A DNA stretch of 64,000 bases from Zoogloea sp. (GTDB taxonomy: Bacteria; Pseudomonadota; Gammaproteobacteria; Burkholderiales; Rhodocyclaceae), in assembly GCF_009026175.1 (NCBI RefSeq), contig NZ_WBTZ01000002.1; one strand, 5' to 3'. The translations under genes were made by a program, and so were the position numbers. Positions 1 through 64,000 of the stretch are shown here, in pieces. The notes beneath the pieces are model-generated. The model was given only the letters and a program-made list of their open reading frames with translations, had not been told where the DNA came from and did no database searches. Positions within the stretch are counted from its first letter, which is position 1. The number at the start of each line of letters is the position of its first letter.

Positions 1-446
1 GCGCCGTTCGGGCTCACGACGGTGTTCACGTCGCCGATCTTCACCTCGCCGATCTCGGTCCACGCGTTGCCGACCAGCTCGCCTTCGACAAAGCGGTTGA
101 ACCACAGGGAGCGCTGGGGCGACGGAGGTGCGTTGAGGCGGTCCTCGACAAAGGCAAAATGGCCGCGCAAGGCTTGCGGCAGATTGGAGTCTGCCTCGGC
201 CAGTTCGATCAGCAGGCGCACCCACTGGGGCAGCGAGGCGCCGCCGCCGCCGAACTCGCGGGGCACGCGGATCGCGCCGAAGCCGGCCTTCTTGAGCCAT
301 TCGATGGGTTCGTAAGGTAGCCGGCGCGTGCGCTCGCGCTCGACGGCGCCTTCCGCGATGCGTTGGAAGATGGGCCGGAAGCGTGTTGCCAGCGCCTCGT
401 AGTCGGTGCCGGTGGACAGCGGGTTGTCCTTGCGGTTGTCGCTCAT
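1..446 (-). CDS. Acyl-CoA dehydrogenase-fold flavin-dependent monooxygenase (DszC/SfnC-like), N-terminal part; runs off the left edge
   Basis: Manual translation from ATG at 446 (not in ORF track): MSDNRKDNPLSTGTDYEALATRFRPIFQRIAEGAVERERTRRLPYEPIEWLKKAGFGAIRVPREFGGGG...ELAEADSNLPQALRGHF, a typical DszC-like N-terminus; lies directly downstream of sfnG. Confidence 0.85.
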   Translation of the reverse strand, partial: MSDNRKDNPLSTGTDYEALATRFRPIFQRIAEGAVERERTRRLPYEPIEWLKKAGFGAIRVPREFGGGGASLPQWVRLLIELAEADSNLPQALRGHFAFVEDRLNAPPSPQRSLWFNRFVEGELVGNAWTEIGEVKIGDVNTVVSPNG

Positions 447-479
447 GATGACTCGTCCTTTCTCGTCCAGGCCGCGCCT

Positions 480-1580
480 TCAGGCGGCGGCGAGTTCCTT
501 CTGACGGGCGGCCTCGAGCTCGCGGACCAGGGGGATGACGTGCTTGCCGAAATACTCGACCTCCTCCTGGAAATGCAGGAAGCCGGTGAGCACCAGGTCA
601 ACCCCGACGGCCTTCAGCGCGACGATGCGCTCGGCCACCTGGCGCGGCGTGCCGATGAGGTTGGTCTTGAAGCCGTCGTTGTACTGGACGAGATCCTCGA
701 AGCTGGATTTGGCCCAGTTGCCCTCCCCTTCCGGGCTGGCCTTGCCGGCCTGGGTCACCGCATCGCCGAAGGCGCGCACGGCTTCCGGATCAGCCTTGTC
801 GATGATCTCCTGCACCACTGCGCGGGCTTCCTCCTCGGTGTCGCGGACCACCACGAAGGCATTCACGCCGATCTTCACCTGGTGGTTGTTGCGCGCCGCC
901 TTGGTACGGATGTCATCCACCTGGGCCTTCACACCCTCGACGGTATTGCCATTGGTGAAATACCAGTCGGACACACGAGAAGCCATGTCGCGCGCCGCGC
1001 GGGAGCTGCCGCCCTGGAAGATCTCAGGGTGCGGCTTCTGCACGGGCTTGGGCTTGAGGGTGTAGTCGTGGAAGCGGTAGAAGTCGCCCTTCAAGGTGAA
1101 GTTGTCCTCGGTCCAGATGCCCTTGAGGGCCTGGATAAACTCCTCGGAGCGACGGTAGCGCTCGTCGTGTTCGAGCCACGGCTCACCGATTGCAGTGAAC
1201 TCGCCCTTGAACCAGCCACTCACGATGTTGACCGCGATCCGGCCCTTGGTGAGGTGGTCGATGGTCGCGATCTGCTTGGCCAGCACGGCCGGATGCCACG
1301 GCCCCGGCAGCACGGCCGCGATCACCTTGAGCTTGGTGGTGGCAGCCAGCAAGGCATGGGAAAAGGACACCGACTCGTGCTGGTATTCGGCACCGTAACC
1401 GGCCGTGAAGCGGATCTGCGACAGGGCGTAGTCGAAGCCCGCGTCTTCAGCGATCTGGGCCAGGCGGCGGTTGTAGTCGATGTCCCAGCTGGTGCGCTGT
1501 TCGATCTTGCTGACGACGAGGCCACCGCTGACGTTGGGAACCCAGTAGGCAAATTTGACGGGGTGGATGGATTGAGTCAT
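480..1580 (-). CDS. sfnG: Dimethylsulfone monooxygenase (luciferase-like, FMNH2-dependent)
   Basis: KFAYWVPNVSGGLVVSKIEQRTSW...ALSQIRFTAGYGAEYQHESVSFS signature; adjacent FMN reductase. Confidence 0.93.
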   Translation of the reverse strand: MTQSIHPVKFAYWVPNVSGGLVVSKIEQRTSWDIDYNRRLAQIAEDAGFDYALSQIRFTAGYGAEYQHESVSFSHALLAATTKLKVIAAVLPGPWHPAVLAKQIATIDHLTKGRIAVNIVSGWFKGEFTAIGEPWLEHDERYRRSEEFIQALKGIWTEDNFTLKGDFYRFHDYTLKPKPVQKPHPEIFQGGSSRAARDMASRVSDWYFTNGNTVEGVKAQVDDIRTKAARNNHQVKIGVNAFVVVRDTEEEARAVVQEIIDKADPEAVRAFGDAVTQAGKASPEGEGNWAKSSFEDLVQYNDGFKTNLIGTPRQVAERIVALKAVGVDLVLTGFLHFQEEVEYFGKHVIPLVRELEAARQKELAAA

Positions 1581-1622
1581 GGCGATTTACTCCCAGGCGA
1601 TAGGAAAAGTGAGCGTTTGAAT

Positions 1623-2198
1623 TCAGGCCGCGGCGCGGGTCTCGGCATCCCCGATCGCCTGGCGTTTCTGGATGAAGGGCAGCGCCCGGCGGGTGGCCAG
1701 CTCGATGCGGGCCTTGAGCAGTTCGCTGGACACCCGGTAGTTGCTGAAATCGGCTTCCGAGGCGTACACGCCGATGGGCAGGGTCAAGGCCTGGAAGAAG
1801 CTGAACAAGGGGCGGAATTGATGATCGATGACCAGGGCGTGGCGTTCGCTGCCGCCGGTCGCGGCAAACAGCACCGGCACATCGATGAGGGCCTCGTGAT
1901 GCACGAAGTCGAACAGGTGCTTGAACAGGCCGGTGAAGGTGGCCCGATAGACCGGACTACCGACCACCAGGAAGTCGGCGTTCTCGATGGCGCGGATATG
2001 GGCCGCGATATGCGGCGGGAGGTCGGCCGGATTGACCACGCTCCCGAGTTCGGCGGCGATGTCGGCGAGTTCGATCACATGCAGGTCGAACTGCACCTGC
2101 TGGCCCAGCGAGGCCACGATCTCGTCCACCAGGACGCGGGTACGGGAGGGCTTGTAAAGGCCGCCGGAGACGGCAACGATCTTGGGCTTATTGCTCAT
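1623..2198 (-). CDS. msuE: NAD(P)H-dependent FMN reductase, MsuE/SfnF subfamily
   Basis: VAVSGGLYKPSRT, VGSPVYRATFTGLFKHLFD and ATGGSERHAL motifs; start moved to ATG 2198 because the longer ORF start overlaps the promoter. Confidence 0.9.
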   Translation of the reverse strand: MSNKPKIVAVSGGLYKPSRTRVLVDEIVASLGQQVQFDLHVIELADIAAELGSVVNPADLPPHIAAHIRAIENADFLVVGSPVYRATFTGLFKHLFDFVHHEALIDVPVLFAATGGSERHALVIDHQFRPLFSFFQALTLPIGVYASEADFSNYRVSSELLKARIELATRRALPFIQKRQAIGDAETRAAA

Positions 2199-2268
2199 GG
2201 TGATTCTCCAGGGAATTGGTTTGCGGAGGATTTGAATTCGGCCGGTGGGGCGCGGGCAATTGATTGAT

Positions 2269-2284
2269 AGCAGCTTCCGTGCCA
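2269..2284 (-). promoter_or_regulatory. Sigma54 -24/-12 promoter for msuE-sfnG operon
   Basis: Minus strand TGGCACGGAAGCTGCT vs consensus TGGCAC-N5-TTGCW; 71 bp upstream of msuE ATG. Confidence 0.85.
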
Positions 2285-2431
2285 CGCCTTTATTTATCTC
2301 GTTAATTCACGAAAAGGCCGTTTTATTGCCAGAACATATGAATGAAACGGGGGATTCTTTTGAAATAAGGCTGCCTGACGGCCCTTTTTTCGATATGGCC
2401 CGGACGCCGGGAGGGGAGCTCGCCTTCAATC

Positions 2432-2531
2432 TGCTGCCCAGGAAGCACTCATCAAGCAATTGCTGCTTCCTGGGAGGCGCTTTCATTCAGGTGGGCATTT
2501 GATTGGTCATCGATGTGCTTCCTGATAAGCA
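2432..2531. promoter_or_regulatory. Two TGCT-N8-AGCA palindromes (2432-2447, 2516-2531); candidate enhancer sites
   Basis: TGCTGCCCAGGAAGCA and TGCTTCCTGATAAGCA; same motif found upstream of the other sigma54 promoters. Confidence 0.65.
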
Positions 2532-2577
2532 AATGCTCTTTTCCGATAAGGCGTCCATTTCCGGAAAATGCGTCTTC

Positions 2578-3261
2578 TCAGGCAAGATCGAGAAGCGCTT
2601 CACTGGGTGCGCGCTGGCGCGGGCGGGCCTCGAGTTGCTGGCGATATTCGATGAGCTGGGCGATGGTGATGATGGGAAGTGCGTGTTCCCTGGCAAAGCG
2701 CAGCAGGTCAGGACGGCGTGCCATGGCGCCATCGTCGCGGACGATCTCACACAGCACACCGCCGGGTCGAAGGCCGGCCAGGCTCACCAGATCGTGAGCC
2801 GCCTCGGTGTGCCCCGGACGCACCAACACCCCACCCTCCCGGGCGCGCAGCGGGAAGATGTGACCGGGGCGTGCAAAATCATCAGCCTCCACGGCGGGGT
2901 CGCTCAGCGCGCGCAGGGTGGCGGCGCGGTCGGCTGCAGAGATGCCGGTGGATGTGCCATGGCGATAGTCGACGGTGATGGTGAAGGCGGTACGGTGGGA
3001 TTCCGTGTTGTCGCGCACCATCAGGGGCAAGGCCAGGGCGTCGAGGCGCGCGCCCGGCAGGGCCACGCACACCACACCGCTGCTGTGGCGGACCAGGAAG
3101 GCCATTTGTTCCGGGGTGATCTTCTCCGCGGCGATGATGAGATCGCCCTCGTTCTCACGATGGGTGTCGTCCACCACGATGACGAACTGACCGGCACGAA
3201 TGGCCGCGATGGCGTCGCTTACGCGGCCGAAGCCGGCGGCGTGATCGATGATGTTCTGCAT
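2578..3261 (-). CDS. ribB: 3,4-dihydroxy-2-butanone 4-phosphate synthase
   Basis: DD..RENEGD, VCV, TGISAADR, RPGHIFPL, RPGHTEA and CE catalytic motifs all intact. Confidence 0.93.
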   Translation of the reverse strand: MQNIIDHAAGFGRVSDAIAAIRAGQFVIVVDDTHRENEGDLIIAAEKITPEQMAFLVRHSSGVVCVALPGARLDALALPLMVRDNTESHRTAFTITVDYRHGTSTGISAADRAATLRALSDPAVEADDFARPGHIFPLRAREGGVLVRPGHTEAAHDLVSLAGLRPGGVLCEIVRDDGAMARRPDLLRFAREHALPIITIAQLIEYRQQLEARPRQRAPSEALLDLA

Positions 3262-3275
3262 GATGAAAGTTGGGT

Positions 3276-4484
3276 TCAGGAGTAGAAGGAAGGTGTCGGA
3301 TGACTGCCGTTGAGCGCCCAGTCGCCAAGCTCGCGGACCTTGTAGGCCACCGGGTCGTGCAGGGAATGGGTCCGCAGGTTGCGCCAGTAGCGGTCAAAGC
3401 GCAGGGATGCCGTGGTGGCCCGGGCCCCTGCCACCTCGAACATGCGGCTGGTCAGGTCGAGCCCGACGCGGGTGGTCGCCACCTTGGCGCTTGCCACATG
3501 CACGGCCACCTCACCACGCTCCGCTTCCTTCAGATCCAGGTCGCGGACCCAGGCGGCATCCAGCGCGTGGGCTGCCCGGTCGGTCAGCAGGCGGGCCCCC
3601 TCCACGCCGACCCAGAACTCACCGTAGGTCGACAGCACGTAGGGATCCTTGCCCGCCGAGTCGACCCCGGCGGCGGGCCAGGCCCGGCTCTGGCCCAGGG
3701 TGTAGCGGCGGGCTTCCTCGAGGGCGCCCTCGGCGATCCCCAGGTAGATGTTGGAGAGGATCAGCTGGGCGATGAGCGGACGCAGGCAGGCGAAGGGAGA
3801 GCTGAGGGGGCCCGGCTCGGCCAGCACTTCGCTGCGGGCGATGCGCACCCGGTGGAAGGCGGCACTGCCGCTGTCGGTCTGGCGTTGCCCCATGTTGTCC
3901 CAGTCCGGGAAGAGCTCGATGCCGGCGCGGTCGGTGGGGAGTGCCGCGATGATCAGCTTGCCGCTTGCCGGGTCGACCCCGGAAGCGATCAACATGTCCG
4001 AATCAATCGCCCCGGAGCAAAAGCTCTTCCTGCCATCGAACTCGAATCCGCCGTCGTCCTGGCGTGTTGCCACGGTGCGGGTGTCCAGCGGATTGAGCGC
4101 ATTCCCCCAGAACCAGTCCTTCCCGGCAGTCTGCTCGAAGAGCGGGCGCCACTGGGACGGGTTGCCAAACAGGCGAATCGTGGCCAGCAGCAGGTGCTGA
4201 AAGGCAAAGACGTGGGCGACCGAGCTGTCTGCACGGGCAATCTCACGGACGATCTGCAAGGTATCGGCCCATGTCGCCCCAAGGCCGCCCAGTTCGCGCG
4301 GCACGATCAAGCCGAGCAGGCCGCTCTGGCGCAAGGCATCGCGTTCGGCCTTCGGGGTTCCACCGGTCTTGTCGCGCTCGACGGCGCTTTGAGCGAAGTG
4401 CTCGGCCAGTGCGCGGGCGATCGCCAGCGGGCTGGCGGCGGCACGGGCGTACTTCGCCTCCGGGACTTCTAGCAGGCTGTGCAT
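3276..4484 (-). CDS. Acyl-CoA dehydrogenase-fold flavin-dependent monooxygenase (DszC/SfnA-like)
   Basis: [42 protein letters not shown] and [14 protein letters not shown] motifs. Confidence 0.88.
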   Translation of the reverse strand: MHSLLEVPEAKYARAAASPLAIARALAEHFAQSAVERDKTGGTPKAERDALRQSGLLGLIVPRELGGLGATWADTLQIVREIARADSSVAHVFAFQHLLLATIRLFGNPSQWRPLFEQTAGKDWFWGNALNPLDTRTVATRQDDGGFEFDGRKSFCSGAIDSDMLIASGVDPASGKLIIAALPTDRAGIELFPDWDNMGQRQTDSGSAAFHRVRIARSEVLAEPGPLSSPFACLRPLIAQLILSNIYLGIAEGALEEARRYTLGQSRAWPAAGVDSAGKDPYVLSTYGEFWVGVEGARLLTDRAAHALDAAWVRDLDLKEAERGEVAVHVASAKVATTRVGLDLTSRMFEVAGARATTASLRFDRYWRNLRTHSLHDPVAYKVRELGDWALNGSHPTPSFYS

Positions 4485-4567
4485 GGTGTTCTTTCTGTTG
4501 TGAGCATGTCGGTTGGCATGAGCACGCGGCGGGTGTGGGACCGCGATACAGCGCTCTGCCCGTCTTC

Positions 4568-4583
4568 AGCAGATTGCGTGCCA
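4568..4583 (-). promoter_or_regulatory. Sigma54 promoter for monooxygenase-ribB operon
   Basis: Minus strand TGGCACGCAATCTGCT; 84 bp upstream of ATG 4484. Confidence 0.85.
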
Positions 4584-4624
4584 CTGCCGGAGTCCGTCAA
4601 AAGACGGCCCGATGCCTGCGCACA

Positions 4625-4817
4625 TGCCTTTCCATGAGCAGCGCTGCGGATGTAGTGCTTGTAGAGCAGCACCTCATGCGGATGAACAGCGAAAGCCATG
4701 TCAAATCCGTGAGAGGGCACTGGTCAGCGGGTGGTCTGGCCCTGAACTGCTCCCCGGCAAGCACAACTGCCCGGCTTTTGCTGCGCATGTAGCAATGAAG
4801 ATGCTGCCTGGCCAGCA
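4625..4817. promoter_or_regulatory. Cluster of TGCT-N8-AGCA sites between divergent sigma54 promoters
   Basis: Perfect sites at 4656-4671, 4748-4763, 4779-4794 and 4802-4817; one-mismatch site at 4625-4640. Confidence 0.75.
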
Positions 4818-4846
4818 GAACGTTGCTCCCGGGTACGTTTTGGGTA

Positions 4847-4862
4847 TGGCACGCTTTCTGCA
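4847..4862 (+). promoter_or_regulatory. Sigma54 promoter for monooxygenase-sfnR-ribB-like operon
   Basis: TGGCACGCTTTCTGCA. Confidence 0.85.
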
Positions 4863-4900
4863 GAGGGTCTCCGTGTCACCCTGATCGCGGAGCCTTTGCC

Positions 4901-6111
4901 TTGACCCAAGTCTTGAACACGCTGCTCGACCTGCCCGGCGGCACGGTTTCACCGGAACCTCCTGAGCAGATCGCCCGGCGCCTCGCCGAACAATTCGCTG
5001 CCACGGCGGCCGAGCGGGATAGCCTGGGCGGAACGCCCAAGGCGGAGCGGGATGCGCTGCGCCAGAGCGGGCTGCTGGCCCTGTCCATTCCAGTCGAGTA
5101 CGGTGGCCTGGGCGCAAACTGGCGCGAGACCCTGGATGTCGTGCGCATCCTGTCCAGCGCAGACAGCTCCATCGGACATGTCTTCGCCTTCCAGCATCTC
5201 ATGTTGGCAACGGTGAGGCTCTTTTCCCGGCCGAGCCAGTGGGAAGCCTGGTTCGAGCAGACGGCCCGCCACAACTGGTTCTGGGGGAATGCCGTCAATC
5301 CGCTGGACCGTCGCACCGTCAGCCGGAGCCAGGACGGCTGGTACGAGTTTTCCGGGAAGAAGAGCTTCTGCTCCGGTGCGCTCGATTCAGAGATGCTGGT
5401 TGTTTCAGCCTATGCCCAGGACACGCCGCAACAGCTCGTCATCGCCGCGGTGCCGACCGCCCGCAGCGGCATCAACGTGTTGCAGGACTGGGACAATTTC
5501 GGCCAGCGGCAGACCGACAGTGGCAGCGTGAATTTCGAAAGGGTGCGCATCGAGGAGAAGGAGATCCTCGCCGATCCGGGACCGCTGAGCACGCCCTTTG
5601 CCTGCCTGCGCCCGCTCATTGCGCAGCTCATCCTCACCAACATCTACGCCGGCATTGCCGAGGGTGCCTACACGGAGGCCCGTCGCTACAGCCTCCATGA
5701 GGCACGGCCCTGGCATCGCTCCCCGGCCAAGCGTTTCGAGGACGACCCCTATGTGCTGCATCACTACGGAGAGTTCTGGGCGGCGCTCGACGCGGTGCGG
5801 GTGATGACCAACCGGGCGGCGGACCTGCTTGACGCGGGCTGGAACAAGGGAGGGCGCCTGACCGAGGACGAGCGGGGAGACATTGCGCTGGCGATCTCCT
5901 CGGCCAAGGTGCTGGCGACGCGGACAGGGATGGACCTCTGTACGCGCATGTTCGAGGTGACGGGCGCACGTGCCACCCATGCCGGGCTGGGGCTCGACCG
6001 CTATTGGCGCAATCTGCGCACGCACACCATGCACGACCCGATCGATTACAAACTTCTGGAGCTAGGTGAATGGGCCTTGAAGCAACACTACCCGAAGCCG
6101 ACTTTCTACTC

Positions 6112-6115
<4 letters not shown>
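4901..6115 (+). CDS. Acyl-CoA dehydrogenase-fold flavin-dependent monooxygenase (DszC/SfnA-like), paralog of 3276-4484
   Basis: [33 protein letters not shown] and [14 protein letters not shown] motifs; TTG start at 4901 after GGAG, since the ORF-track start lies upstream of the promoter. Confidence 0.88.
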
Positions 6116-7272
<1,157 letters not shown>

Positions 7273-7324
7273 ATGGCCCGAAGCGGCCACTCTCTTGATA
7301 ACCCCCAGACATGAATGGTGCGAC

Positions 7325-7948
7325 ATGGTGACGCTATCCAGCCCCGCGCAATCCCGCCTTCCCGATCCTGGCGCGGCCCTCGCCGCCTACCGGGACGGAG
7401 CGGTGACCGTGCTTGCATCCGATCCGCTGCGTCCGGGCAGCGCCTGCCTGCTCGCTGCCCTGGAAACCCTGCGGCCTGAAACCCTGAGCCAGTTGCGGAG
7501 CCTGACCCGTGGGCTGATCAGCGTACTGCTGCCTGATCGTCAGAGGTATGGCGTCCGGCTCTTCCTGTCCTGTGAGGGCCAGGCGGCGGATCTCTCCAGC
7601 CATTCCGGCGCGGAGCCCGGCGTGGGCAGCAATGCCGCCCTGTGTCCTCTCCTGCATGGGCTTGTCTGCAATCCCTGCGAGGCGGAACGCCAGGCAGCAG
7701 CCTTCGGTGATCCCTTTGTCACCCTGAGTGGCGCCGGCACCCTGAGCTGGCCGGATAGCGAACGTGTGGTGAGTACGCTCGCCGTCCGCTTCGCTCTGGC
7801 CGACGCAGCCCTGATCTGTTCGCTGCACGATTCCCGGGGGCGCTGTCTCCACGGCGACGAAGTGAGTGAATTCGCAGCCGCCCACGGCCTCCCTCTTCTC
7901 TACCCTGACGATGTCCTCCGCGGTGTGCGCCTGCACGCAGCAGGGTAA
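7325..7948 (+). CDS. RibB (DHBP synthase)-fold protein lacking catalytic residues; probable pseudoenzyme
   Basis: Colinear with RibB 2578-3261 (ALAAYRDGAVTVL ~ AIAAIRAGQFVIV; ALICSLHDSRG...FAAAHGLPLL ~ VLCEIVRDDG...FAREHALPII), but RENEGD, GHTE and CE are absent; uninterrupted 207-aa ORF. Confidence 0.65.
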   Translation: MVTLSSPAQSRLPDPGAALAAYRDGAVTVLASDPLRPGSACLLAALETLRPETLSQLRSLTRGLISVLLPDRQRYGVRLFLSCEGQAADLSSHSGAEPGVGSNAALCPLLHGLVCNPCEAERQAAAFGDPFVTLSGAGTLSWPDSERVVSTLAVRFALADAALICSLHDSRGRCLHGDEVSEFAAAHGLPLLYPDDVLRGVRLHAAG

Positions 7949-8004
7949 GTGACTGCTCCTGCTGGTAACTCTCCTCCGCGCGGGGGGGACCCGGTCCTTT
8001 CATC

Positions 8005-8032
8005 AGGCGCCTGCTATGGCGCCTTTTTATTT
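8005..8032 (+). terminator. Rho-independent terminator
   Basis: AGGCGCC-TGCTAT-GGCGCCT followed by TTTTATTT. Confidence 0.75.
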
Positions 8033-8060
8033 GTTGAGAGTGCTTCCCCATGCCACGGGT

Positions 8061-8076
8061 TGCTGCCTCAAAAGCA
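8061..8076. promoter_or_regulatory. TGCT-N8-AGCA site
   Basis: TGCTGCCTCAAAAGCA, 80 bp upstream of the sigma54 promoter. Confidence 0.65.
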
Positions 8077-8156
8077 CTTGTCCAGCATGGGTGTGTCTGG
8101 GCCCGCAACAAGCACCGGATTCAGCAATATACAAAAGGGGATTTTGGCGAAAATCC

Positions 8157-8172
8157 TGGCCCGCTTTATGCT
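8157..8172 (+). promoter_or_regulatory. Sigma54 promoter for ABC operon 1
   Basis: TGGCCCGCTTTATGCT with correct GG/GC spacing. Confidence 0.7.
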
Positions 8173-8298
8173 TATTGAAGCTGAAGGGGTTCGGTAAATG
8201 AATTCCAGAATAGAAAGTCCGGAATGAAATGAAATTTCGAAAATGGAATTTCGAATAAGGATTTTCGTTTCGTTGCATATGAACAGGAATTGCCAAGA

Positions 8299-9450
8299 AT
8301 GCACACCTTGAACAAGGCCCTTTCCTCCAGCAATAGCCCCGACACGCTGCCGGCCCATTTGTGCGAGCAGGCGCGACTGCAGCCCCGGACTGTCGCCCTG
8401 CGCTTCAAACGGCTGGGCATCTGGCACGAGAAGCGCTGGCCGGATCTGCTCGCCGAGGTGGCAGGCGCAGCCGCGGCGCTGCAGACCGACGGTTTCGGCA
8501 ATGGAGACGTGCTGGCCTTGCTTGGCCAGCCCTCGCCCGAGGCCGTGGTCATGTTGCTGGCCGCCCAATGGCTGGGAGGTGTCGTTGCCCCCCTCGCTCT
8601 GGATGCCGAACCCGAGGCCCTGGCGTCGGCGCTCATCGGACTGCGGCCCTGCATCGCCTTTGGCGACGACCAGGAGCAGGTGGATCGCCTGCTGGCGGCG
8701 GGCTTCTCCGGCAAGAGGCTGATCTATGCCGATGCCCGCGGCCTGCATGCCTACCGGCAGACGGTGTTGGCCAGTTACGGTGAGTGGCTGGCAGCTGCGC
8801 CCGACGGGTCTGCGTACCCACACTGCGTGGCCCGGGATGTTGCGCTGCGCTACCACGTCGCAGGTGGGTGGGACGACGGGCCGGTGTGCCGCATCACCCA
8901 CGCCGAGATCCTGGACGGCGCCCGCCGGCTGATCGCGGCAAGCGGGCTGAACGTCGGTGAGGAGGCTTTCGCCGGGAGGCGTTTTGCGCCGGCGGGCGTG
9001 GTTCGCTACCTGCTCGCCCCCTGGTTGCTTGCAGGCTTCACCCTCAATATCGCCGAAAGCCCGGAGAGCCGCGATCCGGATCGACGGGAGATCGGCCCGA
9101 GCCTGATCCTCGGATCGGCCGAGACCTACGCCCGGCTGCGCAGCCGGATCCAGGCCCGTCTGCCGGCTTCCCGGGACGGTTGGCGCGGACGCCTGGTGTC
9201 TGCGGCGCTCCACTCCCGGAGTGGGCTTTTGGCGCGCATCCTGGTGCGGCGCCCCCTGGCCGAGGTGGCCGGGCTGGGCCGGGTGCGTCACGCCCTGGTG
9301 GTCGGCCCGGCGCCGGATGCCGACCTGACCGAGTTCTTTGCCCGTCTGGGCGTGAGCCTGAGACGCTGGCCGGACGCGGCCTGCCTGCCGCAGAACAGGC
9401 CGCCCGAGCATGATCTGGCCAGCCTCCTGAACGTATGGGTGGCGCCATGA
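8299..9450 (+). CDS. Truncated, degenerate long-chain acyl-CoA ligase-like (AMP-binding fold) protein
   Basis: N-terminus VALRFKRLGIWHEKRW and ESPESRDPDRREIGP are typical of ABC-associated ligases; the P-loop region reads YHVAGGWDDG instead of YTSGTTGxPKG; ends where the YGxTE motif should be; 383 aa. Confidence 0.75.
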   Translation: MHTLNKALSSSNSPDTLPAHLCEQARLQPRTVALRFKRLGIWHEKRWPDLLAEVAGAAAALQTDGFGNGDVLALLGQPSPEAVVMLLAAQWLGGVVAPLALDAEPEALASALIGLRPCIAFGDDQEQVDRLLAAGFSGKRLIYADARGLHAYRQTVLASYGEWLAAAPDGSAYPHCVARDVALRYHVAGGWDDGPVCRITHAEILDGARRLIAASGLNVGEEAFAGRRFAPAGVVRYLLAPWLLAGFTLNIAESPESRDPDRREIGPSLILGSAETYARLRSRIQARLPASRDGWRGRLVSAALHSRSGLLARILVRRPLAEVAGLGRVRHALVVGPAPDADLTEFFARLGVSLRRWPDAACLPQNRPPEHDLASLLNVWVAP

Positions 9451-10229
9451 GTGCGTTATCCGCCTCAGCACTATTGCTGGCGGTCGAACACGTGTCCCTG
9501 TCCTTTGGCGGCGTCAAGGCGGTCACCGACATCTCCTTCTCGGTCCCGCGTGGCGAGATCTGCGCCCTGATCGGCCCCAATGGTGCCGGCAAGAGCTCCC
9601 TGCTCAATGTGATCAACGGGGTCTATCGGCCGCAGGGCGGGCGCGTGGTGTACGACGGCCTGGTGACCTCCCGATCGGCCCCTCGCCAGGCAGCCCTCGG
9701 AGGCATCGCGCGAACCTTCCAGAACGTGGCCTTGTTCAAGGGCATGAGCGTGCTCGACAACGTGCTGACCGGCCGCAACGTGCGGGTCGGGGCGGGTTGG
9801 ATCGAGCAGGTGCTGGGCCTGCCCCGCGCCCGCGCCGAGGCGGATCTGCATCGGCACAGGGCCGAGGAAATCCTGGCCTTCCTGCACATCCAGGCGCATC
9901 GCGACACACCTGTCGGCAAGCTGCCCTACGGTCTGCAGAAGCGTGTCGAACTGGCCCGGGCCATCGCCTCAGAGCCACAACTGCTCCTCCTCGACGAGCC
10001 GATGGCCGGCATGAACCTCGAGGAGAAGATGGACATGAGCTGCTTCATCCTCGACATCAACCGCGACCTGGGGACCACGGTGGTCCTCATCGAGCACGAC
10101 CTGGGCGTGGTGATGGACATTTCAGACCACGTGGTGGTGCTCGATTACGGCCGCAAGATCGCCGACGGCCCGCCGGCCCGGGTACGCGACGATCCGCAGG
10201 TCATCGCCGCCTACATCGGCGCCCACTGA
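9447..10229 (+). CDS. LIV-type ABC transporter ATPase (LivG-like)
   Basis: GPNGAGKS, LPYGLQKRVELARA and LLDEP motifs; ATGA overlap with the upstream gene. Confidence 0.93.
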   Translation: MSALSASALLLAVEHVSLSFGGVKAVTDISFSVPRGEICALIGPNGAGKSSLLNVINGVYRPQGGRVVYDGLVTSRSAPRQAALGGIARTFQNVALFKGMSVLDNVLTGRNVRVGAGWIEQVLGLPRARAEADLHRHRAEEILAFLHIQAHRDTPVGKLPYGLQKRVELARAIASEPQLLLLDEPMAGMNLEEKMDMSCFILDINRDLGTTVVLIEHDLGVVMDISDHVVVLDYGRKIADGPPARVRDDPQVIAAYIGAH

Positions 10230-10245
10230 ACGCTGGAGTCAAGAC

Positions 10246-11127
10246 ATGGATTTTTTTCTCGAAGTGCTGATCGGCGGCCTCCTGGCCGGGATCATGTATT
10301 CAATGGTGGCGATCGGCTTTGTACTGATCTATAAGGCCTCGGGGGTGTTCAATTTCGCCCAGGGGTCGATGGTGCTGTTTGCCGCCCTGACCTTCGTCAG
10401 CCTTGTGGAGCGGGGCTTCGCCTTCTGGAGTGCCTTCGCCACCACCCTCGGGGCAATGCTGGCCCTCGCCTGGGCGATCGAGCGTGGGGTCTTGCGCCCC
10501 CTCGTCAATCGGCCGCCCATCACGCTCTTCATGGCGACCCTGGGGGTCAGCTTCATCATCGAAGGCCTGGCTCAGCTCCTGTGGGGTGCCCAGGTGCACG
10601 GCCTCGAACTGGGCATCAAGGATGAGCCCATCGATCTTGGCGGCATTCTGCTGTCCCGCTTCGATCTCTTCGCGGCCGGCATAGCCGCGCTGCTGGTGCT
10701 GGCCTTGTCCCTGCTGTTCTCGCGGACCCGCATCGGCCTGTCCCTGCGTTCGGTCGCCAGCGACCCCTTGGCTGCGCTGGCCACGGGTATCCGCGTGCAG
10801 CGCATCTGGGCCGTGGTCTGGGCAGTTGCCGGCTTTGTCGGGCTGATCGCCGGACTGCTCTGGGGCGCCCGTCTCGGAGTCCAGTTCTCACTTTCCCTGG
10901 TCGTCCTGAAGGCCTTGCCGGTGCTGATCATCGGCGGCTTCTCGTCGATCGGCGGCGCCATCGTCGGCGGGCTGATCGTCGGCGCCGGGGAGAAGCTGGC
11001 CGAGGTGTATGCCGGCCCGGTGATCGGCGATGGCCTCGAGAACTGGTTTCCCTATGTGCTCGCGCTGCTTTTCCTGCTGGTACGTCCTGCGGGCCTGTTC
11101 GGCCAGCGCACCATCGAGAGGGTCTGA
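10246..11127 (+). CDS. LIV-type ABC permease (LivH-like)
   Basis: GFVLIYKASGVFNFAQG; hydrophobic multi-TM protein. Confidence 0.92.
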   Translation: MDFFLEVLIGGLLAGIMYSMVAIGFVLIYKASGVFNFAQGSMVLFAALTFVSLVERGFAFWSAFATTLGAMLALAWAIERGVLRPLVNRPPITLFMATLGVSFIIEGLAQLLWGAQVHGLELGIKDEPIDLGGILLSRFDLFAAGIAALLVLALSLLFSRTRIGLSLRSVASDPLAALATGIRVQRIWAVVWAVAGFVGLIAGLLWGARLGVQFSLSLVVLKALPVLIIGGFSSIGGAIVGGLIVGAGEKLAEVYAGPVIGDGLENWFPYVLALLFLLVRPAGLFGQRTIERV

Positions 11128-11129
11128 TC

Positions 11130-12197
11130 ATGCTTTTATCCGAGACCGGGCAGTTCAGCACGTGCTATGCCCATGACCGCCGTGCCTTCCGCCTCCGCCA
11201 GGAGCGTGTCGGCCTGGGCCTGGTGCTGGCCTTTGCCTTCCTGGTAGTGCCTGCCTGGGCCAGCGACTACTGGTTCAGCGCCATCCTGATTCCCTTCCTG
11301 ATCCTGTCCCTGGCAGGTCTGGGGCTCAATCTGCTGACCGGCTATGCGGGGCAGTTGTCCCTGGGGAGCGCCGCCTTCATGGCGGTGGGCGCCTTTGCGG
11401 CCTATAACTTCCAGCTGCGGATCGAGGGCCTCCCCTTCTTGGTCAGCCTCGCCCTGGGCGGACTTGTGGCAGCGCTGGCCGGCGTGGTGTTCGGCCTGCC
11501 GAGCCTGCGCATCAAGGGCTTCTACCTGATCGTCTCGACCCTCGCCGCCCAGTTCCTGGTGCAGTGGGGGCTGACCAAGTTCGGCTGGTTTTCCAACTTC
11601 AATCCTTCGGGCGTGATCACCGCACCTCCGCTGACGATACTCGGGCAGGACCTGTCCTCTCCGGCGGGGCGCTATCTGCTCACGCTGCTGGTGGTGACCG
11701 CCCTCTTCTTCCTGGCCGGCCGCATCGTGCGCTCGGACCTGGGCCGCAACTGGATGGCCGTGCGTGACATGGATTCCGCCGCGGCGGTGATCGGCATCCC
11801 GGTTGCCCGCAGCAAGCTCCTGGCCTTTGCGGTGAGTTCCTTCTACTGCGGCGTGGCCGGCTCCCTGTGGGCCTTCACTTACCTGGGCACCGTCGAGCCC
11901 CATGGCTTCGATCTGAATCGTTCATTCCAGGTGCTCTTCATCATCATCATCGGGGGCATGGGCAGCATCCTCGGTAACTTCCTCGGCGCCGCCTTCATCG
12001 TCTTGCTGCCCCTGTTGCTGAGCAACCTGGGCGGCTCGCTGCTCGCCGGAGTGATCGACCAGGGGCACATCGAGAACCTCCAGAAGATCCTTTTCGGGCT
12101 GTTGATCATCCTCTTCCTGATCCGCGAGCCCGATGGGCTGGCGAGTCTGTGGCGCAGCCTGCGGGCCCGCGCCCGAGTGTGGCCCTTGCGCGCCTGA
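11130..12197 (+). CDS. LIV-type ABC permease (LivM-like)
   Basis: LGLNLLTGYAGQLSLG, LRIKGFYL and IIIIGGMGS motifs. Confidence 0.92.
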   Translation: MLLSETGQFSTCYAHDRRAFRLRQERVGLGLVLAFAFLVVPAWASDYWFSAILIPFLILSLAGLGLNLLTGYAGQLSLGSAAFMAVGAFAAYNFQLRIEGLPFLVSLALGGLVAALAGVVFGLPSLRIKGFYLIVSTLAAQFLVQWGLTKFGWFSNFNPSGVITAPPLTILGQDLSSPAGRYLLTLLVVTALFFLAGRIVRSDLGRNWMAVRDMDSAAAVIGIPVARSKLLAFAVSSFYCGVAGSLWAFTYLGTVEPHGFDLNRSFQVLFIIIIGGMGSILGNFLGAAFIVLLPLLLSNLGGSLLAGVIDQGHIENLQKILFGLLIILFLIREPDGLASLWRSLRARARVWPLRA

Positions 12198-12305
12198 GCC
12201 TTCCCTTACCTCAACCTGATCCCTGTCATGGAACGGCCTGGCCAGCCGATCCAGGGCAGCTCACGGGGCTACGCCCCCCAATCATCCCCACAGGAGTCTT
12301 GCTTC

Positions 12306-13643
12306 ATGACCACATCGCGCTTTTCCCCGCGCCGCCTGACGGCCGCTTTCAGCCTCGGCCTTGCGCTTGTCAGCGGCAGCGCCACAGCCGCCGGCGAGCA
12401 GTATTTTCCCCTGCAAAGCTACCGGGTCGGCCCCTACGCAGCCGGCGGCACCGGCTTCTTCGGTGGTTTCATCGACTACATGCAGCTCGTCAATGCCCGT
12501 GATGGCGGGGTCAATGGCGTCAAGCTCACCTGGTCCGAATGCGAGACCGAGTATGTCGTCGAAAAGGGGGTTGAATGCTACGAGCGCCTGAAGAAGGGGC
12601 TCAACGGTGCGCCGGCAGCCGCCACCAACCCGCTCAGCGTCGGCATCGCCTACGCAACCCTGGAACGCTCCACCGCCGACCGGATTCCGCTGATCACCAT
12701 CAACCACGGGCGCACCGACTCGACCGACGGCAGCGTCTTCCCCTACGTCTTCCCCTTGCAGCTCAATCCCTACAGCGAGGTGTCGGCGATCGTCAATTAC
12801 ATCGGCCAGCGGGAAGGTGGTCTCGACAAGCTGAAGGGCAAGAAGATCGTGACGCTCTATCACGGGTCGCCCTACGGCAAGGAAACCATCCCCATCCTGG
12901 ACATCCTGTCGAAGAAATACGGTTTCGCCATCAGTCACATCGAAGTTCCCCACCCGGGCACCGAGCAGCAATCCCAGTGGCTCAACATCCGCCGCATCAA
13001 GCCTGACTGGGTGATTCTGCGGGGTTGGGGGGTGATGAACCCGGTGGCGCTGAAGACCGCCGCGAAGACCGGCTTTCCGGCCGACCATGTGATCGGCAAC
13101 ATCTGGAGCAACTCCGAAGACGACGCCGCACCTGCGGGCGATGCCGCCAAGGGCTTCATCTCCATCACCACCCACCCGGCCGGCACGGATTTCCCGGTGC
13201 TCAAGGACATCGAGAAGGTGGTGGTCAAGGCCGGCAAGGGCAATCTCCAGGATCCCAAGCGCTTCGGCAGTGTCTATTACAACCTGGGCGTGGTGAACGG
13301 CATCCTCAACGTCGAGGCGCTACGGATTGCCCAAGCCAAGTTCGGCAAACGGCCGCTCAGTGGTGAGGAAGTACGCTGGGGCTTCGAGCATCTCAAGCTT
13401 GATGCCAAACGCCTGCAGGATCTCGGCGCGACCGGCCTGGTCCAGACCCTCACGCTCTCCTGCTCCGATCACGAGGGCGGTGGTGCCGTGCGCTTTCAGC
13501 AATGGGATGGAGCCAGCTGGAAGGTGATCAGCGACTGGGTGCAGGCAGACCGCGGCCTGCTGCGTCCGATCATCGAGAAATCCGCTGCGGCCTACGCCAA
13601 GGAAAAGGGCATCACCCCGCGCAACTGCGCCAAGGAGAGCTGA
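12306..13643 (+). CDS. LIV-type ABC substrate-binding protein (PBP1 family)
   Basis: Signal peptide ending ATA-A; YRVGPYAAGG...DGGVNGVKL..ECETEY; start set at ATG 12306 after GGAG. Confidence 0.9.
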   Translation: MTTSRFSPRRLTAAFSLGLALVSGSATAAGEQYFPLQSYRVGPYAAGGTGFFGGFIDYMQLVNARDGGVNGVKLTWSECETEYVVEKGVECYERLKKGLNGAPAAATNPLSVGIAYATLERSTADRIPLITINHGRTDSTDGSVFPYVFPLQLNPYSEVSAIVNYIGQREGGLDKLKGKKIVTLYHGSPYGKETIPILDILSKKYGFAISHIEVPHPGTEQQSQWLNIRRIKPDWVILRGWGVMNPVALKTAAKTGFPADHVIGNIWSNSEDDAAPAGDAAKGFISITTHPAGTDFPVLKDIEKVVVKAGKGNLQDPKRFGSVYYNLGVVNGILNVEALRIAQAKFGKRPLSGEEVRWGFEHLKLDAKRLQDLGATGLVQTLTLSCSDHEGGGAVRFQQWDGASWKVISDWVQADRGLLRPIIEKSAAAYAKEKGITPRNCAKES

Positions 13644-13702
13644 AATCAAACGTCCGCGCAGGCTGCAAGGCCTGCGCCCACATCAACAACGGACTCTTGC
13701 CC

Positions 13703-14509
13703 ATGACGACTTCCTCCATCCTCCGAGTCGATAACATCCACGTGATCTACGACCAGGTGATCCTCGGCGCCCGCGGCATCAGCCTTGAGCTGCCGGAGGG
13801 ACGCATCCATGCCCTGCTCGGCGCCAATGGCGCCGGCAAGACGACGACGCTCAAGGCCATCTCGGGTCTGATCAGGGCCGAGCGTGGCGAAGTGACCTGC
13901 GGCAGCATCCATTTTGCCGGTCATGATGTGCTCAAGAGTGATCCGGCGGCACTGGTGAGCCAGGGGCTGGTGCAGGTCCTGGAGGGGCGCCATTGCTTCG
14001 CCGAGCTTGATGTGGACGAGAACCTGCGGGTCGGCGCCTTTGTGCGCACCCCCTCCCGCGCTGATCTGCGCCGGGGGCTGGAACGCATCTACACCTACTT
14101 TCCGCGCCTCGCCGAGCGACGCCGGAGTCGCGCCGGTTATCTGTCGGGCGGTGAGCAGCAGATGCTGGCCATCGGACGTGCGTTGATCGCCTCCCCCCGC
14201 CTGGTCCTGCTCGACGAACCGTCCATGGGGCTTGCCCCGCAGATCGTCATCGAGATCTTCGAGATCGTGCGCCGCCTCAACCATGAGGAAGGAGTGAGCT
14301 TCCTGCTCGCGGAACAGAATGCGGCGATCGCCCTTCGCTATTCGGATCACGCCCATATCCTGGAGAACGGCCGCATCGCGGGTAGCGGTCCTTCCGCCGA
14401 ACTGGCCGAGCGGGACGATGTACGGGCTTCCTATCTGGGAATCGGCGCCGAGGGCCGCCGCAGTTTTCGTGAAGCCAGGCATTACCATAGCCGCCGCCGC
14501 GAACATTGA
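13703..14509 (+). CDS. LIV-type ABC ATPase (LivF-like)
   Basis: GANGAGKT, LSGGEQQMLAIGRAL and LDEPSMGLAP motifs. Confidence 0.92.
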   Translation: MTTSSILRVDNIHVIYDQVILGARGISLELPEGRIHALLGANGAGKTTTLKAISGLIRAERGEVTCGSIHFAGHDVLKSDPAALVSQGLVQVLEGRHCFAELDVDENLRVGAFVRTPSRADLRRGLERIYTYFPRLAERRRSRAGYLSGGEQQMLAIGRALIASPRLVLLDEPSMGLAPQIVIEIFEIVRRLNHEEGVSFLLAEQNAAIALRYSDHAHILENGRIAGSGPSAELAERDDVRASYLGIGAEGRRSFREARHYHSRRREH

Positions 14510-14544
14510 TCTCCTCATCCTCGAGGTTTTTCCTCAGGAACTTT

Positions 14545-14573
14545 AAGCCGCACCTCGGGGTGCGGCTTTTTTT
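14545..14573 (+). terminator. Rho-independent terminator
   Basis: AAGCCGCACC-TCGG-GGTGCGGCTT followed by a T tract. Confidence 0.88.
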
Positions 14574-14631
14574 GGCCTCCATGAATATGTCGGATGCTTA
14601 TTCAATGAATATTTTATTCAATTGATTTAAT

Positions 14632-14647
14632 TGCTGGAACAGAGGCA
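14632..14647. promoter_or_regulatory. One-mismatch TGCT-N8-AGCA site
   Basis: TGCTGGAACAGAGGCA; a weaker partner TGCC-N8-CGCA lies at 14664-14679. Confidence 0.45.
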
Positions 14648-14739
14648 TGCAAATAGCAGGCTATGCCTCCATGGCCGCATCCGGAATGTCTTGATCAGCT
14701 TTCAAGGCCACTTTCTCCCTAGTTTTTCATTATTTGCCC

Positions 14740-14755
14740 TGGCACGCGAACTGCT
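14740..14755 (+). promoter_or_regulatory. Sigma54 promoter for porin-ABC operon 2
   Basis: TGGCACGCGAACTGCT. Confidence 0.85.
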
Positions 14756-14792
14756 AATAGGAGGTGCCAACAACCGTAATGGAAATCCAAAA

Positions 14793-15920
14793 ATGAAAAA
14801 TACCAACGTCCTTGCCCTGCTTCTTGTTGCAGCGAGCACGTCCGTCCTGGCGCAGAGCAATGTCACCATTTTCGGCACCGTCGACATGGGCTACCGCTGG
14901 AGCGACAGGAACGTCGATCCCCGCATCGGCAGCCAGTCACGCACCGACTCGGGAACCAGCGTGCCCAGCCGGCTTGGTTTCCAGGGGATCGAGGACATCG
15001 GCAATGGGCTCAAGGCCAGCTTCATCCTTGAAGCCGCCATCGATACCTCCACCGGTGAATTGCCGGGTGGGGGTGGATTCAGCCGCCAGGCCTTTGTTGC
15101 CTTGGGGGGCGCGTTCGGGAAGGTGGCACTGGGGCGGCAATACACGCCCGGCTACTTATTCACTTCCGAGGTCGATCCTTTTGGTAGCGTCACTGTCGGT
15201 CAATATAACAATGTGTACCTGACCGAATACCGCTGGAACAATCAGATCACTTATTTCTCTCCCGAGAAGGAAGGCCTCTCCTTCTCTGCGGCTTATTCCC
15301 TGAACGGCTACGGGCAGGAGTCCATCGGTAATCGGGGCAATGGCACGACCGGCGATGTGGAGGCGCTATCGGTGCAGCCTCAGTACCGCAAGGGTCCGCT
15401 TCTGGTGGGCGCGCACTTTCAGGAATTGCGCTCGCGCAGCACGGGCCGGGACGATGCCGGCAATGTGCTGACGGCCACTTACGACGGCAAGAAGATCAGG
15501 GCCTACGACGTGGGTGCGACCTACGACCTCGGCGTTGCGAAGCTGGCTGCGCTATACGGCATCCGTCGCTCCGACAGCGCCGATTTCAGCCCCGACACGG
15601 GTGCCAGCACGGTCAAGGACAGCCGCCAGTGGTTGCTCGGCGCGACCTTGCCGCTTGGGGCAGATGGCAAGCTGCTTGCCTCTTACGTGCGCCGCAGCAG
15701 CGAGCTTGCGTCCGGCCACGGCGATGCCAAGGCTGGTCAGTGGGCGCTCGGCTACGAACATGCCTTGTCCAGACGCACGGTTCTCTACACCACCTACGCC
15801 AGCGTCAATAACAACGGGGTGGGCCGTGATGCGGGCTTCGTGAGTTCTGTTGGTGCGGGGTACAACCCAGGCAATGGCTACCAACGCAGTGCTGCGGTCG
15901 GCATCCGTCATTCCTTCTGA
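14793..15920 (+). CDS. Gram-negative (betaproteobacterial) trimeric porin
   Basis: Signal peptide VLA-Q; SNVTIFGTVD, SRLGFQGIEDIGNGLKASFILE and YEHALSRRT motifs; C-terminal GIRHSF. Confidence 0.9.
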   Translation: MKNTNVLALLLVAASTSVLAQSNVTIFGTVDMGYRWSDRNVDPRIGSQSRTDSGTSVPSRLGFQGIEDIGNGLKASFILEAAIDTSTGELPGGGGFSRQAFVALGGAFGKVALGRQYTPGYLFTSEVDPFGSVTVGQYNNVYLTEYRWNNQITYFSPEKEGLSFSAAYSLNGYGQESIGNRGNGTTGDVEALSVQPQYRKGPLLVGAHFQELRSRSTGRDDAGNVLTATYDGKKIRAYDVGATYDLGVAKLAALYGIRRSDSADFSPDTGASTVKDSRQWLLGATLPLGADGKLLASYVRRSSELASGHGDAKAGQWALGYEHALSRRTVLYTTYASVNNNGVGRDAGFVSSVGAGYNPGNGYQRSAAVGIRHSF

Positions 15921-15939
15921 GCCCTGGGAGGATCACGCG

Positions 15940-16866
15940 ATGAACCAGCGACTGCCTGTGGCGAGCGATCCAGTGGGCCACCTCGATACCTGGGCAGCGG
16001 CGCGTCCCGGAGCCCTGGCACTGCTGCACAAGCGTCGGGGGCGCTGGATGGCCTGGCGTTGGGCGGACGTCCGTCGCGAAGTGGCCGAGCTGAGCGCCGC
16101 CCTCGCCGCCCGTGGCTTCGGTCCGGGTGAGCGGCTGGCCTTGGCGGGCCCGTTCGAGCCCACCCTGGTCCTGCTGGCGCTGGGCGCCCGGAACGCCGGC
16201 GGCGAGGTGGTAGCGGTTTCTCCGGACCTGTCCGGCCAGGCCCTGCTCGATGGCCTCTCTGCAGCGGGCGCGCACCATCTCTTCGTGGCCAGCCGCGACG
16301 GGGCAAGCCGTGCCATTGCGGCCTATGCAGGCGCCCGGGCAGCACCGCGCCTGTACCTGCGCGAAGCGCCGGCGCAGCGCAGCGCCGGCTTGTCCGTGAC
16401 CCCGATCGCGGAACTGTTCGGAGAGCCCCGCCCCATGCCGGAACGTATCGAATGGGATCGGCTGCGCAGCAGCCGCAGTGCGTGGGTCGAGGAAGGCAGT
16501 GAATGGGCTGAGGGGCTCGGCCTGATCCTCGAGCGCCTCCTCACCCACGGGCAAGCCTTCGCTTTTCCTGAAAATGCGGAATCCGCGTCTCGCGACCGGT
16601 GCGACATCGCCCCCGTCATGCTGCTGCTGTCGGCGGCCCGGGCCGGTGCGCTTCACGACAAACTCGACCAGCGCCTGGCCCCCTCTGGCAGCCTGGGCCG
16701 CCGCCTGTGGGACTGGGCCCAGCGTCATGCCGGACGGCCCGGAGCCCATCGGCATCTGCGCTCCCATGTACGCCGGATTGCCGGCTTGCATCGGGTGCGC
16801 GCAGTCGAGCCCGCTGCGCTTGTCGCCTCGGCATGGCTGGGCACAGGCCGGGAGGAGCTGCCATGA
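15940..16866 (+). CDS. Second truncated, degenerate acyl-CoA ligase-like protein
   Basis: LALLHKRRGRWMAWRWADVRREVAELSAAL N-terminus and FAFPENAESASRDRCDIAP; no recognisable P-loop; 308 aa; ATGA overlap with the ATPase gene. Confidence 0.7.
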   Translation: MNQRLPVASDPVGHLDTWAAARPGALALLHKRRGRWMAWRWADVRREVAELSAALAARGFGPGERLALAGPFEPTLVLLALGARNAGGEVVAVSPDLSGQALLDGLSAAGAHHLFVASRDGASRAIAAYAGARAAPRLYLREAPAQRSAGLSVTPIAELFGEPRPMPERIEWDRLRSSRSAWVEEGSEWAEGLGLILERLLTHGQAFAFPENAESASRDRCDIAPVMLLLSAARAGALHDKLDQRLAPSGSLGRRLWDWAQRHAGRPGAHRHLRSHVRRIAGLHRVRAVEPAALVASAWLGTGREELP

Positions 16867-17666
16867 ACGCGCCCCAAGCGGCCGATCCGATTCTGGAAGT
16901 TCAGGATGTTTCCTTGTCCTTCAAGGGTGTAAAGGCGATTTCAGGGCTCAGCTTCGTGGTGCGGCGGGGCGAGATCTGCGCCCTGATCGGCCCCAACGGA
17001 GCGGGCAAGAGTTCCCTGCTCAACGTGCTTAACGGGGTGTACAGGCCGGATTCCGGCGAGCTTGTCTTCGAGGGCATCCACTACCGGGGGATCACCCCGC
17101 TGGAGGCCGCCCGCCGGGGCATTGGCAGAACCTTCCAGAACAACGCTCTGTTCAAGCGCATGGGTGTTCTCGACAACGTGCTGTCGGGGCTGTCCCGGCA
17201 TGCCCGGACGGGCTTTTTCGCCCAGGCCTTGGGCCTGCCTGCCGCCCGCGGCGAAGCCCGCGCCTTTCGCGAGCTGGCGGAGCACACCCTGGAGTTCCTT
17301 GAGCTCCAGGCCTGGCGGGATACGCCGGTGGGCAGCCTGGCCTATGGCCTGCAGAAACGGGTCGAACTGGGCCGTGCCTTGATCGCCGGGCCACGCCTCC
17401 TGTTGCTCGACGAGCCGATGGCCGGCATGAACGCCGATGAAAAGCGCGAGATGAGCCGCTTCGTCACGGAGATCAACCGCAGCTTCGGGACCACCGTGGT
17501 GTTGATCGAGCACGACATCGGGGTGGTGATGGGCCTCTCGGCCCACGTGGTGGTGCTCGATTACGGGCGCAAGGTCGGCGACGGCACGCCGGCCGAGGTG
17601 AAGGCCAATCCGGACGTCATTGCGGCTTATCTGGGAGCCGTCCAACAAGAGGGCGCAAGAACATGA
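16863..17666 (+). CDS. LIV-type ABC ATPase (LivG-like)
   Basis: GPNGAGKS and LAYGLQKRVELGRAL motifs. Confidence 0.93.
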   Translation: MNAPQAADPILEVQDVSLSFKGVKAISGLSFVVRRGEICALIGPNGAGKSSLLNVLNGVYRPDSGELVFEGIHYRGITPLEAARRGIGRTFQNNALFKRMGVLDNVLSGLSRHARTGFFAQALGLPAARGEARAFRELAEHTLEFLELQAWRDTPVGSLAYGLQKRVELGRALIAGPRLLLLDEPMAGMNADEKREMSRFVTEINRSFGTTVVLIEHDIGVVMGLSAHVVVLDYGRKVGDGTPAEVKANPDVIAAYLGAVQQEGART

Positions 17667-18544
17667 ATTTTTTCCTCGAGACCCTCATCGGTGGCCTGCT
17701 TGCCGGGACAATGTACTCGCTGGTGGCGATCGGCTTCGTGCTGATCTACAAGGCCAGCGGGGTATTCAACTTTGCCCAGGGCGCCATGTTGCTGTTCGCG
17801 GCCTTGAACTGCGTCAGCCTGCAGGAGGCCGGCCTGCCCTTCCCCGCTGCAGTGTTGGCAAGCGTGTCGATCATGATCGTGCTGGCCCTGGCGATCGAGC
17901 GTGCGGTGCTGCGCCCATTGGTCGGGCGCTCGCAGATCACCCTGTTCATGGCCACCCTGGGCCTGAGCTTCATAATCGAGGGACTGGCCCAGGGGCTCAT
18001 GGGCGCTGAGGTCCGCGCCCTCGACCTCGGCATCGAGGACGTCCCGATCACCATCGGCGACATCATGGTGAGCCAGTTCGACCTGTTCGCGGCGGCCACC
18101 GCGGGGATCCTCGTGCTGGTGCTGGCGCTGCTCTTCAACAAGACGCGGATCGGCGTGTCGCTGCGGGCTGTGGCCGACGATACCCGCGCGGCCCTGTCGA
18201 TCGGCATCAACCTCAATCGTATCTGGCAGATCGTCTGGGCCGTGGCCGGCATCGTCGGTCTGGTTGCCGGCCTCTTGTGGGGCGCGCGCCAAGGTGTCCA
18301 GTTCGCCCTCTCCCTGGTGGTCCTCAAGGCGCTGCCGGTGCTGATCATCGGCGGCTTCACCTCCATCGGCGGGGCCATCGCCGGCGGGCTCATCGTCGGT
18401 GCCGCGGAGAACCTTGCCGAGGTCTACGCCGGCCCCTTGCTGGGCGGCGGGATCACGCCATGGTTTGCCTATTTCCTTGCGCTGGCCTTCCTTTATGTGC
18501 GGCCCGCCGGGCTCTTCGGCGAACGCGCCATCGAAAGGGTGTGA
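17663..18544 (+). CDS. LIV-type ABC permease (LivH-like)
   Basis: Paralog of 10246-11127. Confidence 0.92.
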   Translation: MNFFLETLIGGLLAGTMYSLVAIGFVLIYKASGVFNFAQGAMLLFAALNCVSLQEAGLPFPAAVLASVSIMIVLALAIERAVLRPLVGRSQITLFMATLGLSFIIEGLAQGLMGAEVRALDLGIEDVPITIGDIMVSQFDLFAAATAGILVLVLALLFNKTRIGVSLRAVADDTRAALSIGINLNRIWQIVWAVAGIVGLVAGLLWGARQGVQFALSLVVLKALPVLIIGGFTSIGGAIAGGLIVGAAENLAEVYAGPLLGGGITPWFAYFLALAFLYVRPAGLFGERAIERV

Positions 18545-18547
18545 AGC

Positions 18548-19624
18548 ATGTCGAGTCAATCCCAGCCTCTCTCCCCGTCTTTCTCCCGGCCCTTCGAGCA
18601 CGCTTTGCTCGAGGTTGCCGCCCGGCCCTTTCCGTGGGGCCCTGGCGCCCTTCTTGTGGTGGCTTTCGGCCTGCTGCCCTGGCTCGCCGATGACTATTGG
18701 CTCAACGCGATCCTGATTCCCTTCCTGGTGCTGTCCCTGGCCGGGTTGGGACTCAATCTGCTGACCGGCTACACCGGGCAGACCTCGGTCGGTTCGGCCG
18801 GCTTCATGGCGGTGGGGGCCTTTGCGACCTATGCCTTCCTGCTGCGCGTGCCAGCCCTGCCCTTGCCCCTGGCTTTGCTTGCCGGGGGCGCCATCGCAGC
18901 GGGCGCGGGCTTTGTCTTCGGCATTCCGAGCAAGCGCATCAAGGGCTTCTACCTGATGGTGACCACGCTGGCGGCGCAGTTCTTCCTGGAATGGGTGTTC
19001 ACCAAGTTTCCGTGGTTCTACAACCATGCTTCGTCCGGAACCATTTCCGCTCCCCGGCTGGAGGTGTTCGGTCATGACATTTCGGGGCCCGGTGGGCGCT
19101 ATGTGTTGACGCTGTCGGTGGTGGCGCTGCTGACCTGGATCGCCCATAACCTGGTGCGTGGCCAGGTGGGGCGCAACTGGACGGCGATCCGCGACATGGA
19201 TACCGCGGCGGCCGTGATCGGCATCGAGGTGGACCGCTACAAGCGGCTGGCTTTCGCGGTGAGCAGCTTCTACCTCGGGATCGCCGGTGCCCTGTGGACC
19301 TTTGCCTACCTCGGCACGGCAAGCGCCAGCAGCTTCGATATCAATCGATCCTTCCAGATCCTCTTCATCATCATCATCGGCGGCATGGGCAGCATTGCCG
19401 GCAACTTCATCGGTGCCGCCTTCATCAGCCTGCTGCCCCTCTTCCTGAGCCAGGCGGGCCAGGCCCTGCTGGGCAGCAGTGTCGATCCGGGCCAGATCCA
19501 GAACCTCCAGAAGATCATTTTCGGGGCTTTGATCATCGCCTTCCTGATCAAGGAACCCGAAGGCCTGGCCCGCATGTTGCGGCGCTTCGCCGCGCGCCTG
19601 GCGGTCTGGCCCCTGCGCTTCTGA
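18548..19624 (+). CDS. LIV-type ABC permease (LivM-like)
   Basis: Paralog of 11130-12197. Confidence 0.92.
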   Translation: MSSQSQPLSPSFSRPFEHALLEVAARPFPWGPGALLVVAFGLLPWLADDYWLNAILIPFLVLSLAGLGLNLLTGYTGQTSVGSAGFMAVGAFATYAFLLRVPALPLPLALLAGGAIAAGAGFVFGIPSKRIKGFYLMVTTLAAQFFLEWVFTKFPWFYNHASSGTISAPRLEVFGHDISGPGGRYVLTLSVVALLTWIAHNLVRGQVGRNWTAIRDMDTAAAVIGIEVDRYKRLAFAVSSFYLGIAGALWTFAYLGTASASSFDINRSFQILFIIIIGGMGSIAGNFIGAAFISLLPLFLSQAGQALLGSSVDPGQIQNLQKIIFGALIIAFLIKEPEGLARMLRRFAARLAVWPLRF

Positions 19625-19686
19625 AACACCGTTGTATTGAACCCTCCGTTCCCGTCTTCATTTGCCCCCTGACTAGAGAAACGAAA

Positions 19687-21015
19687 ATGCGCAACATCCT
19701 CAAGCGAACCGTCCTGGCAGCCACCCTGGCCGCCGCCCTCATGGGCACAGCTCCGGTGACCCAGGCTGCAACCAACGAGCAGTTCATCCCCCTGCCGACC
19801 TATCGGGTGGGCCCCTATGCGTCCAGTGGCATTCCCTGGTGGGCCGGGGTGATCGACTATCTGCGCTATATCAACGAGGTAGAGGGCGGCGTCGACGGCG
19901 TCAAGCTGGTGTGGAAAGAGTGCGAGACCGAGTGGAGCACCGATCGCATCGTCGAATGCTACGAGCGCTACAAGAAGGGCTACAACGGTGCTCCCACGGC
20001 CTTCTTCTTCACCCACAGCACACCGGCCTCCTACGCCCTGATGGACAAGGGTGTCGCCGACCGCATTCCGCTGGTCGACCCGGCGGGCGGGCGCACCGAA
20101 TCCACCGATGGCAGTGTCTTCCCCTACGCATTCCCACTGCTGCTCAACTACTACAGCCAGGCCTCGGTGGGTATCAATTACATCGCCCAGAAGGAAGGTG
20201 GCTTCGAGAAGCTCAAGGGCAAGAAGATCGTCACGGTATTCCATGATTCCGCCTATGGCCGTGAGACCCAGGCACCGATGGAGTTGCTGGCGAAGAAGTA
20301 CGGTTTCGAGAACATCCAGATTCCGGTGGCCGACCCCGGTAATGAACAGTCGGCCCAATGGCGCCAGGTTCGCCAGATCAAGCCCGATTGGGTCTTCCTG
20401 CGCACGTGGGGGGTGTCGACGCCGGTCGGCATCAAGACTGCCGCCCGCTTCGGAATACCCGTGGATCGCCTCATTGGTGATGTGTGGGCCGGCTCGGAGG
20501 CGGATGTGCTGCCTGCCGGTGCGGCCGCCAAGGGCTACCAGGCCTTGGCGCCCTTCCCCGGCGGGGCCGACTTTGAAATCCACAGGCGCCTGCGGAAGTT
20601 CATCCTCGACGCTGGCAAGAGCGACCTCAAGGATCCAAAGTTCTTTGGCAGCGTGTACTACAACATTGGTCTGATCAACGCGGCCATGGCCGTGGAAGCC
20701 TTGCGCACGGGCCACCGGAAGTTCGGTAATCGTCCGCTCAACGGGGAGGAAGGTGGCTGGGCCTTCGAGCACCTCGACATCAGCGACGCCCGATTGAAGG
20801 AAATCGGCTTCTTCGGCCTGCTCCAGAAACTCAAGCTGTCGTGCAACGAGCATGAGGGCGGCGGTGCCGCACGGGTCCAGCAGTGGGACGGGAAGAAGTG
20901 GGTCCTGGTGACAGACTGGGTCCAGGCCGACCGGAAGGCCCTGCGCCCGTTGATCGATGCCAAGGCCGCGGCCTACGCCCGGGAGAAGAACATCAAGCCG
21001 CGCGATTGCAGCTAA
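19687..21015 (+). CDS. LIV-type ABC substrate-binding protein
   Basis: Signal peptide ending TQA-A; paralog of 12306-13643; ATG 19687. Confidence 0.9.
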   Translation: MRNILKRTVLAATLAAALMGTAPVTQAATNEQFIPLPTYRVGPYASSGIPWWAGVIDYLRYINEVEGGVDGVKLVWKECETEWSTDRIVECYERYKKGYNGAPTAFFFTHSTPASYALMDKGVADRIPLVDPAGGRTESTDGSVFPYAFPLLLNYYSQASVGINYIAQKEGGFEKLKGKKIVTVFHDSAYGRETQAPMELLAKKYGFENIQIPVADPGNEQSAQWRQVRQIKPDWVFLRTWGVSTPVGIKTAARFGIPVDRLIGDVWAGSEADVLPAGAAAKGYQALAPFPGGADFEIHRRLRKFILDAGKSDLKDPKFFGSVYYNIGLINAAMAVEALRTGHRKFGNRPLNGEEGGWAFEHLDISDARLKEIGFFGLLQKLKLSCNEHEGGGAARVQQWDGKKWVLVTDWVQADRKALRPLIDAKAAAYAREKNIKPRDCS

Positions 21016-21088
21016 GAGACGCAAGCCTCAACGGGGCACCCCACCTGGCGGAGCCCCGGGCATTCCATTCTTCCTTTCCGGAGTTCTC

Positions 21089-21865
21089 ATGGCGATATCC
21101 GTACCTTCCATTGCTGAGCCCCCTGATCTGCTCGTGGTGGACGACATCGAGGTCGTCTACGACGGGGCCATCCTGGCCGTAAGCGGCATCTCGCTGAAAG
21201 TCGCTGATGGGGCCATCGTGGCCTTGCTCGGTGCCAACGGTGCCGGCAAGAGCACGACCCTCAAGGCGGTTTCCGGCATCGTCCAGGCTGATCGCGCGCG
21301 CATCAGCCGGGGGTGCATCCATTTCGACGGCCGGGATGTCACCGGTCTGGCCCCCAATCTCCTGGCGCACCAGGGCGTCGTCCATGTGCTCGAGGGGCGG
21401 CATGTGTTTCCCCAACTCAGCGTAGAGGACAACCTGCGCAGCGGCGGCTTTCTGCGCAAGCTCGGGCGGCGGGAGATGAATGCCGCGCTGGAGCGTATCT
21501 ACGCCTGGCTTCCCCGCCTCAAGGTCAAGCGCCAGACCGCGGCCGGGCTGACCTCGGGGGGCGAGCAGCAGATGCTGGCGCTCGGACGTGCCCTGATGAC
21601 GGGGCCACGCCTGGTGCTGCTCGATGAGCCTTCGATGGGCCTGGCCCCCATTCTCGTGGAAGAGATCTTCGGGATCATCAGCCACCTGAATGCCAGCGAG
21701 AACATCGGCTTCGTGGTCGCCGAGCAGAACGTCAACGTCGCCCTGCGCCACGCCCATTACGGCTACGTCATCGAGAACGGCCGGGTGGTCGACGAAGGGC
21801 CGGCTCAACGCCTTGCCGAACAAGAAAACATCCATCACTACTACCTTGGCGGCACAGTCGCCTAG
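21089..21865 (+). CDS. LIV-type ABC ATPase (LivF-like)
   Basis: GANGAGKS and TSGGEQQMLALGRAL motifs; ATG 21089 after GGAG. Confidence 0.92.
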   Translation: MAISVPSIAEPPDLLVVDDIEVVYDGAILAVSGISLKVADGAIVALLGANGAGKSTTLKAVSGIVQADRARISRGCIHFDGRDVTGLAPNLLAHQGVVHVLEGRHVFPQLSVEDNLRSGGFLRKLGRREMNAALERIYAWLPRLKVKRQTAAGLTSGGEQQMLALGRALMTGPRLVLLDEPSMGLAPILVEEIFGIISHLNASENIGFVVAEQNVNVALRHAHYGYVIENGRVVDEGPAQRLAEQENIHHYYLGGTVA

Positions 21866-21869
21866 GGGG

Positions 21870-21916
21870 TGCTGCCCTGTCAGCGCCCTATCCGCAGCCC
21901 TGCTCCTTCATCAGCA
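21870..21916. promoter_or_regulatory. Pair of TGCT-N8-AGCA sites 31 bp apart
   Basis: TGCTGCCCTGTCAGCG (21870, one mismatch) and TGCTCCTTCATCAGCA (21901). Confidence 0.65.
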
Positions 21917-21956
21917 GTTCTTGTCCCGACGGGACGGTAGTGTGCGGGCTGCGCGT

Positions 21957-21972
21957 TGGCATGCTTCCTGCG
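21957..21972 (+). promoter_or_regulatory. Sigma54 promoter for the LLM monooxygenase
   Basis: TGGCATGCTTCCTGCG. Confidence 0.8.
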
Positions 21973-22065
21973 AAAAACACTTTACCCCGCCATGTCCCAG
22001 CGCTCCGTCCGGACCCGCCTTTCTGCAGTCTCCGGTCCACCGGAGTGCCCTTCAAGGAAACCCCA

Positions 22066-23481
22066 ATGAGCAAGACCATCCGCTTCAACGCCTTTGAAAT
22101 GAACTGCGTGGGCCACCAGTCTCCCGGGCTGTGGACCCATCCCCGCGACCGCTCGTGGCAGTACAAGGACCTGGACTACTGGACCGACCTCGCGCGCACC
22201 CTTGAACGGGGCTTCTTCGACGCCGTATTCATCGCCGATGTGGTGGGCTACTACGACGTGTACAAGGGCAGCAACTACCACGCTCTTCACCAAGGGGTGC
22301 AGATTCCGGTGAACGATCCGCTCCAGCTCGCGGCGCCCATTGCGATGGTGACCGAGCACCTGGGCATCGGCATCACGGCCTCCACCTCCTTCGAGCATCC
22401 CTATACCTTCGCCCGTCGCCTCTCCACCGCCGACCACCACACCAAGGGACGCGTCGGCTGGAACATCGTGACCTCTTACCTGGAAAGCGGTGCCAAGAAC
22501 ATCGGCGAGGGCGGGCTGCGGCGCCATGACAACCGCTACGAAGTGGCCGCCGAATATACCGAGGTTCTCTACAAGCTCTTCGAAGGCAGCTGGGAGGAAG
22601 GGTCGGTGCTGCGCGACAAGGACCGGGGGGTCTTCATCGACCCTGAGAAGGTGCACGAGATCGGTCACAAGGGTAAGTACTTCGAGGTCCCCGGCTACCA
22701 TCTCTGCGAGCCCTCCCCCCAGCGCACACCCGTACTCTTCCAGGCCGGCGCCTCTGGGGCCGGGAAGGCTTTTGCCGCCGAGCATGCCGAGTGCGTCTTC
22801 GTCTCGACGCCGGCTCGCTCCACCCTCGGGCAGTATGTGTCGGACATCCGTCGCCAGGCCGCCGCCGCGGGCCGCGATCCGTCGAAGGTGCTGGTCTATG
22901 CGTTGGTGACCGTGATCGTTGACGAGACCGACGAGAAGGCCTGGGCCAAGTTCGAGGAGTACAAACGCCATGTCTCCTACGACGGTGCCCTGGTGCTGTT
23001 GTCCGGCTGGAGCGGTATTGATTTCGGCCAGTACGCCCCTCAGGACCCTGTGCGAGCGGTAGAGACCAATGCGATTGTCTCGGTGGTCGAACACCTGGCC
23101 AACGGCGACAAGGAGTGGACCATCGACGAGCTGGCCCGATGGGCGGGTGTTGGTGGGCTGGGGCCCGTCTTCGTCGGATCGCCGGCCAGCGTGGCGGACA
23201 CCCTGCAGAAGTGGGTGGAGGAAACCGATGTGGACGGCTTCAATCTGGCCTATGCGCTGGCCCACGAAACCTTTGAAGACGTTGTGGAGCACCTTGTGCC
23301 CGAACTGCAGCGCAGGGGTGTCTATCCCACGGCCTATAAGCCGGGCACCTTGCGCGAGAAACTCTTCGGTCAGGGCCCCCTGCTCCCGGACACCCACCCG
23401 GCTGCACGCTATCGGGACATCGAGCGCATCAAGCGTGAGGGCCGCCCTGCCCGCTGCCGGGAGAATCTGGCCCCCGCGTAA
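22066..23481 (+). CDS. NtaA/DmoA/DszA-family FMNH2-dependent monooxygenase
   Basis: FNAFEMNCVGHQSPGLWTHP, FIADVVG, GRVGWNIVTSY, CEPSPQRTPVLFQAGAS and DVDGFNL motifs; ATG 22066 after AAGGA. Confidence 0.9.
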   Translation: MSKTIRFNAFEMNCVGHQSPGLWTHPRDRSWQYKDLDYWTDLARTLERGFFDAVFIADVVGYYDVYKGSNYHALHQGVQIPVNDPLQLAAPIAMVTEHLGIGITASTSFEHPYTFARRLSTADHHTKGRVGWNIVTSYLESGAKNIGEGGLRRHDNRYEVAAEYTEVLYKLFEGSWEEGSVLRDKDRGVFIDPEKVHEIGHKGKYFEVPGYHLCEPSPQRTPVLFQAGASGAGKAFAAEHAECVFVSTPARSTLGQYVSDIRRQAAAAGRDPSKVLVYALVTVIVDETDEKAWAKFEEYKRHVSYDGALVLLSGWSGIDFGQYAPQDPVRAVETNAIVSVVEHLANGDKEWTIDELARWAGVGGLGPVFVGSPASVADTLQKWVEETDVDGFNLAYALAHETFEDVVEHLVPELQRRGVYPTAYKPGTLREKLFGQGPLLPDTHPAARYRDIERIKREGRPARCRENLAPA

Positions 23482-23488
23482 AGGCGCT

Positions 23489-23531
23489 GCGAGCTGGAGC
23501 TGCATCTGAGGATGATGCAGTTCCAGCTCGC
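23489..23531. terminator. Long hairpin between convergent genes (probable bidirectional terminator)
   Basis: 18-bp stem GCGAGCTGGAGCTGCATC / GATGCAGTTCCAGCTCGC with one G-T pair and a 7-nt loop; only a short T run follows. Confidence 0.6.
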
Positions 23532-23593
23532 TTTAAGGGCTCAGAAGAGTTGAACTGCCCCGGGATCAGATCGGCATCACCGGAAACCCTGGC

Positions 23594-24190
23594 TTATTCA
23601 TCAAACACAAAACGTCCGTCGGCCACCAGTTCGGAGAGGGGGCGGCGCGCATTGGGAAATTCCCGTGCTTGCAGCGCTTCGGGGAGCGTTGCCTTGTCAC
23701 CGAGCTTGCCTATCGCAATGACAGCTTCAATCGCATAGTCCTCAGGAATGCCCAGGGCATGGCGCAAGCCATCAGGGTTGAATCCACCAAGGCCATGGGC
23801 GTGCCAGCCAGAGAGTGTCACCTGAAACGCAAGGCTTGCCCAGGCAGCTCCAGCATCAAACGAATGCGAGCTGTTTTCCTGGCTTTCCGTGGCACCGGGT
23901 GCCAGGTAACGCTTCTTGGAAAGGACCACGATCAGCGCGGCGGCTCGGTGTGCCCACCCACGGTTGAATTCAACCAGATTGTCGAAGATCGGTTGCCAGC
24001 TTGGCGTATCGCTCCGGCCATAGATGAATCGCCAGGGCTGGGCGTTGAAGGCAGAGGGCGCCCAACGTGCCGCCTCCAGCAAGCTCAGCAACGTGCTTTC
24101 CTGAATATGTTCCCCCGTGAAGGCACGGGGCGACCAGCGCCGGGTAAAGAGCGGATCGATCGGGTAATCGGACTGGCGAGACTGGGACAT
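23594..24190 (-). CDS. Nitroreductase-family flavoprotein
   Basis: RRWSPRAF, EAARWAPSAFNAQPWRF and HGLGGF motifs; GGAG RBS. Confidence 0.9.
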   Translation of the reverse strand: MSQSRQSDYPIDPLFTRRWSPRAFTGEHIQESTLLSLLEAARWAPSAFNAQPWRFIYGRSDTPSWQPIFDNLVEFNRGWAHRAAALIVVLSKKRYLAPGATESQENSSHSFDAGAAWASLAFQVTLSGWHAHGLGGFNPDGLRHALGIPEDYAIEAVIAIGKLGDKATLPEALQAREFPNARRPLSELVADGRFVFDE

Positions 24191-24388
24191 AGGAACTCCG
24201 GAATGCGTGATGTCTAGGGTCGAACTTCGTGACAGGCCTGTGTTGCCATCAAGGCCATGTCCGGCATTCTTTCAGGACAAGACCCCGGTCAGGACCGGCA
24301 GCAGGTTCTTCCATGATGCGTGCAAAGGCCGTCCAGCCAAAAGAAGGAATACTTCAATGCTTGTGAGGCGAAAATCATATCGCTGAGG

Positions 24389-25432
24389 CTAAAGCGACCT
24401 CTTTCTCAACTGAGCCAGCTCAGCCAGTGCTTCCGCCAAGGACGCCTCGGCTTTCTGGGCCCTGACAGTCTCAGCCAGACGAACCTCTTCCACGGCCCGC
24501 GCCCGCGCCTCGGCGGCTGCCACGGCCGACTCCTTGCCGTGGGCGGCTTCGCTGGCCACTTTGAGCTGGGCCTGAAGCCGCTCGATCCGTCCCTCGGCCG
24601 CAGCCAGGGAGGTTTCAGTCTGCCGGGAACGCGAGACAGCCTCCCGCAGCGCGGCCTTGGCCTCCTCGGTCTGCTCCCGCAGGCGGGCCTCCCGATCTTC
24701 CCGGTTGGCCAGTTGCTGGCGCATGGTGGTGATCTCTCCCAGCTTCTCCTGGCGGACCTGATCGATCTGCTTCAGCAGCATGTCGCGATCGAGGGCGCTG
24801 CGTTCCTGCTCTTCCTTGATCGCCGCGCTGTAGCGGTCGCGATCGCTCTGCAGCAGGCGGGTGAGGCGTTCGGACTCTGCAGCGAATTTCTGCTCCCGTT
24901 GCTCGGCAGCTTCATCGAGCAGCTTGACCCGGGTTTCCAGCCCTTCGCGCTGGCGCAGGAACTCCAGCGCCTGATTGCGCAGGTCGCTGATCGTCACGTC
25001 GCGACTCTGCACTGCGGCCTCGAAGGCCTCTATCCTGGCCGCGGCGGTGCTCGCCTCCGCCTCCATGCGACCGATCTGTTCCAGCGCATCGGCCAGCCGG
25101 GCCTCGATGCTCTTCCGCTCCCGCTCCAGCTCCTCACGCTGGCTGGCGAAGAGCTGCTCGGCGTGCTGCAGGGACAAGGACCAGACCTTGCTCATCAGGG
25201 TGTCAGCCGACGAGACGAGCTCGTCCGGCATGCCGGGAACGCTTCGCTGGCGGAAGAACGCGGCGCCCGTCTCACGCCGCCACTGGTCAATGTAGCGCTG
25301 GACGATCTCGCTGGAGCCCTTGTTGCCGAGCTCGGCATAGACAAGGTTGAAAGACGGATTCTCACCGGCGGCCAGCAACTGGAAACAGATCTGTTCTACC
25401 GCTTCGAACGTGACGCTACTACTGCGAGCCAT
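24389..25432 (-). CDS. KfrA_N-type DNA-binding protein with long coiled coil (TnpT/KfrA-like)
   Basis: N-terminal TFEAVEQICFQLLAAGENPSFNLVYAELGNKGSSEIVQRYIDQWR matches the KfrA_N pattern; the remainder is E/R/A/Q-rich heptads. Confidence 0.78.
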   Translation of the reverse strand: MARSSSVTFEAVEQICFQLLAAGENPSFNLVYAELGNKGSSEIVQRYIDQWRRETGAAFFRQRSVPGMPDELVSSADTLMSKVWSLSLQHAEQLFASQREELERERKSIEARLADALEQIGRMEAEASTAAARIEAFEAAVQSRDVTISDLRNQALEFLRQREGLETRVKLLDEAAEQREQKFAAESERLTRLLQSDRDRYSAAIKEEQERSALDRDMLLKQIDQVRQEKLGEITTMRQQLANREDREARLREQTEEAKAALREAVSRSRQTETSLAAAEGRIERLQAQLKVASEAAHGKESAVAAAEARARAVEEVRLAETVRAQKAEASLAEALAELAQLRKRSL

Positions 25433-25567
25433 GGAACATCCCTCTGTTGCACGATGACATCAAATTTCACATCCGAAAAATAACATACGTGTACGTTCGT
25501 ATAACGTTTAATTTGTAACGGTAAGACGAAGCCACTTCCCTGTGGGCTGTTGTGCCCCGGAGGACTG

Positions 25568-26803
25568 TCAGTCCGGCTTGCTGCCAGCCCACGGCAGGCG
25601 CTGCTTCTGGGACTCGTCGTGCCAGCGCTCTTCCTCTTCGTGAATGTAGCGCTGGGTGGTGCGGGCATCCGTATGCCGGGCATCCTTCTGCACGAAGCGC
25701 TCGTCGATGCCACTATCAAGCTTTGCCGTGATGCCGGTATGACGCCCCCAGTGGGCCGAGGCGGCGCGCAGCTTTTCCTTCTTGTGTTCGGCATCCGGGG
25801 GCAGGAGCTCGGCGGCTGCGAAGAAGATCTTCTTGAGGATCTGGTTCAGGCGCCGGGCCGTGATCGGACTTCCATCCTTCACCGAGACCAGGATTGGCGT
25901 GGTGTCGTCCCGGCGGGGTACCGCGCTCAGCCCCAGGTACTTCCGGTAGCGGATGAGCGCCTGCAGCATGTCGTCAGCCACAGGAACCTTGGCCTTCTTG
26001 CCCCCCTTCCCCACCACATGCCACCACCAGCGCCCCCGCTCTTCACGGAAGCTGTTCATGCGATGGCTTTCCAGTTCGCCGGCGCGGGGGGCGAGCATGT
26101 ACAGCGTGGCAGCGAGAAAGCGGGCTCGCTCGTACTCGTCCCGACCCCGCTCCGCGTCTCGGGGCATGGCCTCGATTGCGGCGGTCACGGCCTGCCACAT
26201 CTGCTCATCCAGGAAGCGCTCGATCTTCTCCACCTCGTCCGTGGAGGCCACGGCACGCAAGGGACCGGCAGCTTCGGCGGACATCTTGCGGCGGCGCTGA
26301 CGGATCAGGCCCAGCGGGTTGCCCATCAGGTAGCCGGCATCGACGAGATAGCGCATCAGGGAGTTGATGGCGGCCATGGCGGTCAGCACCGCGCTCTCGC
26401 TCAGCGGTCCCACGAAAGGACGCCAGCGCTCGGAGACCCGCTCGACCTTGGGGCCGCACCACAGGCTGGCTGGCTGGGGGTCGGCGAGAAAGTTGAGGTA
26501 GCCCTCGAAATCCTGGCGATTCAGGCTGGACAAGGGCTTGCTGCAGTCGATCAGCGCCCACAGGAGCAGGCGTTCGCACTCCCGCTGGTAGATCCGGTAG
26601 GTACCGGGCGAACGGTCGTATTCGGTGAGAAAACAGCGGATGGCCTCCGCATCCGTCCGGGCGGAAATCTGCAGTCGGGCAGGATCGGCCCGATTCTCAC
26701 CGCGACTGCCGTCGAGGTCTGCAGGGATAAGCACCTCGTCGAGCGGGCGAACCGGAATGACGGGAGTCGGAACGGTATTGGGGCTGGGGCTGGGCGAATT
26801 CAT
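25568..26803 (-). CDS. Tyrosine recombinase/integrase with SAM-like N-domain
   Basis: Complete R-K-H-R-H-Y catalytic set: APRAGE, VVGKGGK, AHWGRH, ARHTDARTTQRY; N-terminal TYRIYQRECERLLLW core-binding region. Confidence 0.9.
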   Translation of the reverse strand: MNSPSPSPNTVPTPVIPVRPLDEVLIPADLDGSRGENRADPARLQISARTDAEAIRCFLTEYDRSPGTYRIYQRECERLLLWALIDCSKPLSSLNRQDFEGYLNFLADPQPASLWCGPKVERVSERWRPFVGPLSESAVLTAMAAINSLMRYLVDAGYLMGNPLGLIRQRRRKMSAEAAGPLRAVASTDEVEKIERFLDEQMWQAVTAAIEAMPRDAERGRDEYERARFLAATLYMLAPRAGELESHRMNSFREERGRWWWHVVGKGGKKAKVPVADDMLQALIRYRKYLGLSAVPRRDDTTPILVSVKDGSPITARRLNQILKKIFFAAAELLPPDAEHKKEKLRAASAHWGRHTGITAKLDSGIDERFVQKDARHTDARTTQRYIHEEEERWHDESQKQRLPWAGSKPD

Positions 26804-26847
26804 GCCCGGCAGTTTAGCCGGAGGACCTACCTCGCACGCAAGGGGGC

Positions 26848-26875
26848 TTGCCTCTCATTGGTTACTGTATATAAT
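26848..26875 (+). promoter_or_regulatory. Sigma70 promoter overlapped by the LexA box
   Basis: TTGCCT (26848-26853), 16-bp spacer, TATAAT (26870-26875). Confidence 0.65.
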
Positions 26876-26882
26876 CACAGTC
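26863..26882. promoter_or_regulatory. LexA (SOS) box
   Basis: TACTGTATATAATCACAGTC: CTGT-N8-ACAG core, 16/20 identical to TACTG(TA)5CAGTA. Confidence 0.88.
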
Positions 26883-26976
26883 ATGGCATTCCTGAGCCCG
26901 GGCAGGGAGGAACGCCAGCATTATCTGGCGCAAGAAATGCAAGGCGCCTCAACTGCTTATCTGGAAGGAGTCCAGC

Positions 26977-27150
26977 ATGGAAACCCTGATTTGTCGCATC
27001 CTCATGGCAAGTGGTCTGGTCGTTGGCGTTCTGCTGGCAGGCGGTCAAGGCATGCAGGCGGTGGTTCCGGCCCTGCTTGCCCTGGTCGGTGTCGCCCTGC
27101 TCCGCCGTGTGGCGCCGTCGCTGCCCTGGCGTCTGGGCCGTCACTTCTGA
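26977..27150 (+). CDS. Small 57-aa predicted two-helix membrane protein (not in ORF track)
   Basis: AAGGAG RBS 6 nt before ATG; METLICRILMASGLVVGVLLAGGQGMQAVVPALLALVGVALLRRVAPSLPWRLGRHF; fills the gap between promoter and convergent ankyrin gene. Confidence 0.7.
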   Translation: METLICRILMASGLVVGVLLAGGQGMQAVVPALLALVGVALLRRVAPSLPWRLGRHF

Positions 27151-27183
27151 CCCGGCGGGTGGGCCGCTTGCGGGCCTGTTCTT

Positions 27184-27852
27184 TCAACGCCCTTTGGCCG
27201 CCCGCGCCTTGCGCTCCGCCTGGATGAGGCCAGCAATGTCCGTGTTCCGGCTCTTGATGGCCCAGCTCTCGGCGCTTTCCTTCTGGTCATTCAGCAGGTC
27301 GAGATCGGCGCCCGCCTTGAGCAGGCGGATCACGACCTCCTCGTGCCCGTTACGCGCAGCAAACATCAGGGGCGTGGCCTGGTTGGGGGCCTTGGCGTTC
27401 GGGTTGGCGCCTTTGGTCAAGAGCAGGTCAACAATCGCCAGGCGGCCTTCGAAGGCTGCATACAGCAAGGGGTTCCAGCCCTCGTGGCGGAAATCGGCAC
27501 CGGCCCCGAGCAGCAGACTGGCTACTTCGGTATGCCCCTTCAGGCTGGCCAGCATCAGTGCGCTATCGCCGGCCGCGTTGCGTGCATCAAGCTTGATGCC
27601 GCGCTGGCGCAACAGTTCCGCCACCACCTTGGGCTGGTCCTCACGGGCCGCCAGGATCAGCAGGCTGTTGCCGTTCTCGTCGGTGGAGTTCACATCCATG
27701 CCCTTGGCCACCTGGCGGGAGACTTCCCTCGCATCCCCCAGCTTGGCGGCATTCAGAAGATCGTCGAGGGTGTCGGCACTGACGGGCAGGGACAACTGCA
27801 TCGCCACCAGGGCGGTGAGCAGGTGGCGGAAGCGGGGTCGGGGTGAGTTCAT
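27184..27852 (-). CDS. Ankyrin-repeat protein with signal peptide
   Basis: Repeated GNSLLILAA / GDSALMLAS / GWNPLLYAA / QATPLMFAA ankyrin motifs; overlaps the tatD stop. Confidence 0.9.
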   Translation of the reverse strand: MNSPRPRFRHLLTALVAMQLSLPVSADTLDDLLNAAKLGDAREVSRQVAKGMDVNSTDENGNSLLILAAREDQPKVVAELLRQRGIKLDARNAAGDSALMLASLKGHTEVASLLLGAGADFRHEGWNPLLYAAFEGRLAIVDLLLTKGANPNAKAPNQATPLMFAARNGHEEVVIRLLKAGADLDLLNDQKESAESWAIKSRNTDIAGLIQAERKARAAKGR

Positions 27853-28622
27853 GACGGTCTGGCGTCCTTGAATAACCTGAAGAAATTGTTCGTGGTGGCC
27901 TCTGCGATGGTGGGCAGATTCGCGCCACGGGCATTGGCCACAGCCTCCGCTACATGGCGTACGTAAGCGGGCTGGTTGGTCTTGCCCCGGAAGGGCATGG
28001 GAGCCAGGTAGGGCGCGTCGGTCTCCACCAGCAGCCTGTCGAGGGGAACAAAGCGCGCGACATCCCGCAGAGCTTCAGCGTTCTTGAAGCTGACGATGCC
28101 CGAGAACGAGATGTAGAACCCCAGGTCCAGGGCTTGTTCAGCCACCTCACGGCTTTCGGTGAAGCAGTGCATCACGCCACCCGGCTGATCGGCCCCCTCC
28201 TCCTTCATCAGGCGCAGGGTGTCTGCTGCGGAGTCGCGGGTGTGGATGATCAGGGGCTTGTTACAACGCCTTGCCGCACGGATATGAGTGCGGAAGCGTT
28301 CGCGCTGCCACTCGGGAGCATCCTTATGCCAGTAGTAGTCGAGCCCGGTCTCGCCGATGGCGATCACTTTCGGGTGTGCGGCAAGCTCGAGCAGGCGCGC
28401 TTCGTCGGGCTCTTCCACCTCGGCATTGTCCGGGTGCACGCCGACCGAGGCGAACAGGTTGGCATGGCGTTCGGCGAGGCCGATCACGCCGGCCAGGGTC
28501 TCGAGCTTCACGCTGACGCACAGGGCGTGGGTGACGCCTTTTTCGGCCATGTTGGCCAGCATGGCGTCCTCGTCGGCGATCAGGTCGGGAAAGTCGAGGT
28601 GGCAGTGGGAGTCAACGAGCAT
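27849..28622 (-). CDS. tatD: TatD-family DNase
   Basis: DSHCHLD, IGETGLDY and ETDAPY motifs. Confidence 0.95.
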   Translation of the reverse strand: MLVDSHCHLDFPDLIADEDAMLANMAEKGVTHALCVSVKLETLAGVIGLAERHANLFASVGVHPDNAEVEEPDEARLLELAAHPKVIAIGETGLDYYWHKDAPEWQRERFRTHIRAARRCNKPLIIHTRDSAADTLRLMKEEGADQPGGVMHCFTESREVAEQALDLGFYISFSGIVSFKNAEALRDVARFVPLDRLLVETDAPYLAPMPFRGKTNQPAYVRHVAEAVANARGANLPTIAEATTNNFFRLFKDARPS

Positions 28623-28631
28623 TGCTGGAGA

Positions 28632-29003
28632 TCAGATGGTATGAGTGGGACGGGCTGAGCCGAGGTGGCCGGCGAGGATCTGCTCGATGCGGTTGCGGAG
28701 CACCTGCCCCGCTTCGTCACCGCCGAACTGCACGCCGATGCCCTGCGTCTTGTTGCCCTGTGCGCCGGCTGGCGTGATCCAGGCGACGGTGCCCGCCACC
28801 GGGTGCTTGGTGGGGTCGTCCATGATCTGCAGCAACATGAATATTTCGTCGCCGAGCTTGTAGCCGCGGGTTGTCGGCACGAACAGCCCCCCGTTACGGA
28901 TGAAAGGCATGTAGGCCGCGTAAAGGGCCGACTTCGACGTGATGTTGAGGGACAGGACGCTGGGTCGTGCCGCCACGGGTCTTCTGGGTGTCGGTTCGTT
29001 CAT
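28632..29003 (-). CDS. pilZ: Type IV pilus assembly protein PilZ
   Basis: LYAAYMPFIRNGGLFVPT and GIGVQF motifs; holB-pilZ-tatD synteny. Confidence 0.95.
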   Translation of the reverse strand: MNEPTPRRPVAARPSVLSLNITSKSALYAAYMPFIRNGGLFVPTTRGYKLGDEIFMLLQIMDDPTKHPVAGTVAWITPAGAQGNKTQGIGVQFGGDEAGQVLRNRIEQILAGHLGSARPTHTI

Positions 29004-30061
29004 TTGCGCACCGCAGTTGCGGCCGCCTGGAGGTTCCGGGCATACCGCAGCAGCATGTCTTCAAGAAATAGCCGGGGATTCAGAGGATGTTGCGCCACTC
29101 GCCGCGACTGGGTGATTTCATTGTAACAGCCGAGCGCAGTGTCCAAAGACATCCGCCCTGCCAGGATGGTCAGCGTGTCCCGGCAGTCCGGGAAAAAGCG
29201 CAGCGTGCCCCCCAGGCGCAAGGCGGACAGGTCGGCGACCCATCGTTGCATCCAGCTCACCAGGGTTGGCAGATCGAAGCCGACCGCAATCGATTCCTTG
29301 GACTTCAGCCAGGCCTCCCATTCACCAGCGAGGCGCATGGGCGGCTTGTCGGGAAGCTTTGAAATGTCACTGATGAAGCGTTTGCGCGCAGCGCCCACGC
29401 CGCCTTCGGCCATGTCTGCCGCCGCCAGCGGCATGCCTCCGCAGAAGGCCAGCAGGGCCTCCGCCTCGGGCAGCTTGCGCGCCTCCAGCCAGCGGTGGGC
29501 CTGATCTGCCGGTGGGCGGGGAAAGGTCCAGGTCTGGCAACGGCTGCGAATGGTGGGCAGCAGCCTTTTCGGTGACGAGGATACAAGCAGGAACTGGGCG
29601 TTGGTGGTGGGCTCCTCGAGCAGCTTGAGCAAGGCATTGGCGGTGAACGGATTCATCGCTTCGGGAGGATCCACGATGACGACACGCTGCCCTCCCCGAT
29701 GGCCGCCGGTGGTGAGGGCGTGCTGCAGGTCGCGGATCTGGTCGATCACGATCTGGCGGCTGGCGGTCTTGCCGCCTTCGGCCTTGTCCCCGGGGCTGTC
29801 CCCCCGCTCTTCCTGGTCAGCCTCCGGAATGACCCGGATCAGGTCCGGGTGATTGCCGGCCAGTCGCCACAGGCAATCCTCGCAGGCACCGCAGGCGTGC
29901 CCGCCGGCCCCCGGCTGGCTGCACAGGATGCGGGCGGCCAGCGCCTCGGCAAACAGTCTTTTGCCGCCACCTGCCGGCCCCGCGAAGAGCAGGGCATGGG
30001 GCATCCGCCCTGCGTTGTCGAGGACCCGCTGCCACAACCCGGACTGCCACTCGAAGATCAT
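29000..30061 (-). CDS. holB: DNA polymerase III delta' subunit
   Basis: [13 protein letters not shown], zinc-binding [18 protein letters not shown] and PTIRSRC motifs. Confidence 0.95.
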
Positions 30062-30675
30062 TGGAAGCAGGTCTCCAGGATGATGTTCTCCACCTCGCGG
30101 CGGATGGCGTCCGGGGTCTGCGCCGCGTCGATGATCTTGATCCGTGCCGGGTCGGCCGCAGCGCGACGCAGATAGGCATTGCGGACGCGTTCGAAAAAGT
30201 CGGCCTTTTCACGCTCGAAACGATCCGGCGCGTCGCCCGTGCCGGCCAGGCGGCGGGCTGCCTCCATCGGGTCAAGATCGAAGAGCAGGGTCAGGTCGGG
30301 CTGCAGGTGGGGGTGGACCCATTGCTCCAGCGCCGCAAAACGTGCTTCGTCCAGCCCCCGTCCGCCGACCTGGTAGGCATAGGTGGCGTCGGTGAAACGG
30401 TCGGACACCACCCATCTGCCCTCACCCAGCGCCGGTTCGATCACCGCGGCCAGATGCTCGCGGCGGGCGGCGAACATCAGCATCGCCTCGGTCTCGAGGT
30501 GCATTGCGTCGTGCAGCAACAGAGCCCTGAGCTTTTCGGCGAGGGGCGTGCCTCCGGGTTCGCGGGTCTGCACGACATTCAGGCCGCGGGATTCGATGAG
30601 GGCAACGGCAGCGGCGATCTGGCTGCTCTTGCCGGCGCCATCGATGCCTTCGAAGGTGATGAAACGGGATTTCAC
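30058..30675 (-). CDS. tmk: Thymidylate kinase
   Basis: [19 protein letters not shown] and SDRF motifs. Confidence 0.97.
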
Positions 30676-31673
30676 GGCGACGGTTTCCGGATGTAGCGGG
30701 CAACGGCCCGGTTATGTTCTTCCAGGGAACGGGAGAAGGCGCTGGAGCCATCGCCCCGCGCCACGAAATAGAGATAGTCGGTTGGTTCCGGATTGAGCGC
30801 CGCCCGCATTGCGGCGACCCCCGGCATGGAGATCGGGGTGGGGGGCAGGCCCATGCGCAGGTAGGTGTTGTAGGCCGAATCGGCCAGCAGGTCGCGCTTG
30901 CGCAGGTTGCCGTCAAACGCCGTACCCAGTCCGTAGATGACCGTGGGATCGGTCTGCAGCAGCATTCCGGCGCGCAGGCGGTTCACGAAGACGGAGGCCA
31001 CCAATGGTCTGTCGGCCGCCAGTCCGGTCTCCTTCTCGACGATGGAGGCCATGATCAGGGCTTCGTAAGGGTCTTTGTAGGGCAGTCCGTCGGCCCGCTT
31101 CTCCCATTCCCGCTGCAGGACCCGTTGCTGGTTGCGATAGGCCCGGCGCAGCACATCCAGGTCGCTGGACTGGCGGGCAAACAGATAGGTGTCGGGGAAG
31201 AACAGCCCCTCAGGGTGCCGCGCGGCAGCGCCGATGCGTTCGAGGACCTGGGCATCGCTGAGGCCTGCGCTGTCATGCCGGAGGTCGGGATGCCGATCCA
31301 GGGCGGCGCGGAACTGGCGGAAGCTCCATCCCTCGATCAGGGCCACATCGCCCTGGGTGGTGTCGCCGCGGCTGAGCTTGTCGAGCAGGCGGAGAGGCGT
31401 CACGCCGTTTTCGATCTGGTAGCTGCCTGCCTTGATGGCGTTGGCCTGGCGGGTCAGGCGCGACAGGGTGACCAGCAGGAAGGGCTCCACATCGATCCCC
31501 GAATCAACAAGCTGGCGCGCCACCTGGCGCATCGACGAGCCGGGTTCCACGGTGAAGTCGAGGGGGCTTTGGCGTAAACCGACCGGACTTTGTGCGAACC
31601 ATGCCAATCCCCCCGCGATGAGTAGAGCTGCCATGAGCACCATTGCACACAGACGAAAAAACAGGCGCTTCAT
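30672..31673 (-). CDS. mltG: Endolytic transglycosylase MltG
   Basis: [25 protein letters not shown] and YNTY motifs; N-terminal TM; start at ATG 31673. Confidence 0.95.
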
Positions 31674-31846
31674 CGGGGAACTTGAGGCTTTCGGGAAGAA
31701 CGAAGGAACGAGGAAAGGAGGAAGATCCAGCAAAAACTGAGGGCTTGGTTCTTGCTTTGACCGAGCAGGACAGCCCCCGTGCGGCGACGCCCCTATAATA
31801 GCGCAAACCGCTTTGAGACTCGTTTTTGCGACAGGACCCCAAACTG

Positions 31847-32878
31847 ATGAACGCTACATGGCAATCCCACCTCGGCGCCAAGGGCGCCCGGTTCACCGAT
31901 TTCTCCGTTCAGTTCAATGACGATGCCCGGCAGGACGTGGTGCTCGCGTCCCAGGGGACGGTCGTGGTACCGCTGCAGCACCTGGGGACGATCCGCGCCA
32001 CCGGCGAGGACGCCGCGGTGTTCCTGCACAACCTGTTTTCCAACGATGTGAAGAAGCTCGGCCCGAATGAAGCCCAGCTGACCAGCTTCAATACGGCCAA
32101 GGGGCGCATGCTCGCCAGCATCGTGCTGTGGCGGGAGGGCAGCGACTACCTGCTGACCTTGTCGGCGGACATCCATGCGGCCATGCTCAAGAAGTTGTCC
32201 ATGTACGTGCTGCGCTCCAAGGTGCGCCTGATGGACGACAGCGGCGACTGCGTGTTGATCGGCCTGGCCGGCCCCCAGGCGGGCGCGGCCCTCGAGGCCG
32301 CCGGCCTGCACATTCCCGGCACGCCCAGGGCCACGGCTTCCGGGGTGGCCACCGTGGTGCGCCTCGAAGGCGCCCGCTTCATCGTTTCGGCCCCCCTCTC
32401 CGAGGCCCTGGGCCTGTGGGACAAGTTCGTCGCCAGCGGGGCCGTCCCGGCCGGCACGGCGGCCTGGCAGTGGGCCGACATCGTGCAGGGGCAACCCACC
32501 GTCACGCAGCCGATCCAGGAGGAGTTCGTCGCCCAGATGCTCAATTTCGACCTGATCGGTGGAGTCAGCTTCAACAAGGGCTGCTATCCCGGCCAGGAGA
32601 TCGTCGCCCGCACCCACTACCTGGGCAAGCTCAAGAAGCGCATGTTCCGCGTGCATATCGATGTGGCGGACGCGCCAGCCCCTGGTGCCGACGTCTTCTC
32701 GCCCGAATTCGGCGAACAGTCCGCCGGCAAGGTGGTGATGGCGGCCCCCGCGCCAAGCGCCGGTTTTGATGCGCTCATCGTGCTGCAGACTTCCAGCGCA
32801 GACTCCACCGAGGTGCACCTGGGGTCGCCGCAGGGGCCGTCCGTGAGCTTCCTGCCCCTGCCCTACGCACTGGCCTGA
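31847..32878 (+). CDS. ygfZ: Folate-binding Fe-S cluster repair protein YgfZ
   Basis: GVSFNKGCYPGQEIVAR signature. Confidence 0.93.
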   Translation: MNATWQSHLGAKGARFTDFSVQFNDDARQDVVLASQGTVVVPLQHLGTIRATGEDAAVFLHNLFSNDVKKLGPNEAQLTSFNTAKGRMLASIVLWREGSDYLLTLSADIHAAMLKKLSMYVLRSKVRLMDDSGDCVLIGLAGPQAGAALEAAGLHIPGTPRATASGVATVVRLEGARFIVSAPLSEALGLWDKFVASGAVPAGTAAWQWADIVQGQPTVTQPIQEEFVAQMLNFDLIGGVSFNKGCYPGQEIVARTHYLGKLKKRMFRVHIDVADAPAPGADVFSPEFGEQSAGKVVMAAPAPSAGFDALIVLQTSSADSTEVHLGSPQGPSVSFLPLPYALA

Positions 32879-32888
32879 GTTCGCGCAT

Positions 32889-33179
32889 TTGACACTGTCC
32901 CACTACTACATCTACTACCCGGTCCGGATCGGCATGGAAGCCGATCTGGCCCACACCCTCTACAACCTGCAGGACGATCTCCGTCACCGGACGGGCATCG
33001 CCGGGCGCTTTCTGCGCAAGGCTGACGACCCCTGGACGTGGATGGAGATCTACGAGAACGTGGCCGATCCGGTTGTCTTCGATGCCGCGCTCGAGCAGGC
33101 CGTGGAGTGCCATGGCCTCGATCGTTTTCTCGACGAGGGTGGGCGCCGCCACATCGAGCGCTTCGTCCCATGTGCCTGA
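32889..33179 (+). CDS. DUF4936-like small protein
   Basis: YYIYY...TWMEIYE pattern; position between ygfZ and the NRDE gene. Confidence 0.65.
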   Translation: MTLSHYYIYYPVRIGMEADLAHTLYNLQDDLRHRTGIAGRFLRKADDPWTWMEIYENVADPVVFDAALEQAVECHGLDRFLDEGGRRHIERFVPCA

Positions 33180-33937
33180 TCCTCGTCGCCTGGCAGGCGC
33201 ATCCGGATTTTCCGCTGGTGGTCGCCGCCAACCGGGATGAGTTCTTTGCCCGCCCGGCCGCGACCGCGGCATGGTGGACGGATCATCCCGACATCTTCGC
33301 CGGCCGCGACCTGGAGGCCGGGGGAACCTGGCTGGGACTCAGCCGCTCGGGGCGCTTCGCCGGGCTGACCAACTTCCGTGACCCGGGCCGGCAGCGGGCT
33401 GGCACGCCATCCCGCGGCGATCTCGTCGCAGATTTCCTGAGGAGTTCAGAGACAACGGCTGCTGCACTGGAGCGCCTGCAGAGGGAGGGGCCACGCTACA
33501 ACGGTTTCAACCTGATGGTCTCCGACGGTGCAAGCCTGGGCGTTCACGAAAGCGTCAGCGGTGTATCGCACCTGCTGGAGCCGGGGCTCTACGCCTTGTC
33601 CAACGATCTGCTCGACACGCCCTGGCCCAAGGCCGTGGCCGGCAAGTCCCGCCTGTCGCGGGCGCTGACCGCCCTGCCCGACGACACCCCGCTGCGCGAA
33701 CTCCTGCGCGACGACCGGCCGGCTCCCGACGAACTCCTGCCCCGTACCGGCGTCAGCCTGGCCTGGGAGCGCATGCTCTCCAGCGCCTTCATCCGCGCCC
33801 CCGGGTATGGCACCCGCTGCTCCACGGTGATCCGCCGCAGCCGGCGCGGCTGGACCCATGTCACCGAATCCACCTGGAACGAGGTCGGCCAGGAAGCCGA
33901 CCGGGTCACTGAGACCTTCCAGATCGCCCGGCCCTGA
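33170..33937 (+). CDS. NRDE-family (TANGO2) protein
   Basis: MCLI...AANRDEF, GGTWLG, LTNFR and YGTRCST motifs. Confidence 0.92.
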   Translation: MCLILVAWQAHPDFPLVVAANRDEFFARPAATAAWWTDHPDIFAGRDLEAGGTWLGLSRSGRFAGLTNFRDPGRQRAGTPSRGDLVADFLRSSETTAAALERLQREGPRYNGFNLMVSDGASLGVHESVSGVSHLLEPGLYALSNDLLDTPWPKAVAGKSRLSRALTALPDDTPLRELLRDDRPAPDELLPRTGVSLAWERMLSSAFIRAPGYGTRCSTVIRRSRRGWTHVTESTWNEVGQEADRVTETFQIARP

Positions 33938-33988
33938 ACCGGGCTGCGCCTATAATCCTGTCCTTCGCTTTCTGTTGCACGCAGCCGC

Positions 33989-36900
33989 ATGTCCGCCTCC
34001 CCCCGCTTCAGCGCCCTCCTTCCCGCCCTCGATGCCTTTGCCCGGGCCAAGCCGGGGCAGCGCCTCGACCTGCCCGCCCTCGCCGGCTCAGCCGACGCAC
34101 TGGCAATCGCCCGCCTGGCCCGGGAGGGAAGCATGCTGGTGGTCATCACGGCCAATCCGCTCGATGCCCAGCGGCTGTCCGACGAGATCGCCTGGCTGGC
34201 CCCCGGCCTGCGCACCCACCTCCTGCCGGACTGGGAGACCCTGCCCTACGACAGCTTCTCGCCCCACCAGGACCTCATCTCCGAACGTCTGTCCACCCTC
34301 TACGCGATCAGCCGCGGCGAGGCCGACATTGCCCTGGTGCCCGCCTCCACCGCCTTGTACCGGCTGGCGCCGCCGGCCTTCCTGGCGGCCTACACCTTCT
34401 TCCTGAAGCAGGGCGAAAAGCTCGATGTGGAGCGCCTGCGCAACCAGATGACGGTGGCGGGCTACGCCCATGTCACCCAGGTCATGACCCCCGGCGAATA
34501 CAGCGTGCGCGGCGGCCTGGTGGACCTCTTCCCGATGGGTGCCGCCCTGCCCTACCGGATCGACCTGTTCGACGAGGAAGTCGAGAGCATCAAGACCTTC
34601 GATCCGGACACCCAGCGCACGGTTTTCCCCGTCAAGGAAGTCCGGCTGCTGCCGGCCCGCGAGTTCCCCATGGACGAAAAGGGCCGCACCCGCTTCCGCG
34701 GCCGTTTTCGCGAGGCCTTCGAAGGCGATCCGTCGCGCTGCATGGTCTACAAGGATGTCTCCAACGGCATCGCGCCATCCGGCATCGAGTACTACCTGCC
34801 CCTCTTCTTCGACGAGACGGCCACCCTCTTCGATTACCTGCCGGACAGCGCTCCGATCCTGCTGCACCGGGACGTGCCCGGGGCGATCGAGGCCTTCTCG
34901 AAGGACGCGCGCAGTCGCCACAAGCTGCTCGGCGGCAACAAGACGCGCCCCATCCTGCCACCGGATCAGCTCTTTCTGTCGGAAGAGAGCTTCTTCGTGG
35001 CCCTCAAGGAGCGGATCCGCCTGGCCCTGCCCCCGGGCGGCAGTGACGGCCCGGCCCGCCCCCTCCCCGACATCTCGGTGGAGCGCAAGGCCAGCGACCC
35101 GCTGCACCGCTTCAAGGCGTTCTGCGCCAGCTTTCCGGGACGTGTCCTGGTGCTGGCCGAATCCGCCGGCCGCCAGCAGACGATTGCCGAGTTCTTTGCC
35201 GAATACGGCCTGAAGCCCGAGGCCAATGGCGACTTCGACGGCTTCGTGGGGAGCACGGCGCGGCTGGCCCTGGGCACCGGCCCCCTGGCCGGCGGCTTCA
35301 TTCTGGAGCAGGCCGGCCTGGCGGTGGTCACCGAGTCCGAGCTCTATGCCGCCACCGCACGCACCCGCACGCGCCGCGACAGCCGCAAGGCGGCAACGGT
35401 GGAGGGCTGGCTGAAGGACCTGTCGGAGCTCAAGCAGGGCGACCCGGTCGTGCATTCGAGCCACGGCATCGGCCGCTACATGGGCCTGGTGCACATGGAC
35501 CTGGGCGAAGGCCATACCGAGTTCCTGCACCTCGAATACGCCAACGGCGACAAGCTCTACGTGCCGGTGTCCCAGTTGCATGTGATCACCCGCTACGCCG
35601 GCGCCGATCCGGAGGCCGTCCACCTGCATACCCTGGGCTCCGGCCAGTGGGAGAAGGCCAAGAAGAAGGCCGCCCAGCAGGTCCGCGACACCGCCGCCGA
35701 ACTGCTCGCCCTGTATGCCCAGCGCGCCGCCCGCAAGGGCCACAAGTTCGACTTCAAGCAGCACGACCTGGAGGCCTTCGCCGACGGCTTCGGTTTCGAG
35801 GAGACTCCCGACCAACTGGCGGCGATCGAGGCCGTGATTGCCGACATGAAGTCCGGCAAGCCGATGGACCGCCTGGTCTGCGGCGACGTGGGCTTCGGCA
35901 AGACCGAAGTCGCCCTGCGCGCCGCCTTCATTGCGGTGGCCGACGGCAAGCAGGTGGTTGTCCTGTGCCCTACCACCCTGCTGGCGGAGCAGCACTATCA
36001 GACCTTCGCCGACCGCTTCGCCGACTGGCCGATCAAGGTTGCCGAGCTGTCCCGCTTCAAGAGCGCCAAGGAGCAGGCCGAGGCCATCCAGCAACTCGGT
36101 GAGGGCAAGGTGGACATCCTGATCGGTACCCACCGCTTGCTGCAGAAGGACGTCACCTTCAAGCGCCTGGGTCTGGTCATCATCGACGAGGAACACCGCT
36201 TCGGGGTGCGCCAGAAGGAAGCCCTCAAGGCCTTGCGCAGCGAGGTGGACATCCTCACCCTCACCGCCACGCCGATTCCCCGCACCCTGGGCCTGGCCCT
36301 GGAGGGCTTGCGCGAGTTCTCGGTGATCGCCACCGCACCGCAAAAGCGACTGGCCATCAAGACCTTCGTCCAGCCGCACAGCAAGGGCATCGTGCGCGAG
36401 GCGGTGCTGCGCGAATTCAAGCGCGGCGGGCAGGTGTATTTCCTGCACAACGAGGTGGAGACCATCGAGAACGTGCGTGAATCCCTCGAGGAGCTGCTGC
36501 CCGAGGCGCGCATCGTCATCGGCCACGGCCAGCTGCCCGAGCGGGAACTCGAACGGGTGATGCGCGACTTCACCACCCAGAAGGCCAATCTGCTGCTGTG
36601 CACCACCATCATCGAGACAGGCATCAACATCCCGACCGCCAACACCATCATCATCAACCGGGCCGACCGCTTCGGCCTGGCCCAGCTGCACCAGCTGCGC
36701 GGACGGGTCGGCCGCTCCCACCACCAGGCCTACGCCTACCTGCTCACCGATGCCAACGCCAAGCCCACCGCCCAGGCCCAGAAGCGCCTGGAGGCCATCA
36801 CCATGATGGAAGAGCTCGGTTCCGGCTTCTACCTGGCGATGCAGGATCTGGAGATCCGCGGCGCTGGCGAAGTGCTCGGCGAGAATCAGTCCGGCGAGAT

Positions 36901-37432
36901 CCAGCAGGTCGGGGTCAGCCTTTACACCGAGATGCTCAAGCGCGCCGTGCGCGACCTGCAGCAGGGCAAGGAGCCCGACCTCAGCCAGCCCCTGGAGGTC
37001 GTCTCCGAAATCAATCTCCACGCCCCCGCGCTGCTGCCCAATGACTACTGCAGCGACGTACAGGAGCGCCTGACGCTCTACAAGCGCCTGGCCAACTGTG
37101 ACAGCGAGGAGGAACTGCAGGCCCTGCAGGAGGAATTGATCGACCGCTTCGGCGAGTTGCCGCCGCAGACCCGCAGCCTGCTCGAAACCCACCGCCTGCG
37201 CATGCTCGTCAAACCCTACGGAGTGGCCAAGATGGATGCATCCGAGAGCCAGATCACCGTGCAGTTCGGCCCGAATGCACCGATCGATCCGGTCAAGGTC
37301 ATCATGTTGATCCAGAAGGACCGCAACATCCGCATGTCGGGCCAGGACAAGCTGGTGCGCAAGTTCGCCGCCCCCGACCTGAAGGCACGTGTGCAGGCCG
37401 TGCGCGAACTGCTCGAGGCGGTCAAGGCCTGA
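33989..37432 (+). CDS. mfd: Transcription-repair coupling factor
   Basis: LPDWETLPYD, CarD/RID domain, CGDVGFGKTEVA, DEEH, QLRGRVGR and TRCF C-domain. Confidence 0.98.
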   Translation: MSASPRFSALLPALDAFARAKPGQRLDLPALAGSADALAIARLAREGSMLVVITANPLDAQRLSDEIAWLAPGLRTHLLPDWETLPYDSFSPHQDLISERLSTLYAISRGEADIALVPASTALYRLAPPAFLAAYTFFLKQGEKLDVERLRNQMTVAGYAHVTQVMTPGEYSVRGGLVDLFPMGAALPYRIDLFDEEVESIKTFDPDTQRTVFPVKEVRLLPAREFPMDEKGRTRFRGRFREAFEGDPSRCMVYKDVSNGIAPSGIEYYLPLFFDETATLFDYLPDSAPILLHRDVPGAIEAFSKDARSRHKLLGGNKTRPILPPDQLFLSEESFFVALKERIRLALPPGGSDGPARPLPDISVERKASDPLHRFKAFCASFPGRVLVLAESAGRQQTIAEFFAEYGLKPEANGDFDGFVGSTARLALGTGPLAGGFILEQAGLAVVTESELYAATARTRTRRDSRKAATVEGWLKDLSELKQGDPVVHSSHGIGRYMGLVHMDLGEGHTEFLHLEYANGDKLYVPVSQLHVITRYAGADPEAVHLHTLGSGQWEKAKKKAAQQVRDTAAELLALYAQRAARKGHKFDFKQHDLEAFADGFGFEETPDQLAAIEAVIADMKSGKPMDRLVCGDVGFGKTEVALRAAFIAVADGKQVVVLCPTTLLAEQHYQTFADRFADWPIKVAELSRFKSAKEQAEAIQQLGEGKVDILIGTHRLLQKDVTFKRLGLVIIDEEHRFGVRQKEALKALRSEVDILTLTATPIPRTLGLALEGLREFSVIATAPQKRLAIKTFVQPHSKGIVREAVLREFKRGGQVYFLHNEVETIENVRESLEELLPEARIVIGHGQLPERELERVMRDFTTQKANLLLCTTIIETGINIPTANTIIINRADRFGLAQLHQLRGRVGRSHHQAYAYLLTDANAKPTAQAQKRLEAITMMEELGSGFYLAMQDLEIRGAGEVLGENQSGEIQQVGVSLYTEMLKRAVRDLQQGKEPDLSQPLEVVSEINLHAPALLPNDYCSDVQERLTLYKRLANCDSEEELQALQEELIDRFGELPPQTRSLLETHRLRMLVKPYGVAKMDASESQITVQFGPNAPIDPVKVIMLIQKDRNIRMSGQDKLVRKFAAPDLKARVQAVRELLEAVKA

Positions 37433-38249
37433 CCAGCAGATCGTTGAAGGCGCCGCGTGCCTTCAAACGCAGGAAGGCCTTGTTCAATCGTTCGATAGCC
37501 GGCTTCTTGCCGGCTGTCTTCAGGTACACGAGGTGCAGCGGATCACTGCGCACGGCCTTGGGCAGGACTGCAAACTGATCGATCCGGCCCTTCAGTTCAG
37601 GTTCAGCCTCCAGCATGTAACGCACTCCGTCCCGCCCGCTGCCGACGAAGACGGCGTCCACCCGCCCGGCCAGCAGCTTGAGCATGCGGCTCTGCTGGTC
37701 CGCATCCCGATCCACGGCGAAAACCCCCTGGGCGATGGCCTCATCCACGGCATCGCCGTACGATGAGCCGAGCCCCAGACCAATGACTTTGCCCTTCAGG
37801 TCCTGCAGGGTTTCGAAGGGGAACGCGTTGCCCTTCCTGACCACCAGCACAACTTCCGATAGGTACAGGGGTACCGAGTAGTCGTAGATCTCCGCCCGCT
37901 CCGAATTCCAGGAGATGTTCGCCGCTGCGCCCTCTCCGGCGGAGGCCATACGTATTACCCGAGCCCAAGGCACGAGACGGATGTCGTAGGTGTCGCCGGT
38001 TTCGGCCTGCAGGCGCTGCAGGATCCTGGGAAAGATCCCATCTGCCTTGCCTGCCTTCAGATACGAGATCGGCGGAAAGCGATCGCTCCCATACACGATC
38101 AGCGTCTCGGCATGGGCCACGCCGACCAGCAGGGCGACCAGAAGCGCGCCCATGACCCCTCGTCGCCGCCACCACGAAAAATGCCGGCCTGCATCGAGGG
38201 GGATGCGGTGACCGCAAGGACAGAACGGTCGGGTCTCGGCAAACTGCAT
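37422..38249 (-). CDS. Family-3 (polar amino acid type) periplasmic substrate-binding protein, copy A
   Basis: FPPISY...GIFPRIL, PWARV, DLKGKVIG and KLLAGRVDAV motifs; no permease or ATPase nearby. Confidence 0.82.
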   Translation of the reverse strand: MQFAETRPFCPCGHRIPLDAGRHFSWWRRRGVMGALLVALLVGVAHAETLIVYGSDRFPPISYLKAGKADGIFPRILQRLQAETGDTYDIRLVPWARVIRMASAGEGAAANISWNSERAEIYDYSVPLYLSEVVLVVRKGNAFPFETLQDLKGKVIGLGLGSSYGDAVDEAIAQGVFAVDRDADQQSRMLKLLAGRVDAVFVGSGRDGVRYMLEAEPELKGRIDQFAVLPKAVRSDPLHLVYLKTAGKKPAIERLNKAFLRLKARGAFNDLLVRP

Positions 38250-39141
38250 GAACAGACTCCTGGATCAATCCGTCCGCCACCGCGGGCCGCCTGCCAGCAG
38301 ATCGTTGAAGGCGCCGCGCGCCTTGAGGCGCAGGAAGGCCTTGTTCAGCCTTTCGATGGCCGGCTTTTTTCCGGCTCTCTTCAGGTAGGCGAGGTGCAAG
38401 GGGTTGCTGGATACAGCCTGAGGCAGAACCACGAACTGGTCTATCCGGCCCTTCAGCTCCGGTGCCGACTCCAGCATGTGGCGTACCCCTTCCCTTCCGC
38501 TGCTGACGAACACGGCATCCACCCGTCCGGCCAGCAGCTTGAGCATGCGGCTCTGCTGGTCCGCATCCCGATCCACGGCGAAAAGGCCTTTGGCAATCGC
38601 CTCGTCTGCGGCATTGCCGTAAGAAGAGCCCAGGCCCACGCCAATCAGCTTGCCCTTGAGATCCTGCAGCGTCTCGAAGGGGAACGCATTGCCTTTCCTG
38701 ACCACCACCACAACTTCCGATAGGTACAGGGGTACCGAGTAATCGTAGATCTCCGCCCGCTCAGAGTTCCAGGAGATGTTCGCTGCCGCGCCTTCTCCGG
38801 CGGAGGCCATGCGCATGACCCGTGCCCAAGGCATCAGGCGGATGTCGTAGGTGTCGCCGGTTTCGGCCTGCAGGCGCTGCAGGATCCTGGGAATGATGCC
38901 CTCCGCCTTGCCGGCCTTGAGATACGAGATTGGCGGGTAACGGTCGCTTCCATATACGATCAGCGTCTCGGCATGGGCCACGCTGGCCAGCAGGGCGGCC
39001 AGCAGCGCACCCATGGTCCCGCGTCGCCAGCACCATGAAAAACGCCTGCCTGCACCGAGATGGGTGGGGATGGCGCGGGAGTCGCAAGAACCGGGCAGTC
39101 GCGTTTCGGCAAGCTGCATGGATAAACTCCTGGATCAATCC
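37433..39141. repeat. Tandem duplication, unit of about 861-870 bp
   Basis: 37433-38271 aligns with 38294-39141; 58-bp identical run (37666-37723 = 38527-38584); identical 16-mer ACTCCTGGATCAATCC at 38256 and 39126. Confidence 0.9.
38265..39119 (-). CDS. Family-3 periplasmic substrate-binding protein, copy B
   Basis: Close paralog of copy A. Confidence 0.82.
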   Translation of the reverse strand: MQLAETRLPGSCDSRAIPTHLGAGRRFSWCWRRGTMGALLAALLASVAHAETLIVYGSDRYPPISYLKAGKAEGIIPRILQRLQAETGDTYDIRLMPWARVMRMASAGEGAAANISWNSERAEIYDYSVPLYLSEVVVVVRKGNAFPFETLQDLKGKLIGVGLGSSYGNAADEAIAKGLFAVDRDADQQSRMLKLLAGRVDAVFVSSGREGVRHMLESAPELKGRIDQFVVLPQAVSSNPLHLAYLKRAGKKPAIERLNKAFLRLKARGAFNDLLAGGPRWRTD

Positions 39142-39947
39142 TCCCGCTGTCGCAGGATGCCTGCCAGCAACTGCTGGAGTACCGTCGTATCGAAGGGTTT
39201 GTCGCAGATGCCCGACACACCTGCCTCTTCGACGGCGGCAAGCCGGCTCGTGTTGGACTCGCTGGTCACCATGAGGATCGGCACGCTCTGCTGCCAGCTG
39301 CGGGTACGCACGTATTCGACGAATTCCCGCCCGTCCATCTCGGGCATGTTGTAATCGGTGATGATCAGGTCCACCAGCGTTTCCGCCAGCATCACCACCG
39401 CCTCCTTGCCGTTCCCCGCCTCCATGAAGTGCCGCAGCCCGAGGCTTTCCAGCACCCGCCGGATGAAGCGGCGGGAATTGGGGCTGTCATCCACCAGCAG
39501 GACACGCAGGGACTCCACGTCCACGTCCTCCATGTCCAGGCTCTCAGGCATTTCCAGGGTACGGGACAAGGCCCTCGCCAGCTGGGACGCGGTAAAGGGC
39601 TTGGGCAGGATGCCACATGCGCCGGACTGGCGGACTGGTTCGAGTGCCTGGGGCCGGGTCTCGCTGGAGATCAGGACAAACGGCACATCCACCCAGCGGG
39701 GATCCCGCCTCATCCGCTCGACCAGTTCCGTGCCGGTGCCGTCGGGCAGATAAAGTGCCGAAATCACCACGTCGGCGCGACAGCCCTGCAGCCAGTCGAG
39801 CGCATCGGCGAGGCTGCCCACCACGTCGACATTGGAGGCACCGATTTCGGTGCATTCGCCAACAATGATCCGGCGCTGCAGCGCGGAAGGTTCCACCAGA
39901 AGAAGAGTGAGTTTCTCGAATCGATCCGTCTTTACCATCGTCGTCAT
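39135..39947 (-). CDS. Response regulator with two receiver domains and no output domain
   Basis: REC1 LLLVEPS...VVISALYLPDG; REC2 LLVDDS...IITDYNMPEMDG...KPF. Confidence 0.88.
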   Translation of the reverse strand: MTTMVKTDRFEKLTLLLVEPSALQRRIIVGECTEIGASNVDVVGSLADALDWLQGCRADVVISALYLPDGTGTELVERMRRDPRWVDVPFVLISSETRPQALEPVRQSGACGILPKPFTASQLARALSRTLEMPESLDMEDVDVESLRVLLVDDSPNSRRFIRRVLESLGLRHFMEAGNGKEAVVMLAETLVDLIITDYNMPEMDGREFVEYVRTRSWQQSVPILMVTSESNTSRLAAVEEAGVSGICDKPFDTTVLQQLLAGILRQRED

Positions 39948-40176
39948 GTGATCACATATTTTGGGCTACCCGAGGATTAGCGAACGATTCGCGGAAAGCT
40001 TGAGTGCTAATCGAGGCTAAATCACTTAGCGACTCCCGCCGGGCTGGTATAGGATCGCTGCGGAATGGTCGAGTGAGTGCCGGCACCCGAATTGCTGGCT
40101 TTCCGCGACCTGCTGGCAGCAATGGATTGCTTGCTGCGCCCAGGCCAGTGACACATTTCGGAGCCGGATACAGTCG

Positions 40177-43100
40177 ATGCAGAGATCGTCGGTCGTCGTC
40201 CCCACCAAGAGCACCCGGCTCAGCCGCCAATTGGCTGGTGCGACCTTTGTTTTTGCAATCCTGGTGTCCTTGCTGCTGACGGCGGAGGATTACAACCGGA
40301 CCCAGCGCCGGGATCGGGCAGACCTGGAGCACTGGTTCGAGTTGCTGGCCGACTCTTCCCTGCCGCCGATTGCCAATGCGGTCTGGAATTACAATCTCGA
40401 TGCCCTGCAGCTCTTCGTGGACGGCATCGCCCGTCAGCCGGATGTCGTCTATGTGGCGGTTCATGACGGACGCAGCAAGATGCTGTCGAAGGGCGAGTCC
40501 AACGAAACCACCCTGACCCGGGACCTGCCCCTCATCCATATCTTGCCCGCGGCTGCAGGCGCGGGGCGTAGCGAGGAGATCGGCAAGCTGGTCATCGGCA
40601 TCGACGACACGGCGAGCCGCAAGCGTGCCCTCGCGGCGGTCAGTCGCGGCCTGGTGTCGAACCTCGTGCTGGTGTGCTGCATCGCGGGCTTCCTCCTGCT
40701 GATCATCGAAAGACAGGTCATGCGTCATCTGCGCATGACCTCCCAGTTCGTGGTGGCGCTGAGCCGGAGCAATCTCCGCGACCACCTGCAGCTCGACCGC
40801 CCGGCGCGACACGGCCCCGACGATGAACTGGACCTGCTGGTGACCGGCCTCAACAAGATGCAGGACAGCCTGTGCCGCTCCATTGCCGATCTGGAGGACG
40901 ACATCCGGAAGCGTGAAGCGGCAGAGGCGGAGGTTCGCCGCCTCAACACGGATCTCGAGCATCACGTGGAGGAGCGCACCCACCAGTTGCAGCAGTCCCG
41001 CGCAGCCGCTGAGCAGGTGCTGGACCTCACCGGCAGCGCCCACTGGGTGCTCGAATGGAAGGATGAAGGCCCCCGCCTCCCCTCGAGTCCCCGCCTGGAG
41101 AAGCTCCTCGGCCTGCCACCCGCAGCAGAGCATCGCCTCGACCAGATCATCGAGAGCATCTCCACGCTGAGTCCTGCCGACGCGCGGCGTTTCGAATCGC
41201 TGATCCGCGAGTTGTACACCGGGAAGCGCCAGGAATCGCACATGACCTTTCCCTTCCGGCGCCCCATCGACAACGCCGAGATCTGGCTTGATGCCCTGGC
41301 AGTGCTGGCTACCGACGCAAGCGGCCAGCCCCGCATCACCGGCTCGCTGCAGGATGTGACACAGCAGAAGGCTACCGAATCGGCGCTGGAAGACGCCAAG
41401 GAGCAGGCAGAGGCCGCGATGAAGACCAAGTCGGAGTTCCTGGCCGACATGAGCCATGAGATCCGCACGCCCATCAACGCCGTATCCGGCATGTGCCACC
41501 TGATGCTGCGCACCAGTCTGACCCCCAGGCAGGAGGACTATGCGCTGAAGATCCGCCAGGCAGGCGACCACCTGCTGGGGATCATCAACAACATTCTCGA
41601 CCTGTCCAAGATCGAATCCGGCAAGCAGACGCTTGAGTCCACCGATTTCGAACTGGATGGCGTGCTCGACCACATGGCCAACCTGGTGGGCGACAAGGCT
41701 GCGCAGAAGGGCCTGGAGCTGATCTTCGAGATCGCACCGGAGGTGCCCCGCCAACTCTGCGGCGACCCCCTGAGGCTGAGCCAGATCCTGGTCAACTATG
41801 GCAACAATGCGGTCAAGTTCACAGAGCGCGGCGAGGTCCGTGTCCGGGTGGCCCTGGATCGGCAGAGCGCCGAACAGGTCGTGCTGCGCTTCACGGTCAT
41901 CGACAGCGGCATCGGCCTCGAGCCGGAGCAGATCGCGCGCCTGTTCGGCAGCTTTGAACAGGCCAGCTCCTTCACTACGCGCAAGTACGGGGGATCGGGC
42001 CTGGGCCTGGTCATCAGCAAGAGGCTGGCCGAGATGATGGGGGGGCAGGTCGGTGTCGAAAGCACGCCAGGCCAGGGCTCCAGCTTCTGGTTCACGGCCA
42101 GGCTGTCCCTTGCGCGCGCTGCCGAGCCTGGACCGACTCTTGATCCTGCATTGCGGTATTCGCGGATCCTGGTCGTGGATGACAATCGCGCGGCCCGCAA
42201 TTCCGTCCTCGAGGCATTGACCCAGCTGGAAATGCGCCCCGAGGTGGCAGCATCCGCCGATGAGGCCTTGAGGGGGCTGGAAAACTCCCTGGGTCAGGAC
42301 GATGCCTTTGCCGCAGTCCTGATCGACTGGGCCATGCCGGAAATGGACGGTCTCACCACGGCGCGCCGCATCCGGCGGCTGGGGCTCAATCCGGCGCCGG
42401 CGCTGGTCCTGCTGACGGCCCACGGCCAGGAGGATGTACTGCACGCTGCCGAAGAGATGCATCTCGACGGGATGCTGTTCAAGCCCATCCTGGCATCCGC
42501 CCTTCTCCAGGTGCTCAACCGGGTACTGGGAAGCGAACCGGAGAGCCGCCCCAGCGGGAGCCCGGATGCTGCGACGCTGCCGATGCAACTGCCGCGCTTC
42601 CCGGGACGCCGGATCCTGCTGGTCGAGGACAACCTCCTCAACCAGCAGGTGGCCACCGAGATGCTGGCCGATGCCGGCCTGATCGTCGATCTGGCCGAGA
42701 ACGGCGCGCGGGCCGTCGAATTGGCCAGCCAGCGTGACTACGATGCCATCCTGATGGATATCCAGATGCCGGTCATGGACGGGATCACAGCCACCCGCCT
42801 GCTGCGCGCAGCGCCGAAGACCCGGGAGCTGCCCATCGTCGCCATGACCGCCAATGTGATGCAGGAGGACAGGCACCGTTACCTGAAGGCCGGCATGACC
42901 GACTTCATCGCCAAACCCATCGAACCCGCAGCACTGTTCCGCACCCTTGCGGCCAACCTGTCGCCGGAGGGCATTCCGGAGGTGCTCACGGCGCCCGTAC
43001 TCCCGGAAGAAGACAAGCGCACGGCATTTCCGCAGTACATCGCTGGCATCGACCTGAAAGTCGGGCGCAGCCGCCTGATGGGGTCCGATAGCCGCTACGC

Positions 43101-43608
43101 CCGCTATCTACGCCTGTTTGCCGAGCATAGCGCCGAACTGCCGCTTCAACTGCAGGCCGCGCTCGACGCCAGGGATCTGGCTACCGCACAGCGCCTTGCC
43201 CATACGCTGAAGGGCAGCGCCGGCCAGATTGGCGCAGAGCAGGTCAGCGCTGCGGCCGAAGCGCTCGAAAAGGCCGTCACGGACGGCGCATCGACCGCCG
43301 CGCTGACCGAGATGGTATCGAGCATTACAGAAGTGCTCATTTTGACCGTCAACGGTATTTATTCTGCTTTCCCCACCCAGCCTGAGTCCTCCAGGCCGAA
43401 AGGAGACTCCGCTGGCGTGATCGCAGAACTATTGTCACTGATCGAAAACGACGATGCCAAGGCACTGGCAGTCTTCGACGGACATCGGGCGCTCCTCGAG
43501 GAGACGCTGGGGTCCGTCAGCTTCCAGACCCTGGCCGGGCAGCTGCAGCAGTTCGATTTCGACCAGGCATTGGAGACCTTGCGGAGACACCAGGAAAGAC
43601 AGGTTTGA
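40177..43608 (+). CDS. Hybrid sensor histidine kinase (2 TM, HAMP, PAS-like, HisKA, HATPase, 2 REC, Hpt)
   Basis: MSHEIRTP, NAVKFT, DSGIG, GGSGLGL, IDWAMP, MDIQMP and AHTLKG motifs. Confidence 0.95.
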   Translation: MQRSSVVVPTKSTRLSRQLAGATFVFAILVSLLLTAEDYNRTQRRDRADLEHWFELLADSSLPPIANAVWNYNLDALQLFVDGIARQPDVVYVAVHDGRSKMLSKGESNETTLTRDLPLIHILPAAAGAGRSEEIGKLVIGIDDTASRKRALAAVSRGLVSNLVLVCCIAGFLLLIIERQVMRHLRMTSQFVVALSRSNLRDHLQLDRPARHGPDDELDLLVTGLNKMQDSLCRSIADLEDDIRKREAAEAEVRRLNTDLEHHVEERTHQLQQSRAAAEQVLDLTGSAHWVLEWKDEGPRLPSSPRLEKLLGLPPAAEHRLDQIIESISTLSPADARRFESLIRELYTGKRQESHMTFPFRRPIDNAEIWLDALAVLATDASGQPRITGSLQDVTQQKATESALEDAKEQAEAAMKTKSEFLADMSHEIRTPINAVSGMCHLMLRTSLTPRQEDYALKIRQAGDHLLGIINNILDLSKIESGKQTLESTDFELDGVLDHMANLVGDKAAQKGLELIFEIAPEVPRQLCGDPLRLSQILVNYGNNAVKFTERGEVRVRVALDRQSAEQVVLRFTVIDSGIGLEPEQIARLFGSFEQASSFTTRKYGGSGLGLVISKRLAEMMGGQVGVESTPGQGSSFWFTARLSLARAAEPGPTLDPALRYSRILVVDDNRAARNSVLEALTQLEMRPEVAASADEALRGLENSLGQDDAFAAVLIDWAMPEMDGLTTARRIRRLGLNPAPALVLLTAHGQEDVLHAAEEMHLDGMLFKPILASALLQVLNRVLGSEPESRPSGSPDAATLPMQLPRFPGRRILLVEDNLLNQQVATEMLADAGLIVDLAENGARAVELASQRDYDAILMDIQMPVMDGITATRLLRAAPKTRELPIVAMTANVMQEDRHRYLKAGMTDFIAKPIEPAALFRTLAANLSPEGIPEVLTAPVLPEEDKRTAFPQYIAGIDLKVGRSRLMGSDSRYARYLRLFAEHSAELPLQLQAALDARDLATAQRLAHTLKGSAGQIGAEQVSAAAEALEKAVTDGASTAALTEMVSSITEVLILTVNGIYSAFPTQPESSRPKGDSAGVIAELLSLIENDDAKALAVFDGHRALLEETLGSVSFQTLAGQLQQFDFDQALETLRRHQERQV

Positions 43609-43609
43609 G

Positions 43610-44803
43610 ATGCATGAGAATGAAGAATCCCGCCCTGTCGTACTGGTCATCGACGACTCGCCGCAGAACCTGCTGTTGATCGACGAGCTGCTGTCCGGTG
43701 AGTATCGGGTCAAGGTGGCGGCCAACGGAAATCGCGGATTGGCGATTGCGCGACAGACTCCCGCACCAGACCTCGTCCTGCTCGATGTCCGGATGCCCGA
43801 CCCGGACGGATTCGAAGTGTGCCGGCAACTCAAGGCCGACCCGGCCACCAGCGACATTCCGGTCATTTTCCTGACCGCCCTCAACGACCCCGCCGACGAA
43901 GCACAGGGCCTGGTCCTCGGCGCAGTGGACTACATCACCAAACCTGTCAGTCCCCCCATCCTTTCGGCCCGCGTCCGCAACCACCTCCGCCTCAAGGAGG
44001 TGGCGAACTTTCTGCGCGACCGCAATGCCTTCCTCGAGTCCGAAGTCCAGCGCCGGACCGAAGAAAGTCGCAGGCGTGCCGAAGAGGCCCGGGTCGCCCA
44101 GGAAACCATCATGATCTCGCTGGCCTCCATCGCCGAGGCCCGCGACAACGAAACGGGTAATCACATCCTGCGCACTCAGCACTATGTGCGGGCCCTCGCA
44201 GAGCACCTCCGCACCCACCCACGCTTTGCAGGACAACTGAACGACGAGATGATCGACCTCCTCTTCAAGGCGGCGCCGCTTCACGACATCGGCAAGGTCG
44301 GCATCCCCGACCGCATCCTCATGAAGCCCGGCCGCCTCACCGACGAGGAGATGACGATCATGAAGACCCACACCACCATCGGTCACGACGCCATCGAAAG
44401 GACCATGAGGCGGGTGGGCGAGCGGGTGCCCGTGCTCGAAGTGGCCAAGGAAATCGCCTTGTCCCACCAGGAAAAATGGGATGGCGGCGGTTATCCCCTT
44501 GGGCTCGCGGGCGATGCGATTCCCCTTTCCGGCCGCCTCATGGCGGTTGCCGATGTGTATGATGCGTTGATCTCGCGACGAGTCTACAAAGACCCCATCC
44601 CTGTCCCGGAGACCATCGAGATCATGATCCGCGGTCGCAGCAGCCATTTCGACCCTGACATCCTCGATGCCTTCCTGGATCTGCGCGACCGCTTCCTGGA
44701 AATCCAGCAGCGCTTCATTGACCTCCCCGACGAACTCGACAGGCTGGAGGTCAATCGGCAGCTCAGCACCCCGCCAGGCCCGGCCGCACCCCGGACTTCC
44801 TGA
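43610..44803 (+). CDS. Receiver plus HD-GYP c-di-GMP phosphodiesterase (RpfG-like)
   Basis: LLDVRMP, APLHDIGK, HQEKWDGGGYP and AVADVYDAL motifs; start at ATG 43610. Confidence 0.93.
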   Translation: MHENEESRPVVLVIDDSPQNLLLIDELLSGEYRVKVAANGNRGLAIARQTPAPDLVLLDVRMPDPDGFEVCRQLKADPATSDIPVIFLTALNDPADEAQGLVLGAVDYITKPVSPPILSARVRNHLRLKEVANFLRDRNAFLESEVQRRTEESRRRAEEARVAQETIMISLASIAEARDNETGNHILRTQHYVRALAEHLRTHPRFAGQLNDEMIDLLFKAAPLHDIGKVGIPDRILMKPGRLTDEEMTIMKTHTTIGHDAIERTMRRVGERVPVLEVAKEIALSHQEKWDGGGYPLGLAGDAIPLSGRLMAVADVYDALISRRVYKDPIPVPETIEIMIRGRSSHFDPDILDAFLDLRDRFLEIQQRFIDLPDELDRLEVNRQLSTPPGPAAPRTS

Positions 44804-44868
44804 AGGCCTGACCCGAGGCCATGCCGGGCGTGGGACGCCACACGTGAATCCACTGCCGTACCGACCTC

Positions 44869-45570
44869 ATGCCAATGCGCCATCGCCACCGTGAGCACCA
44901 TCGTACCGATCGCATCGGCTGGCTGCGGGCCGCCGTCCTGGGGGCCAATGACGGCATCGTGTCCACAGCCAGCCTGGTGATTGGCGTCGCCGCCGCCGGA
45001 ACCAGCCCCAGGGAAATTCTCGTCACGGGGGTGGCCGGGCTGGTCGCCGGTGCCATGTCGATGGCCGCCGGCGAGTATGTCTCGGTCCACTCCCAGGCCG
45101 ATACCGAACAGGCCGACCTGGCCCAGGAAAACCTCGAAATCGAAACATCCCCGGAAGCCGAGCTGCGCGAACTGACCGCCATCTACGTAGGGCGAGGCCT
45201 GGACTATCCACTGGCCCTGCAGGTGGCCACCCAGCTCATGGCCCACGATGCCCTGGGCGCCCATGCCCGCGACGAGCTGGGCATCACGGACACCTTGAGC
45301 GCCCGGCCGGTGCAGGCGGCCCTGTCGTCTGCGGCGAGCTTCTCCGTCGGAGCCGTGCTCCCGCTCGTCGTGACTGCGGCTGTGCCGACAGCTGGCCTGA
45401 TCCCATGGGTGTCGGGTGCCTCGCTGGTATTCCTGGTCCTGCTCGGGGCCATCGCGGCCCGCGCCGGTGGTGCCAGTCCGCTTGTCGGCGCCGCGCGGGT
45501 CGGCTTCTGGGGCGCGCTGGCGATGGCGGCCACTGCCGGCGTCGGCGCCCTGTTCGGCGCTACCGGCTGA
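44869..45570 (+). CDS. VIT1/CCC1-family Fe/Mn transporter
   Basis: LRAAVLGANDGIVS and AMSMAAGEYVSV motifs. Confidence 0.93.
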   Translation: MPMRHRHREHHRTDRIGWLRAAVLGANDGIVSTASLVIGVAAAGTSPREILVTGVAGLVAGAMSMAAGEYVSVHSQADTEQADLAQENLEIETSPEAELRELTAIYVGRGLDYPLALQVATQLMAHDALGAHARDELGITDTLSARPVQAALSSAASFSVGAVLPLVVTAAVPTAGLIPWVSGASLVFLVLLGAIAARAGGASPLVGAARVGFWGALAMAATAGVGALFGATG

Positions 45571-45592
45571 ATCCTCCGGCCTGAGGCGACCG

Positions 45593-48500
45593 CTACCCGG
45601 CCCCCTGCTTCCTGCCCCTTTCGAGCTGCCACTGCTTGACCAGCGCATAGATCGCCGGGATGACCGCCAGGGTCAGCACCGTTGATGAAAGCATGCCGCC
45701 AACCATCGGTGCCGCGATGCGGCTCATGACCTCCGACCCCGTTCCCGAGCCCCACATGATGGGCAGCAGGCCGGCCATGATGGCGACCACCGTCATCATC
45801 TTGGGACGGACCCGCTCGACCGCGCCTTCCATCACCGCGGCGTAAAGATCTTCGACGCGGGGAGCACGCCCCTCAGCCTGGCACCGGGTCTTGAGCGCTT
45901 CCCAGGCGTGATCCAGGTATATGAGCATCACCACCCCGGTTTCCGCCGCGACCCCCGCAAGCGCGATGAACCCCACCGCAACCGCCACTGACAGGTTGTA
46001 GCCGAGCAGCCACATCAGCCAGACCCCGCCGACCAGCGCAAAGGGGACCGACAGCATCACGATGAGGGTTTCAGTGAGGCGCCTGAAGTTCAGGTAGAGC
46101 AGCACGAAGATGCTGAGCAGGGTGACAGGAATGACGACCTTCATCTTTTCGACGGCCCGCTCCATGTACTCGAACTGGCCGCTCCAGGTGACGTAGTAGC
46201 CCGCCGGGAACTTGATCTGGGCGGCCACGGCCTTCTTCGCATCGGCCACGTAGCCGCCGATGTCCCGATCGCGGATGTCCACGTAGATGTAGGCCGACAG
46301 CAGGGCGTTCTCGGTGCGGATGCCGGGTGTTCCCCTGGTCACCCCCACCTTGGCCAGTTGTCCCAGGGGCACCATGGCGCCCCCCATCACCGGCACCAAT
46401 ACCTCGCGCGCGATCTGCTGCGGATCGGAGCGCAGCTCACGCGGGTAACGCACCGTCACCCCGTAGCGCTCGCGGCCTTCCACGGTGGTTGTCACCATCT
46501 CGCCGCCGAGGGCGCTGGCGATCACGTCCTGCACTTCTCCAACCGCCAGGCCATAGCGGGCCAGTTGTTCCCGGTCGGGCTCGATGCCGAGGTAGAAACC
46601 ACCGGTGATGCGTTCGGCGAAGGCGCTGGTGGTGCCCGGTACGGTCTTGACGACCGCCTCGATCTGTTTGGCCAGCTTCTCCATCTCGTCCAGGTCCTTG
46701 CCGAAGACCTTGATACCGATGGGGGTGCGGATGCCGGTGGACAGCATGTCGGTACGGGCCTTGATGGGCATCGTCCAGGAGTTGGCGACACCGGGGAACT
46801 GCAGGGCCTTGTCCAGTTCGGCGATCAGCCCGTCGGTCGTCATGCCCGGCCGCCATTCGGACTGGGGCTTGAGGTTGATCACCGTCTCGAACATCTCGGG
46901 CGGAGCCGGATCGGTCGCGGTGTTGGCCCGGCCAGCCTTGCCGAACACTGATGCCACCTCGGGGAAGCTCTTGATGATCTTGTCCTGGGTCTGCATCAGC
47001 TCGGCGGCCTTGGTCATCGACATGCCCGGCAGTGAGGCCGGCATGTAGAGCAGCGAGCCTTCATTGAGGGTCGGCATGAACTCGGAGCCCAGGCGTGACG
47101 CTGGATACACCGACAGCGCCAGGACCAGGACCGCCAGGGCGATGGTGAGCTTCTTCCAGCGCATGACCCAGGCGATCACCGGCCGGTACCCCCAGATCAG
47201 GAGTCGATTGACCGGGTTCTTCGCCTCGGGGAGGATGCGGCCCCGGATGAACAGCAGCATCAGTACCGGCACCAGGCTGATCGACAGCAGGGCCGCAGCG
47301 GCCATCGAGAAGGTCTTGGTGTAGGCCAGTGGCGAGAACAGGCGGCCCTCCTGCCCCTCCAGCGTAAACACCGGGAGGAAGGAGACGGTGATGATCAGCA
47401 GCGAGAAGAACAGGGCCGGCCCCACCTCCTTGCACGCGCCCAGCATGGCCTCGAAGCGCTCCCGGCCGGAATGCCCTTCCGGCAGGCGCTCCAGGTGCTT
47501 GTGGGCGTTCTCGATCATCACGATGGCAGCGTCGATCATCGCCCCGATGGCAATGGCGATGCCGCCCAGGCTCATCAGGTTGGAGTTCATGCCCAGCAGG
47601 CGCATGGCGATGAAGGCCATCAGCACGCCCACCGGCAGCATCAGGATCGCCACCAGGGCGCTGCGCAGGTGCAGCAGGAAGACCACGCAGACAAGGGCGA
47701 CGATCAGCGACTCCTCGATGAGGGTTCGCTTGAGGGTCTCGATGGCCCGGTGGATCAGCTCCGAGCGGTCATACACCGTCTGCACCGTCACCCCCTCCGG
47801 CAGGCCGGGGCCGATCTCGGCGATCTTGTCCTTCAGGTTGTGGATCACCTCCAGCGCGTTCTGGCCGTAGCGGGCCATGGCGATGCCGGCCACCACCTCC
47901 CCCTCCCCGTTCAGTTCGGTCAGGCCGCGCCGTTCGTCGGGGGCCAGCTCGACCCGCGCGATGTCGCGGATCTGCACTGGCGTGCCGCCGGCCGTCTTGA
48001 CCACCAGCGCCCCGATATCTTCCCGGCCACGCAGATAGCCCTTGCCGCGCACCATGTATTCGGTTTCGGCCATCTCCACCACGCGGCCGCCCACATCCCG
48101 GTTCGAGTCGCGGATCACCTGGGCCACTTTCATCAGCGGAATGCCGTATGCACGCAGCTTCACCGGGTCCACCGTGACCTGGTAGGTCTGCACGAAGCCG
48201 CCGACCGAGGCCACCTCGGCCACGCCATGCGCCTTGGCCAGCTGGTAACGCACATACCAGTCCTGGATGCTGCGCAGCTCTGCGAGGGTCTTGTCGCGGG
48301 CCACCAGGGCGTACTGATAGACCCAGCCGACGCCGGTGGCATCCGGCCCGATCTGCGGCGTGACACCCTTGGGCATGCGTCCGGCGGCGAAGTTGAGATA
48401 CTCCAGCACCCGCGAGCGGGCCCAGTAGATGTCGGTGCCGTCCTCGAAAATGACGTAGACGAAGGACGCCCCGAAGAAGGAAAAACCGCGCACCACCTTC

Positions 48501-48736
48501 GACTTGGGCACCGACAGCATGGCCGTGGTGAGGGGGTAGGTCACCTGGTCCTCCACCACCTGCGGCGCCTGGCCGGGGTATTCGGTGTAGACGATGACCT
48601 GCACGTCCGACAGGTCGGGCAGTGCATCGATGGGGGTGCGCAGCACGGCGAAGATGCCCGCCACGATGATGAACAGGGTGGCCAGCAGGACCAGGAAGCG
48701 GTTCCGGCCCGACCAGTCGATGAGCTTGGCAAGCAT
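45593..48736 (-). CDS. cusA: CusA/SilA-type heavy-metal RND efflux pump
   Basis: DALPDLSDVQVI, GPDATGVGWV, AIGAMIDAAIVMIEN and ERVRPKMMT motifs. Confidence 0.93.
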   Translation of the reverse strand: MLAKLIDWSGRNRFLVLLATLFIIVAGIFAVLRTPIDALPDLSDVQVIVYTEYPGQAPQVVEDQVTYPLTTAMLSVPKSKVVRGFSFFGASFVYVIFEDGTDIYWARSRVLEYLNFAAGRMPKGVTPQIGPDATGVGWVYQYALVARDKTLAELRSIQDWYVRYQLAKAHGVAEVASVGGFVQTYQVTVDPVKLRAYGIPLMKVAQVIRDSNRDVGGRVVEMAETEYMVRGKGYLRGREDIGALVVKTAGGTPVQIRDIARVELAPDERRGLTELNGEGEVVAGIAMARYGQNALEVIHNLKDKIAEIGPGLPEGVTVQTVYDRSELIHRAIETLKRTLIEESLIVALVCVVFLLHLRSALVAILMLPVGVLMAFIAMRLLGMNSNLMSLGGIAIAIGAMIDAAIVMIENAHKHLERLPEGHSGRERFEAMLGACKEVGPALFFSLLIITVSFLPVFTLEGQEGRLFSPLAYTKTFSMAAAALLSISLVPVLMLLFIRGRILPEAKNPVNRLLIWGYRPVIAWVMRWKKLTIALAVLVLALSVYPASRLGSEFMPTLNEGSLLYMPASLPGMSMTKAAELMQTQDKIIKSFPEVASVFGKAGRANTATDPAPPEMFETVINLKPQSEWRPGMTTDGLIAELDKALQFPGVANSWTMPIKARTDMLSTGIRTPIGIKVFGKDLDEMEKLAKQIEAVVKTVPGTTSAFAERITGGFYLGIEPDREQLARYGLAVGEVQDVIASALGGEMVTTTVEGRERYGVTVRYPRELRSDPQQIAREVLVPVMGGAMVPLGQLAKVGVTRGTPGIRTENALLSAYIYVDIRDRDIGGYVADAKKAVAAQIKFPAGYYVTWSGQFEYMERAVEKMKVVIPVTLLSIFVLLYLNFRRLTETLIVMLSVPFALVGGVWLMWLLGYNLSVAVAVGFIALAGVAAETGVVMLIYLDHAWEALKTRCQAEGRAPRVEDLYAAVMEGAVERVRPKMMTVVAIMAGLLPIMWGSGTGSEVMSRIAAPMVGGMLSSTVLTLAVIPAIYALVKQWQLERGRKQGAG

Positions 48737-48748
48737 GGCGGCGTCCTG

Positions 48749-50317
48749 TCAGTGCCCCGTGTGGGAGCTGGCCGGTGTCACGGCGGTGATGACCCACTCG
48801 CCCGGCTGGCGCTCGACGAACTCGATCCCCACCCTGGCCCCCGGCTTGAGGGGCTTGAGCAGCGCCGGGTTGGCCACCTTGAACTCCATGGTCATGGCGG
48901 GCCAGTTGAGCGACGCGACGGGGCCGTGGCTGAGGCTGACGGTGCCTTCCTTCGCATCCACCCCGTCCACCGTTCCTTCCGCCTTGTGGCCCGCCGCCTT
49001 CGGAGCGGCCGCTGGCTGGGCCGCGCTGCCCTGCCCGGCACCGAAGCCGTTGACCGCTGCCTTCAGATTGCTCTCGGCATCGATCAGGAAGTTGGCGGAC
49101 ACCACGACCTGTTCACCGGCCTTCAAGCCGTCGAGAATTTCCACATGGCTGGCACTGCGCCCACCCGGCTTCACTTCGCGGGGCTCGAAGCGGCCTTCAC
49201 CCAGGGCGACCAGCACGATCTGGCGGGTGCCGCTGTCGATCAGCGCCGAGTCGGGCACCACAAGCACCGGCCGGCCGCCGCCGACGGGCAGTTCGAGCTG
49301 GGCGAACATCGATGGTTTCAGCAGTTGCCCGGGATTGGGCAGGTCCACCCGCACCGGCACCGTGCGGGTCTCTGGATTGAGGGTCGGATAGACGTAACTG
49401 ATGCGTCCTTCGAAGACCTTGCCCGGGTAGGCATTGATGCGCATGCGGGCTGGCGCACCGACGCGGATCTGGCCGATGTCCTGCTCGAACACATCGGCCT
49501 GCACCCACACCGAGGACAGGTCGGCCACCTGGTAAAGCACTTCGCCGGGCATGAAGCGCATGCCTTGCACGGCCTTCTTCTCGACGATGATGCCGGCCAC
49601 CGGCGAGCGGAAACTCAATGTCCTCTTGCTTGTGCCGGACTTGGCCAGGGCACGGATCTCGTCTTCCGGAATGTCCCAGTTGCGCAGACGCGACAGGCTC
49701 GATTCCGCCAGCTGGCGCATGCCAGCCTGGGCTTCGCTTCCCGCGTCCCTGAGGGCTTCCACGCCCTGCGCCGCGATGGTGTATTCCCGCTGGGCCGACA
49801 CCAGTTCGGGGCTGTACGCATCGAACAAGGGCTGGCCCTTGCTGACCGGCTGCCCGGTCACGTTGACATGCAGGCGCTCCACGTAGCCTTCGAACTTGGG
49901 GGCGATGGTGAAGCTGCGCCGCTCGTCGATCTCCACGCGGCCGGCCACGCGCAGGCTGCGCTCGAGGCTGCGCACTTCGGCGGCCTCGGTGCGCACGCCC
50001 AGCTTCTGGATCTTCTCGGTGCTGATTCTCAGGGCGCCGGCCGCAGTCGATGGCTCCTCGCCCTCGCCTTCATACACCGGGATGTAGTCCATCCCCATCG
50101 GGTCCTTCTTCGGGCTTGGCGAAGTGTCGGGCAGCCCCATCGGATTGCGGTAATACAGCAGCTTGCGTTCCGTCTTCACGACGCCGGAAGGTGCCTGCGC
50201 CTGGGGTACGCCGCCCTCTCCGTGGCCAGCCTGGGGCCGCTGGCCGAGCCAGTAACCCCCTCCCCCGGCCAGCGCCAGCGCCAGGGTGGCCACGGCAATG
50301 CCTGCGCCGGTCTTCAT
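48749..50317 (-). CDS. cusB: CusB-type membrane fusion protein with N-terminal metal-binding motif and C-terminal CusF-like domain
   Basis: YRNPMG...KDPMGMDYIPVY, SANFLIDAESNL, and C-terminal VSLSHGPVASLNWPAMTMEF. Confidence 0.9.
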   Translation of the reverse strand: MKTGAGIAVATLALALAGGGGYWLGQRPQAGHGEGGVPQAQAPSGVVKTERKLLYYRNPMGLPDTSPSPKKDPMGMDYIPVYEGEGEEPSTAAGALRISTEKIQKLGVRTEAAEVRSLERSLRVAGRVEIDERRSFTIAPKFEGYVERLHVNVTGQPVSKGQPLFDAYSPELVSAQREYTIAAQGVEALRDAGSEAQAGMRQLAESSLSRLRNWDIPEDEIRALAKSGTSKRTLSFRSPVAGIIVEKKAVQGMRFMPGEVLYQVADLSSVWVQADVFEQDIGQIRVGAPARMRINAYPGKVFEGRISYVYPTLNPETRTVPVRVDLPNPGQLLKPSMFAQLELPVGGGRPVLVVPDSALIDSGTRQIVLVALGEGRFEPREVKPGGRSASHVEILDGLKAGEQVVVSANFLIDAESNLKAAVNGFGAGQGSAAQPAAAPKAAGHKAEGTVDGVDAKEGTVSLSHGPVASLNWPAMTMEFKVANPALLKPLKPGARVGIEFVERQPGEWVITAVTPASSHTGH

Positions 50318-51591
50318 AGGTCTTCTCCGAGGATGCGTTCAATGTCAGCCAGGCGAAGCTGCGCTTCGGCCTGAGCCTTGATCTGGTTCTGGCGAGCCTG
50401 CCGGATCTGCCGCTGGGCATCGAGCAGGGTTGCGAAATCGACCTTGCCGGTCTCGTAGCCGGCCAGGGCCGCCTTGAACGTCAGCTCGGACTGCGGCAGG
50501 AGACTGGTTGACGCAAGGGCCTCGGTCCGGCGGGCCGCCTCGAGTCCTGAGAGGTTTTCGGCCAGCTCGCCGAGCACCTGATTGGTCGTTGCGTCACGGC
50601 GGGCCCTTGCCGCCAAGAGCATCGCTTCCGACTCCCGCTCCTGGGCGCGCCGGCTTCCCTGCTGCAGCGGCAGGTTGAGCTCGACCATCAGCTCCCACTC
50701 CTTGACGGAGCCCTGGTACTGGATCGGCGAGACCCCCAGCGTGAAATCGGGGTAGCGGTTCTTGTAGGTGAGTTCCCGGTTCTTCTCGGCAGACCGGATG
50801 CGGGCCTCCTCGGCAAAGAGCTGGGGGTTCCTTGAGCGGACCCGCTCTTCGAGGAGCGCAAGGTCGAGTTGGGCCGGCGCCGGCAAGGGGCGCAGGTGTT
50901 CCGGGGCGGCGAACGGCGATGTGCCGGGCCGTGCAAGAAGGGTGTTCAACCGGGTCTGGAGCTGCCGCCGCTCGTTCTCGAGGGCGACCAGCTCGCTCTT
51001 CATGCCGGTCTGCTCGACCTGAGCCCGGATCACATCCTGTTGCGGGGCGAGGCCCCCTGCGTAGCGGACCTGGGCGATCTTCTCGAGGCGTGTCACCAGA
51101 TCGAGAAGCTCGCGGGTCAACTGTTCGTTGCGATGGACGTACTGGAGTTGCGAGTAAGCGGCCTTGATGCGGGCCGCGAGCTCCGCCCAGGTGCCGCTGG
51201 CACGCCCGGCGGCCCCGCGCGCGTCGAGTTCGGCGATCTCGCGCTTGAGCTCACGTTTGCCGAGCCAGGGCACGTCCTGCATGACCAGATAGCGGGTGCT
51301 GCCCACACGCGCCGGCGCAAGGCTGGGGTTCTGCTCCCCCATGCGGGTGATGTCGCGCAGCTCGGTGCGCAGCTTCGGGTCCGGCAGGGCCCCGGCTGGC
51401 TCCACCCTCTCCGCAGCGGCCTCGGCTTCATGGCGCATGGCCGCGTACTCCGGGTTGCGGGTGCGGGCGTAATCAAGCAGGGATTCGAGGCTGCCGCCGA
51501 GGCCGGCATCACCGGCCTGGGCGGCCAGGCTGCTTGCGCCCAGAAGGAGTGCCCACAGCCAGCGCGTGGGGGGTTTGATCGAGGTACTCAT
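50314..51591 (-). CDS. TolC-family outer-membrane channel (CusC-like)
   Basis: ALPDPKL and YETGKVDFATLLDAQR motifs; signal peptide; start at ATG 51591. Confidence 0.88.
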   Translation of the reverse strand: MSTSIKPPTRWLWALLLGASSLAAQAGDAGLGGSLESLLDYARTRNPEYAAMRHEAEAAAERVEPAGALPDPKLRTELRDITRMGEQNPSLAPARVGSTRYLVMQDVPWLGKRELKREIAELDARGAAGRASGTWAELAARIKAAYSQLQYVHRNEQLTRELLDLVTRLEKIAQVRYAGGLAPQQDVIRAQVEQTGMKSELVALENERRQLQTRLNTLLARPGTSPFAAPEHLRPLPAPAQLDLALLEERVRSRNPQLFAEEARIRSAEKNRELTYKNRYPDFTLGVSPIQYQGSVKEWELMVELNLPLQQGSRRAQERESEAMLLAARARRDATTNQVLGELAENLSGLEAARRTEALASTSLLPQSELTFKAALAGYETGKVDFATLLDAQRQIRQARQNQIKAQAEAQLRLADIERILGEDL

Positions 51592-51637
51592 GGCGGGCTC
51601 CCAGGACCGGCGGCGCCGCGGACGGCCCGCCCGGTCT

Positions 51638-51973
51638 TCAGTTGCGTTCCAGGCGGGTGACGACCATTGCACCGTTGATCTGATCGGCGGCGAAACGGAT
51701 CTTGTCACCGGCCTTCAACTGCTCCAGCCAGGCCGCATCCTTGACCCCGAAGGCCATGGTCATTGCGGGCATTCCGTTGGGCAGCGGGCCGTGGGACAAG
51801 GTCAGCTTGCCAGCAGCCTTGTCCACCTTCTTGACGAGCCCATCAGTCAGCGGCTGGGCGGTGGCTGCGTTGCCGTGCATGGAAGCGTGACTTGCATGAT
51901 CGCTGGCCGCCATCGCGGGGATGGAAACAATGCTACCCAGGCAGAGGGCAAGAACAAGGACAGGAGCTTTCAT
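51638..51973 (-). CDS. cusF: Periplasmic Cu(I)/Ag(I) chaperone CusF
   Basis: GLVKKVD...LTLSHGPL..GMPAMTMAF (His/Met site); signal peptide. Confidence 0.9.
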   Translation of the reverse strand: MKAPVLVLALCLGSIVSIPAMAASDHASHASMHGNAATAQPLTDGLVKKVDKAAGKLTLSHGPLPNGMPAMTMAFGVKDAAWLEQLKAGDKIRFAADQINGAMVVTRLERN

Positions 51974-52182
51974 GGGAGTTTCCTTCAAGAATGGGGGGCA
52001 AATTCAGTGGCGGGCAAACACGCTGCTCGAGCCATCGGCCCTGACGAGCAATGTCTCATAGGGAACCGGCCGGGAGACTCAGGATGGACGACGCTATCAG
52101 TGCCTGGAGATTCATGGCGACGCCTTCAGTGATCGGAGGTTTCCATTGTGACGGCGGCTTCCCGACGGGAAGCTGTCCCGAA

Positions 52183-52200
52183 CATTACATCTCCGTAATC
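52183..52200 (-). promoter_or_regulatory. Cop box (CopR/CusR-type operator)
   Basis: Minus strand GATTACGGAGATGTAATG vs recalled Pseudomonas cop box GCTTACAGAAATGTAATC (14/18); candidate -10 CACAAT at 52150-52145. Confidence 0.65.
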
Positions 52201-52424
52201 TCGCTGCGGGCCCGGTGCCCGTCGCTGGACGCCACGCGTGCCGCACGGGCGTCGGCCGTCAGCTCCGGCAGTTACAGGGCCTCACGAAGTTTCCGGTTAC
52301 GAAATTCCGGCACCGGCAGGACCTCAAGCACGAACCCATTAGGGAAAATGCTGTCGACTGGTCTTCAAGAAGCATGTAGCTTCAGGCTCTTCGGTGTGAT
52401 CCCATGTACTTTGCGGAGTTTCGA

Positions 52425-54575
52425 GTGAAAAAGAGGTTGATCTGGGCCCTTGTTGTTGCAGTTTTCGCGGTACCGGCCCTGTCTGCCGAGTCCTCGGCGG
52501 CGCAGCGTCTGCAGCCTACCGTAGAGCAGGCCCAGACGGCCTATCTGAGCGCCCAGTTGCTGGGACGCTACCATTACAAGACCCAGCCCCTCGATGACAC
52601 CTTGTCGGAGAAGATCTTCGACCGCTATCTCAAGTCGCTCGACCCCGAGCGGCTGATCTTCACCCAGGCGGATATCGACGGCTTCGCCGATTACAGGACG
52701 CGCCTCGACGACGCAATCCAGCGTGGCAACCTGGCGATCCCCTTCACGATCTTCCAGAAGTTCGAGCAACGTACCGTGGAACGCCTGACCTATGCCCGGG
52801 AGCAGCTTCGCCAGGGCTTCGAGTTCGAGGCCCGCGAGAGCTACACCTACATGCGCGACAAGGCCCCCTGGCCCAAGGACGACGCCGAGGTGCGGGACCT
52901 GTGGCGCAAGCGGGTCAAGAATGACTGGCTGCGCCTGCGCCTCGCCGGGAAGGACGACAAGACCATCCGCGAGACCCTGGAGAAGCGCTACGACGGCTTT
53001 CTGACGCGGGCTACCCGCAACAAGAGCGAGGACGTGTTCCAGATCTTCATGAACGCCTTCGCCATGTCCATCGAGCCCCACACGAGCTACCTCGGGCGCA
53101 GCGCTTCTGACGACTTCGACATCTCGATGAGTCTCTCGCTGGTGGGGATCGGTGCGGTGCTGCAGGAGCGGGACGAATACATCACCATCCGCGAACTGGT
53201 GGCGGGGGGGCCGGCCATCCGCTCCGGCAAGCTTGCTGTCGGCGACCGGATCGTCGGCGTCGGTCAGGCGGAAGGGCCGCTCCAGGATGTGGTCGGCACC
53301 CGGGTGGACGAAGTGGTCAAGCTGATCCGGGGGGGCAAGGACACGCGTGTGGTCCTCGACATCCTGCCCGCCGACGCCGGGCCCGATGGCAAGCACCGCC
53401 AGGTGGTGCTCGTCCGCGACAAGATCAAGCTCGAGGAGCAGGCCGCCCGCAAGAGCATCATCAAGGTCGGCGAAGGCCCTGCCCTGCGCCGGATCGGCGT
53501 GATCACCCTGCCGGCCTTCTACGAGGATTTTGAAGGACGCCGGCGCGGCGACAAGGAATACCGCAGCGCCAGCCGCGACGTGGTGCGCCTGCTCGACGAG
53601 TTGCGCAAGGAGAAGGTCGATGGCCTGGTGGTGGACCTGCGCAACAACGGCGGTGGCTCCCTGCGCGAGGCGGTCGAGCTGACCGGTCTGTTCATCGACA
53701 AGGGCCCCGTGGTGCAGCAGCGACGCCCTGACGGCCGCATCGGGGTCGAGAGTGACGAGAACGCCGGGGTCGCCTGGGATGGCCCCATGGCCGTGCTGAT
53801 CAACCGGGGCTCCGCCTCGGCCTCCGAGATCTTCGCTGCCGCGCTGCAGGACTACGGGCGGGCCACCATCATCGGCGAGCAGAGCTTCGGCAAGGGAACG
53901 GTCCAGACCATGATCAATCTGGACGAGATCGCCAAGAACGACAAGCCCAAGTTCGGCGATCTGAAGATGACCGTGGCCCAGTTCTTCCGGGTCAATGGCG
54001 GGACGACCCAGCTGAAGGGCGTGATGCCGGACATCCGCTTCCCTTCGGTGGCGGATCCCGACGCTTATGGCGAGTCAAGCTACGACAACGCCCTGCCCTG
54101 GACCCAGATCGACTCGGCCAGCTTCCGCCCGGCCGGCAATCTCAAGGACACCATTGCCACGCTGCAGAGCCGCCACCAGGCCCGGGTCAGCAAGGACAAG
54201 AGCTTCCAGGCCCTCCTTGAGGACGTTGCCGAAGCCCGACGCCTGCGCGAAACCCGTAGCATTTCGCTGAACGAGTCCGAGAGGCGGCGCGAGAAGGAAA
54301 GTCGTGAAGCCCGTATCAAGGCCCGCGAGAAGATCGATGGTCGCGACAAGCTCACTGCCTTGCTCAAGGACGACGGCCTGCAAAGCGGAGAGCGCACTCT
54401 GGCTGCCGACCTGGCGGCCGAGAAAGCCAGGAAGGACGCAAAGGATATCCTGCTCGATGAAACGGCCCGGATCGTCGCCGACGATGTCGAGCTGCGACTG
54501 AGCCGGCCCCAGCTCGCCCTGCGGGACAAATTGAAGACGGTGCCGCCCGTGCCGGCGGGCACCGCGCTCCGCTAG
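52425..54575 (+). CDS. prc: Tail-specific (carboxy-terminal processing) protease
   Basis: IEPHTSY, GIGAVL, PDZ domain, DLRNNGGG, SASASEI and FGKGTVQ motifs; GTG start after GGAG (ATG 52404 is an alternative). Confidence 0.93.
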   Translation: MKKRLIWALVVAVFAVPALSAESSAAQRLQPTVEQAQTAYLSAQLLGRYHYKTQPLDDTLSEKIFDRYLKSLDPERLIFTQADIDGFADYRTRLDDAIQRGNLAIPFTIFQKFEQRTVERLTYAREQLRQGFEFEARESYTYMRDKAPWPKDDAEVRDLWRKRVKNDWLRLRLAGKDDKTIRETLEKRYDGFLTRATRNKSEDVFQIFMNAFAMSIEPHTSYLGRSASDDFDISMSLSLVGIGAVLQERDEYITIRELVAGGPAIRSGKLAVGDRIVGVGQAEGPLQDVVGTRVDEVVKLIRGGKDTRVVLDILPADAGPDGKHRQVVLVRDKIKLEEQAARKSIIKVGEGPALRRIGVITLPAFYEDFEGRRRGDKEYRSASRDVVRLLDELRKEKVDGLVVDLRNNGGGSLREAVELTGLFIDKGPVVQQRRPDGRIGVESDENAGVAWDGPMAVLINRGSASASEIFAAALQDYGRATIIGEQSFGKGTVQTMINLDEIAKNDKPKFGDLKMTVAQFFRVNGGTTQLKGVMPDIRFPSVADPDAYGESSYDNALPWTQIDSASFRPAGNLKDTIATLQSRHQARVSKDKSFQALLEDVAEARRLRETRSISLNESERRREKESREARIKAREKIDGRDKLTALLKDDGLQSGERTLAADLAAEKARKDAKDILLDETARIVADDVELRLSRPQLALRDKLKTVPPVPAGTALR

Positions 54576-54994
54576 TGCCTGGCGGCGGTCTCGGTTTCGG
54601 CCAGCCGCCCCAGGTAGCGCGACACTTCCCGGCGGGTGGCGGGTACCAGCACCCGCATGGCCTCCCACATCCGCGCCCGCCACTCCCGGGCCGGGCCAGC
54701 CTGCAACAGGCTGAGGGCATCCCAGGCCCGCCAGTCCACCGCGGGCATGCAGGCCCGGTCCTCCGCAGCAAGCGCGCGCGCACTGTCGCCCATCAGCGCC
54801 AGGCCTTCCACCAGTTCATCACGCAGTGCCGGAAAGGCGAAGACGGAGCGCATGTCGCGGCCGTCGGTGCAGCGCTCGATCGCCTCCGCGGCATCCTGGA
54901 GATTGCCCAGCAACACCTTGCGCACAATCCGGTTGCGGAGAGGCGCAGGCGACGAAATGTTGTGTTGCGGGTGGGTCCGTGAGATCTCGGACAT
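54572..54994 (-). CDS. HepT/DUF86-like HEPN-fold protein lacking the RX4-6H motif
   Basis: LQDAAEAIERCTDG...LALMGDSARAL...MPAVDW...W...VP pattern parallels DUF86; no RN..H present. Confidence 0.6.
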   Translation of the reverse strand: MSEISRTHPQHNISSPAPLRNRIVRKVLLGNLQDAAEAIERCTDGRDMRSVFAFPALRDELVEGLALMGDSARALAAEDRACMPAVDWRAWDALSLLQAGPAREWRARMWEAMRVLVPATRREVSRYLGRLAETETAARH

Positions 54995-55173
54995 GGCTGT
55001 GTTCCTGTCTTGAGTCCGGAAAGGCTCCGGGCGCAACGTGTTCATTCACTTGTCACGCGGGGCGGCATTTTAGCGCGCCGGAATGACAGGAAGAAGTCGC
55101 TCCTGCAACAGGATGTGACAGTAAACACAGCGGCATGAAATCAATGACAAATCCGTACCGGAGAGCCCGGCGC

Positions 55174-55202
55174 AAAAAAATGGCGACCCCGGGGGATCGC
55201 CA
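55174..55202 (-). terminator. Rho-independent terminator of hupB
   Basis: Minus strand TGGCGATCCCCCGGGGTCGCCA followed by T7. Confidence 0.85.
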
Positions 55203-55253
55203 CTTCTGATCGTGTTCCGGGGCAGGCCCCGGACACGGCCCGGATGACCGGAC

Positions 55254-55529
55254 TTACTTGTTCACCGCGTCCTTCAGCTTGGAGCCGGCGGAGAACTTGG
55301 GCTGCTTGGAGGCAGCGATCTGGATCTCGGCACCGGTCTGGGGATTGCGACCGACGCGGGCAGCACGTTCGCCGACAGCGAAGGTGCCGAAACCGACGAG
55401 GGTCACGCTCTCGCCCTTGGCCAGGGCTTCGGTGATGATTTCCATGACGCCATCCACGGCGCGGCCTGCGTCGGCCTTGGTCAGACCACTCTTGCCCGCC
55501 AGCGCATCGATCAGTTCAGTCTTGTTCAT
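55254..55529 (-). CDS. hupB: HU DNA-binding protein
   Basis: [25 protein letters not shown] and PKFSAG motifs. Confidence 0.95.
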
Positions 55530-55711
55530 AGCTCGTATTTGGTAGGTAAAAAAAATGGGTGGATACAGGAGCTGAGGCAGGTGACGCTTTGCGCCTCAAG
55601 CGCGCTACAACACCCGCGGACGCTAGCTTACCCTGCTCTTTTCCACCTGTGGCGCCAATCTCGAGGTTTTCCGCGGTTTTCCACCCACTTTGGGATCGAA
55701 ACGCATGAAAT

Positions 55712-57088
55712 TCAGCTGCTCGCCAGCTCCCGGATCTGCTCCAGCGCCTCTTCGATCCGCTCGACGGCGATCACCCGCATACCCGGGATGTCCTGCTTGG
55801 GCGCGTTGGCACGTGGCACCAGGGCCAGGGTGAAGCCAAGTTTTGCCGACTCCTTGAGGCGTTCCTGCCCCCTCGGGGCCGGCCTGATCTCTCCGGCCAG
55901 GCCGACCTCGCCGAACACGACGAGCTCCCGCGGCAGAGGCCGGTTGGTCAGCGAGGACACGATCGCCAGCAGCACGGCCAGGTCGGCCGCCGGCTCGGCG
56001 ATCTTGACGCCGCCCACCGCATTGACGAACACGTCCTGGTCGAAGCACACCACGCCGGCGTGGCGGTGAATGACCGCCAGCAACATGGCCAGCCGGTTCT
56101 GCTCCAGCCCCACCGACAGCCGCCGCGGACTCGGGCTGTGCGCGCTGTCCACCAGGGCCTGGATCTCGACGAGCAAGGGACGGGTGCCTTCCTGGGTCAC
56201 CAGCACGCAGGAGCCGGCCACCTGCTGGCCATGCTGGGACAGGAAGATGGCCGATGGGTTGGAGACACCCTTGAGCCCCTTCTCGGTCATGGCGAACACA
56301 CCCAGCTCATTGACGGCACCAAAGCGGTTCTTGAAGGCCCGCACCAGGCGGAAGCTGGAGTGCGTGTCGCCCTCGAAATACAGCACGGTGTCCACGATGT
56401 GCTCCAGCACCCGGGGGCCGGCCAGCGCTCCGTCCTTGGTCACATGCCCGACCATGATCAGGGTGCTGCTGCCCTGTTTGGCGAAGCGGGTCAGCTGGGC
56501 CGCGCACTCCCGGACCTGCGCGACCGAGCCTGGGGCTGAGCCCAGGGTTTCGGAATACACGGTCTGGATCGAGTCGATCACGGCCACGTCCGGCCGGACC
56601 TCCCGCAGGGTCGTGAGGATGCGTTCCAGGTTGATCTCGGGCAGCAGCTGCAGACCATGCGCATCCAATTGCAGGCGGGAGGCGCGCAGGGCGACCTGCT
56701 CGGCGGACTCCTCGCCGCTCACGTAGAGCGCCTTGAGGTGTCCGGAAAGCAGCGCCAGCGCCTGCAGCAGCAGGGTGGACTTGCCGATGCCGGGATCGCC
56801 GCCGATCAGGACCACACCGCCTGGAACCAGCCCACCGCCCAATACCCGGTCGAACTCGTCGATCCCCGTGGGAACGCGCGGTGACTCCCGCGGGCTGATG
56901 TCTGCCAGGGTCTGCAGCCGCCCGGTATCACCGGCCAGGGCGCTGAAGCGCTTGGCGACCGGCGCTTCCGGCTCGACCACTGATTCGACCAGGGTGTTCC
57001 AGGCCTTGCAGTGGGGGCACTGGCCCTGCCAGCGGGGAGATTTGCCGCCGCACTCGGAACAGACGTGCTCGGTCTTTGCCTTGGCCAT
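55712..57088 (-). CDS. radA: DNA repair protein RadA/Sms
   Basis: C4 zinc finger, GGDPGIGKST, KNRFG and Lon-like C-domain. Confidence 0.97.
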   Translation of the reverse strand: MAKAKTEHVCSECGGKSPRWQGQCPHCKAWNTLVESVVEPEAPVAKRFSALAGDTGRLQTLADISPRESPRVPTGIDEFDRVLGGGLVPGGVVLIGGDPGIGKSTLLLQALALLSGHLKALYVSGEESAEQVALRASRLQLDAHGLQLLPEINLERILTTLREVRPDVAVIDSIQTVYSETLGSAPGSVAQVRECAAQLTRFAKQGSSTLIMVGHVTKDGALAGPRVLEHIVDTVLYFEGDTHSSFRLVRAFKNRFGAVNELGVFAMTEKGLKGVSNPSAIFLSQHGQQVAGSCVLVTQEGTRPLLVEIQALVDSAHSPSPRRLSVGLEQNRLAMLLAVIHRHAGVVCFDQDVFVNAVGGVKIAEPAADLAVLLAIVSSLTNRPLPRELVVFGEVGLAGEIRPAPRGQERLKESAKLGFTLALVPRANAPKQDIPGMRVIAVERIEEALEQIRELASS

Positions 57089-57092
57089 GCGC

Positions 57093-58172
57093 CTACGCTC
57101 CCCGGACCTGTATCGGCACCCGGGCCGCCAGGGCGCAGAAGAGCTCGTAGCTGATGGTGCCCGCCGCCGCTGCCACCTCGTCGGCTGGCAGCCCTTCTCC
57201 CCACAGGGTGACCGGCGAGCCCACGCCGGCTTCCGGCAGATGGGTCAGATCACAGGCCAGCATGTCCATCGAGACGCGACCCAGGGTGCGGGTCCGTCGC
57301 CCTCCCACCAGGATCGGCGTGCCGGTGGGTGCGTGGCGAGGGTAGCCGTCGGCATAGCCGCAGGCCACCACCCCGACGCGCATCGGGGTCTCCGCCACGA
57401 AGCTGCCGCCGTAACCAACCTGCTCACCGGGGGAAATGTCCTGGACGCCGATGATCTCGCTGACCAGCGTCATCACGGCACGCAGGCCGAGCTGATCCGC
57501 GCTGGCGATGTCCGGCATCGGGGATCCGCCATAGAGCATGATGCCCGGCCGCACGAGCTGGGCCGCCGCCTCGGGGAAGCGCAGCAGGGCCGCCGAGTTG
57601 GCGAGGCTGACGGGCAGCTCGAGGTCGCCGGCAATCGCCCTGAAGCGGGCCAGCTGGGACGCGATGCCGGCTTCATCGTCGGCCCGCGCAAAATGGCTCA
57701 TCAGGGTGATGGTGCGCACGGCGGGGAGCGCCCGCAGGCGTGCCAGCGCGGCAGGGAAGCTGTCAGCCGTGAAGCCGAGGCGGTTCATGCCGGAGTTGAT
57801 CTTGAGTAGTACATCCAGCGGGGCCGCCGACCGTGCCCTTTCGAGCATGGCCAGCTGGGACTCGCTGTGGATGGTCGGAATCAGGCCCAGGCGCTCGACC
57901 TCGGGCAGATCGCCAGGCTCGAAGAAGCCCTCCAGCAGGGCGATCGGCTGGGTCAGCCCGGCTTCGCGGAGCTGGGCGGCCTCGCTGATGTCGAGCAGCG
58001 CGAATCCGTCGGCCACCGGCCCCAGGGCCTGGATGGCACGCTGCAGGCCATGGCCGTAGGCATTGGCCTTGACTACCGCGAAGGCGCTGGCGCTGCCGGC
58101 CTTGTTCTTTGCGAGGAGATAGTTGTGACGCAAGGCCTCCAGATCGATGGAGGCGCGAATCGGGCGAGGCAT
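57093..58172 (-). CDS. alr: Alanine racemase
   Basis: VVKANAYGHG, GMNRLG, RPGIMLYG and GYADGY motifs. Confidence 0.97.
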   Translation of the reverse strand: MPRPIRASIDLEALRHNYLLAKNKAGSASAFAVVKANAYGHGLQRAIQALGPVADGFALLDISEAAQLREAGLTQPIALLEGFFEPGDLPEVERLGLIPTIHSESQLAMLERARSAAPLDVLLKINSGMNRLGFTADSFPAALARLRALPAVRTITLMSHFARADDEAGIASQLARFRAIAGDLELPVSLANSAALLRFPEAAAQLVRPGIMLYGGSPMPDIASADQLGLRAVMTLVSEIIGVQDISPGEQVGYGGSFVAETPMRVGVVACGYADGYPRHAPTGTPILVGGRRTRTLGRVSMDMLACDLTHLPEAGVGSPVTLWGEGLPADEVAAAAGTISYELFCALAARVPIQVRGA

Positions 58173-58176
58173 GGTT

Positions 58177-59091
58177 TCAGGCTTTGCGGGTGGCGCTCAT
58201 GCGGCCGATTTCCTCGGTGACGAAATCGGCAAAGGTGTTGACGAGGCGGGAACGGAATTTGTCCTTGAGCAGGATGACCTCGAGCGGCGTATAGAGCTTG
58301 GGCTCGAGGGAGATGCCGACCAGGCGCCCGGCCTTGACCCCGCTGCGGATCGCTGCCGACGAGGCGACGGCGATGCCGAAGCCCTGGGCGGCCAGATGCT
58401 TGACGGTGGACAGGCTGCCCAGCTCGGCCGCCACGTTGAGGTCTTCGAAGGCGATGCCGGCGGCGGCGAAATACTGATCCACCAGGTCGCGGATGGCGTT
58501 GCCGGGCTCCCGGTGCAGCAAGGGGTATTCGGCAAGCTGCTCGGCCCGCACGGAGGTTTCACCGGCCAGCGGGTGCCCGGGGGCGACGATCAGCTGCAGC
58601 TCGTCCTGGCCTGCGCTCCTGCGGTCAAGGGTCGGCTGCTCGGTGACGATCTCGATGAGCCCGACATCCAGGTTGCGGTCCATCACGCGGCTCTCGATCA
58701 GCTGGGAGTTTCCCACCGAGACCCGGGGCACCACGCGGGGATATTTGCGCTTGAAGCCTTCGAGCAGGTAAGGCAGCCAGTAGCCGGCGATGGTTGTGCT
58801 GGTGCCCAGGTGCAGGATGCCGGACAACTCGTCGGTGAGCTCGGACACCCGCGACTCAAGCTCCTCGGTCAGCCCGAGGATGCGCTCCGCGTAGGCCATC
58901 ACCAGCTCGCCGGCGGCGGTCAGGGTGACCCGCCCGTGTCCTCGATCGAACAGCCGGGTATTGAACTGTTCTTCCAGCTGCTTGATCTGGAAGGTGACGG
59001 CCGGCTGGGTCATGAACAAGGCCTCGGCGGCCCGGGTGAAGGAGCCGTGTCGGGCTACCGCGTGGAAAACCTGGAGACGTCGATCCGCCAT
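58177..59091 (-). CDS. LysR-family transcriptional regulator (CysL-like)
   Basis: SFTRAAEALFMTQPAVTFQIKQLEE HTH. Confidence 0.93.
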   Translation of the reverse strand: MADRRLQVFHAVARHGSFTRAAEALFMTQPAVTFQIKQLEEQFNTRLFDRGHGRVTLTAAGELVMAYAERILGLTEELESRVSELTDELSGILHLGTSTTIAGYWLPYLLEGFKRKYPRVVPRVSVGNSQLIESRVMDRNLDVGLIEIVTEQPTLDRRSAGQDELQLIVAPGHPLAGETSVRAEQLAEYPLLHREPGNAIRDLVDQYFAAAGIAFEDLNVAAELGSLSTVKHLAAQGFGIAVASSAAIRSGVKAGRLVGISLEPKLYTPLEVILLKDKFRSRLVNTFADFVTEEIGRMSATRKA

Positions 59092-59217
59092 GGTTCATAA
59101 ATCCGGTTTATGCGTGTTGCCATTGAATCACAACATTGACGGGACCGCCAGAAGCGGCAACGCCTTCGTGGTATAAAGCGCGGTCCCCAAAATTCACCGA
59201 GCTTCCGATTCCCAGCG

Positions 59218-60480
59218 ATGCCCTTCGGTTTCTATATGATCATGGCCGCGCAGTTCTTCTCCGCGCTGGCCGACAATGCGCTGTTGATCGCTTCCATCTA
59301 CATGTTGAGGGAGATGCAGTCTCCCCAGGAGTATGAGCCGCTCCTGAAACTATTCTTCACCTTGTCCTATGTGCTGCTGGCGGCCTTCGTGGGCGCCTTC
59401 GCCGACTCGATGCCCAAGTGGCGGGTGATGCTGATCAGCAACACGATCAAGATCCTGGGGTGTTCGATGATGTTCTTCGGGGTGCATCCCCTGGCGGCCT
59501 ACGCCATGGTGGGACTTGGCGCGGCCGCCTACTCGCCGGCGAAGTACGGCATCCTCACCGAATATCTCCCCCATCGCCTGCTGGTGGTCGCCAATGGCTG
59601 GATCGAAGGCCTGACCGTGGGCGCCATCATCCTGGGGACTCTGGTGGGCGGCATGCTGATCAAGCCTTCCATCTCCCAGGCGCTGCTGGGGCTGGACCTG
59701 CCCTTCATTGAAACGGGTATCGACACCGTGCCGGAGATGGCCCTGTGCGTGGTCGGCCTGCTCTACCTGATTGCCGCCCTGTTCAACCTCAAGGTGCCGG
59801 ATACCGGGGTGGACCACAAGGCGCTCAAGTCGAATCCGATCTACCTCATCCACGACTTCAACCATTGCCTCAAGCTGCTGTGGCGCGACAAGCTGGGCCA
59901 GGTGTCCCTGGCCACCACGACCCTTTTCTGGGGCGCCGGCGCGACCCTCCAGTTCATCGTGATCAAATGGGCCGAGCAGGCGCTGCACCTGGATCTCTCC
60001 AAGGCCTCCATGCTGCAGGGGGTGGTTGCCGTGGGGGTTGCGCTGGGCGCCGTGCTGGCGGCCCGCCTGGTGAGCATGCGTTCGTCGGTGAGGGTGATTC
60101 CCCTGGGAATCGCCATGGGCGTGATTGTCAACGTGATGATCTTCGTCACCGACATGAACCTGGCCATGGCGCTGATGGTACTGATCGGCGGCCTGTCGGG
60201 CTTCTTCGTGGTGCCGATGAACGCCCTGCTGCAGTACCGGGGCCATATCCTGATGGGCGCCGGGCATTCCATCGCCGTCCAGAACTTCAATGAGAACCTG
60301 TCCATCCTGATCATGACCGGGCTGTACGCGCTGCTGATCAGCTCCGGGGTCTCGATCAACACCGTGGTGATGCTCTTCGGGTTGTTCGTGGCGGGGACCA
60401 TGTACATGGTCAAGCGTCGCCACGACGCGAATCAGCGGGAGTTTGACTCGGTCAGCGAACTCGAGGACATCCGGCACTGA
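59218..60480 (+). CDS. lplT: Lysophospholipid transporter (MFS)
   Basis: AQFFSALADNALL, YSPAKYGILTE and GHSIAVQNFNEN motifs. Confidence 0.92.
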   Translation: MPFGFYMIMAAQFFSALADNALLIASIYMLREMQSPQEYEPLLKLFFTLSYVLLAAFVGAFADSMPKWRVMLISNTIKILGCSMMFFGVHPLAAYAMVGLGAAAYSPAKYGILTEYLPHRLLVVANGWIEGLTVGAIILGTLVGGMLIKPSISQALLGLDLPFIETGIDTVPEMALCVVGLLYLIAALFNLKVPDTGVDHKALKSNPIYLIHDFNHCLKLLWRDKLGQVSLATTTLFWGAGATLQFIVIKWAEQALHLDLSKASMLQGVVAVGVALGAVLAARLVSMRSSVRVIPLGIAMGVIVNVMIFVTDMNLAMALMVLIGGLSGFFVVPMNALLQYRGHILMGAGHSIAVQNFNENLSILIMTGLYALLISSGVSINTVVMLFGLFVAGTMYMVKRRHDANQREFDSVSELEDIRH

Positions 60481-60498
60481 GCGCCGGCACACGGGCTG

Positions 60499-61134
60499 TC
60501 ACTCGCTGCCATCCAGGAGGCCATGCGCCTCCGCGTGGCGGTACATGTCGAGGACTGTGGCGAGCCCCGTTTTCTGCCGGATTCCGGTCTGGTAGTTGGC
60601 AACCGTCTTGATGCTCAGGAAGAGCCGCAGGGCGATCTCTTCGACGCTGCGGCCCGCGGCCAGCAGGCGGAATATCTCGAACTCACGGGGCGACAGCATC
60701 CCATGGACGTCCTCCCCGGCCGGCTCGACGGCGGAGGCCACGTCCGGCGAGAGCGGACGCTCGCCACGCGCCACCTGCCGCACCGCCTCGATCAGGGTAT
60801 CCGGCTCGCTGCTCTTGGTCAGGTAGCCGTCGGCGCCCGCCTTCAGCGCCTGGGCCACCATGGCCGGATTGTCGTGCATCGAGAAGATCAGCACCTTGAG
60901 GCCGGGCTGCCGCAGCTTGACCCGGGACAGGGTTTCCAGCCCTCCCCGTCCGGGCATGGACAGATCAAGCACCAGCACGTCGGCCTCATGTTCGGCCAGC
61001 CAGTGGCAGGTGGCGTCGCTGTCGCTGAAATCGGCAACCACCTGCATGTCGTCTTCGAGTTCGAGCAGGCGCCGGTAGCCCGTGCGCACCACGGCATGGT
61101 CATCCGCCAGCACGACCCGCAGGACTGCGCTCAT
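60499..61134 (-). CDS. NarL/LuxR-family response regulator
   Basis: LADDH, VLDLSMP and LSPREFEI...KTVANY HTH. Confidence 0.93.
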   Translation of the reverse strand: MSAVLRVVLADDHAVVRTGYRRLLELEDDMQVVADFSDSDATCHWLAEHEADVLVLDLSMPGRGGLETLSRVKLRQPGLKVLIFSMHDNPAMVAQALKAGADGYLTKSSEPDTLIEAVRQVARGERPLSPDVASAVEPAGEDVHGMLSPREFEIFRLLAAGRSVEEIALRLFLSIKTVANYQTGIRQKTGLATVLDMYRHAEAHGLLDGSE

Positions 61135-62462
61135 CCAGCCCTCCCGAGGGGCAGCCTTGCCGCCAGCCGGAGACCGGGCCGGGCTTGTCCGGGGGCCAGC
61201 GGGCTGACTTCGAGCTGGCCACCCAGGGCCCAGATGCGTTCCCGCAATCCGGCCAGACCGTTGCCGTGGCGGATGGCCGCCTCCGGGGCAAGGATCCCCA
61301 CCCCGTCATCGCAGACGCTCCAGTTCAGGGCCGCCGGATCACCGGCATCCACCTGCAGTTCGATGCGTATCGTCCGCGCGTCGGCATGACGGGCGATATT
61401 GGCGAGGGCTTCCTGGGTCATCCGATAGACAAAAAGGCTGGTTTCACGGGGCAGTTCGAGATCGCCGGGATGGATGCTCAGGCGGAAATCCCGGCCCGGC
61501 AGGCGTGCATCCTGCCAGCTTTTTACCAACTCTTCGAGCAGACCGCGAATGGGCAGCCGGTCGCCCGCGCCCTGCACCCCCGCAACGGGCTGGAGCTGAT
61601 GCAGGAGCCCGCGCAGGGACTGGTGGAGCGTCAGGGCCTGGGCCTCCATGTCGCGGACCGCCGCCTGCAGGGAAACGTCTGCAGCGGTGCGCCGCAGCAG
61701 GTAGGCCACATTGGCGCGTAGCGCGGTGAGGGCCTGACCGAGGTGTTCCTGTAGCGACAGGGCCAGTTGGGCCCGTTCGTCCTCCTGCAGGGTCATCAGG
61801 CGCACCGACAGCTGCTTCTGGCGTGCCTCGGCGGCGCCCAGGGCTTCGGCCAGGTGGTTCAGCGCGCCCGCCACATGGTCGAGTTCCCGCACTGGCAGGC
61901 GCGGCAGGCGGGCACTGAAGTCCTGCCGGCGGAAGGCGGCAATGGCGCCAAGAATGGCGCGCAAGGGGCCGAAGGCGCGGCGCACCACCCAGTAGGAGCC
62001 AAGCAGCATCGCCAGTCCGTAAACGAGGAACATCCCGGTCATGCCCAGGATGTCTGCAACGGCCTCCCGTTGTTCGCTCAGCGGGTCCGGAACCAGCACG
62101 GCGTTGAAGGTCTGCCCATCGTCCCTGCGCAGCACCAGCCGGGCGCCCCCCTCCCCCGTCCGGATGGGGTGGGCCGCCGGCACCAGGACCTGCCCTTGCC
62201 CGTCCTCTATCTGGAAGGTCAGGTGGCGCAGGGCCTCGCTCTGGCTGATGGCCTGCAAGACGGCCAGGTCCTGCGGCAGGGAGCCGGCATTGCCGCGCTG
62301 GAGACCGGACAAGGCTTCGAGCAACCGTGCGACTTCACGGGCACCGTGGTTCTCCTGCCGGATGTCTGTGCTGGCCCGCCAGCTGGCGAGTACGACGGCA
62401 ACGCTGAGGCTGGCCAGAAAGATCCACGCTGCACGCCGCATCAGCAGGCGGGTCAGGTCCAT
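61131..62462 (-). CDS. HAMP plus HisKA_3-type sensor kinase with atypical H-box
   Basis: 2 TM, HAMP, QEDER..LQEHLGQ, QEALANIARHA, DDGVG and GNGLAGLRER motifs. Confidence 0.88.
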   Translation of the reverse strand: MDLTRLLMRRAAWIFLASLSVAVVLASWRASTDIRQENHGAREVARLLEALSGLQRGNAGSLPQDLAVLQAISQSEALRHLTFQIEDGQGQVLVPAAHPIRTGEGGARLVLRRDDGQTFNAVLVPDPLSEQREAVADILGMTGMFLVYGLAMLLGSYWVVRRAFGPLRAILGAIAAFRRQDFSARLPRLPVRELDHVAGALNHLAEALGAAEARQKQLSVRLMTLQEDERAQLALSLQEHLGQALTALRANVAYLLRRTAADVSLQAAVRDMEAQALTLHQSLRGLLHQLQPVAGVQGAGDRLPIRGLLEELVKSWQDARLPGRDFRLSIHPGDLELPRETSLFVYRMTQEALANIARHADARTIRIELQVDAGDPAALNWSVCDDGVGILAPEAAIRHGNGLAGLRERIWALGGQLEVSPLAPGQARPGLRLAARLPLGRAG

Positions 62463-62516
62463 GAGGAGCGCTCCTGGTCAAACCGCCTGCCTCCGGGCAG
62501 GCGGGATCGGGTCAGG

Positions 62517-64000
62517 TCAGAGGCTGTAGCGCACGCCGACCCACACGGTGCGCGGTGCGCCCGGCGCATAGAAGGTGGAGCCGACCTGGGGAAACTCGCC
62601 ATTCACTGCACCAAAGGGACGTGCCACAAGGGCGCTGCCATCCGCGTTGAAGGCGGTCGAGCCCAGCTGGGCGCCGGTGGTGTATTGGCGATCGAAGAGA
62701 TTGTTGATCTGGCCGAATACCTGCAGGCGGCGATCCACCTGGTAGCGGGTATTCAGGTTGAACACCGCGTAGCCACCGGAACGGCCCGATCCGACGTAAT
62801 AGGTGCCATCCGGTTGATGCTGGTTGTTCTCGTTGCCCCGGGCGAAGGAGCCGGACACGCCGACCAGGTCGGTCCCCACGGAGAGTGCGTTGGTAATCCG
62901 GTAGGACGCGGACGCCTTGACCATGTGGCGGGGGATCAGCGGAATGCGGTCGCCCTTGTGGATGTCGATGGTGCCCTCCATGCCGGGCCCCGCGTCATTG
63001 GTGCTGTTGCCGGTGCCACCCACGGTTTCGGCCGACCGGTAGGTGGCATCCAGATAGGTGTAGGCCAGCGACAGGCTCAGCGGCCCGAAGGCCGTATTGG
63101 CCCCGGCCTCCACCCCCTGGCGGCGGGTTTCGCCGAAATTCTTGAAGTAGCCATAACCCAGCTGGTTGTCGGCGACGAACAGGATGTCGTCGTTGTTGGT
63201 GGCGCGGAACACTCCGAGGCTCCAGTGGGTGACCGGGTTCAGCTGGCCACGCAGGCCGAGATCCCAGGTCTTGGTGACGACCTGCTTGAGCGGAGGGTCG
63301 CCGGCCATGGCATTCGGCAGTTTGCAGGGGTTCTCAGGGTTGGCGCAGCCCAGCTCGATGGAGGTTGGCGTGCGGCTGCCTTCGCTGTAGCCGGCATAGG
63401 CGTTCCAGTTGCGGGACGGGGTGAAGGTCAGGCCCAGCGCCGGGTTGAAGCGGCTGAAGGTGTGATTGCCGTCGAGCGAGTCGTCCCCACCGCCGGGATT
63501 GAGATTGTCCCGGTTCTTCAGCACCGTGCGGTTATAGCGGCCGGACACGGTGGCGTGCCAGTGGTTGTTGAGGGACAGGGTGTCGGTGGCGAAAACGCTG
63601 TAAGTGCGGGTGCGACCGTTGATATTGACCCGGCTGTCGAGCGCGCTTTCGCCGGCACCGGCGTTCTGGGTGCCGTCCGCCCATGCGTCCACCGGCGTCA
63701 CGCTGCGATCCGGATTGATGTAGCCGTACTGGCCCGACTGCTGGAAGTGCAGGTTGCTCTGATCGTAGCCGGCACCGGCAATGAACAGGTTCTTGCGCCC
63801 ATCCAGCTGTCCGGTGATGGAGAGCTGCCCCGACATGCCGAAGTTTTCCTGGTCGGTCCGGGTCCGGTTGATCAGGCCGGAGCACTTTTCGTTGGGTTCG
63901 TCCGCCAGCAGGGCGTTGGCGAGGCAGCGCCAATAGGGGAAGGGTGTGTTCGACGCGTTCGCCCCGCTGGCGGGCACGCCGGTATAGCCCGCGGCAGCCA
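62517..64000 (-). CDS. TonB-dependent receptor, C-terminal barrel; 5' end lies beyond the window
   Basis: RFNPALGLTF, YSEGSRTP, ETRRQGVE, NNLFDRQY and terminal GAPRTVWVGVRYSL. Confidence 0.92.
   Translation of the reverse strand, partial: AAAGYTGVPASGANASNTPFPYWRCLANALLADEPNEKCSGLINRTRTDQENFGMSGQLSITGQLDGRKNLFIAGAGYDQSNLHFQQSGQYGYINPDRSVTPVDAWADGTQNAGAGESALDSRVNINGRTRTYSVFATDTLSLNNHWHATVSGRYNRTVLKNRDNLNPGGGDDSLDGNHTFSRFNPALGLTFTPSRNWNAYAGYSEGSRTPTSIELGCANPENPCKLPNAMAGDPPLKQVVTKTWDLGLRGQLNPVTHWSLGVFRATNNDDILFVADNQLGYGYFKNFGETRRQGVEAGANTAFGPLSLSLAYTYLDATYRSAETVGGTGNSTNDAGPGMEGTIDIHKGDRIPLIPRHMVKASASYRITNALSVGTDLVGVSGSFARGNENNQHQPDGTYYVGSGRSGGYAVFNLNTRYQVDRRLQVFGQINNLFDRQYTTGAQLGSTAFNADGSALVARPFGAVNGEFPQVGSTFYAPGAPRTVWVGVRYSL

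Follow-up and report, generated by a model that had tools for sequence, protein, structure and literature searches.

The DNA analysed here, which we call the window, is a 64,000-nucleotide stretch of a Zoogloea sp. contig (NZ_WBTZ01000002.1) that carries a cluster of organosulfur-scavenging genes. The cluster includes msuE and sfnG, the gene for an SfnR-type sigma-54 activator, a porin gene and a duplicated LIV-type importer. Its intergenic regions hold six sigma-54 promoters, each accompanied by one or more palindromes of the form TGCT-N8-AGCA or by copies with one mismatch to it (Table 1).

Table 1. Putative enhancer sites, sigma-54 promoters and the activator gene in the window, in order of position
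Feature	Sequence	Positions	Strand	Placement or genes	Conservation or score
Sigma-54 promoter	TGGCACGGAAGCTGCT	2269-2284	-	drives msuE (1623-2198), sfnG (480-1580) and more same-strand sulfur genes beyond the window start	conserved in 6 genomes
Putative enhancer site, perfect	TGCTGCCCAGGAAGCA	2432-2447		163 bp upstream of msuE-sfnG promoter	top PWM score in window, 23.0; aligned site in 4 of 4 congeners with sequence there
Putative enhancer site, perfect	TGCTTCCTGATAAGCA	2516-2531		247 bp upstream of msuE-sfnG promoter; 84 bp (8 turns) from site 2432	same 84-bp pair in congener G013
Sigma-54 promoter	TGGCACGCAATCTGCT	4568-4583	-	drives dszC-like gene (3276-4484) and ribB (2578-3261)	conserved in G013
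One-mismatch site	TGCCTTTCCATGAGCA	4625-4640		31 bp from site 4656	right half and position kept in G013; PWM <10
Putative enhancer site, perfect	TGCTTGTAGAGCAGCA	4656-4671		88 bp upstream of (-) dszC-like promoter	perfect in G013 too
Putative enhancer site, perfect	TGCTCCCCGGCAAGCA	4748-4763		99 bp upstream of (+) sfnB-like/sfnR promoter	not conserved in G013
Putative enhancer site, perfect	TGCTGCGCATGTAGCA	4779-4794		68 bp upstream of (+) promoter; 31 bp from site 4748	PWM 12.5, weakest among perfect sites
Putative enhancer site, perfect	TGCTGCCTGGCCAGCA	4802-4817		45 bp upstream of (+) promoter, 234 bp upstream of (-) promoter	perfect in G013 too
Sigma-54 promoter	TGGCACGCTTTCTGCA	4847-4862	+	drives sfnB-like gene (4913-6115), sfnR and degenerate RibB-like gene (to 7948)	conserved in G013
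sfnR		6112-7272	+	sigma-54 activator: AAA+ domain with GAFTGA, C-terminal helix-turn-helix; ATG at 6070 is an alternative start	
Putative enhancer site, perfect	TGCTGCCTCAAAAGCA	8061-8076		96 bp upstream of importer operon 1 promoter	conserved in G013
Sigma-54 promoter	TGGCCCGCTTTATGCT	8157-8172	+	drives AMP-binding-like gene and LIV-type ABC importer (8299-14509)	aligned with CTGGAACAGTTTCTGCT in G013
One-mismatch site	TGCTGGAACAGAGGCA	14632-14647		108 bp upstream of porin promoter	aligned site without mismatch in G001, with one in G000 and G002 and two in G013
Sigma-54 promoter	TGGCACGCGAACTGCT	14740-14755	+	drives porin (14793-15920), probably importer operon 2 (to 21865)	conserved in 4 genomes
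One-mismatch site	TGCTGCCCTGTCAGCG	21870-21885		31 bp from site 21901	PWM 11.9
Putative enhancer site, perfect	TGCTCCTTCATCAGCA	21901-21916		56 bp upstream of monooxygenase promoter	PWM 17.2
Weaker sigma-54 promoter	TGGCATGCTTCCTGCG	21957-21972	+	drives NtaA/DmoA-family monooxygenase gene (22066-23481)	9 of 12 consensus positions

Profile searches of the window proteins found the Sigma54_activat and AAA_lid domains in SfnR, in which GAFTGA is present, and full-length NtrC and NifA models align to its C-terminus. The same searches found no recognisable N-terminal sensor domain and no receiver, Pfam HTH_8 was not reported for the protein at E<=1e-5, and NCBIfam has no curated SfnR-specific HMM. 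Over nearly its full length SfnR is 62-67% identical to the products of SfnR-like genes beside sfnG in Pseudomonas, Burkholderia and Paraburkholderia, and by this comparison it is their ortholog. The genome also encodes rpoN, on contig C293.

The eight perfect and three one-mismatch copies in Table 1 had been listed by a first-pass annotation of the window, and all eleven were found again at the same positions. We found a ninth perfect copy, absent from that list, at 35979 within an 1148-aa gene. Nine perfect copies compare with a mean of 0.87 and a maximum of 3 in 100 dinucleotide-preserving shuffles of the window. The one-mismatch class is barely enriched, with 45 copies observed against 27 expected; such copies are not statistically distinctive by count, and their backing comes from position and conservation. 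The fuller consensus of the sites, TGCTGCCyrGGCAGCA, is a 16-bp palindrome, a dyad that suits a dimeric helix-turn-helix protein.

For genome-wide counts, genes were called with a codon-likelihood caller (84% coverage), which replaced a stricter GC3-based caller (74%). True intergenic DNA was defined as gaps of at most 1.5 kb, which leaves aside the large 'gene-free' stretches C171, C86, C187 and C265; these are not intergenic but, probably, foreign DNA whose codon usage is atypical. The genome holds 187 perfect matches in 5.44 Mb, or about 1 per 29 kb, so that the 1 per ~100 kb first proposed as background was too low; the rate is high because CTG/CAG-rich coding sequence makes spacings of 2, 5, 8, 11 and so on all frequent. 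In the 455 kb of true intergenic DNA of the whole genome, however, the N8 spacing gives 16 matches and other spacings give 5-12 each, and 8 of the 16 fall within the 1.64 kb of intergenic DNA of the cluster, from which we conclude that the enrichment is real and local. Outside the cluster, true intergenic DNA has about 1 copy per 57 kb, and the N8 count there is that of background. The crowding of eight copies into ~1.5 kb of intergenic DNA claimed at first is thus borne out (8 in 1.64 kb, where the intergenic background predicts about 0.03), and the motif is not equally frequent in unrelated intergenic DNA, a check that the first-pass annotation had itself named.

The position of the sites relative to the promoters agrees with the first description. 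They were said to lie roughly 30-250 bp upstream of a -24/-12 element, and all 11 are 45-247 bp upstream of one of the six promoters. Three sites, 45-68 bp from the -24 element, are nearer than most activator sites, which typically lie about 70-250 bp upstream of a -24/-12 (GG-N10-GC) promoter; these three may belong to the promoter facing the other way or may work in a different manner. Among 109 oriented intergenic sigma-54 candidates genome-wide, the motif occurs within 300 bp upstream in only 7, four of which belong to the sulfur cluster; sigma-54 promoters in general do not carry it. The three pairs reported to be spaced by 31 bp (4625/4656, 4748/4779 and 21870/21901) are correct, and of 35 spacings between neighbouring sites, 32 deviate by no more than 2.6 bp from a whole number of 10.5-bp turns (about half should do so by chance); the most common spacing is 30-32 bp. 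An IHF core (WATCAANNNNTTR, at most one mismatch) was not found in any of the spacers between site and promoter, so that looping would need intrinsic bending or another protein.

In a comparison with five Zoogloea congeners, the palindromes and the -24/-12 boxes stand out as conserved blocks in otherwise diverged intergenic DNA upstream of msuE, the importer and the porin and in the divergent region. Sites 4748 and 4779 are not conserved in the closest congener; their geometry, with sites at about 100 and 70 bp, matches that of the sfnB-like/sfnR promoter in four other congeners. The 21870/21901/21957 arrangement was not found in the congeners compared, the closest one included.

Beyond the genus, TGCT-N8-AGCA occurs at least once within 280 bp of each of the 14 sigma-54 promoters of betaproteobacterial sfnG operons (from Zoogloea, Thauera, Aquitalea, Methylobacillus, Methylophilus, Burkholderia and Paraburkholderia), and its most frequent start is 98-104 bp before TGGCAC. 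Of the 51 sfnG-operon promoters compared in Pseudomonas, 45 have TGTT-N8-AACA there instead (mode -101 from TGGCAC). Each type is rare in the other group, with the TGCT type in 2 of 51 Pseudomonas loci and the TGTT type in 1 of 14 betaproteobacterial loci. The two differ by one base per half-site, TGCTGCC..GGCAGCA in Betaproteobacteria versus TGTTGCC..GGCAACA in Pseudomonas, and have the remaining palindrome in common. In P. aeruginosa there are only two matches to TGTY-N8-RACA in 9 kb; they precede the TGGCAC of sfnG by about 102 and 71 bp, a separation of 31 bp. A full-text search of literature citing the SfnR work, with the primary binding papers beyond reach, returned no stated motif for an SfnR site.

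The helix-turn-helix of the SfnR orthologs changes along with the motif from one group to the other, being NQ(V/I)(Q/R)AA.LLG(V/I)SRNV(I/L/M)RARLI in the TGCT group and NQVHTA.LLGLSRN(V/I)TR(T/S).LI in Pseudomonas. An SfnR-like protein of Acinetobacter has I in place of T in the recognition helix and its locus nonetheless shows TGTT-type palindromes, so the co-variation is not reducible to a single residue. On balance, we favour a clean one-base change in the DNA specificity of the SfnR family, between the lineage of Pseudomonas (TGTTGCC) and Betaproteobacteria (TGCTGCC), alongside which a few helix-turn-helix residues changed. These would be Q/R-A-A versus H-T-A in the first helix and I/L/M-R-A versus T-R-T/S in the recognition helix. 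The geometry (16-bp dyad, about -101, 31-bp pairs) would have stayed frozen, and two Zoogloea paralogs appear to share the TGCT site.

We interpret TGCT-N8-AGCA as upstream activating sequences that would be bound by dimers of an SfnR-type activator, possibly by dimers of a paralog as well, and we put the probability of this reading at about 0.85. The proposal of the first-pass annotation that the motif is the binding site of the SfnR encoded in the window is supported by the footprint in congeners, by the 14 of 14 and 45 of 51 loci and by the co-variation of the helix-turn-helix, but this SfnR is not the sole candidate binder. A second SfnR paralog (C119:10042-11079), 59.6% identical to the window SfnR, is divergent to a sigma-54 promoter (C119:11315) with three tandem sites upstream, two perfect and one with one mismatch, at 121, 101 and 78 bp. 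With TGCT-type sites adjoining the paralog too, the window SfnR is not the only protein that could bind them. It is conceivable, although we think it unlikely, that the sites are bound mainly by the paralog, or are common to both proteins as they might be to SfnR1 and SfnR2 in P. aeruginosa. Besides the tandem sites, the recognition helix of the paralog (ISRNVLRTHL) is close to that of the window SfnR, and both SfnR-type genes are side by side in other Zoogloea genomes. However, the locus examined in Burkholderia, Paraburkholderia and congener G013 has a single SfnR-type gene, with the motif upstream of sfnG all the same, and it is the window SfnR that is the ortholog of the sfnG-adjacent genes of Pseudomonas and Burkholderia (62-67%), against 55-60% for the clade of the paralog.

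The same locus is the one addition to the regulon from a genome-wide motif scan combined with a sigma-54 scan. The first-pass annotation had suggested that the motif could define a regulon across the genome; no further locus was recovered with any confidence. An SMP-30-like gene (C123), an amidase gene (C173) and TonB receptor genes (C97 and C110) have the motif and a sigma-54-like box, yet these are single sites with neither a sulfur link nor conservation and were assigned to background. In three congeners the sequence TGCTCGCCCAGCAGCA is conserved upstream of the paralog; it falls within a gene for a binding protein and was rejected as a site.

The palindromes could instead be operators, close to sigma-54 promoters by coincidence, of another regulator family, either a LysR-type regulator like CysB or SsuR or an Rrf2-family regulator. 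Sulfur-starvation genes are usually under CysB-family control too, and an Rrf2-type gene (C50:4712-5254, downstream) closes the long msuE-sfnG...ssuD gene string. We consider this very improbable, since from Pseudomonas through Zoogloea the site keeps a constant distance from the -24 element (about -101), phased pairs of 30-32 bp are typical of sigma-54 activators, and the sequence change follows the SfnR helix-turn-helix. The 16-bp TGC-N10-GCA dyad also misfits the T-N11-A box of LysR regulators, and Pseudomonas loci have equivalent sites without an adjacent Rrf2 gene. A chance origin of the copies, from base composition or CTG/CAG-rich sequence, is refuted by the shuffles (0 of 100 reach nine copies), the intergenic counts and the conservation across genera, even though the pattern is common in coding DNA, with a 3-base periodicity over spacings, and the copy at 35979 is itself coding.

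If the sites are bound by SfnR-type dimers, then by analogy with NtrC-class activators two or more sites on the same face of the helix, mostly 30-32 bp apart, would help the AAA+ domains to form an active ring. A DNA loop would bring the ring to sigma-54 RNA polymerase at the -24/-12 promoter 45-250 bp downstream, and ATP hydrolysis would open the promoter. In sulfur starvation, one regulator could switch on the whole cluster: msuE-sfnG and the downstream genes, dszC-like/ribB, sfnB-like/sfnR, the two LIV-type importers with the porin, and the NtaA/DmoA-type monooxygenase. A sigma-54 promoter and sites also precede the operon of sfnR, an arrangement that implies positive feedback through autoregulation.

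The closest known system is that of Pseudomonas, which like the Zoogloea cluster has an orthologous activator (62-67%) with no recognisable sensor domain, an operon of an FMN reductase gene and sfnG behind a sigma-54 promoter (a layout found in the 14 betaproteobacterial and 51 Pseudomonas loci), 16-bp palindromes that are paired at 30-31 bp and lie about 101 bp ahead of TGGCAC, and an accessory AMP-binding-like gene with a LIV-type importer. Binding of SfnR upstream of sfnFG, sfnA and sfnG has reportedly been shown by experiment in Pseudomonas, and P. putida sfnECR is said to be activated by CysB and repressed by SfnR. SfnR, or SfnR2, is also said to be the experimentally established activator of sfnFG and sfnG in P. 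putida DS1 and P. aeruginosa PAO1, in work credited to Endoh 2005 (Mol Microbiol), Habe 2007 (Microbiology), Kouzuma 2008 (J Bacteriol) and Lundgren 2019 (J Bacteriol). The Zoogloea system differs in its recognition sequence, the third base of the half-site being C in place of the T of Pseudomonas; in its sfnR operon, which has a sigma-54 promoter and sites of its own, in contrast to sfnECR as reported for P. putida; and in its larger cluster, with six promoters, a porin and a duplicated importer.

Two other sigma-54 activators invite comparison. At the enteric glnAp2 promoter, the NtrC enhancer has dyad sites for a dimeric Fis-type helix-turn-helix, and a pair of strong sites, separated by about 32 bp (three turns) and located about 100-140 bp upstream of the -24/-12 element, aids assembly of the oligomer. 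Zoogloea-type sites are likewise dyads with a spacing mode of 30-32 bp; the NtrC site, however, is another sequence (TGCACC-N5-GGTGCA, 17 bp), and NtrC has a phosphorylated receiver domain, which SfnR lacks. The NifA upstream activating sequence, TGT-N10-ACA, has the same 16-bp geometry and is formally satisfied by the TGTT-N8-AACA of Pseudomonas but not by the TGC-N10-GCA sites of Zoogloea and other Betaproteobacteria; NifA, moreover, contains a GAF domain, and its targets are the nif genes. The motif is probably not new in kind, and would be an ordinary enhancer of an already known family of regulators, in which specificity differs by one base between lineages.

As such, the motif is a concrete candidate operator for the sulfur-scavenging regulon (dimethylsulfone, alkanesulfonate and unknown organosulfur compounds) of Zoogloea and of other Betaproteobacteria common in activated sludge. 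It allows uncharacterised genes to be placed in the sulfur-starvation response, namely those for the porin, the LIV-type importers with their AMP-binding-like partners, the degenerate RibB-like protein and the NtaA/DmoA-type monooxygenase. The split between TGCT and TGTT lineages, with its matching helix change, amounts to a natural experiment on recognition of DNA by an activator and calls for no new mechanism. If the one-base change of specificity is true, it would provide a natural system, testable by swaps, for how the Fis-type helix-turn-helix of sigma-54 activators reads DNA and for how paralogs share or partition a regulon.

All eight perfect copies of the 16-bp dyad TGCT-N8-AGCA reported by the first-pass annotation are present in the window, and shuffles of the window yield 0.87. 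Its three one-mismatch copies also exist, but that class is just mildly enriched (45 vs 27). The background rate first assumed for the motif was too low: matches abound in coding sequence, the 5.44-Mb assembly holding 187, and the counts for different half-site spacings show a 3-base periodicity. In true intergenic DNA (455 kb), the N8 form has 16 matches, vs 5-12 for each other spacing; eight of the 16 fall within the 1.64 kb of intergenic DNA in the cluster described here, and intergenic frequency elsewhere in the genome is at background. A ninth perfect copy in the window (35979-35994, TGCTGGCGGAGCAGCA, PWM score 19.6) lies inside a gene of 1148 aa (33989-37432) and is taken as a coding coincidence. 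Several matches occur in C171:606-35489, a stretch of about 35 kb to which a codon-usage gene caller assigns no genes and which probably represents foreign DNA of atypical codon usage, not intergenic sequence. The best consensus match genome-wide, TGCTGCCCAGGCAGCA (C243:3198-3213), falls in the gap of a convergent gene pair that has no sigma-54 promoter close by; a terminator-type hairpin or a chance match could account for it.

The first 24 kb of the window are an organosulfur-scavenging cluster, whose SfnG shares 93% identity with the Zoogloea sp. LCSB751 protein. The sfnR product is a sigma-54 activator with a GAFTGA-bearing AAA+ domain, a C-terminal DNA-binding region and no recognisable sensor domain, and rpoN is present in the genome. 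Past msuE and sfnG, the minus strand continues beyond the window start (window 1-446, C50:4712-11135) with two more SfnB/acyl-CoA-dehydrogenase-like genes, then a Cys/Met-metabolism PLP enzyme, ssuD, an amidohydrolase and an Rrf2-family regulator. Because no perfect intergenic motif copy lies among these genes, the promoter at 2284 may drive a long operon through msuE-sfnG and the genes past the window start.

Sigma-54 promoters and genes of the cluster and the second SfnR-like locus (window coordinates unless a contig is named)
Feature	Location	Strand	Detail
Dimethylsulfone monooxygenase sfnG	480-1580	minus	
FMN reductase msuE	1623-2198	minus	
Sigma-54 promoter	2269-2284	minus	-24/-12 element
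ribB	2578-3261	minus	
DszC/SfnB-type flavoprotein	3276-4484	minus	
Sigma-54 promoter	4568-4583	minus	-24/-12 element
Sigma-54 promoter	4847-4862	plus	-24/-12 element
Second SfnB-type gene	4913-6115	plus	
sfnR	6112-7272	plus	
Degenerate RibB-like gene	to 7948	plus	
Sigma-54 promoter	8157-8172	plus	-24/-12 element
AMP-binding-like gene and LIV-type ABC importer	8299-14509	plus	
Sigma-54 promoter	14740-14755	plus	-24/-12 element
Porin	14793-15920	plus	
Second AMP-binding-like gene and importer	15973-21865	plus	
Sigma-54 promoter	21957-21972	plus	-24/-12 element
NtaA/DmoA-family monooxygenase	22066-23481	plus	
Sigma-54 promoter	C119:11315		TGGCACGGGCTGTGCA

The short AMP-binding-like genes (8299-9450 and 15973-16866) each precede a LIV-type importer. 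P. fluorescens-group genomes (L045/L046 5113-6273) carry a 386-aa AMP-binding gene in the equivalent place, directly 3' of sfnF-sfnG and 5' of the same importer genes, which rules out a local remnant; the gene seems to belong to the conserved make-up of this importer family. The degenerate RibB-like gene may be what remains of a ribBA fusion after loss of the RibA part, since the closest congener, G013, keeps a GTP cyclohydrolase II (RibA)-like sequence in the region following that gene (L033 ~16900-17630, aligned to window 7949) which the alignment shows to be absent from the window.

As first proposed, the sites lie upstream of -24/-12 elements, each 45-247 bp from at least one of the six promoters. 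The motif is not a general feature of sigma-54 promoters, because, of the genome's 109 oriented intergenic sigma-54 candidates, it precedes just 7, four of them in the cluster. A sigma-54-like box at 40081-40096 (CGGCACCCGAATTGCT, 10 of 12 consensus positions), upstream of a gene of 1115 aa (40264-43608), has no TGCT-N8-AGCA nearby and, if real, belongs to another activator.

Sites pooled from this genome and five congeners give a fuller palindrome, TGCTGCCyrGGCAGCA, and the "N8" is therefore non-random; the window sites reach 12.5-23 bits against a weight matrix derived solely from the congeners. Motif pairs 31-32, 52-53 or 84 bp apart recur in five other sfnG-carrying Zoogloea genomes, upstream of sigma-54 promoters of orthologous msuE-sfnG, sfnB-like/sfnR, dszC-like, porin, ssuD/msuD-like and ssuACBD operons. 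Orthologous intergenic alignments have diverged save for the palindromes and the -24/-12 boxes. The one-mismatch sites at 4625 and 14632 occupy positionally conserved sites, the latter (porin) being perfect in congener G001, with one mismatch here and in G002 and two in G013. Alignment to the closest congener found no conservation of 4748/4779 or of the 21870/21901/21957 unit. Between the porin site and its promoter lies a 7-bp inverted repeat, GAGGCAT-N12-ATGCCTC (14650-14675), which overlaps the right end of the site.

Run across the genome, this weight matrix adds a single convincing locus, on contig C119, and the genome-wide regulon first suggested amounts essentially to the cluster and that locus. 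At the locus, which lies outside the window (C119:10042-11600), a gene for another SfnR-like activator (59.6% identity to the first) is divergent to a sigma-54 promoter; three tandem sites (11194, 11214 and 11237; spacings 20 and 23 bp) precede the promoter by 121, 101 and 78 bp. Downstream, a gene beginning at 11485 encodes a signal-peptide protein and is interrupted by the contig end. Assignment of the motif to the SfnR encoded in the window is supported, but this paralog is a second candidate binder.

Of 35 adjacent spacings from the window, C119 and betaproteobacterial loci, 32 lie within 2.6 bp of whole 10.5-bp turns, against an expectation of about half; we attach no probability to this phasing because orthologous pairs are not independent. 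The commonest spacing, 30-32 bp, is that of the two strong NtrC sites at glnAp2.

We compared 80 sfnG loci from named genomes, scanning the 280 bp that precede whichever sigma-54 promoter is closest to sfnG or its reductase gene. All 14 betaproteobacterial loci with a promoter carried TGCT-N8-AGCA and one carried TGTT-N8-AACA, whereas the 51 such Pseudomonas loci had 2 and 45, respectively. The consensus dyads differ solely in the third base of the half-site (TGCTGCC vs TGTTGCC), and in both groups sites most commonly start 98-104 bp before TGGCAC, the -24 box. In P. aeruginosa, 9 kb of sequence hold just two TGTY-N8-RACA matches; these precede the sfnG promoter by about 102 and 71 bp and are spaced 31 bp. 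SfnR or SfnR2 has been shown experimentally to activate sfnFG and sfnG directly in Pseudomonas. The helix-turn-helix of the SfnR orthologs adjacent to these loci varies in parallel with the motif version, reading NQ(V/I)(Q/R)AA.LLG(V/I)SRNV(I/L/M)RARLI in the TGCT group and NQVHTA.LLGLSRN(V/I)TR(T/S).LI in Pseudomonas. The gamma/beta split in the motif also holds in Moraxellaceae and Methylobacillus loci; a single-residue account of the co-variation is contradicted by one Acinetobacter protein.

SfnR dimers would most likely bind the dyads, with phased pairs helping the AAA+ ring to assemble, a DNA loop carrying it to the sigma-54 polymerase and ATP hydrolysis opening the promoter. No IHF core was found in the site-to-promoter spacers, three of which have a raised A+T content (49-52%, vs ~35% for the genome). 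Positive feedback is predicted, since the sfnR operon is itself preceded by a sigma-54 promoter and sites; the circuit may be first triggered from a CysB-dependent promoter, as in P. putida, or by the paralog. By type, the motif appears to be a conventional enhancer serving an already known family of regulators; what is new is its betaproteobacterial TGCT version and the co-variation with the DNA-binding helix of the regulator.

What the first reader, a model, noticed from the sequence alone, without database searches (positions are those of the whole stretch)
7325..7948. Catalytically dead RibB-fold protein encoded right after sfnR
Seen: a full-length (207 aa) uninterrupted ORF aligning end to end with the neighbouring RibB, yet every catalytic element is replaced. 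RENEGD becomes RPGSAC, the active-site Cys becomes Ser, TGISAADR becomes PGVGSNAA, RPGHTE is absent and CE becomes CS. Loss of all sites with an intact frame suggests repurposing rather than decay. Inference: a pseudoenzyme that may heterodimerise with RibB, sense a metabolite, or supply in trans the regulatory input that sensor-less SfnR lacks.
Basis: partly seen in the sequence, partly recalled or inferred. Interest (0 to 1): 0.65.

Follow-up and report, generated by a model that had tools for sequence, protein, structure and literature searches.

The report
Orphaned dead RibB domain, kept by selection
The gene after sfnR encodes a riboflavin-enzyme (RibB) fold that has lost every catalytic residue. 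It is the surviving front half of a two-domain GTP cyclohydrolase II found intact in sister Zoogloea species, and selection still preserves it although its job is unknown.

Summary
Window 7325-7948 (+) is an intact 207-aa ORF that aligns almost end to end with the neighbouring RibB (23% identity). It just passes the Pfam DHBP_synthase cut-off, and two AlphaFold models match only DHBP synthase structures. All known catalytic elements are replaced.

In four other Zoogloea genomes and two metagenome contigs, the gene at this position is about 400 aa. It has the same dead RibB-like domain fused to an intact GTP cyclohydrolase II (RibA) domain. In this genome and three metagenome lineages the cyclohydrolase half is cleanly gone.

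The orphaned domain is not decaying. ML omega is 0.14 over dS of about 1 (LRT against omega=1: 2dlnL 169), and 0.05-0.08 in its N- and C-terminal segments. That is no weaker than in the fused orthologues (0.12). The domain therefore has a role that does not depend on the cyclohydrolase.

The gene ends a sigma54-driven sfnB-sfnR operon inside a dimethylsulfone (sfn) regulon. All enzymes in that regulon are flavin-dependent, and it carries an extra live ribB. The likeliest role is a non-catalytic protein-binding module, with RibB or SfnR as candidate partners, but this is untested. The family occurs only in Zoogloea. Interest is moderate.

The parts
7325..7948 (+). dRibB: 207-aa catalytically dead DHBP-synthase-fold protein, the orphaned N-terminal domain of a RibB*-GCHII protein
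   Evidence: orthologues
7364..7570 (+). Conserved N-terminal segment (residues 14-82), including RPGSAC in place of the acidic loop RENEGD and Ser66 in place of the active-site Cys; omega 0.084
7571..7699 (+). Hypervariable middle (residues 83-125) with in-frame indels between lineages and low pLDDT at 86-98; corresponds to the RibB loop-4 'lid' region; omega 0.32
7700..7915 (+). Conserved C-terminal segment (residues 126-197): FGDPF in place of RPGHIF, SWPDSE in place of RPGHTE, ICS in place of CE; omega 0.052
7307..7327 (+). Conserved start region GACATGAATGGTGCGACATG, with an SD-like GGTG (GGAG in L021) a few bases before the ATG
8005..8034 (+). Intrinsic terminator-like hairpin (AGGCGCC..GGCGCCT) plus T-run, 57 nt after the stop; hairpin conserved in L025 and L023; ends the sfnB2-sfnR-dRibB operon
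6070..7272 (+). SfnR-like sigma54 activator (AAA+ domain from residue ~71, no N-terminal sensor domain), 52 nt upstream of dRibB
4901..6115 (+). sfnB2: DszC/SfnB-like flavin-dependent oxidoreductase, first gene of the operon
4847..4861 (+). Sigma54-type promoter TGGCACGCTTTCTGC for sfnB2-sfnR-dRibB
4569..4583 (-). Divergent sigma54-type promoter for sfnB1-ribB
3276..4484 (-). sfnB1: DszC/SfnB-like oxidoreductase
2578..3261 (-). Live, extra RibB (DHBP synthase, 288.8 bits, all motifs present); the second DHBP synthase gene in the genome, after the housekeeping ribBA/BX-type gene on contig C293
480..2198 (-). SfnG dimethylsulfone monooxygenase (480-1580) and MsuE-type FMN reductase (1623-2198): the flavin-dependent core of the regulon

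Best explanation
Shown: dRibB is a DHBP-synthase-fold protein without any of the catalytic residues. It is orthologous to the N-terminal domain of a ~400-aa Zoogloea protein whose C-terminal half is a bona fide GTP cyclohydrolase II. In the lineage of this genome the cyclohydrolase half was removed at the domain boundary in what looks like a single event. The orphaned domain has since stayed open and under purifying selection as strong as in the fused orthologues. It is the last gene of a sigma54-type sfnB2-sfnR operon inside a dimethylsulfone (sfn) sulfur-scavenging regulon. All enzymes of that regulon need FMN/FMNH2, and it carries an extra live ribB.

Inferred: the ancestral cluster boosted both entry steps of riboflavin synthesis (RibB plus RibA) when the flavin-dependent sfn enzymes are induced. 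The B domain of the fused protein became redundant and lost catalysis. Because constraint did not relax after the cyclohydrolase was lost, the domain must have a non-enzymatic role of its own.

I commit to a non-catalytic protein-binding module that uses the DHBPS dimer architecture. My odds for the partner are: the co-regulated RibB about 30% (tuning or tethering it), SfnR about 15%, and itself or another partner for the rest.
For: Fold and homology.
Catalytic residues are replaced in all 8 aligned orthologues. V. cholerae DHBPS loses activity when Glu39, Glu41 or His154 is mutated (PMC5228156).
Full-length orthologues score 202-213 bits on Pfam GCHII and pass TIGR00505 (214 vs 206). Their N-domain scores only 22-45 bits on PF00926. 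NCBI names them 'GTP cyclohydrolase II'.
No GCHII remnant exists in window 7000-8600 or elsewhere as a relocated half.
The truncated form appears in four independent assemblies with identical synteny. The truncated and full-length forms fall on opposite sides of one split in the tree.
Selection: NG86 omega is 0.14-0.21 at dS 0.9-1.3. ML omega is 0.143 (2dlnL=168.7 against omega=1), 0.084 and 0.052 in the end segments, 0.119 in the full-length N-domain and 0.055 in GCHII.
Operon: sigma54 promoter at 4847, 52-nt gap after sfnR, conserved start region, terminator at 8005.
Regulon: SfnG, MsuE-type FMN reductase, two DszC/SfnB-like genes, extra ribB.
Against: The family is tiny: 10 lineages, one genus. 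The omega estimates therefore rest on 4-taxon sets with dS near saturation.
The gene evolves 4-5 times faster at non-synonymous sites than sfnR or livH. Its GC3 (0.73) is lower than its neighbours', which fits low expression.
A RibB:dRibB heterodimer would put the degenerate loop-4 over RibB's active site. That loop is proposed to act as a lid in real DHBPS (PMC5228156). Pairing would then be inhibitory, which is odd for two co-induced genes.
The AF2 models are of middling confidence (pLDDT 75 and 68, TM ~0.55).
Confidence: 0.6

Rival explanations
1. Trans-acting modulator of SfnR. SfnR lacks a sensor domain and appears to drive its own sigma54 operon. A co-transcribed binding protein would damp or gate it, as PspA does for PspF and HrpV for HrpS.
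For: The gene is always the one immediately after this sfnR orthologue, in the same operon, in all 10 lineages. It is absent next to the paralogous sfnR genes of the genus. SfnR has only ~70 residues before its AAA+ domain. Constraint on the domain is independent of the fused cyclohydrolase.
Against: Adjacency is the only evidence. In most lineages the same polypeptide is a working-looking metabolic enzyme (GCHII), which points to flavin supply rather than regulation. There is no homology to any known bEBP modulator. Pseudomonas SfnR is controlled at the level of its own transcription by CysB (Endoh et al. 2003, cited in PMC8234197), so no trans sensor is required.
Confidence: 0.15
2. Functionless remnant: a leftover gene fragment still open only because too little time has passed or because of selection unrelated to the protein.
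For: It is a truncation product. It is fast-evolving compared with its neighbours, has a hypervariable middle with indels, low GC3, a weak SD, and is restricted to a few close lineages.
Against: The frame is open in four lineages separated by dS of about 1. Omega is 0.14, and 0.05-0.08 in the terminal segments, so omega=1 is rejected (2dlnL 168.7). All indels are in frame. The start region is conserved in all four truncated lineages, and the terminator hairpin in G000, L025 and L023.
Confidence: 0.1
3. Still an enzyme: the DHBPS scaffold has acquired a different catalytic or small-molecule-binding activity, for example through the invariant Cys41/Ser66/Ser166/Asp160 set in the old active site.
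For: A family-specific motif set replaces the old one and is invariant in 8 orthologues: C41, S66, W142-P143, D160, C165-S166, D169, R173.
Against: Most invariant positions are Gly/Ala/Leu/Pro core residues. The loops that close the active site are hypervariable and poorly modelled. The metal ligands and the phosphate-binding Arg/His/Thr are gone.
Confidence: 0.07

Closest known systems
Arabidopsis RIBA3 (bipartite RIBA protein with inactive DHBPS domain and active GTP cyclohydrolase II; Hiltunen et al. 2012, PMC3509567)
   Same: The full-length Zoogloea orthologues have the same architecture and the same pattern: DHBPS domain lacking residues needed for substrate binding and catalysis, GCHII domain intact.
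   Different: It is of independent bacterial origin and sits in a sulfur-scavenging regulon. In the window's lineage the live GCHII half has been deleted, leaving the dead domain as a stand-alone, selected protein. I found no description of such a state in the papers I searched.
RibBX of Proteobacteria (live DHBPS fused to a dead GCHII-like domain; A. baumannii PDB 6mnz; discussed in PMC10012899)
   Same: It is a RibBA-derived protein in which one of the two domains has become a conserved pseudoenzyme. 6mnz is among the fold hits.
   Different: The polarity is the mirror image: here the DHBPS half is dead and the GCHII half was live. RibBX keeps both domains fused.
Canonical RibB / DHBP synthase (PF00926, TIGR00506; e.g. 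V. cholerae 4p77, E. coli 1g57)
   Same: It has the same fold, length and secondary-structure order, and aligns end to end.
   Different: It has no acidic loop Glu residues, no His154/His136 equivalents, and no catalytic Cys or Glu. It fails the NCBIfam cut-off by 150 bits.
lux-rib operons of Photobacterium (riboflavin genes co-transcribed with FMNH2-dependent luciferase; from my own knowledge, not checked here)
   Same: Extra rib genes are embedded in and co-regulated with a set of FMNH2-dependent luciferase-family enzymes. Here those are SfnG, an MsuE-type reductase and DszC-like proteins.
   Different: The regulon differs (sulfur scavenging, sigma54/SfnR). Only the two entry enzymes are duplicated, and one of them carries, or is reduced to, a dead domain.
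PspA-PspF / HrpV-HrpS type trans-regulation of sensor-less sigma54 activators (from my own knowledge)
   Same: A sensor-less bEBP is co-transcribed with a small non-enzymatic protein.
   Different: There is no homology and no interaction evidence. This is an analogy only.

Membership tests
DHBP synthase (RibB; PF00926 / TIGR00506) | DHBPS fold | tested here: met
   The AF2 models (pLDDT 75 and 68) each match 46 DHBPS chains at E<=1e-4, TM ~0.55, and no other fold. The second model used only family members in its alignment.
DHBP synthase (RibB; PF00926 / TIGR00506) | Sequence-profile membership above curated cut-offs | tested here: inconclusive
   Pfam gives 27.5 bits against a cut-off of 26.4, so it barely passes. 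NCBIfam TIGR00506 gives 26.9 against 177.45, so it fails.
DHBP synthase (RibB; PF00926 / TIGR00506) | Acidic loop RENEGD with the catalytic, metal-binding Glu residues (V. cholerae Glu39, Glu41) | tested here: not met
   RPGSAC here, and R(Q/P)G(G)GAC or RGGGAC in the orthologues. Residue roles are from PMC5228156.
DHBP synthase (RibB; PF00926 / TIGR00506) | R-x-G-H-T-E motif (His154) and RPGH motif (second His) | tested here: not met
   WPDSER and FGDPF at the aligned positions.
DHBP synthase (RibB; PF00926 / TIGR00506) | Active-site Cys and catalytic Glu of the C-E motif | tested here: not met
   Cys becomes Ser66; CE becomes C165-S166.
DHBP synthase (RibB; PF00926 / TIGR00506) | Converts ribulose 5-phosphate to DHBP and formate | not testable with these tools
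   Needs an enzyme assay or complementation of a ribB mutant.
RibBA-type bipartite protein with dead DHBPS and live GCHII (AtRIBA3-like) | C-terminal GTP cyclohydrolase II domain fused to the DHBPS-like domain | tested here: not met
   It is absent from the window gene, and no remnant exists in 7000-8600. It is present in the orthologues of G021, G044, G013, G019, L063 and L064.
RibBA-type bipartite protein with dead DHBPS and live GCHII (AtRIBA3-like) | Orthology of the N-terminal domain to such proteins | tested here: met
   48-57% identity in the same syntenic slot between sfnR and the half-ligase/liv operon.
RibBX | Catalytically intact DHBPS domain with degenerate GCHII-like domain | tested here: not met
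   The DHBPS domain is the degenerate one, and there is no GCHII-like domain.
Trans-acting modulators of sensor-less sigma54 activators (PspA/HrpV-like, by function) | Co-transcription with the activator gene | tested here: inconclusive
   Same strand, 52-nt gap, no terminator between them, terminator after.
Trans-acting modulators of sensor-less sigma54 activators (PspA/HrpV-like, by function) | Physical binding to the AAA+ activator and change of its output | not testable with these tools
   Needs two-hybrid or pull-down assays and reporter assays.

The most novel reading that the evidence does not exclude
The dead DHBPS domain acquired a regulatory role while still fused to GCHII, and in this lineage has been freed as a stand-alone regulator. 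It binds the sensor-less sigma54 activator SfnR, or RibB, possibly reading a thiol/sulfur or flavin-precursor signal through the invariant Cys41 that replaced the last Asp of the acidic loop. It would thereby couple flavin supply to expression of the flavin-dependent sulfur-scavenging enzymes. That would be the first function assigned to a DHBPS pseudoenzyme, and a new kind of trans-input to a bacterial enhancer-binding protein.
Probability: 0.12. Interest if true: 0.7.

Novelty: new variant of a known kind. Interest (0 to 1): 0.36.

Why it matters
Dead halves of RibBA proteins are known (AtRIBA3, RibBX), but nobody knows what they are kept for. Here a deletion has removed the live half, and the dead half stays under undiminished purifying selection. 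That is unusually clean evolutionary evidence that a DHBPS pseudoenzyme domain has a function of its own. It also yields a small, stand-alone protein on which to find that function.

The locus also shows riboflavin entry enzymes wired into a sigma54/SfnR organosulfur regulon. This is a plausible case of cofactor supply being co-regulated with cofactor demand. The scope is narrow: one wastewater genus and ten lineages.

Tried and rejected
1. I searched for a decayed GCHII remnant downstream of the stop, using tblastn of three full-length orthologues against window 7000-8600 at E up to 100. Only noise came back. MAFFT placed the C-terminal tail LRGVRLHAAG against a late GCHII segment. The matching tblastn hit had E=45, so I do not accept it. 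An equally weak match to the start of the GCHII domain (GLRVAHVAS) is possible. The exact deletion junction is therefore unresolved.

2. I asked whether the missing GCHII half sits elsewhere in the genome. The fragment at contig C36:3-203 is only 33% identical. Together with the end of contig C3 it looks like the housekeeping ribA split by the assembly.

3. blastn of the 3' end plus the intergenic region against the full-length loci found no nucleotide-level match.

4. GC3 as a coding-frame test was uninformative: 0.73 in the sense frame against 0.76 in the antisense frame.

5. The weak Pfam zf-nanos hit on the CxxxxxxxCxxC stretch is not conserved in L021 or L023, so I rejected it.

7. Wider homologues were sought with the word-index search, the exhaustive 1.84-billion-protein profile search, and the genome and metagenome scans. 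They found nothing outside Zoogloea except ordinary RibBA at E~1e-3.

8. A programmed frameshift fusing SfnR to dRibB was considered. The open frame reaches 31 nt into sfnR here but does not in G021, so I rejected it.

Full report
**1. What is there**

Window 7325-7948 (+) is an uninterrupted 207-codon ORF starting 52 nt after the stop of a sigma54-type activator gene (6070-7272).
- BLASTP against the RibB encoded 4 kb upstream on the other strand (2578-3261) aligns residues 18-192 with 17-198 at 23% identity, E=5e-6.
- Pfam DHBP_synthase scores 27.5 bits against a cut-off of 26.4; the real RibB scores 288.8 bits.
- NCBIfam ribB scores 26.9 bits against a cut-off of 177.
- A profile of the protein and its closest relatives hits only DHBP synthases in the PDB, the best end to end (3h07, E=7e-5).
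- An AlphaFold2 model built with an alignment that included true RibBs has pLDDT 75 and pTM 0.75. A control model built from the eight family members alone has pLDDT 68. Each returns 46 DHBP synthase chains at E<=1e-4 (TM about 0.55), followed by noise.

The fold assignment therefore does not depend on having fed RibB sequences to the predictor.

**2. The catalytic inventory**

The alignments show these replacements:

| RibB element | dRibB |
|---|---|
| acidic loop RENEGD | RPGSAC |
| active-site Cys (VVCVAL) | Ser (LISVLL) |
| RPGH(I/V)F | FGDPF |
| RPGHTE | WPDSER |
| CE | CS |

- For V. cholerae DHBPS, Glu39, Glu41 and His154 are the residues whose mutation abolishes activity. Loop-4 of one monomer (Thr107-Asp114) is proposed to act as a lid over the other monomer's active site (PMC5228156).
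- In dRibB the loop-4 region falls in a hypervariable stretch with in-frame indels and pLDDT below 50 (residues 86-98).
Two corrections apply. RPGHTE is replaced in register rather than absent. The TGISAADR equivalence depends on the aligner.

**3.

Homologues are very rare.
- The word-index search found only three close ones, all about 208-213 aa.
- The exhaustive profile search of 1.84 billion representatives found, apart from one repetitive 2,192-aa match that I take for noise, one 406-aa relative and then an ordinary RibBA at E=8e-4.
- Whole-genome searches of the genus found orthologues in four other genomes: G021, G044, G013 and G019. The record titles identify them as Zoogloea, including isolate LCSB751.
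- Two more full-length copies occur in JGI metagenomes.

In all six of these the gene is about 400 aa. It has the same degenerate RibB-like domain (PF00926, only 22-45 bits) fused to a GTP cyclohydrolase II domain. That domain scores 202-213 bits and passes the TIGR00505 ribA cut-off. It keeps the HSECLTGD...RCDCG zinc motif and the Tyr of RAYALQ. NCBI calls these proteins 'GTP cyclohydrolase II'.

Synteny is complete in every lineage: ribB<-sfnB1 | sfnB2->sfnR->X->half-ligase->livGHM-SBP.

In the window's genome and in three metagenome lineages (L025 at 94% identity, L021 and L023 at about 72%), the gene stops at about 207-213 aa, just where the cyclohydrolase domain would begin.
- No remnant of the cyclohydrolase survives downstream or elsewhere in the genome.
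- The intergenic spacer to the next operon has the usual length.
- The truncated lineages are each other's closest relatives by their neighbouring genes (sfnR 93-99% identical, against 80-85% to the full-length set). They lie on one side of a single split in the domain tree.

A single deletion in their common ancestor is therefore the simplest reading. The catalytic residues are already replaced in all full-length orthologues, so the domain died before it was orphaned.

**4. Decay or retention**

Pairwise Nei-Gojobori estimates within the truncated clade give omega 0.14-0.21 at dS 0.9-1.3. In the same pairs, sfnR gives 0.03-0.08, livG 0.08-0.12 and the neighbouring half-ligase 0.19-0.25.

Maximum-likelihood omega (GY+F3X4):

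| Data set | omega | 2dlnL against omega=1 |
|---|---|---|
| truncated clade, whole gene | 0.143 | 168.7 |
| residues 14-82 | 0.084 | |
| variable middle (83-125) | 0.32 | 11.9 |
| residues 126-197 | 0.052 | |
| N-domain of the full-length clade | 0.119 | |
| GCHII domain of the full-length clade | 0.055 | |

- All length differences are in frame.
- The start region is conserved within the truncated clade, and the terminator hairpin in three of its four lineages (G000, L025, L023).

The orphaned domain is thus under purifying selection no weaker than when it was fused. The constraint on it cannot come from supporting the attached cyclohydrolase.

Caveats: these are four-taxon data sets and dS is near saturation. 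The gene's non-synonymous rate is still four to five times that of sfnR.

**5. Context**

- Sigma54-type promoters (TGGCAC-N5-cTGC) lie at 4847 (+), ahead of sfnB2-sfnR-dRibB, and at 4569 (-), ahead of sfnB1-ribB.
- A hairpin with a T-run at 8005-8034 follows dRibB.
- The next operon has its own sigma54-like element near 8158 (read directly from the sequence).
- The left end of the window encodes SfnG (TIGR04021, 642 bits) and an MsuE-type FMN reductase (249 bits).
- The two acyl-CoA-dehydrogenase-fold genes are closest to DszC/SfnB.

Every enzyme here is flavin-dependent. The genome has a separate ribA and a RibBA/RibBX-type gene elsewhere, so the cluster's ribB is an extra copy.

Only five of 33 genomes of the genus carry this sfnR orthologue, and each of the five has gene X after it. 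The paralogous sfnR loci have none.

**6. How it most likely works**

Shown:
- the fold;
- loss of all catalytic residues;
- orthology to the N-domain of a GCHII protein;
- clean loss of the GCHII half;
- sustained purifying selection;
- placement at the end of the sfnR operon in a flavin-hungry regulon.

Inferred: the ancestral cluster raised flux into both branches of riboflavin synthesis (RibB and RibA) together with the sfn enzymes. This resembles rib genes riding on lux operons (my own knowledge). With a stand-alone RibB present, the B domain of the fused protein lost catalysis but acquired, or kept, a non-enzymatic role. That role persisted when the cyclohydrolase half became dispensable, because a housekeeping ribA exists.

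I take the role to be protein binding through the DHBPS dimer architecture. Odds for the partner:
- The co-regulated RibB is the most natural partner (about 30%). The degenerate lid loop predicts that such a heterodimer would lower rather than raise RibB activity.
- SfnR is the alternative (about 15%), by analogy with PspA/PspF.
- A residual chance (about 10%) remains that the protein has no function.
- A new small-molecule activity seems unlikely (about 7%). The invariant positions are mostly core Gly/Ala/Leu/Pro, and the phosphate- and metal-binding residues are gone.

**7. Comparison with what is known**

- The full-length Zoogloea proteins match Arabidopsis RIBA3, a bipartite protein with an inactive DHBPS and an active GCHII (PMC3509567).
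- They mirror proteobacterial RibBX, which has a live DHBPS and a dead GCHII-like domain (PDB 6mnz among the fold hits).
- The window's protein fails the membership tests for a working RibB (catalytic residues, NCBIfam cut-off), for a RibBA-type protein (no GCHII domain) and for RibBX.
- I found no description of a stand-alone, selected DHBPS pseudoenzyme, or of rib genes in an SfnR regulon, in the searched literature. That absence is limited to the open-access library.

**8. Verdict**

This is a new variant of a known kind, restricted to a few Zoogloea lineages. Its main value is as a natural domain-deletion experiment showing that a dead DHBPS domain is kept for its own sake. Interest is moderate.

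Noticed in passing
window 480-2285 (-): SfnG dimethylsulfone monooxygenase (TIGR04021, 642 bits) and an MsuE-type FMN reductase (TIGR03566, 249 bits) lie behind a sigma54-type promoter at 2270-2284. The left end of the window is therefore a complete DMSO2-utilisation regulon.
   Followed up: partly
window 2578-3261 (-): A fully canonical extra ribB is co-transcribed with a DszC/SfnB-like gene from a sigma54 promoter. Riboflavin entry enzymes wired into a sulfur-scavenging regulon did not turn up in my literature searches.
   Followed up: partly
window 4823-4901 and 6070-6115: The longest-ORF start of sfnB2 (TTG 4823) overlaps the sigma54 promoter at 4847-4861. The real start is probably ATG 4901, giving 404 aa as called in L025. 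sfnB2 and sfnR overlap by 46 nt, and this overlap is conserved in L025.
   Followed up: no
window 8299-9450 (+): The neighbouring truncated acyl-CoA-ligase-like gene evolves about as fast as dRibB (omega 0.19-0.25; only 50-57% identical to the orthologues in the full-length group). The flanking liv genes are 81-91% identical. There are thus two fast-evolving pseudoenzyme-like genes side by side.
   Followed up: partly
genome contigs C3:2902-3396 and C36:3-203: The housekeeping ribA appears split across two contig ends of the assembly. C293 carries a RibBA/RibBX-type gene whose GCHII-like half is only 25% identical to the Zoogloea sfn-linked GCHII.
   Followed up: partly
L015:6661-7941 (-) (Zoogloea MAG XM6, G019): This full-length orthologue carries a C-terminal extension of about 30 aa after the GCHII domain and has the most divergent N-domain, with WPETDQ instead of WPDSE.
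   Followed up: no
window 7334-7936 (-): A 200-codon antisense ORF mirrors dRibB almost exactly. Its GC3 (0.76) is no lower than that of the sense frame (0.73), so GC3 cannot pick the coding frame here. The sense frame is chosen on homology.
   Followed up: yes

What the first reader, a model, noticed from the sequence alone, without database searches (positions are those of the whole stretch)
8299..9450. Truncated pseudo-ligase translationally coupled to an ABC importer (operon 1)
Known: LIV-type importers of this family are often co-encoded with a full-length (~650 aa) long-chain acyl-CoA ligase that traps the substrate. Seen: the ligase homolog here is 383 aa, its P-loop is unrecognisable (YHVAGGWDDG), it ends where the YGxTE motif should be, and it lacks the C-domain with the catalytic Lys. 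Yet it is an intact first gene with an ATGA overlap to the ATPase. Inference: a non-catalytic accessory subunit (cytoplasmic ligand-binding, regulatory or scaffold) of an ABC transporter retargeted to organosulfur compounds, potentially an undescribed transporter component.
Basis: partly seen in the sequence, partly recalled or inferred. Interest (0 to 1): 0.75.

Follow-up and report, generated by a model that had tools for sequence, protein, structure and literature searches.

The report
Dead half-ligase subunit of ABC importer
The gene encodes a conserved, catalytically dead front half of an acyl-CoA ligase that always sits just ahead of the ATPase gene of one kind of nutrient importer and in some bacteria is fused to that ATPase, so it is most likely an uncharacterised extra subunit of the transporter, not a decaying gene.

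Summary
Window 8299-9450(+) is an intact 383-aa ORF whose stop overlaps the LivG start (ATGA, 9447-9450). It is homologous to the N-terminal body of ANL acyl-CoA ligases. It has no P-loop (YHVAGGWDDG aligns with YTSGTTGKPKG of a full-length paralog). Its folded part ends where the YGxTE motif (A5) would be. A7, A8, A10 and the whole C-domain are absent.

It is not decay. Relatives were found in 138 species genomes. In all 83 loci examined the ORF is intact (351 to about 420 aa) and lies directly before LivG-LivH-LivM-SBP-LivF. 99 of 383 positions are at least 90% conserved, and dN/dS is 0.20-0.25.

The same genome carries a 658-aa, motif-intact ligase heading a paralogous operon. Its transporter parts are 61-63% identical to those of operon 1, while the ligases are 28% identical. 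New evidence: natural short-ANL::LivG fusion proteins exist, as do full-length ligase::LivG fusions. This supports physical association with the ATPase.

The link to sulphur clusters is strong but not exclusive (70 of 83 loci). The actual role (scaffold, ligand hand-off or regulator) is unresolved. I found no paper that describes the family.

The parts
8061..8076 (+). TGCT-N8-AGCA inverted repeat (TGCTGCCTCAAAAGCA), a candidate enhancer site for the sigma-54 activator encoded at 6070-7272
   Evidence: Read directly. The motif was proposed by another first-stage note. Its function was not tested.
8157..8172 (+). Sigma-54 type -24/-12 promoter-like element TGGCCCGCTTTATGCT, about 125 nt upstream of the ATG
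   Evidence: 7 matches to TGGCNCN6TGCW in the window against 2.7 expected. Others lie before the SfnB/DszC-like gene (4847) and the porin gene (14740).
8299..9450 (+). Short ANL-like protein (383 aa): N-terminal body of an acyl-CoA ligase, no P-loop, no A5, no C-domain; disordered tail 363-383
9447..9450 (+). ATGA start/stop overlap between the short ANL gene and livG
   Evidence: The same 4-nt overlap appears in the gene calls of relatives L001, L003, L095 and L096.
9447..10229 (+). LivG-type ABC ATPase (260 aa), the predicted partner of the short ANL protein
   Evidence: It is 62-65% identical to the LivG of the two other ANL-headed operons of this genome, against 44% or less to other LivG paralogs. 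It is fused to the ANL module in P0200-P0204 and others.
10246..11127 (+). LivH-type permease
11130..12197 (+). LivM-type permease
12306..13643 (+). Periplasmic solute-binding protein (Peripla_BP_6), ligand unknown
   Evidence: E 3.8e-174 to PDB 4ru0, deposited as a putative branched-chain amino acid binding protein. 61% identical to the SBP of the operon headed by the intact ligase.
13703..14509 (+). LivF-type ABC ATPase
15940..16866 (+). Second, shorter paralog (308 aa) heading operon 2. It matches the family profile in two pieces (positions 8-142 and 198-339), so the P-loop region is deleted
   Evidence: A 55%-identical ortholog over 303 aa sits at the same downstream position in L005.

Best explanation
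The 383-aa protein is a non-catalytic derivative of the acyl-CoA ligase that normally heads one subfamily of LIV-type (HAAT) ABC importer operons. It most likely works as a cytoplasmic accessory subunit bound to the LivG ATPase.

Shown:
- It keeps the alpha/beta body of the ANL N-terminal domain up to the strand before motif A5.
- It has lost every nucleotide-binding and catalytic motif and the mobile C-domain.
- It is conserved in length and sequence across Beta- and Gammaproteobacteria under purifying selection.
- It is always encoded immediately before LivG.
- In several lineages the same truncated module is covalently fused to LivG, as is the full-length catalytic ligase in others.

Inferred:
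- In the ancestral system the ligase docks on LivG and thioesterifies the carboxylate as it leaves the permease (vectorial acylation).
- In the sfn-linked transporters the cargo goes to FMNH2-dependent monooxygenases instead of CoA activation. Adenylation became useless and was lost.
- The part of the ligase built into the transporter complex was retained, for assembly or stability of LivG, for coupling, or for receiving the substrate.
- The short-specific invariant Arg/Asp/Trp residues (R227, R236, W242, R258, D259, R262, R279, W357) replace hydrophobic residues of the long forms. They may cover surfaces exposed by the truncation or form a new polar binding site.
For: Loss of catalysis: P-loop and A5 replaced; the protein ends before A7, A8 and A10; ANL N-domain fold only.

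Not decay:
- All 49 database clusters are 336-478 aa.
- Relatives were found in 138 species genomes. All 83 loci examined carry an intact ORF.
- 99 of 383 positions are at least 90% conserved over 82 orthologs.
- dN/dS is 0.20-0.25, against 0.03-0.12 for LivG, LivH and LivM.

Link to the transporter:
- LivG follows at about -20 to +35 nt in 83 of 83 loci. The full LivG/H/M/SBP/F set is present in 80 of 83.
- The 4-nt ATGA overlap is seen here and in relatives.

Origin:
- The same genome has a motif-intact 658-aa ligase heading a paralogous operon. Its LivG, LivH, LivM and SBP are 61-63% identical to those of operon 1.
- In 151 genomes of the order, the long form is in about 53 and the short form in 4.

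Physical association:
- 39 of the 120 listed clusters carry both AMP-binding and ABC_tran domains. Motif-less short fusions are P0200-P0204, P0216, P0221 and P0266. Motif-intact long fusions are P0205 (958 aa) and P0206 (903 aa).
- The P0200 fusion gene is followed by LivH, LivM, SBP and LivF.
- Residues shared at 82-100% by short and long forms but outside the ANL catalytic motifs (R35, K37, G40, W42, W47, E253, T257, D261, R263, E264, P267) are candidates for the common interface.
Against: No direct evidence of binding exists for the unfused pair.

The AlphaFold2 model of the fusion P0202 gives confident domains but pTM of only 0.66 and a disordered linker. No PAE or coordinates were available, so no interface could be read.

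The protein evolves 2-5 times faster than the core transporter genes. That fits a loosely constrained accessory, but also a soluble protein with a role of its own.

Gene order and fusion show functional linkage and co-localisation, not what the module does.

The substrate is unknown, so the 'no longer a carboxylate' step is conjecture. The SBP is still 61% identical to that of the ligase-positive operon.
Confidence: 0.68

Rival explanations
1. It is a soluble cytoplasmic ligand-binding protein. The retained acyl-pocket half of the ligase, with new invariant arginines, captures the imported organosulphur compound and hands it to the SfnG, DszA/DmoA-like or DszC/SfnB-like oxygenases. It is co-expressed with the transporter but does not need to dock on it.
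For: Short-specific invariant R227 and R236 lie in the A4 region, which lines the acyl pocket in ANL enzymes (established knowledge; residues). 70 of 83 loci sit among FMN-dependent sulphur-scavenging genes.
Against: The same invariant residues are kept in the 13 Pseudomonas loci that have no sulphur genes nearby. Fusion to LivG in several lineages argues for action at the transporter. No ligand is known.
Confidence: 0.15
2. It is a regulatory module on the ATPase that senses a cytoplasmic metabolite and throttles transport. It would be functionally analogous to the C-terminal regulatory domains of MalK, MetN or ModC.
For: Extra cytoplasmic domains on ABC ATPases commonly mediate trans-inhibition (established knowledge). 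The same LivG subfamily also occurs with a different, unrelated ~130-aa N-terminal extension (P0243 and about 50 similar clusters). This suggests that the N-terminus of this LivG is a site where accessory modules are attached.
Against: No nucleotide-, CoA- or effector-binding motif is recognisable. The catalytic long forms occupy the same position, so the primary ancestral role was enzymatic, not regulatory.
Confidence: 0.1
3. It is a functionless remnant kept only because its 3' end carries the ribosome-binding site and coupling signal for livG.
For: The ATGA overlap means livG translation may depend on upstream translation. The protein evolves faster than its neighbours.
Against: A spacer ORF would not keep 99 positions at 90% or more identity across 82 species, including many charged and aromatic residues far from the 3' end. 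It would not show dN/dS of 0.2 over the whole length or fold confidently. It would not be retained as an in-frame fusion domain.
Confidence: 0.04
4. It is half of a split ligase, completed in trans by a separately encoded C-terminal half.
For: None specific. Split ANL enzymes are conceivable.
Against: The P-loop and A5 lie within the retained half and are destroyed. No orphan C-terminal half lies in the operon. Most tblastn hits of the paralog's C-terminal part fall on contigs that also carry ANL N-terminal hits; the rest were not checked.
Confidence: 0.03

Closest known systems
Full-length 'long-chain acyl-CoA ligases' that head ANL-LivG-LivH-LivM-SBP-LivF operons (COG1022/FadD11-like; here the 658-aa paralog P0198)
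   Same: Same operon position. Homologous over residues 1-356 (28% identity). They share clade-specific residues (RxKxxGxW...W; PE..T..D.RE.GP). The partner transporter is of the same subfamily (61-63% identity).
   Different: The long forms keep TSGTTGxPKG, YGxTE, TGD, the hinge and the C-domain (AMP-binding_C_3). The short form has none of these. To my knowledge, and in the papers I searched, even the long forms of this operon type have not been studied biochemically.
ANL superfamily N-terminal domains of solved ligases (M. tuberculosis FadD5 8r2q/8r2r, T. thermophilus LC-FACS 1v25/1v26/1ult, feruloyl-CoA synthetase 8wev, Acs 2p2f)
   Same: Same fold. Foldseek probability 1.00, TM 0.60-0.68 over about 350 aligned columns. 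FadD5 is likewise encoded with a lipid importer (the mce1 operon; abstract of bioRxiv 10.1101/2024.10.29.620959).
   Different: 12-20% identity. Those proteins are active enzymes with full motifs and a C-domain. 8r2r is an engineered N-domain construct, not a natural truncation.
Vectorial acylation systems (E. coli FadL/FadD, eukaryotic FATP/ACSL)
   Same: The concept of coupling import to activation by an acyl-CoA synthetase at the membrane. This is the presumed ancestral logic of the ANL-headed LIV operons and of the ligase::LivG fusions.
   Different: Here the activating chemistry is gone, and the transporter is a binding-protein-dependent ABC importer.
Accessory or regulatory domains on ABC importer ATPases (MalK, MetN C2, ModC, OpuA CBS domains)
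   Same: An extra cytoplasmic module attached to, or here encoded next to and sometimes fused with, the nucleotide-binding subunit.
   Different: Unrelated folds. Those are small C-terminal domains with known effector binding. This is a 350-aa N-terminal or separate ANL-derived module with an unknown ligand.

Membership tests
ANL superfamily adenylate-forming enzymes (acyl-CoA synthetases) | N-terminal alpha/beta domain fold | tested here: met
   AF2 model with pLDDT 84.3. Foldseek top hits are ANL N-domains, TM 0.60-0.68. Pfam PF00501 matches residues 23-130.
ANL superfamily adenylate-forming enzymes (acyl-CoA synthetases) | Motif A3, P-loop (T/S)(S/G)G(T/S)TGxPKG | tested here: not met
   YHVAGGWDDG aligns with YTSGTTGKPKG of P0198. 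No short relative in the main clade has the motif.
ANL superfamily adenylate-forming enzymes (acyl-CoA synthetases) | Motif A5, YGxTE | tested here: not met
   The position is occupied by RRWPD (W357 is conserved). The chain then becomes disordered and ends.
ANL superfamily adenylate-forming enzymes (acyl-CoA synthetases) | Motifs A7 (TGD), A8 hinge, A10 Lys and the mobile C-terminal domain | tested here: not met
   The protein ends at the equivalent of residue ~390-410 of the 658-aa paralog. These motifs lie at 457-602 of the paralog.
ANL superfamily adenylate-forming enzymes (acyl-CoA synthetases) | Adenylation / thioester-forming activity | not testable with these tools
   Needs ATP-PPi exchange or AMP-formation assays.
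ABC-importer-associated ANL clade (first gene of ANL-LivG-H-M-SBP-F operons) | Encoded immediately upstream of LivG of a LIV-type importer | tested here: met
   83 of 83 loci; also this window.
ABC-importer-associated ANL clade (first gene of ANL-LivG-H-M-SBP-F operons) | Closest full-length relatives are the ligases of that operon type and share clade-specific non-catalytic residues | tested here: met
   The family profile hits 590-660-aa proteins from about E 1e-66 over their first ~380 residues. The genome's own paralog is one of them. Shared residues are listed.
Subunit of a HAAT-family (TC 3.A.1.4) ABC importer complex | Physical association with the transporter (LivG) | tested here: inconclusive
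   Indirect support comes from natural ANL::LivG fusions. The AF2 model of one fusion does not resolve an interface (pTM 0.66). No biochemical data.
Sulphate-starvation / SfnR regulon | Sigma-54 promoter and neighbourhood of sfn/msu-type genes | tested here: inconclusive
   In the window: a -24/-12 element at 8157-8172. An SfnR-like activator, SfnG, MsuE and two SfnB/DszC-like genes lie upstream of the operon (within about 8 kb); an NtaA/DmoA-like monooxygenase follows operon 2, about 12.6 kb downstream of the gene. Across the family, 70 of 83 loci but not all. Expression was not testable.

The most novel reading that the evidence does not exclude
The N-terminal body of the ligase may be an integral sixth component of a whole subfamily of LIV-type ABC importers. 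It would dock on LivG and be required for transport itself, for example by forming the cytoplasmic exit site or by controlling the ATPase cycle, independently of adenylation. Catalytic, motif-eroded full-length, truncated and fused versions would then all be variants of one structural subunit. The 'acyl-CoA ligases' of these very common operons would have a transport function that nobody has looked for.
Probability: 0.3. Interest if true: 0.8.

Novelty: new variant of a known kind. Interest (0 to 1): 0.62.

Why it matters
ANL-headed LIV operons are common: about a third of 151 sampled genomes of this order have one. [quoted passage not shown]

Three observations make a concrete idea testable: that these importers work as a complex with a ligase-derived cytoplasmic subunit.
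- A dead, truncated version of the ligase is conserved in at least 138 species.
- Full-length relatives with eroded motifs exist.
- Both dead and live versions occur fused to LivG.

The family would be a clean natural case of an enzyme turned into a transporter subunit (a pseudoenzyme). It would correct a widespread misannotation. It also points to an uncharacterised uptake route for organosulphur compounds in the sfn regulon.

Tried and rejected
- Literature: six searches (one malformed) found no study of this protein or of the ligase-LivG pairing. They found only annotation tables (PMC13541209) and general SBP screening in R. palustris (PMC3223731).
- Interface prediction: only a single chain could be folded. 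The natural fusion P0202 gave good domains but pTM 0.66 and no PAE or coordinates, so nothing could be said about contacts.
- Mapping conserved residues onto the model was not possible, because coordinates are not exposed.
- Split-enzyme idea: rejected, because the motifs inside the retained half are destroyed.
- A C-terminal docking peptide: many tails carry PAQW and a late GW(I/V/L), but this is subfamily-specific and not universal. Dropped.
- Plasmid search: only chromid or megaplasmid copies at 40% identity or less. Uninformative.
- Monophyly of short forms: 101 short representatives form one clade, but with weak support (0.50) and midpoint rooting. Other short clades and scattered short sequences exist, and some may be contig-end fragments. 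I therefore claim only 'old and probably recurrent', not a number of events.
- One MAFFT run timed out and was repeated with faster settings.

Full report
**1. What is in the sequence**

Window 8299-9450 on the + strand is an uninterrupted 383-codon ORF.
- The ATG at 8299 is preceded by AGGAA at a workable distance. The TTG nine bases upstream is not.
- Close homologs also start at this Met and are exactly 383 aa long.
- The gene ends ...GCGCC-ATGA-GT. The ATG of the next gene (9447) overlaps the TGA stop.
- Third-position GC is 0.83, like the neighbouring transporter genes. The 467-aa ORF on the opposite strand has 0.70 and is a high-GC artefact.
- A sigma-54 type -24/-12 element (TGGCCCGCTTTATGCT) lies at 8157-8172. 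Similar elements precede the SfnB/DszC-like gene and the porin gene.

**2. Gene neighbourhood**

- Downstream: LivG, LivH, LivM, a Peripla_BP_6 binding protein and LivF. Then a porin and a second operon of the same order, headed by a 308-aa paralog.
- Upstream: SfnG (dimethylsulfone monooxygenase, 642 bits against a cut-off of 383), the FMN reductase MsuE, RibB, two SfnB/DszC-like flavoenzymes, a sigma-54 activator of the SfnR type and a RibB-like protein.
- After operon 2: an NtaA/DmoA-family monooxygenase.
- The setting is therefore a sulphate-starvation, organosulphur-scavenging cluster.

**3. Homology and what is missing**

- Pfam AMP-binding matches only residues 23-130 (E 9e-13). NCBIfam ligase models match the same stretch, far below their cut-offs.
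- The same genome has a 658-aa paralog, P0198. It carries YTSGTTGKPKG, LYGQTE, FMTGDAG, IIDRAKD and TRTRKVRR, plus an AMP-binding_C_3 domain.
- BLASTP aligns residues 1-356 of the short protein with 3-388 of P0198 (28% identity, E 6e-33). YHVAGGWDDG falls on the P-loop, and the alignment stops just before LYGQTE.
- The short protein therefore lacks A3 and A5 by substitution. It lacks A7, A8, A10 and the C-domain by truncation.
- AlphaFold2 gives a confident model (pLDDT 84.3, pTM 0.84) for residues 12-362 and a disordered tail. Foldseek places it among ANL N-terminal domains (TM 0.60-0.68; FadD5, feruloyl-CoA synthetase, Acs, T. thermophilus LC-FACS).
- With no nucleotide-binding motif left, adenylation can be excluded as far as sequence allows.

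**4. Not a decaying gene**

- A word-indexed search of 5.8 billion proteins found 49 clusters, all 336-478 aa.
- An exhaustive profile search found 503 representatives at E 1e-30 or better. The top hits are all 350-430 aa.
- A scan of one genome per species found relatives in 138 genomes: Zoogloea, Methylophilaceae, Methylococcaceae, many Pseudomonas, Azotobacter, Chitiniphilus, Cupriavidus and Comamonadaceae.
- In all 83 loci in hand the ORF is intact. After choosing starts by alignment it is 351-421 aa long.
- Over 82 orthologs, 99 of 383 positions are at least 90% conserved, including many charged and aromatic residues.
- Against three relatives of 72-90% identity, dN/dS is 0.20-0.25. This is clearly purifying selection, but 2-5 times more relaxed than LivG (0.08-0.12) and LivH/LivM (0.03-0.12) in the same loci.

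**5. Link to the transporter**

- In 83 of 83 loci a LivG homolog starts at about -20 to +35 nt from the stop. 80 of 83 loci contain the full LivG/H/M/SBP/F set; the other three are cut by contig ends.
- Gene calls in L001, L003, L095 and L096 show the same 4-nt overlap.
- Within this genome, the three ANL-headed operons (two short, one long) have transporter parts 55-72% identical to each other. Identity to any other LIV system is only 25-44%.
- This is therefore a distinct importer subfamily whose first gene is always ANL-derived.
- Among 151 evenly sampled genomes of the order, about 53 carry the long form and 4 the short form. The long form is the common state and the short form is patchy.

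**6. Fusions (new evidence)**

I searched with the short protein and LivG joined end to end. Of the 120 listed clusters, 39 carry both PF00501 and PF00005.
- Some cover 95-98% of the joined query with no ligase motifs left: P0200 (641 aa, Methyloversatilis thermotolerans), P0201, P0202, P0203, P0221 and P0266. P0204 and P0216 are also motif-less fusions, but their best local alignment covers only 66% and 39% of the query.
- One keeps a near-P-loop and HGSTE but is cut right after them (P0207, 710 aa).
- Others are complete, motif-intact ligases fused to LivG (P0205, 958 aa; P0206, 903 aa).
- A Xanthobacter group of about 748 aa is motif-less.
- Three have the reverse order, with the Walker A motif at residue 37 (P0264, P0282, P0293).
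- The P0200 fusion gene is followed by LivH, LivM, SBP and LivF on its contig. P0202 follows a luciferase-like monooxygenase gene.
- In the aligned short fusions (P0200-P0203, P0221, P0266) the ligase part ends at the same structural boundary as the window protein. A 40-70-residue low-complexity linker takes the place of its disordered tail.

Fusion in several lineages and in both orders is classical Rosetta-stone evidence. It indicates that the ligase body and LivG act together physically, and that the catalytic half can be lost while the attachment stays.

**7. Graded erosion**

- Among the 44 full-length representatives closest to the short family, some have canonical motifs.
- Others have clearly destroyed ones. 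Examples are P0109 (SFDASGRPRA, A10 Lys lost), P0114 (Asp of TGD lost), and P0126, P0138 and P0196.
- The sample is biased towards P-loop-less sequences, because the query profile lacks a P-loop. Even so, their existence suggests that loss of catalysis can precede truncation.
- In a FastTree of 182 sequences, 101 short representatives form one clade (support 0.50, midpoint root). Further short clades and scattered short sequences lie among the long ones. The truncation is old and probably recurrent, but I cannot count the events.

**8. Sulphur link**

- 70 of 83 loci have an SfnB/DszC-like, luciferase-like monooxygenase or FMN reductase gene within 9 kb.
- The 13 exceptions are all Pseudomonas, mostly with a 351-366-aa version. 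L043 shows an Asp/Glu racemase-like gene upstream and no sulphur genes.
- All the invariant residues are kept there too.
- The family is therefore enriched in sulphur clusters but not confined to them.

**9. Residue patterns**

- Shared by short and long forms at 82-100% and outside the ANL core motifs: R35, K37, G40, W42, W47, E253, T257, D261, R263, E264 and P267.
- Short-specific and nearly invariant: R227, R236, W242, R258, D259, R262, R279 and W357. In long forms the commonest residue at each of these positions is uncharged and mostly hydrophobic (L, L, A, V, L, L, A, T), though several of the positions are variable there.
- My reading is inference. The first set is a candidate for the common docking surface. 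The second set either covers surfaces exposed by loss of the rest of the enzyme or forms a new polar site.

**10. Mechanism and rivals**

- Most likely (0.68): a non-catalytic, LivG-associated accessory subunit descended from a transporter-tethered ligase.
- The particular job is open. It could be assembly or stability, coupling, substrate reception or regulation.
- Soluble ligand hand-off protein: 0.15. Regulatory module: 0.10.
- 'Mere spacer for translational coupling' (0.04) and 'split enzyme' (0.03) are disfavoured by the conservation and the motif data.
- The AF2 model of fusion P0202 has two confident domains and a disordered linker. Its pTM of 0.66 neither shows nor excludes a fixed interface.

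**11. Comparison with what is known**

- Databases name these proteins 'AMP-binding protein' or 'long-chain fatty acid--CoA ligase'.
- I found no functional study of the short form, of the long form in this operon type, or of the fusions. The library searched is incomplete.
- By membership, the protein is a homolog of ANL enzymes that fails every catalytic criterion, and a member of the ABC-associated ANL clade.
- By function, it resembles accessory domains on ABC ATPases, and it is a pseudoenzyme.

**12. Verdict**

- The claim of exclusivity to sulphur operons is not supported.
- Novelty: a new variant of a known kind. Interest: 0.62.

Noticed in passing
P0243, P0218 and about 50 similar clusters of 389-393 aa: LivG proteins 62-66% identical to the window's LivG carry a different N-terminal extension of about 130 aa (MIDWTHSERITFHDAIATMEVDFSG...). 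It has no Pfam match. P0273 has yet another extension. The N-terminus of this LivG subfamily seems to be a place where accessory domains are added.
   Followed up: partly
P0264, P0282, P0293 (about 915 aa): Fusions in the reverse order: the Walker A motif sits at residue 37, i.e. LivG first and the ANL part with an AMP-binding_C_3 domain behind it.
   Followed up: no
P0109, P0114, P0126, P0138, P0196 (590-650 aa): Full-length relatives of the operon-heading ligase in which the P-loop, A5, A7 or the A10 lysine are individually destroyed. These are possible full-length pseudo-ligases.
   Followed up: partly
window 7325-7948 (+); L095 855-1496, L096 717-1343, L097 726-1352: The RibB-like ORF between the sigma-54 activator and the short ANL gene is conserved at the same position in three relatives. 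Its dN/dS is 0.13-0.21, so it too is under purifying selection. In Zoogloea the corresponding gene is a 405-aa RibB/GTP cyclohydrolase II protein.
   Followed up: partly
window 12306-13643 (+): The binding protein is a very close relative (E 3.8e-174) of PDB entry 4ru0, deposited as a putative branched-chain amino acid binding protein. A structure is therefore at hand for ligand-pocket analysis.
   Followed up: no
window 14740-14755 (+) and 14790-15920 (+): The porin gene between the two operons has its own -24/-12 element (TGGCACGCGAACTGCT). Operon 2 starts only about 20 nt after the porin stop, so porin and operon 2 may be one transcript.
   Followed up: no
L043 8115-8885 (+) and 12 other Pseudomonas loci (L038, L048, L049, L053, L059, L062, L065, L067, L070, L072, L073, L077): A Pseudomonas subgroup of the family (mostly 351-366 aa) lies outside sulphur clusters. 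In L043 it is preceded by an Asp/Glu/hydantoin racemase-like gene. The cargo of this transporter variant is probably different.
   Followed up: partly
window 8068-9471 (-): A 467-aa ORF runs antisense to the whole gene. Its GC3 is 0.70, against 0.83 for the sense frame, and all the homology evidence is for the sense frame. I read it as a high-GC artefact.
   Followed up: yes
L005 14227-15132 (+); L046 6-440; L028 18883-19071: Orthologs of the 308-aa operon-2 paralog (55% identity over 303 aa in L005) lie downstream of the first operon in other genomes. The twin-operon arrangement and the further shortened form are therefore also conserved.
   Followed up: partly

Follow-up and report, generated by a model that had tools for sequence, protein, structure and literature searches.

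A candidate XerL-like recombinase and its 28-bp terminus site in Zoogloea and related Rhodocyclaceae

Gene organization and synteny of the locus

The window analysed in this study is a 64,000-nucleotide stretch of a Zoogloea sp. genome (assembly GCF_009026175.1, contig NZ_WBTZ01000002.1). It contains a tyrosine recombinase gene, a KfrA-like gene downstream of it, and a divergent small open reading frame (ORF) encoding a predicted membrane protein, with a LexA box between the divergent genes. The three genes and the box, which an earlier note had picked out, proved to be real (Table 1). The recombinase retains all of its catalytic residues (R240, K266, H351-x-x-R354, H377, and Y386, by motif positions), as the same note had proposed, and its ATG lies 62 bp from the box, close to the previous estimate of about 60 bp. 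No tRNA or transposase gene was found in the window, again in agreement with that description, and the gene map showed no Tn3-family tnpA beside the module. The codon GC3 of the recombinase module is host-like. Its neighbours are a nitroreductase gene and the genes ank-tatD-pilZ-holB.

Table 1 Features of the recombinase locus (window coordinates).
Feature	Position	Strand	Basis or remark
Tyrosine recombinase, 411 aa	25568..26803	-	ORF call, Pfam Phage_integrase
KfrA_N and long coiled-coil gene, 347 aa	24389..25432	-	Pfam KfrA_N
Intergenic region upstream of the kfrA-like gene, containing the promoter of that gene and, at about 25478-25527, an inverted-repeat core rich in ACGT	25433..25567	-	
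Recombinase -10 hexamer TAAACT	26811..26816	-	7 nt ahead of ATG, no Shine-Dalgarno
Small-ORF sigma-70 promoter TTGCCT-16-TATAAT	26848..26875	+	-10 inside LexA box
LexA box CTGTATATAATCACAG	26865..26880	.	Pattern match, conservation
Small-ORF Shine-Dalgarno AAGGAG	26965-26970	+	Conserved in Zoogloea
Predicted membrane ORF, 57 aa	26977..27150	+	ORF call, conservation in Zoogloea

The order holB-pilZ-tatD-ank, small ORF, LexA box, recombinase, and kfrA-like gene is constant in about 30 Zoogloea genomes, so that the module is fixed beside ank-tatD rather than patchily distributed. Synteny between Zoogloea species ends exactly past the kfrA-like gene, where a 32-kb organosulfur segment follows in this genome that is missing in Z. 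dura; the recombinase stays by ank-tatD whatever comes next. The three genes, whose co-occurrence in other genomes the earlier note had made a test of its proposal, are found together only in Zoogloea (26 of the 28 loci that could be assessed, the same count as for the kfrA-like gene). Outside the genus the kfrA-like gene was absent and only the recombinase and its site occurred.

The LexA box and the promoters

The pattern CTGT-N8-ACAG occurs once in the window, at the LexA box, and the bare pattern is not significant (0.72 occurrences expected). The box matches those of recA (CTGTATAAAATGACAG) and lexA (CTGTATAAAATTACAC) in the same genome (lexA lies at C93:11352-11930) and is retained in all of the approximately 30 Zoogloea loci, a few of them with one mismatch; some loci have a second box over the -35 element. 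The small-ORF promoter matches the consensus at 10 of 12 positions and is the only strong promoter in 24250-27250 (shuffled sequences yielded a mean of 0.2). Its -35 (conserved as 'gcaag' on the opposite strand) and -10 elements are spaced identically in every Zoogloea locus. The geometry of box and small-ORF promoter is thus invariant, while the distance from the box to the recombinase ATG varies between species.

Of 58 homologous loci from several genera, 38 have a TAnnnT hexamer 6-8 nt ahead of the recombinase ATG, none of them showing a Shine-Dalgarno-like motif. With a -10 element 7 nt from the ATG and no Shine-Dalgarno sequence, the recombinase mRNA is probably leaderless. In the window the LexA box lies ~25-40 bp upstream of the presumed -35 of the recombinase. 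The kfrA-like gene also has its own promoter; 27 Zoogloea loci share a core there (cgtaYACGTATGnTAw) and, upstream, an element resembling a -35, with variable flanks. The inverted repeats in this promoter suggest autoregulation, and the core may be an operator for the gene's own product.

The earlier note had called the locus an SOS-controlled module. LexA would then co-repress the small ORF, the recombinase and, through the recombinase, the kfrA-like gene, making the whole module damage-inducible. In favour of this, the box separates the divergent genes and is only 62 bp away from the ATG of the recombinase, and it remains linked to the small ORF and the recombinase even in one Zoogloea genome (L064) in which the neighbours differ. 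Chromosome dimers come from recombinational repair and the ftsK gene of E. coli has an SOS promoter, so that induction of the recombinase would make sense. However, the box covers, always in the same geometry, the -10 of a promoter that faces the other way, whereas the recombinase has its own -10 at 6-8 nt from the ATG and a species-dependent spacing to the box. Furthermore, no LexA box was found by the recombinase outside Zoogloea, and a separate conserved promoter precedes the kfrA-like gene. An own-type LexA box over the core promoter, which we used to assign genes to the regulon, was found for the small ORF and not for the recombinase. The SOS label is therefore unsupported for the recombinase and the kfrA-like gene. 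Since the recombinase has its own promoter and the box covers the small-ORF -10, SOS control of the recombinase is doubtful, and we consider induction of the whole module rather unlikely. The LexA switch probably governs mainly the divergent small-ORF gene.

The small membrane protein

The small ORF encodes 57-68 aa across loci, and two helices plus a basic tail are predicted. A script scan recovered it in all Zoogloea loci except two, and in one of these two it was found by eye. The protein has 17 invariant residues (LICR, GVLLAGG, and PSLPWR), and its Shine-Dalgarno sequence is conserved. No Pfam family matched it even at E <= 10, and a profile search of 1.8 billion representatives recovered 10 matching clusters, all from close relatives. 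The 57-aa protein appears to be the product of a lineage-specific SOS gene that is a probable target of LexA, which would bind the box and repress the divergent promoter. Like SidA of Caulobacter and TisB and DinQ of E. coli, it is a short hydrophobic protein with a LexA box covering the promoter -10; it differs from them in its two predicted helices and basic tail, and shares no sequence similarity with them. SulA was not found in the genome, and one could guess that the small protein acts as a division inhibitor or a membrane toxin.

The recombinase and the absence of XerC and XerD

The recombinase matched Pfam Phage_integrase (9e-12), and homologues with 70-96% identity were found in Zoogloea, Methyloversatilis, Sterolibacteriaceae, and Sulfurisoma. 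Across genera it is better conserved (78-96%) than neighbouring housekeeping genes such as holB. For comparison with XerL we used the recombinase of the Coxiella plasmid QpH1 rather than XerL of L. pneumophila; the QpH1 gene was taken as XerL by its published description (plasmid-borne, catalytic Tyr near 389) and not by accession number (PMC9765430). The two proteins show 32% identity (E 6e-51) and group together in the phylogenetic tree with support of 95/89, a sister relationship that is provisional because the Coxiella branch is long (2.2). The recombinase also shares ~31% identity with the tyrosine resolvase of Tn4401 and with many plasmid integrases. In other genomes, XerCD occurs alongside homologues of ~40% identity, and family membership by itself therefore does not imply a role as dimer resolvase. 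LexA-controlled integron integrases (IntI) were ruled out as a match, since the integrase signature TIGR02249 scored 23 bits against a cut-off of 265 and the LexA box lies off the recombinase promoter; no cassette array was seen.

Neither XerC nor XerD was found in this genome (best match to TIGR02225, 145 bits vs a cut-off of 329.6), and a search for the canonical dif allowing up to 7 mismatches found none. Among 121 Rhodocyclaceae genomes, XerD was found in none of the six with a recombinase homologue of at least 78% identity, as opposed to 105 of the 115 others (Fisher p = 2e-6), and it was also missing from all 28 further recombinase-positive genomes. In the genomes sampled, the close recombinase homologue and XerC/XerD are thus perfectly anti-correlated. 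The genome does encode FtsK with a gamma domain. Taken together, the recombinase is most likely XerL-like, and we propose it as the sole chromosome-dimer resolvase of these bacteria.

A conserved palindromic site at the replication terminus

The putative cognate site of the recombinase is a perfect 28-bp palindrome with an 11-6-11 structure, ACTTCTGAAAA-CAGTAA-TTTTCAGAAGT. It is identical or differs at no more than 3 bases between genera, while the flanks are unrelated. Both arms are changed symmetrically (AGTTCTG...CAGAACT) in two genomes, and a homologue from Gallionellaceae has a palindrome of its own upstream, likewise 11-6-11. Of 24 genomes scanned, 18 contained one copy and one contained two copies flanking a prophage; the remaining five, although recombinase-positive, had no match within 3 mismatches. 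A control pattern gave 0 matches.

The distance between gene and site ranges from 25 bp to about 35 kb overall. The site lies 1.2-3.1 kb beyond the recombinase stop in Zoogloea (13 loci), ~25-70 bp upstream of the recombinase ATG and over its -35 in Sterolibacterium-type loci, and 1.5-27 kb from the gene in Methyloversatilis. The recombinase and its site travel together outside Zoogloea, without the other two genes. The earlier note had reported no att repeats at the locus, which holds for the window alone; the site lies beyond its edge, and only for that reason did the locus seem to lack one. In this genome the site was found on the same contig and on two others. The assembly comprises 305 contigs and prophage repeats split the site region over three of them (C50, C150, and C263), so that the local arrangement is reconstructed and not read.

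Both the KOPS polarity and the GC skew change over at the site, which sits at the replication terminus. On one 4.38-Mb Methyloversatilis chromosome it is located at 50.2% of the length, where the GC skew (noisy, as taken in 20-kb samples) flips and the KOPS ratio changes from 20:8 to 4:16. A Zoogloea contig shows KOPS ratios of 32:6 to the left and 2:18 to the right of the site, and in this genome the KOPS on C50 (4:36) and C263 (2:8) both point towards their half-sites. The location of the window in the terminus region would account for the break in synteny after the kfrA-like gene, and for the 32-kb organosulfur cluster and the filamentous prophages that lie between gene and site in this genome.

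In two genera, filamentous prophages without an integrase occupy the site. In M. universalis, two copies of the site flank an inovirus-like prophage of this kind, and in the Zoogloea genome studied here integrase-less inovirus-like prophages adjoin full or hybrid sites. Use of the 28-bp site by these phages would explain their integration at that place.

The KfrA-like partner

The KfrA-like protein matched PF11740 (KfrA_N) at 8e-20 (72 bits vs a cut-off of 26) and gave weak matches to SMC coiled coils; its N-terminus shows ~29% identity to IncP KfrA over ~105 residues. As in KfrA of IncP-1 plasmids, a KfrA_N domain is combined with a long coiled coil and with inverted repeats in the gene's own promoter. 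In contrast to the plasmid gene, the gene described here is chromosomal and lies by a recombinase gene, without kfrB/kfrC or partition genes. A divergent KfrA_N gene was found beside distant recombinase homologues in all 12 Halomonas loci and in several Burkholderiales. A KfrA_N gene is thus a family-typical partner of the recombinase, yet dispensable, and the comparison with TnpS/TnpT drawn in the earlier note was apt. Plasmid searches for a KfrA_N protein as TnpT of Tn4651-type transposons recovered only annotations as 'DNA-binding protein', with one Xanthomonas match in surroundings similar to a described TnXocp1-type transposon. The kfrA-like gene of Zoogloea probably descends from the helper that elsewhere accompanies the recombinase family in a TnpS/TnpT-like layout, and would now be an optional accessory.

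A proposed single-recombinase system for dimer resolution

The conservation, copy number, and terminus position of the site, its occupancy by prophages, the homology to XerL, and the absence of XerCD are consistent with a dimer-resolution system of the Xer/dif type. We think it very likely that such a system, with a single recombinase, replaced XerC/XerD and the canonical dif in a clade of Rhodocyclaceae comprising Zoogloea, Methyloversatilis, Sterolibacterium, Sulfurisoma, Georgfuchsia, and Ca. Methylophosphatis. Two copies of the recombinase would occupy the 11-bp arms of the site, which are identical. When sister chromosomes are fused by homologous recombination, two copies of the site would meet at the septum, probably through KOPS-guided FtsK, and the paired sites would be recombined across the 6-bp spacer. 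The earlier note had offered two alternatives for the locus, of which a domesticated chromosome-resolution system was right in substance and a minimal SOS-activated mobile element is rejected.

A further extension would treat the Zoogloea locus as a single damage-response unit placed at the terminus, with division arrest driven by the peptide and dimer resolution coupled both physically and in their regulation. The SOS-induced peptide would replace the missing SulA and delay septum closure, while the recombinase and its TnpT-like KfrA_N partner would resolve dimers freshly made by recombinational repair. To our knowledge, such a coupling has not been described for any Xer system, and we regard it as a speculative and quite improbable extension.

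The identity of ~31% to the Tn4401 resolvase and plasmid integrases, the KfrA_N partner typical of the wider family, and the ~40% homologues that coexist with XerCD would also fit an orphaned module of the TnpS/TnpT type, derived from a Tn3-family transposon or a plasmid, which resolves cointegrates or multimers and has no role in segregation. However, transposase and plasmid genes are absent nearby, GC3 is host-like, the recombinase is more conserved across genera than holB, and the site is single-copy at the terminus, with XerCD missing from every carrier. These observations leave very little likelihood for an orphaned module. It is likewise hardly credible that the recombinase serves as a genomic-island integrase, with either the 32-kb organosulfur region or a minimal mobile element being excised or integrated at the 28-bp site: synteny does stop directly after the kfrA-like gene, the 32 kb there are missing in Z. 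dura, and the gene adjoins a tRNA in some distant relatives, but the gene is fixed by ank-tatD in ~30 Zoogloea species regardless of the downstream content, the junctions of the 32-kb segment carry no copy of the site, there is usually one site per genome, and the elements actually found in the site are filamentous phages without an integrase.

Comparison with known systems

XerCD/dif is among the most conserved bacterial systems, and we know of few replacements for it, namely XerS, XerH, XerA, and XerL. Our literature search found no description of an XerL-like system for Betaproteobacteria; the dimer-resolution system proposed here would be another XerCD replacement and the first found for that group. 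Its carriers are environmentally dominant wastewater genera (Zoogloea, Methyloversatilis, and Sterolibacteriaceae), for which the 28-bp site could be used in terminus mapping and in tools for marker excision and integration. In addition, a lineage-specific membrane peptide with predicted SOS control has been pinpointed in a genome without SulA.

The closest known system is XerL/dif of the Legionellales, found as Lpg1867 in L. pneumophila and as a plasmid-borne XerL in Coxiella burnetii, with long and perfectly symmetric dif arms of 10 and 12 bp (PMC9765430). Both systems have a single tyrosine recombinase of ~400 aa in the absence of XerC/XerD, perfectly symmetric long arms (11 bp here), and a site in non-coding DNA whose neighbours vary, close to the switch in GC skew, and in both an integrase-less element uses the site (LME-1 there, inoviruses here). 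In contrast, the host here belongs to a different class, the Betaproteobacteria, the arm sequence differs, and only 25 bp to a few kb usually separate the gene from the site, compared with >400 kb in L. pneumophila. Zoogloea additionally has the KfrA_N partner and the divergent, putatively LexA-controlled peptide gene, and the system described here is proposed from sequence. The supplements of the XerL paper give dif coordinates and no site sequence (PMC9765430). An inverted-repeat scan of the Coxiella plasmid locus gave no convincing dif beside xerL.

XerS/difSL of streptococci and lactococci and XerH/difH of Helicobacter and Campylobacter likewise use one recombinase instead of XerCD, with the gene and the site linked as a terminus module. 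They belong to other phyla, their sites have imperfect dyad symmetry, and they show no close sequence kinship to the recombinase described here, since Xer chains in the PDB match it at E ~1e-3 only.

TnpS-TnpT/rst of Tn4651-type Tn3-family transposons is similar in its large Cre-like recombinase, in having a DNA-binding helper with a coiled coil, and in its core site, which is palindromic, and distant homologues of the recombinase show the exact divergent layout of recombinase and helper with palindromes in between. Here, by contrast, there is no transposase, the genes are in tandem rather than divergent, the site lies elsewhere, most carriers lack the helper, and the context is a chromosomal terminus with XerCD lost. 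The system proposed here would thus link Legionella XerL with a wider family of TnpS-like recombinases having KfrA_N helpers, and suggests a route by which a resolution module of a mobile element may have been domesticated for chromosome dimer resolution.

The recombinase locus in Zoogloea and related genera

All three ORFs lie where the earlier note had placed them, as does the LexA box (see table), and the catalytic residues of the 411-aa tyrosine recombinase are all kept (R240, K266, H351, R354, H377, Y386). We compared synteny across 77 fetched loci encoding recombinase relatives. The gene order holB-pilZ-tatD-ank, divergent small ORF, LexA box, recombinase and kfrA-like gene was invariant in ~30 Zoogloea genomes, answering whether the arrangement beside ank-tatD is fixed or patchy. 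Outside Zoogloea, the recombinase was 77-82% identical in Methyloversatilis, Ca. Methylophosphatis, Sterolibacterium, Sulfurisoma and Georgfuchsia, and across genera it has diverged less than holB and other housekeeping genes around it. Its neighbours in those genera were unlike those in Zoogloea, and no LexA box, small ORF or kfrA-like gene was found at their recombinase loci. The three genes thus co-occur within Zoogloea but not beyond it. The kfrA-like gene, found in 26 of 28 assessable Zoogloea loci, is a helper-type partner that is retained yet dispensable; like the recombinase gene, it has host-like codon composition. In MAG RBC049 (locus L004, the same as L081; L004 1279-1500), merR-ihfA-pheT and a tRNA gene flank the gene for a 72%-identical recombinase, and a ~55-bp imperfect direct repeat of that gene's own 3' end follows directly downstream; this genome has no 28-bp site (described below) at up to three mismatches.

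Features of the recombinase locus and copies of the 28-bp site outside the window, on its own contig (C50) and on two others of the same assembly
Feature	Position	Strand	Remark
kfrA-like gene (KfrA_N/coiled-coil)	24389-25432	-	
Tyrosine recombinase	25568-26803	-	
LexA box CTGTATATAATCACAG	26865-26880		sole CTGT-N8-ACAG match in the window
Small ORF, 57 aa	26977-27150	+	
Left arm and spacer of site	C50:1043-1069		35 kb from the recombinase gene
Hybrid site copy	C263:3101-3128		
Full site copy	C150:5049		

A proposed recombination site at the terminus of genomes without XerCD

The recombinase and a 28-bp palindrome most probably form a single-recombinase chromosome-dimer resolution system like that of XerL in Legionellales, replacing XerCD in the clade carrying close homologues (carriers). 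A domesticated chromosome-resolution system was one alternative in the earlier note, and it is supported by the single site at the terminus and the missing XerCD in carriers.

Many Zoogloea loci carry, past the kfrA-like gene, the perfect palindrome ACTTCTGAAAA-CAGTAA-TTTTCAGAAGT, a proposed dif-type site with 11-bp arms and a 6-bp spacer. With zero to few mismatches it recurs in Sterolibacterium-type loci, immediately before the recombinase gene and covering its -35, and in some Methyloversatilis, 1.5 kb upstream. Scanning the whole genomes of 24 carriers gave exactly one site in 18, and one further genome had a pair separated by 7 kb; the control gave zero matches, and the distance to the recombinase ranged from 25 bp to ~27 kb. 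Two genomes had changes in both arms (AGTTCTG...CAGAACT) that mirror each other, as a homodimer reading identical arms would predict. In a Gallionellaceae MAG lacking any XerD match, the start of a 45%-identical recombinase is preceded at ~100 bp by another perfect 11-6-11 palindrome of different sequence, AGCTCTGATTA-TTGATA-TAATCAGAGCT, which may represent a second version of this system. XerD is also absent from a Ca. Competibacter MAG (recombinase 46% identical). Immediately after the kfrA-like gene in three Zoogloea loci (L047, L048, L053), the 28-bp site sits inside longer species-specific perfect inverted repeats (e.g., ccacccctct...agagggtgg); such hairpin-capable flanks occur in some species only.

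On a 4.38-Mb Methyloversatilis chromosome the site lies at 50.2% of the length; sampled GC skew switches there from positive to negative, and KOPS (GGGNAGGG) change from 20 forward and 8 reverse to 4 and 16. A continuous 1.18-Mb Zoogloea contig shows KOPS polarity flipping exactly at the site (32:6 over 120 kb on its left, 2:18 over 120 kb on its right). In the window's own genome (305 contigs), KOPS counts of 4:36 on C50 and 2:8 on C263 are both directed at the ends bearing half-sites. The window is therefore terminus-proximal, which accounts for Zoogloea synteny ending precisely with the stop codon of the kfrA-like gene and for the ~32 kb that follow it here and are missing from Z. dura. This segment (window 1-24360; C50:3100-35050) carries organosulfur and ABC-transport genes and separates the kfrA-like gene from an MscS/cNMP-binding channel gene (C50:1392-2912), whereas in Z. 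dura the two genes are directly adjacent, the channel gene coming second; the junctions of the segment have no copy of the 28-bp site.

No XerD was recognized in the own genome (98.5% complete), where the best model match, from a transposon-type recombinase, scored 145 bits (cut-off 329.6), and no canonical dif was found at up to seven mismatches. FtsK with its gamma domain is present. Among 121 sampled Rhodocyclaceae, XerD and the XerC cross-hit were missing from all six with a recombinase homologue of at least 78% identity, whereas XerD exceeded the cut-off in 105 of the 115 others (Fisher p = 2e-6); none of 28 further carriers had XerD. Homologues at ~40% identity occur alongside XerCD, so the replacement is specific to the Zoogloea-type recombinase clade.

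Probable SOS control of the small membrane protein

The earlier note described the whole module as SOS-controlled. The LexA box is real and conserved and probably controls the small ORF, but the recombinase and kfrA-like genes have promoters of their own. The bare CTGT-N8-ACAG pattern, with 0.72 matches expected in the window, is not significant alone; only 27 occur in the 5.4-Mb genome, which has a lexA gene and same-type boxes at its recA (CTGTATAAAATGACAG) and lexA (CTGTATAAAATTACAC) promoters. The box overlaps the TATAAT of TTGCCT-16-TATAAT, the sole strong promoter match across the 3-kb region, aimed at the small ORF, and the geometry of -35 (conserved 'gcaag' on the opposite strand), box and -10 is constant across all Zoogloea loci. 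In several species a second box covers this -35 (CTGTACGCAAGTACAG, ~90 bp upstream of the recombinase in L047 and L048; one mismatch in L043, L044 and L055), so that one Zoogloea subgroup has a tandem-operator form of this SOS promoter.

In 38 of 58 loci across genera, a TAnnnT hexamer lies 6-8 nt before the recombinase ATG, without a Shine-Dalgarno sequence, which implies that the recombinase has a promoter of its own and a leaderless mRNA; the spacing of this promoter from the LexA box differs between species. A separate conserved promoter, containing an ACGT-rich inverted-repeat core, serves the kfrA-like gene. Given this promoter layout, the small ORF is the probable SOS target; direct SOS control of the recombinase is possible but unlikely.

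In the small protein 17 residues are invariant and two hydrophobic helices are predicted, and its gene keeps an AAGGAG Shine-Dalgarno motif. The protein matches no Pfam family, and its relatives form only 10 clusters among 1.8 billion representatives. As to its function, we can only guess at division inhibition, as by SidA, or toxicity, as by TisB. The own genome has no SulA. Candidate LexA regulon members are marked by four further AT-rich boxes in this genome (C196:10911, C284:5155, C177:22254, C173:56880): one precedes a radical-SAM gene by 20 bp, with a sensor kinase gene running the other way, and another precedes a VOC/glyoxalase-family gene.

Integrase-less prophages at the site

The earlier note's statement that there are no att repeats holds for the window, which contains no copy of the 28-bp site, but not for the rest of the genome. 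Contig C150 (1-9444) has a full site between two inverted inovirus gene sets, and phage repressor genes adjoin hybrid sites at the ends of C50 (1-1070) and C263 (1-3130). The prophage DNA around these sites encodes two Zot-like assembly ATPases, phrog_4352 and phrog_4994 proteins and repressors, with a GC content of 51-59% versus 65.5% for the genome, and the assembly breaks at these prophage-surrounded sites. In M. universalis EHg5, two site copies flank a 7-kb inovirus-like prophage that lacks an integrase; it encodes a Zot-like assembly ATPase, a rolling-circle replication initiator and a repressor. Elements that borrow the host Xer system behave in this way, examples being CTX phage at dif and, in Legionella, LME-1 at the dif of that genus.

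Relationship to known recombinases

The search for XerL was confined to Legionellales (PMC9765430), and we found no description of such a system in the carrier genera or Betaproteobacteria. The recombinase matches solved Xer structures weakly in sequence and is ~31% identical to the Tn4401 tyrosine resolvase. It shares 32% identity (E 6e-51) with the tyrosine recombinase of Coxiella plasmid QpH1, which we take to be the plasmid-borne XerL described previously (PMC9765430). The maximum-likelihood tree places this plasmid protein, on a long branch, in one clade with the Gallionellaceae and Zoogloea/Sterolibacteriaceae recombinases (95/89 support); XerC and XerD are distant from it, and the clade is nested in a wider recombinase family. 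Distant members of that family, at 12 of 12 Halomonas loci and several in Burkholderiales, have a divergent KfrA_N/coiled-coil gene with palindromes between, which is the TnpS/TnpT layout. The Halomonas/Vreelandella pair (L096-L104 and L106-L109, ~4700-6000), with a ~370-aa KfrA_N/coiled-coil gene, a 35-38% identical recombinase and AT-rich intergenic palindromes (e.g., aattacgtattatgtaatacgtaatt), is a chromosomal TnpS/TnpT-like module.
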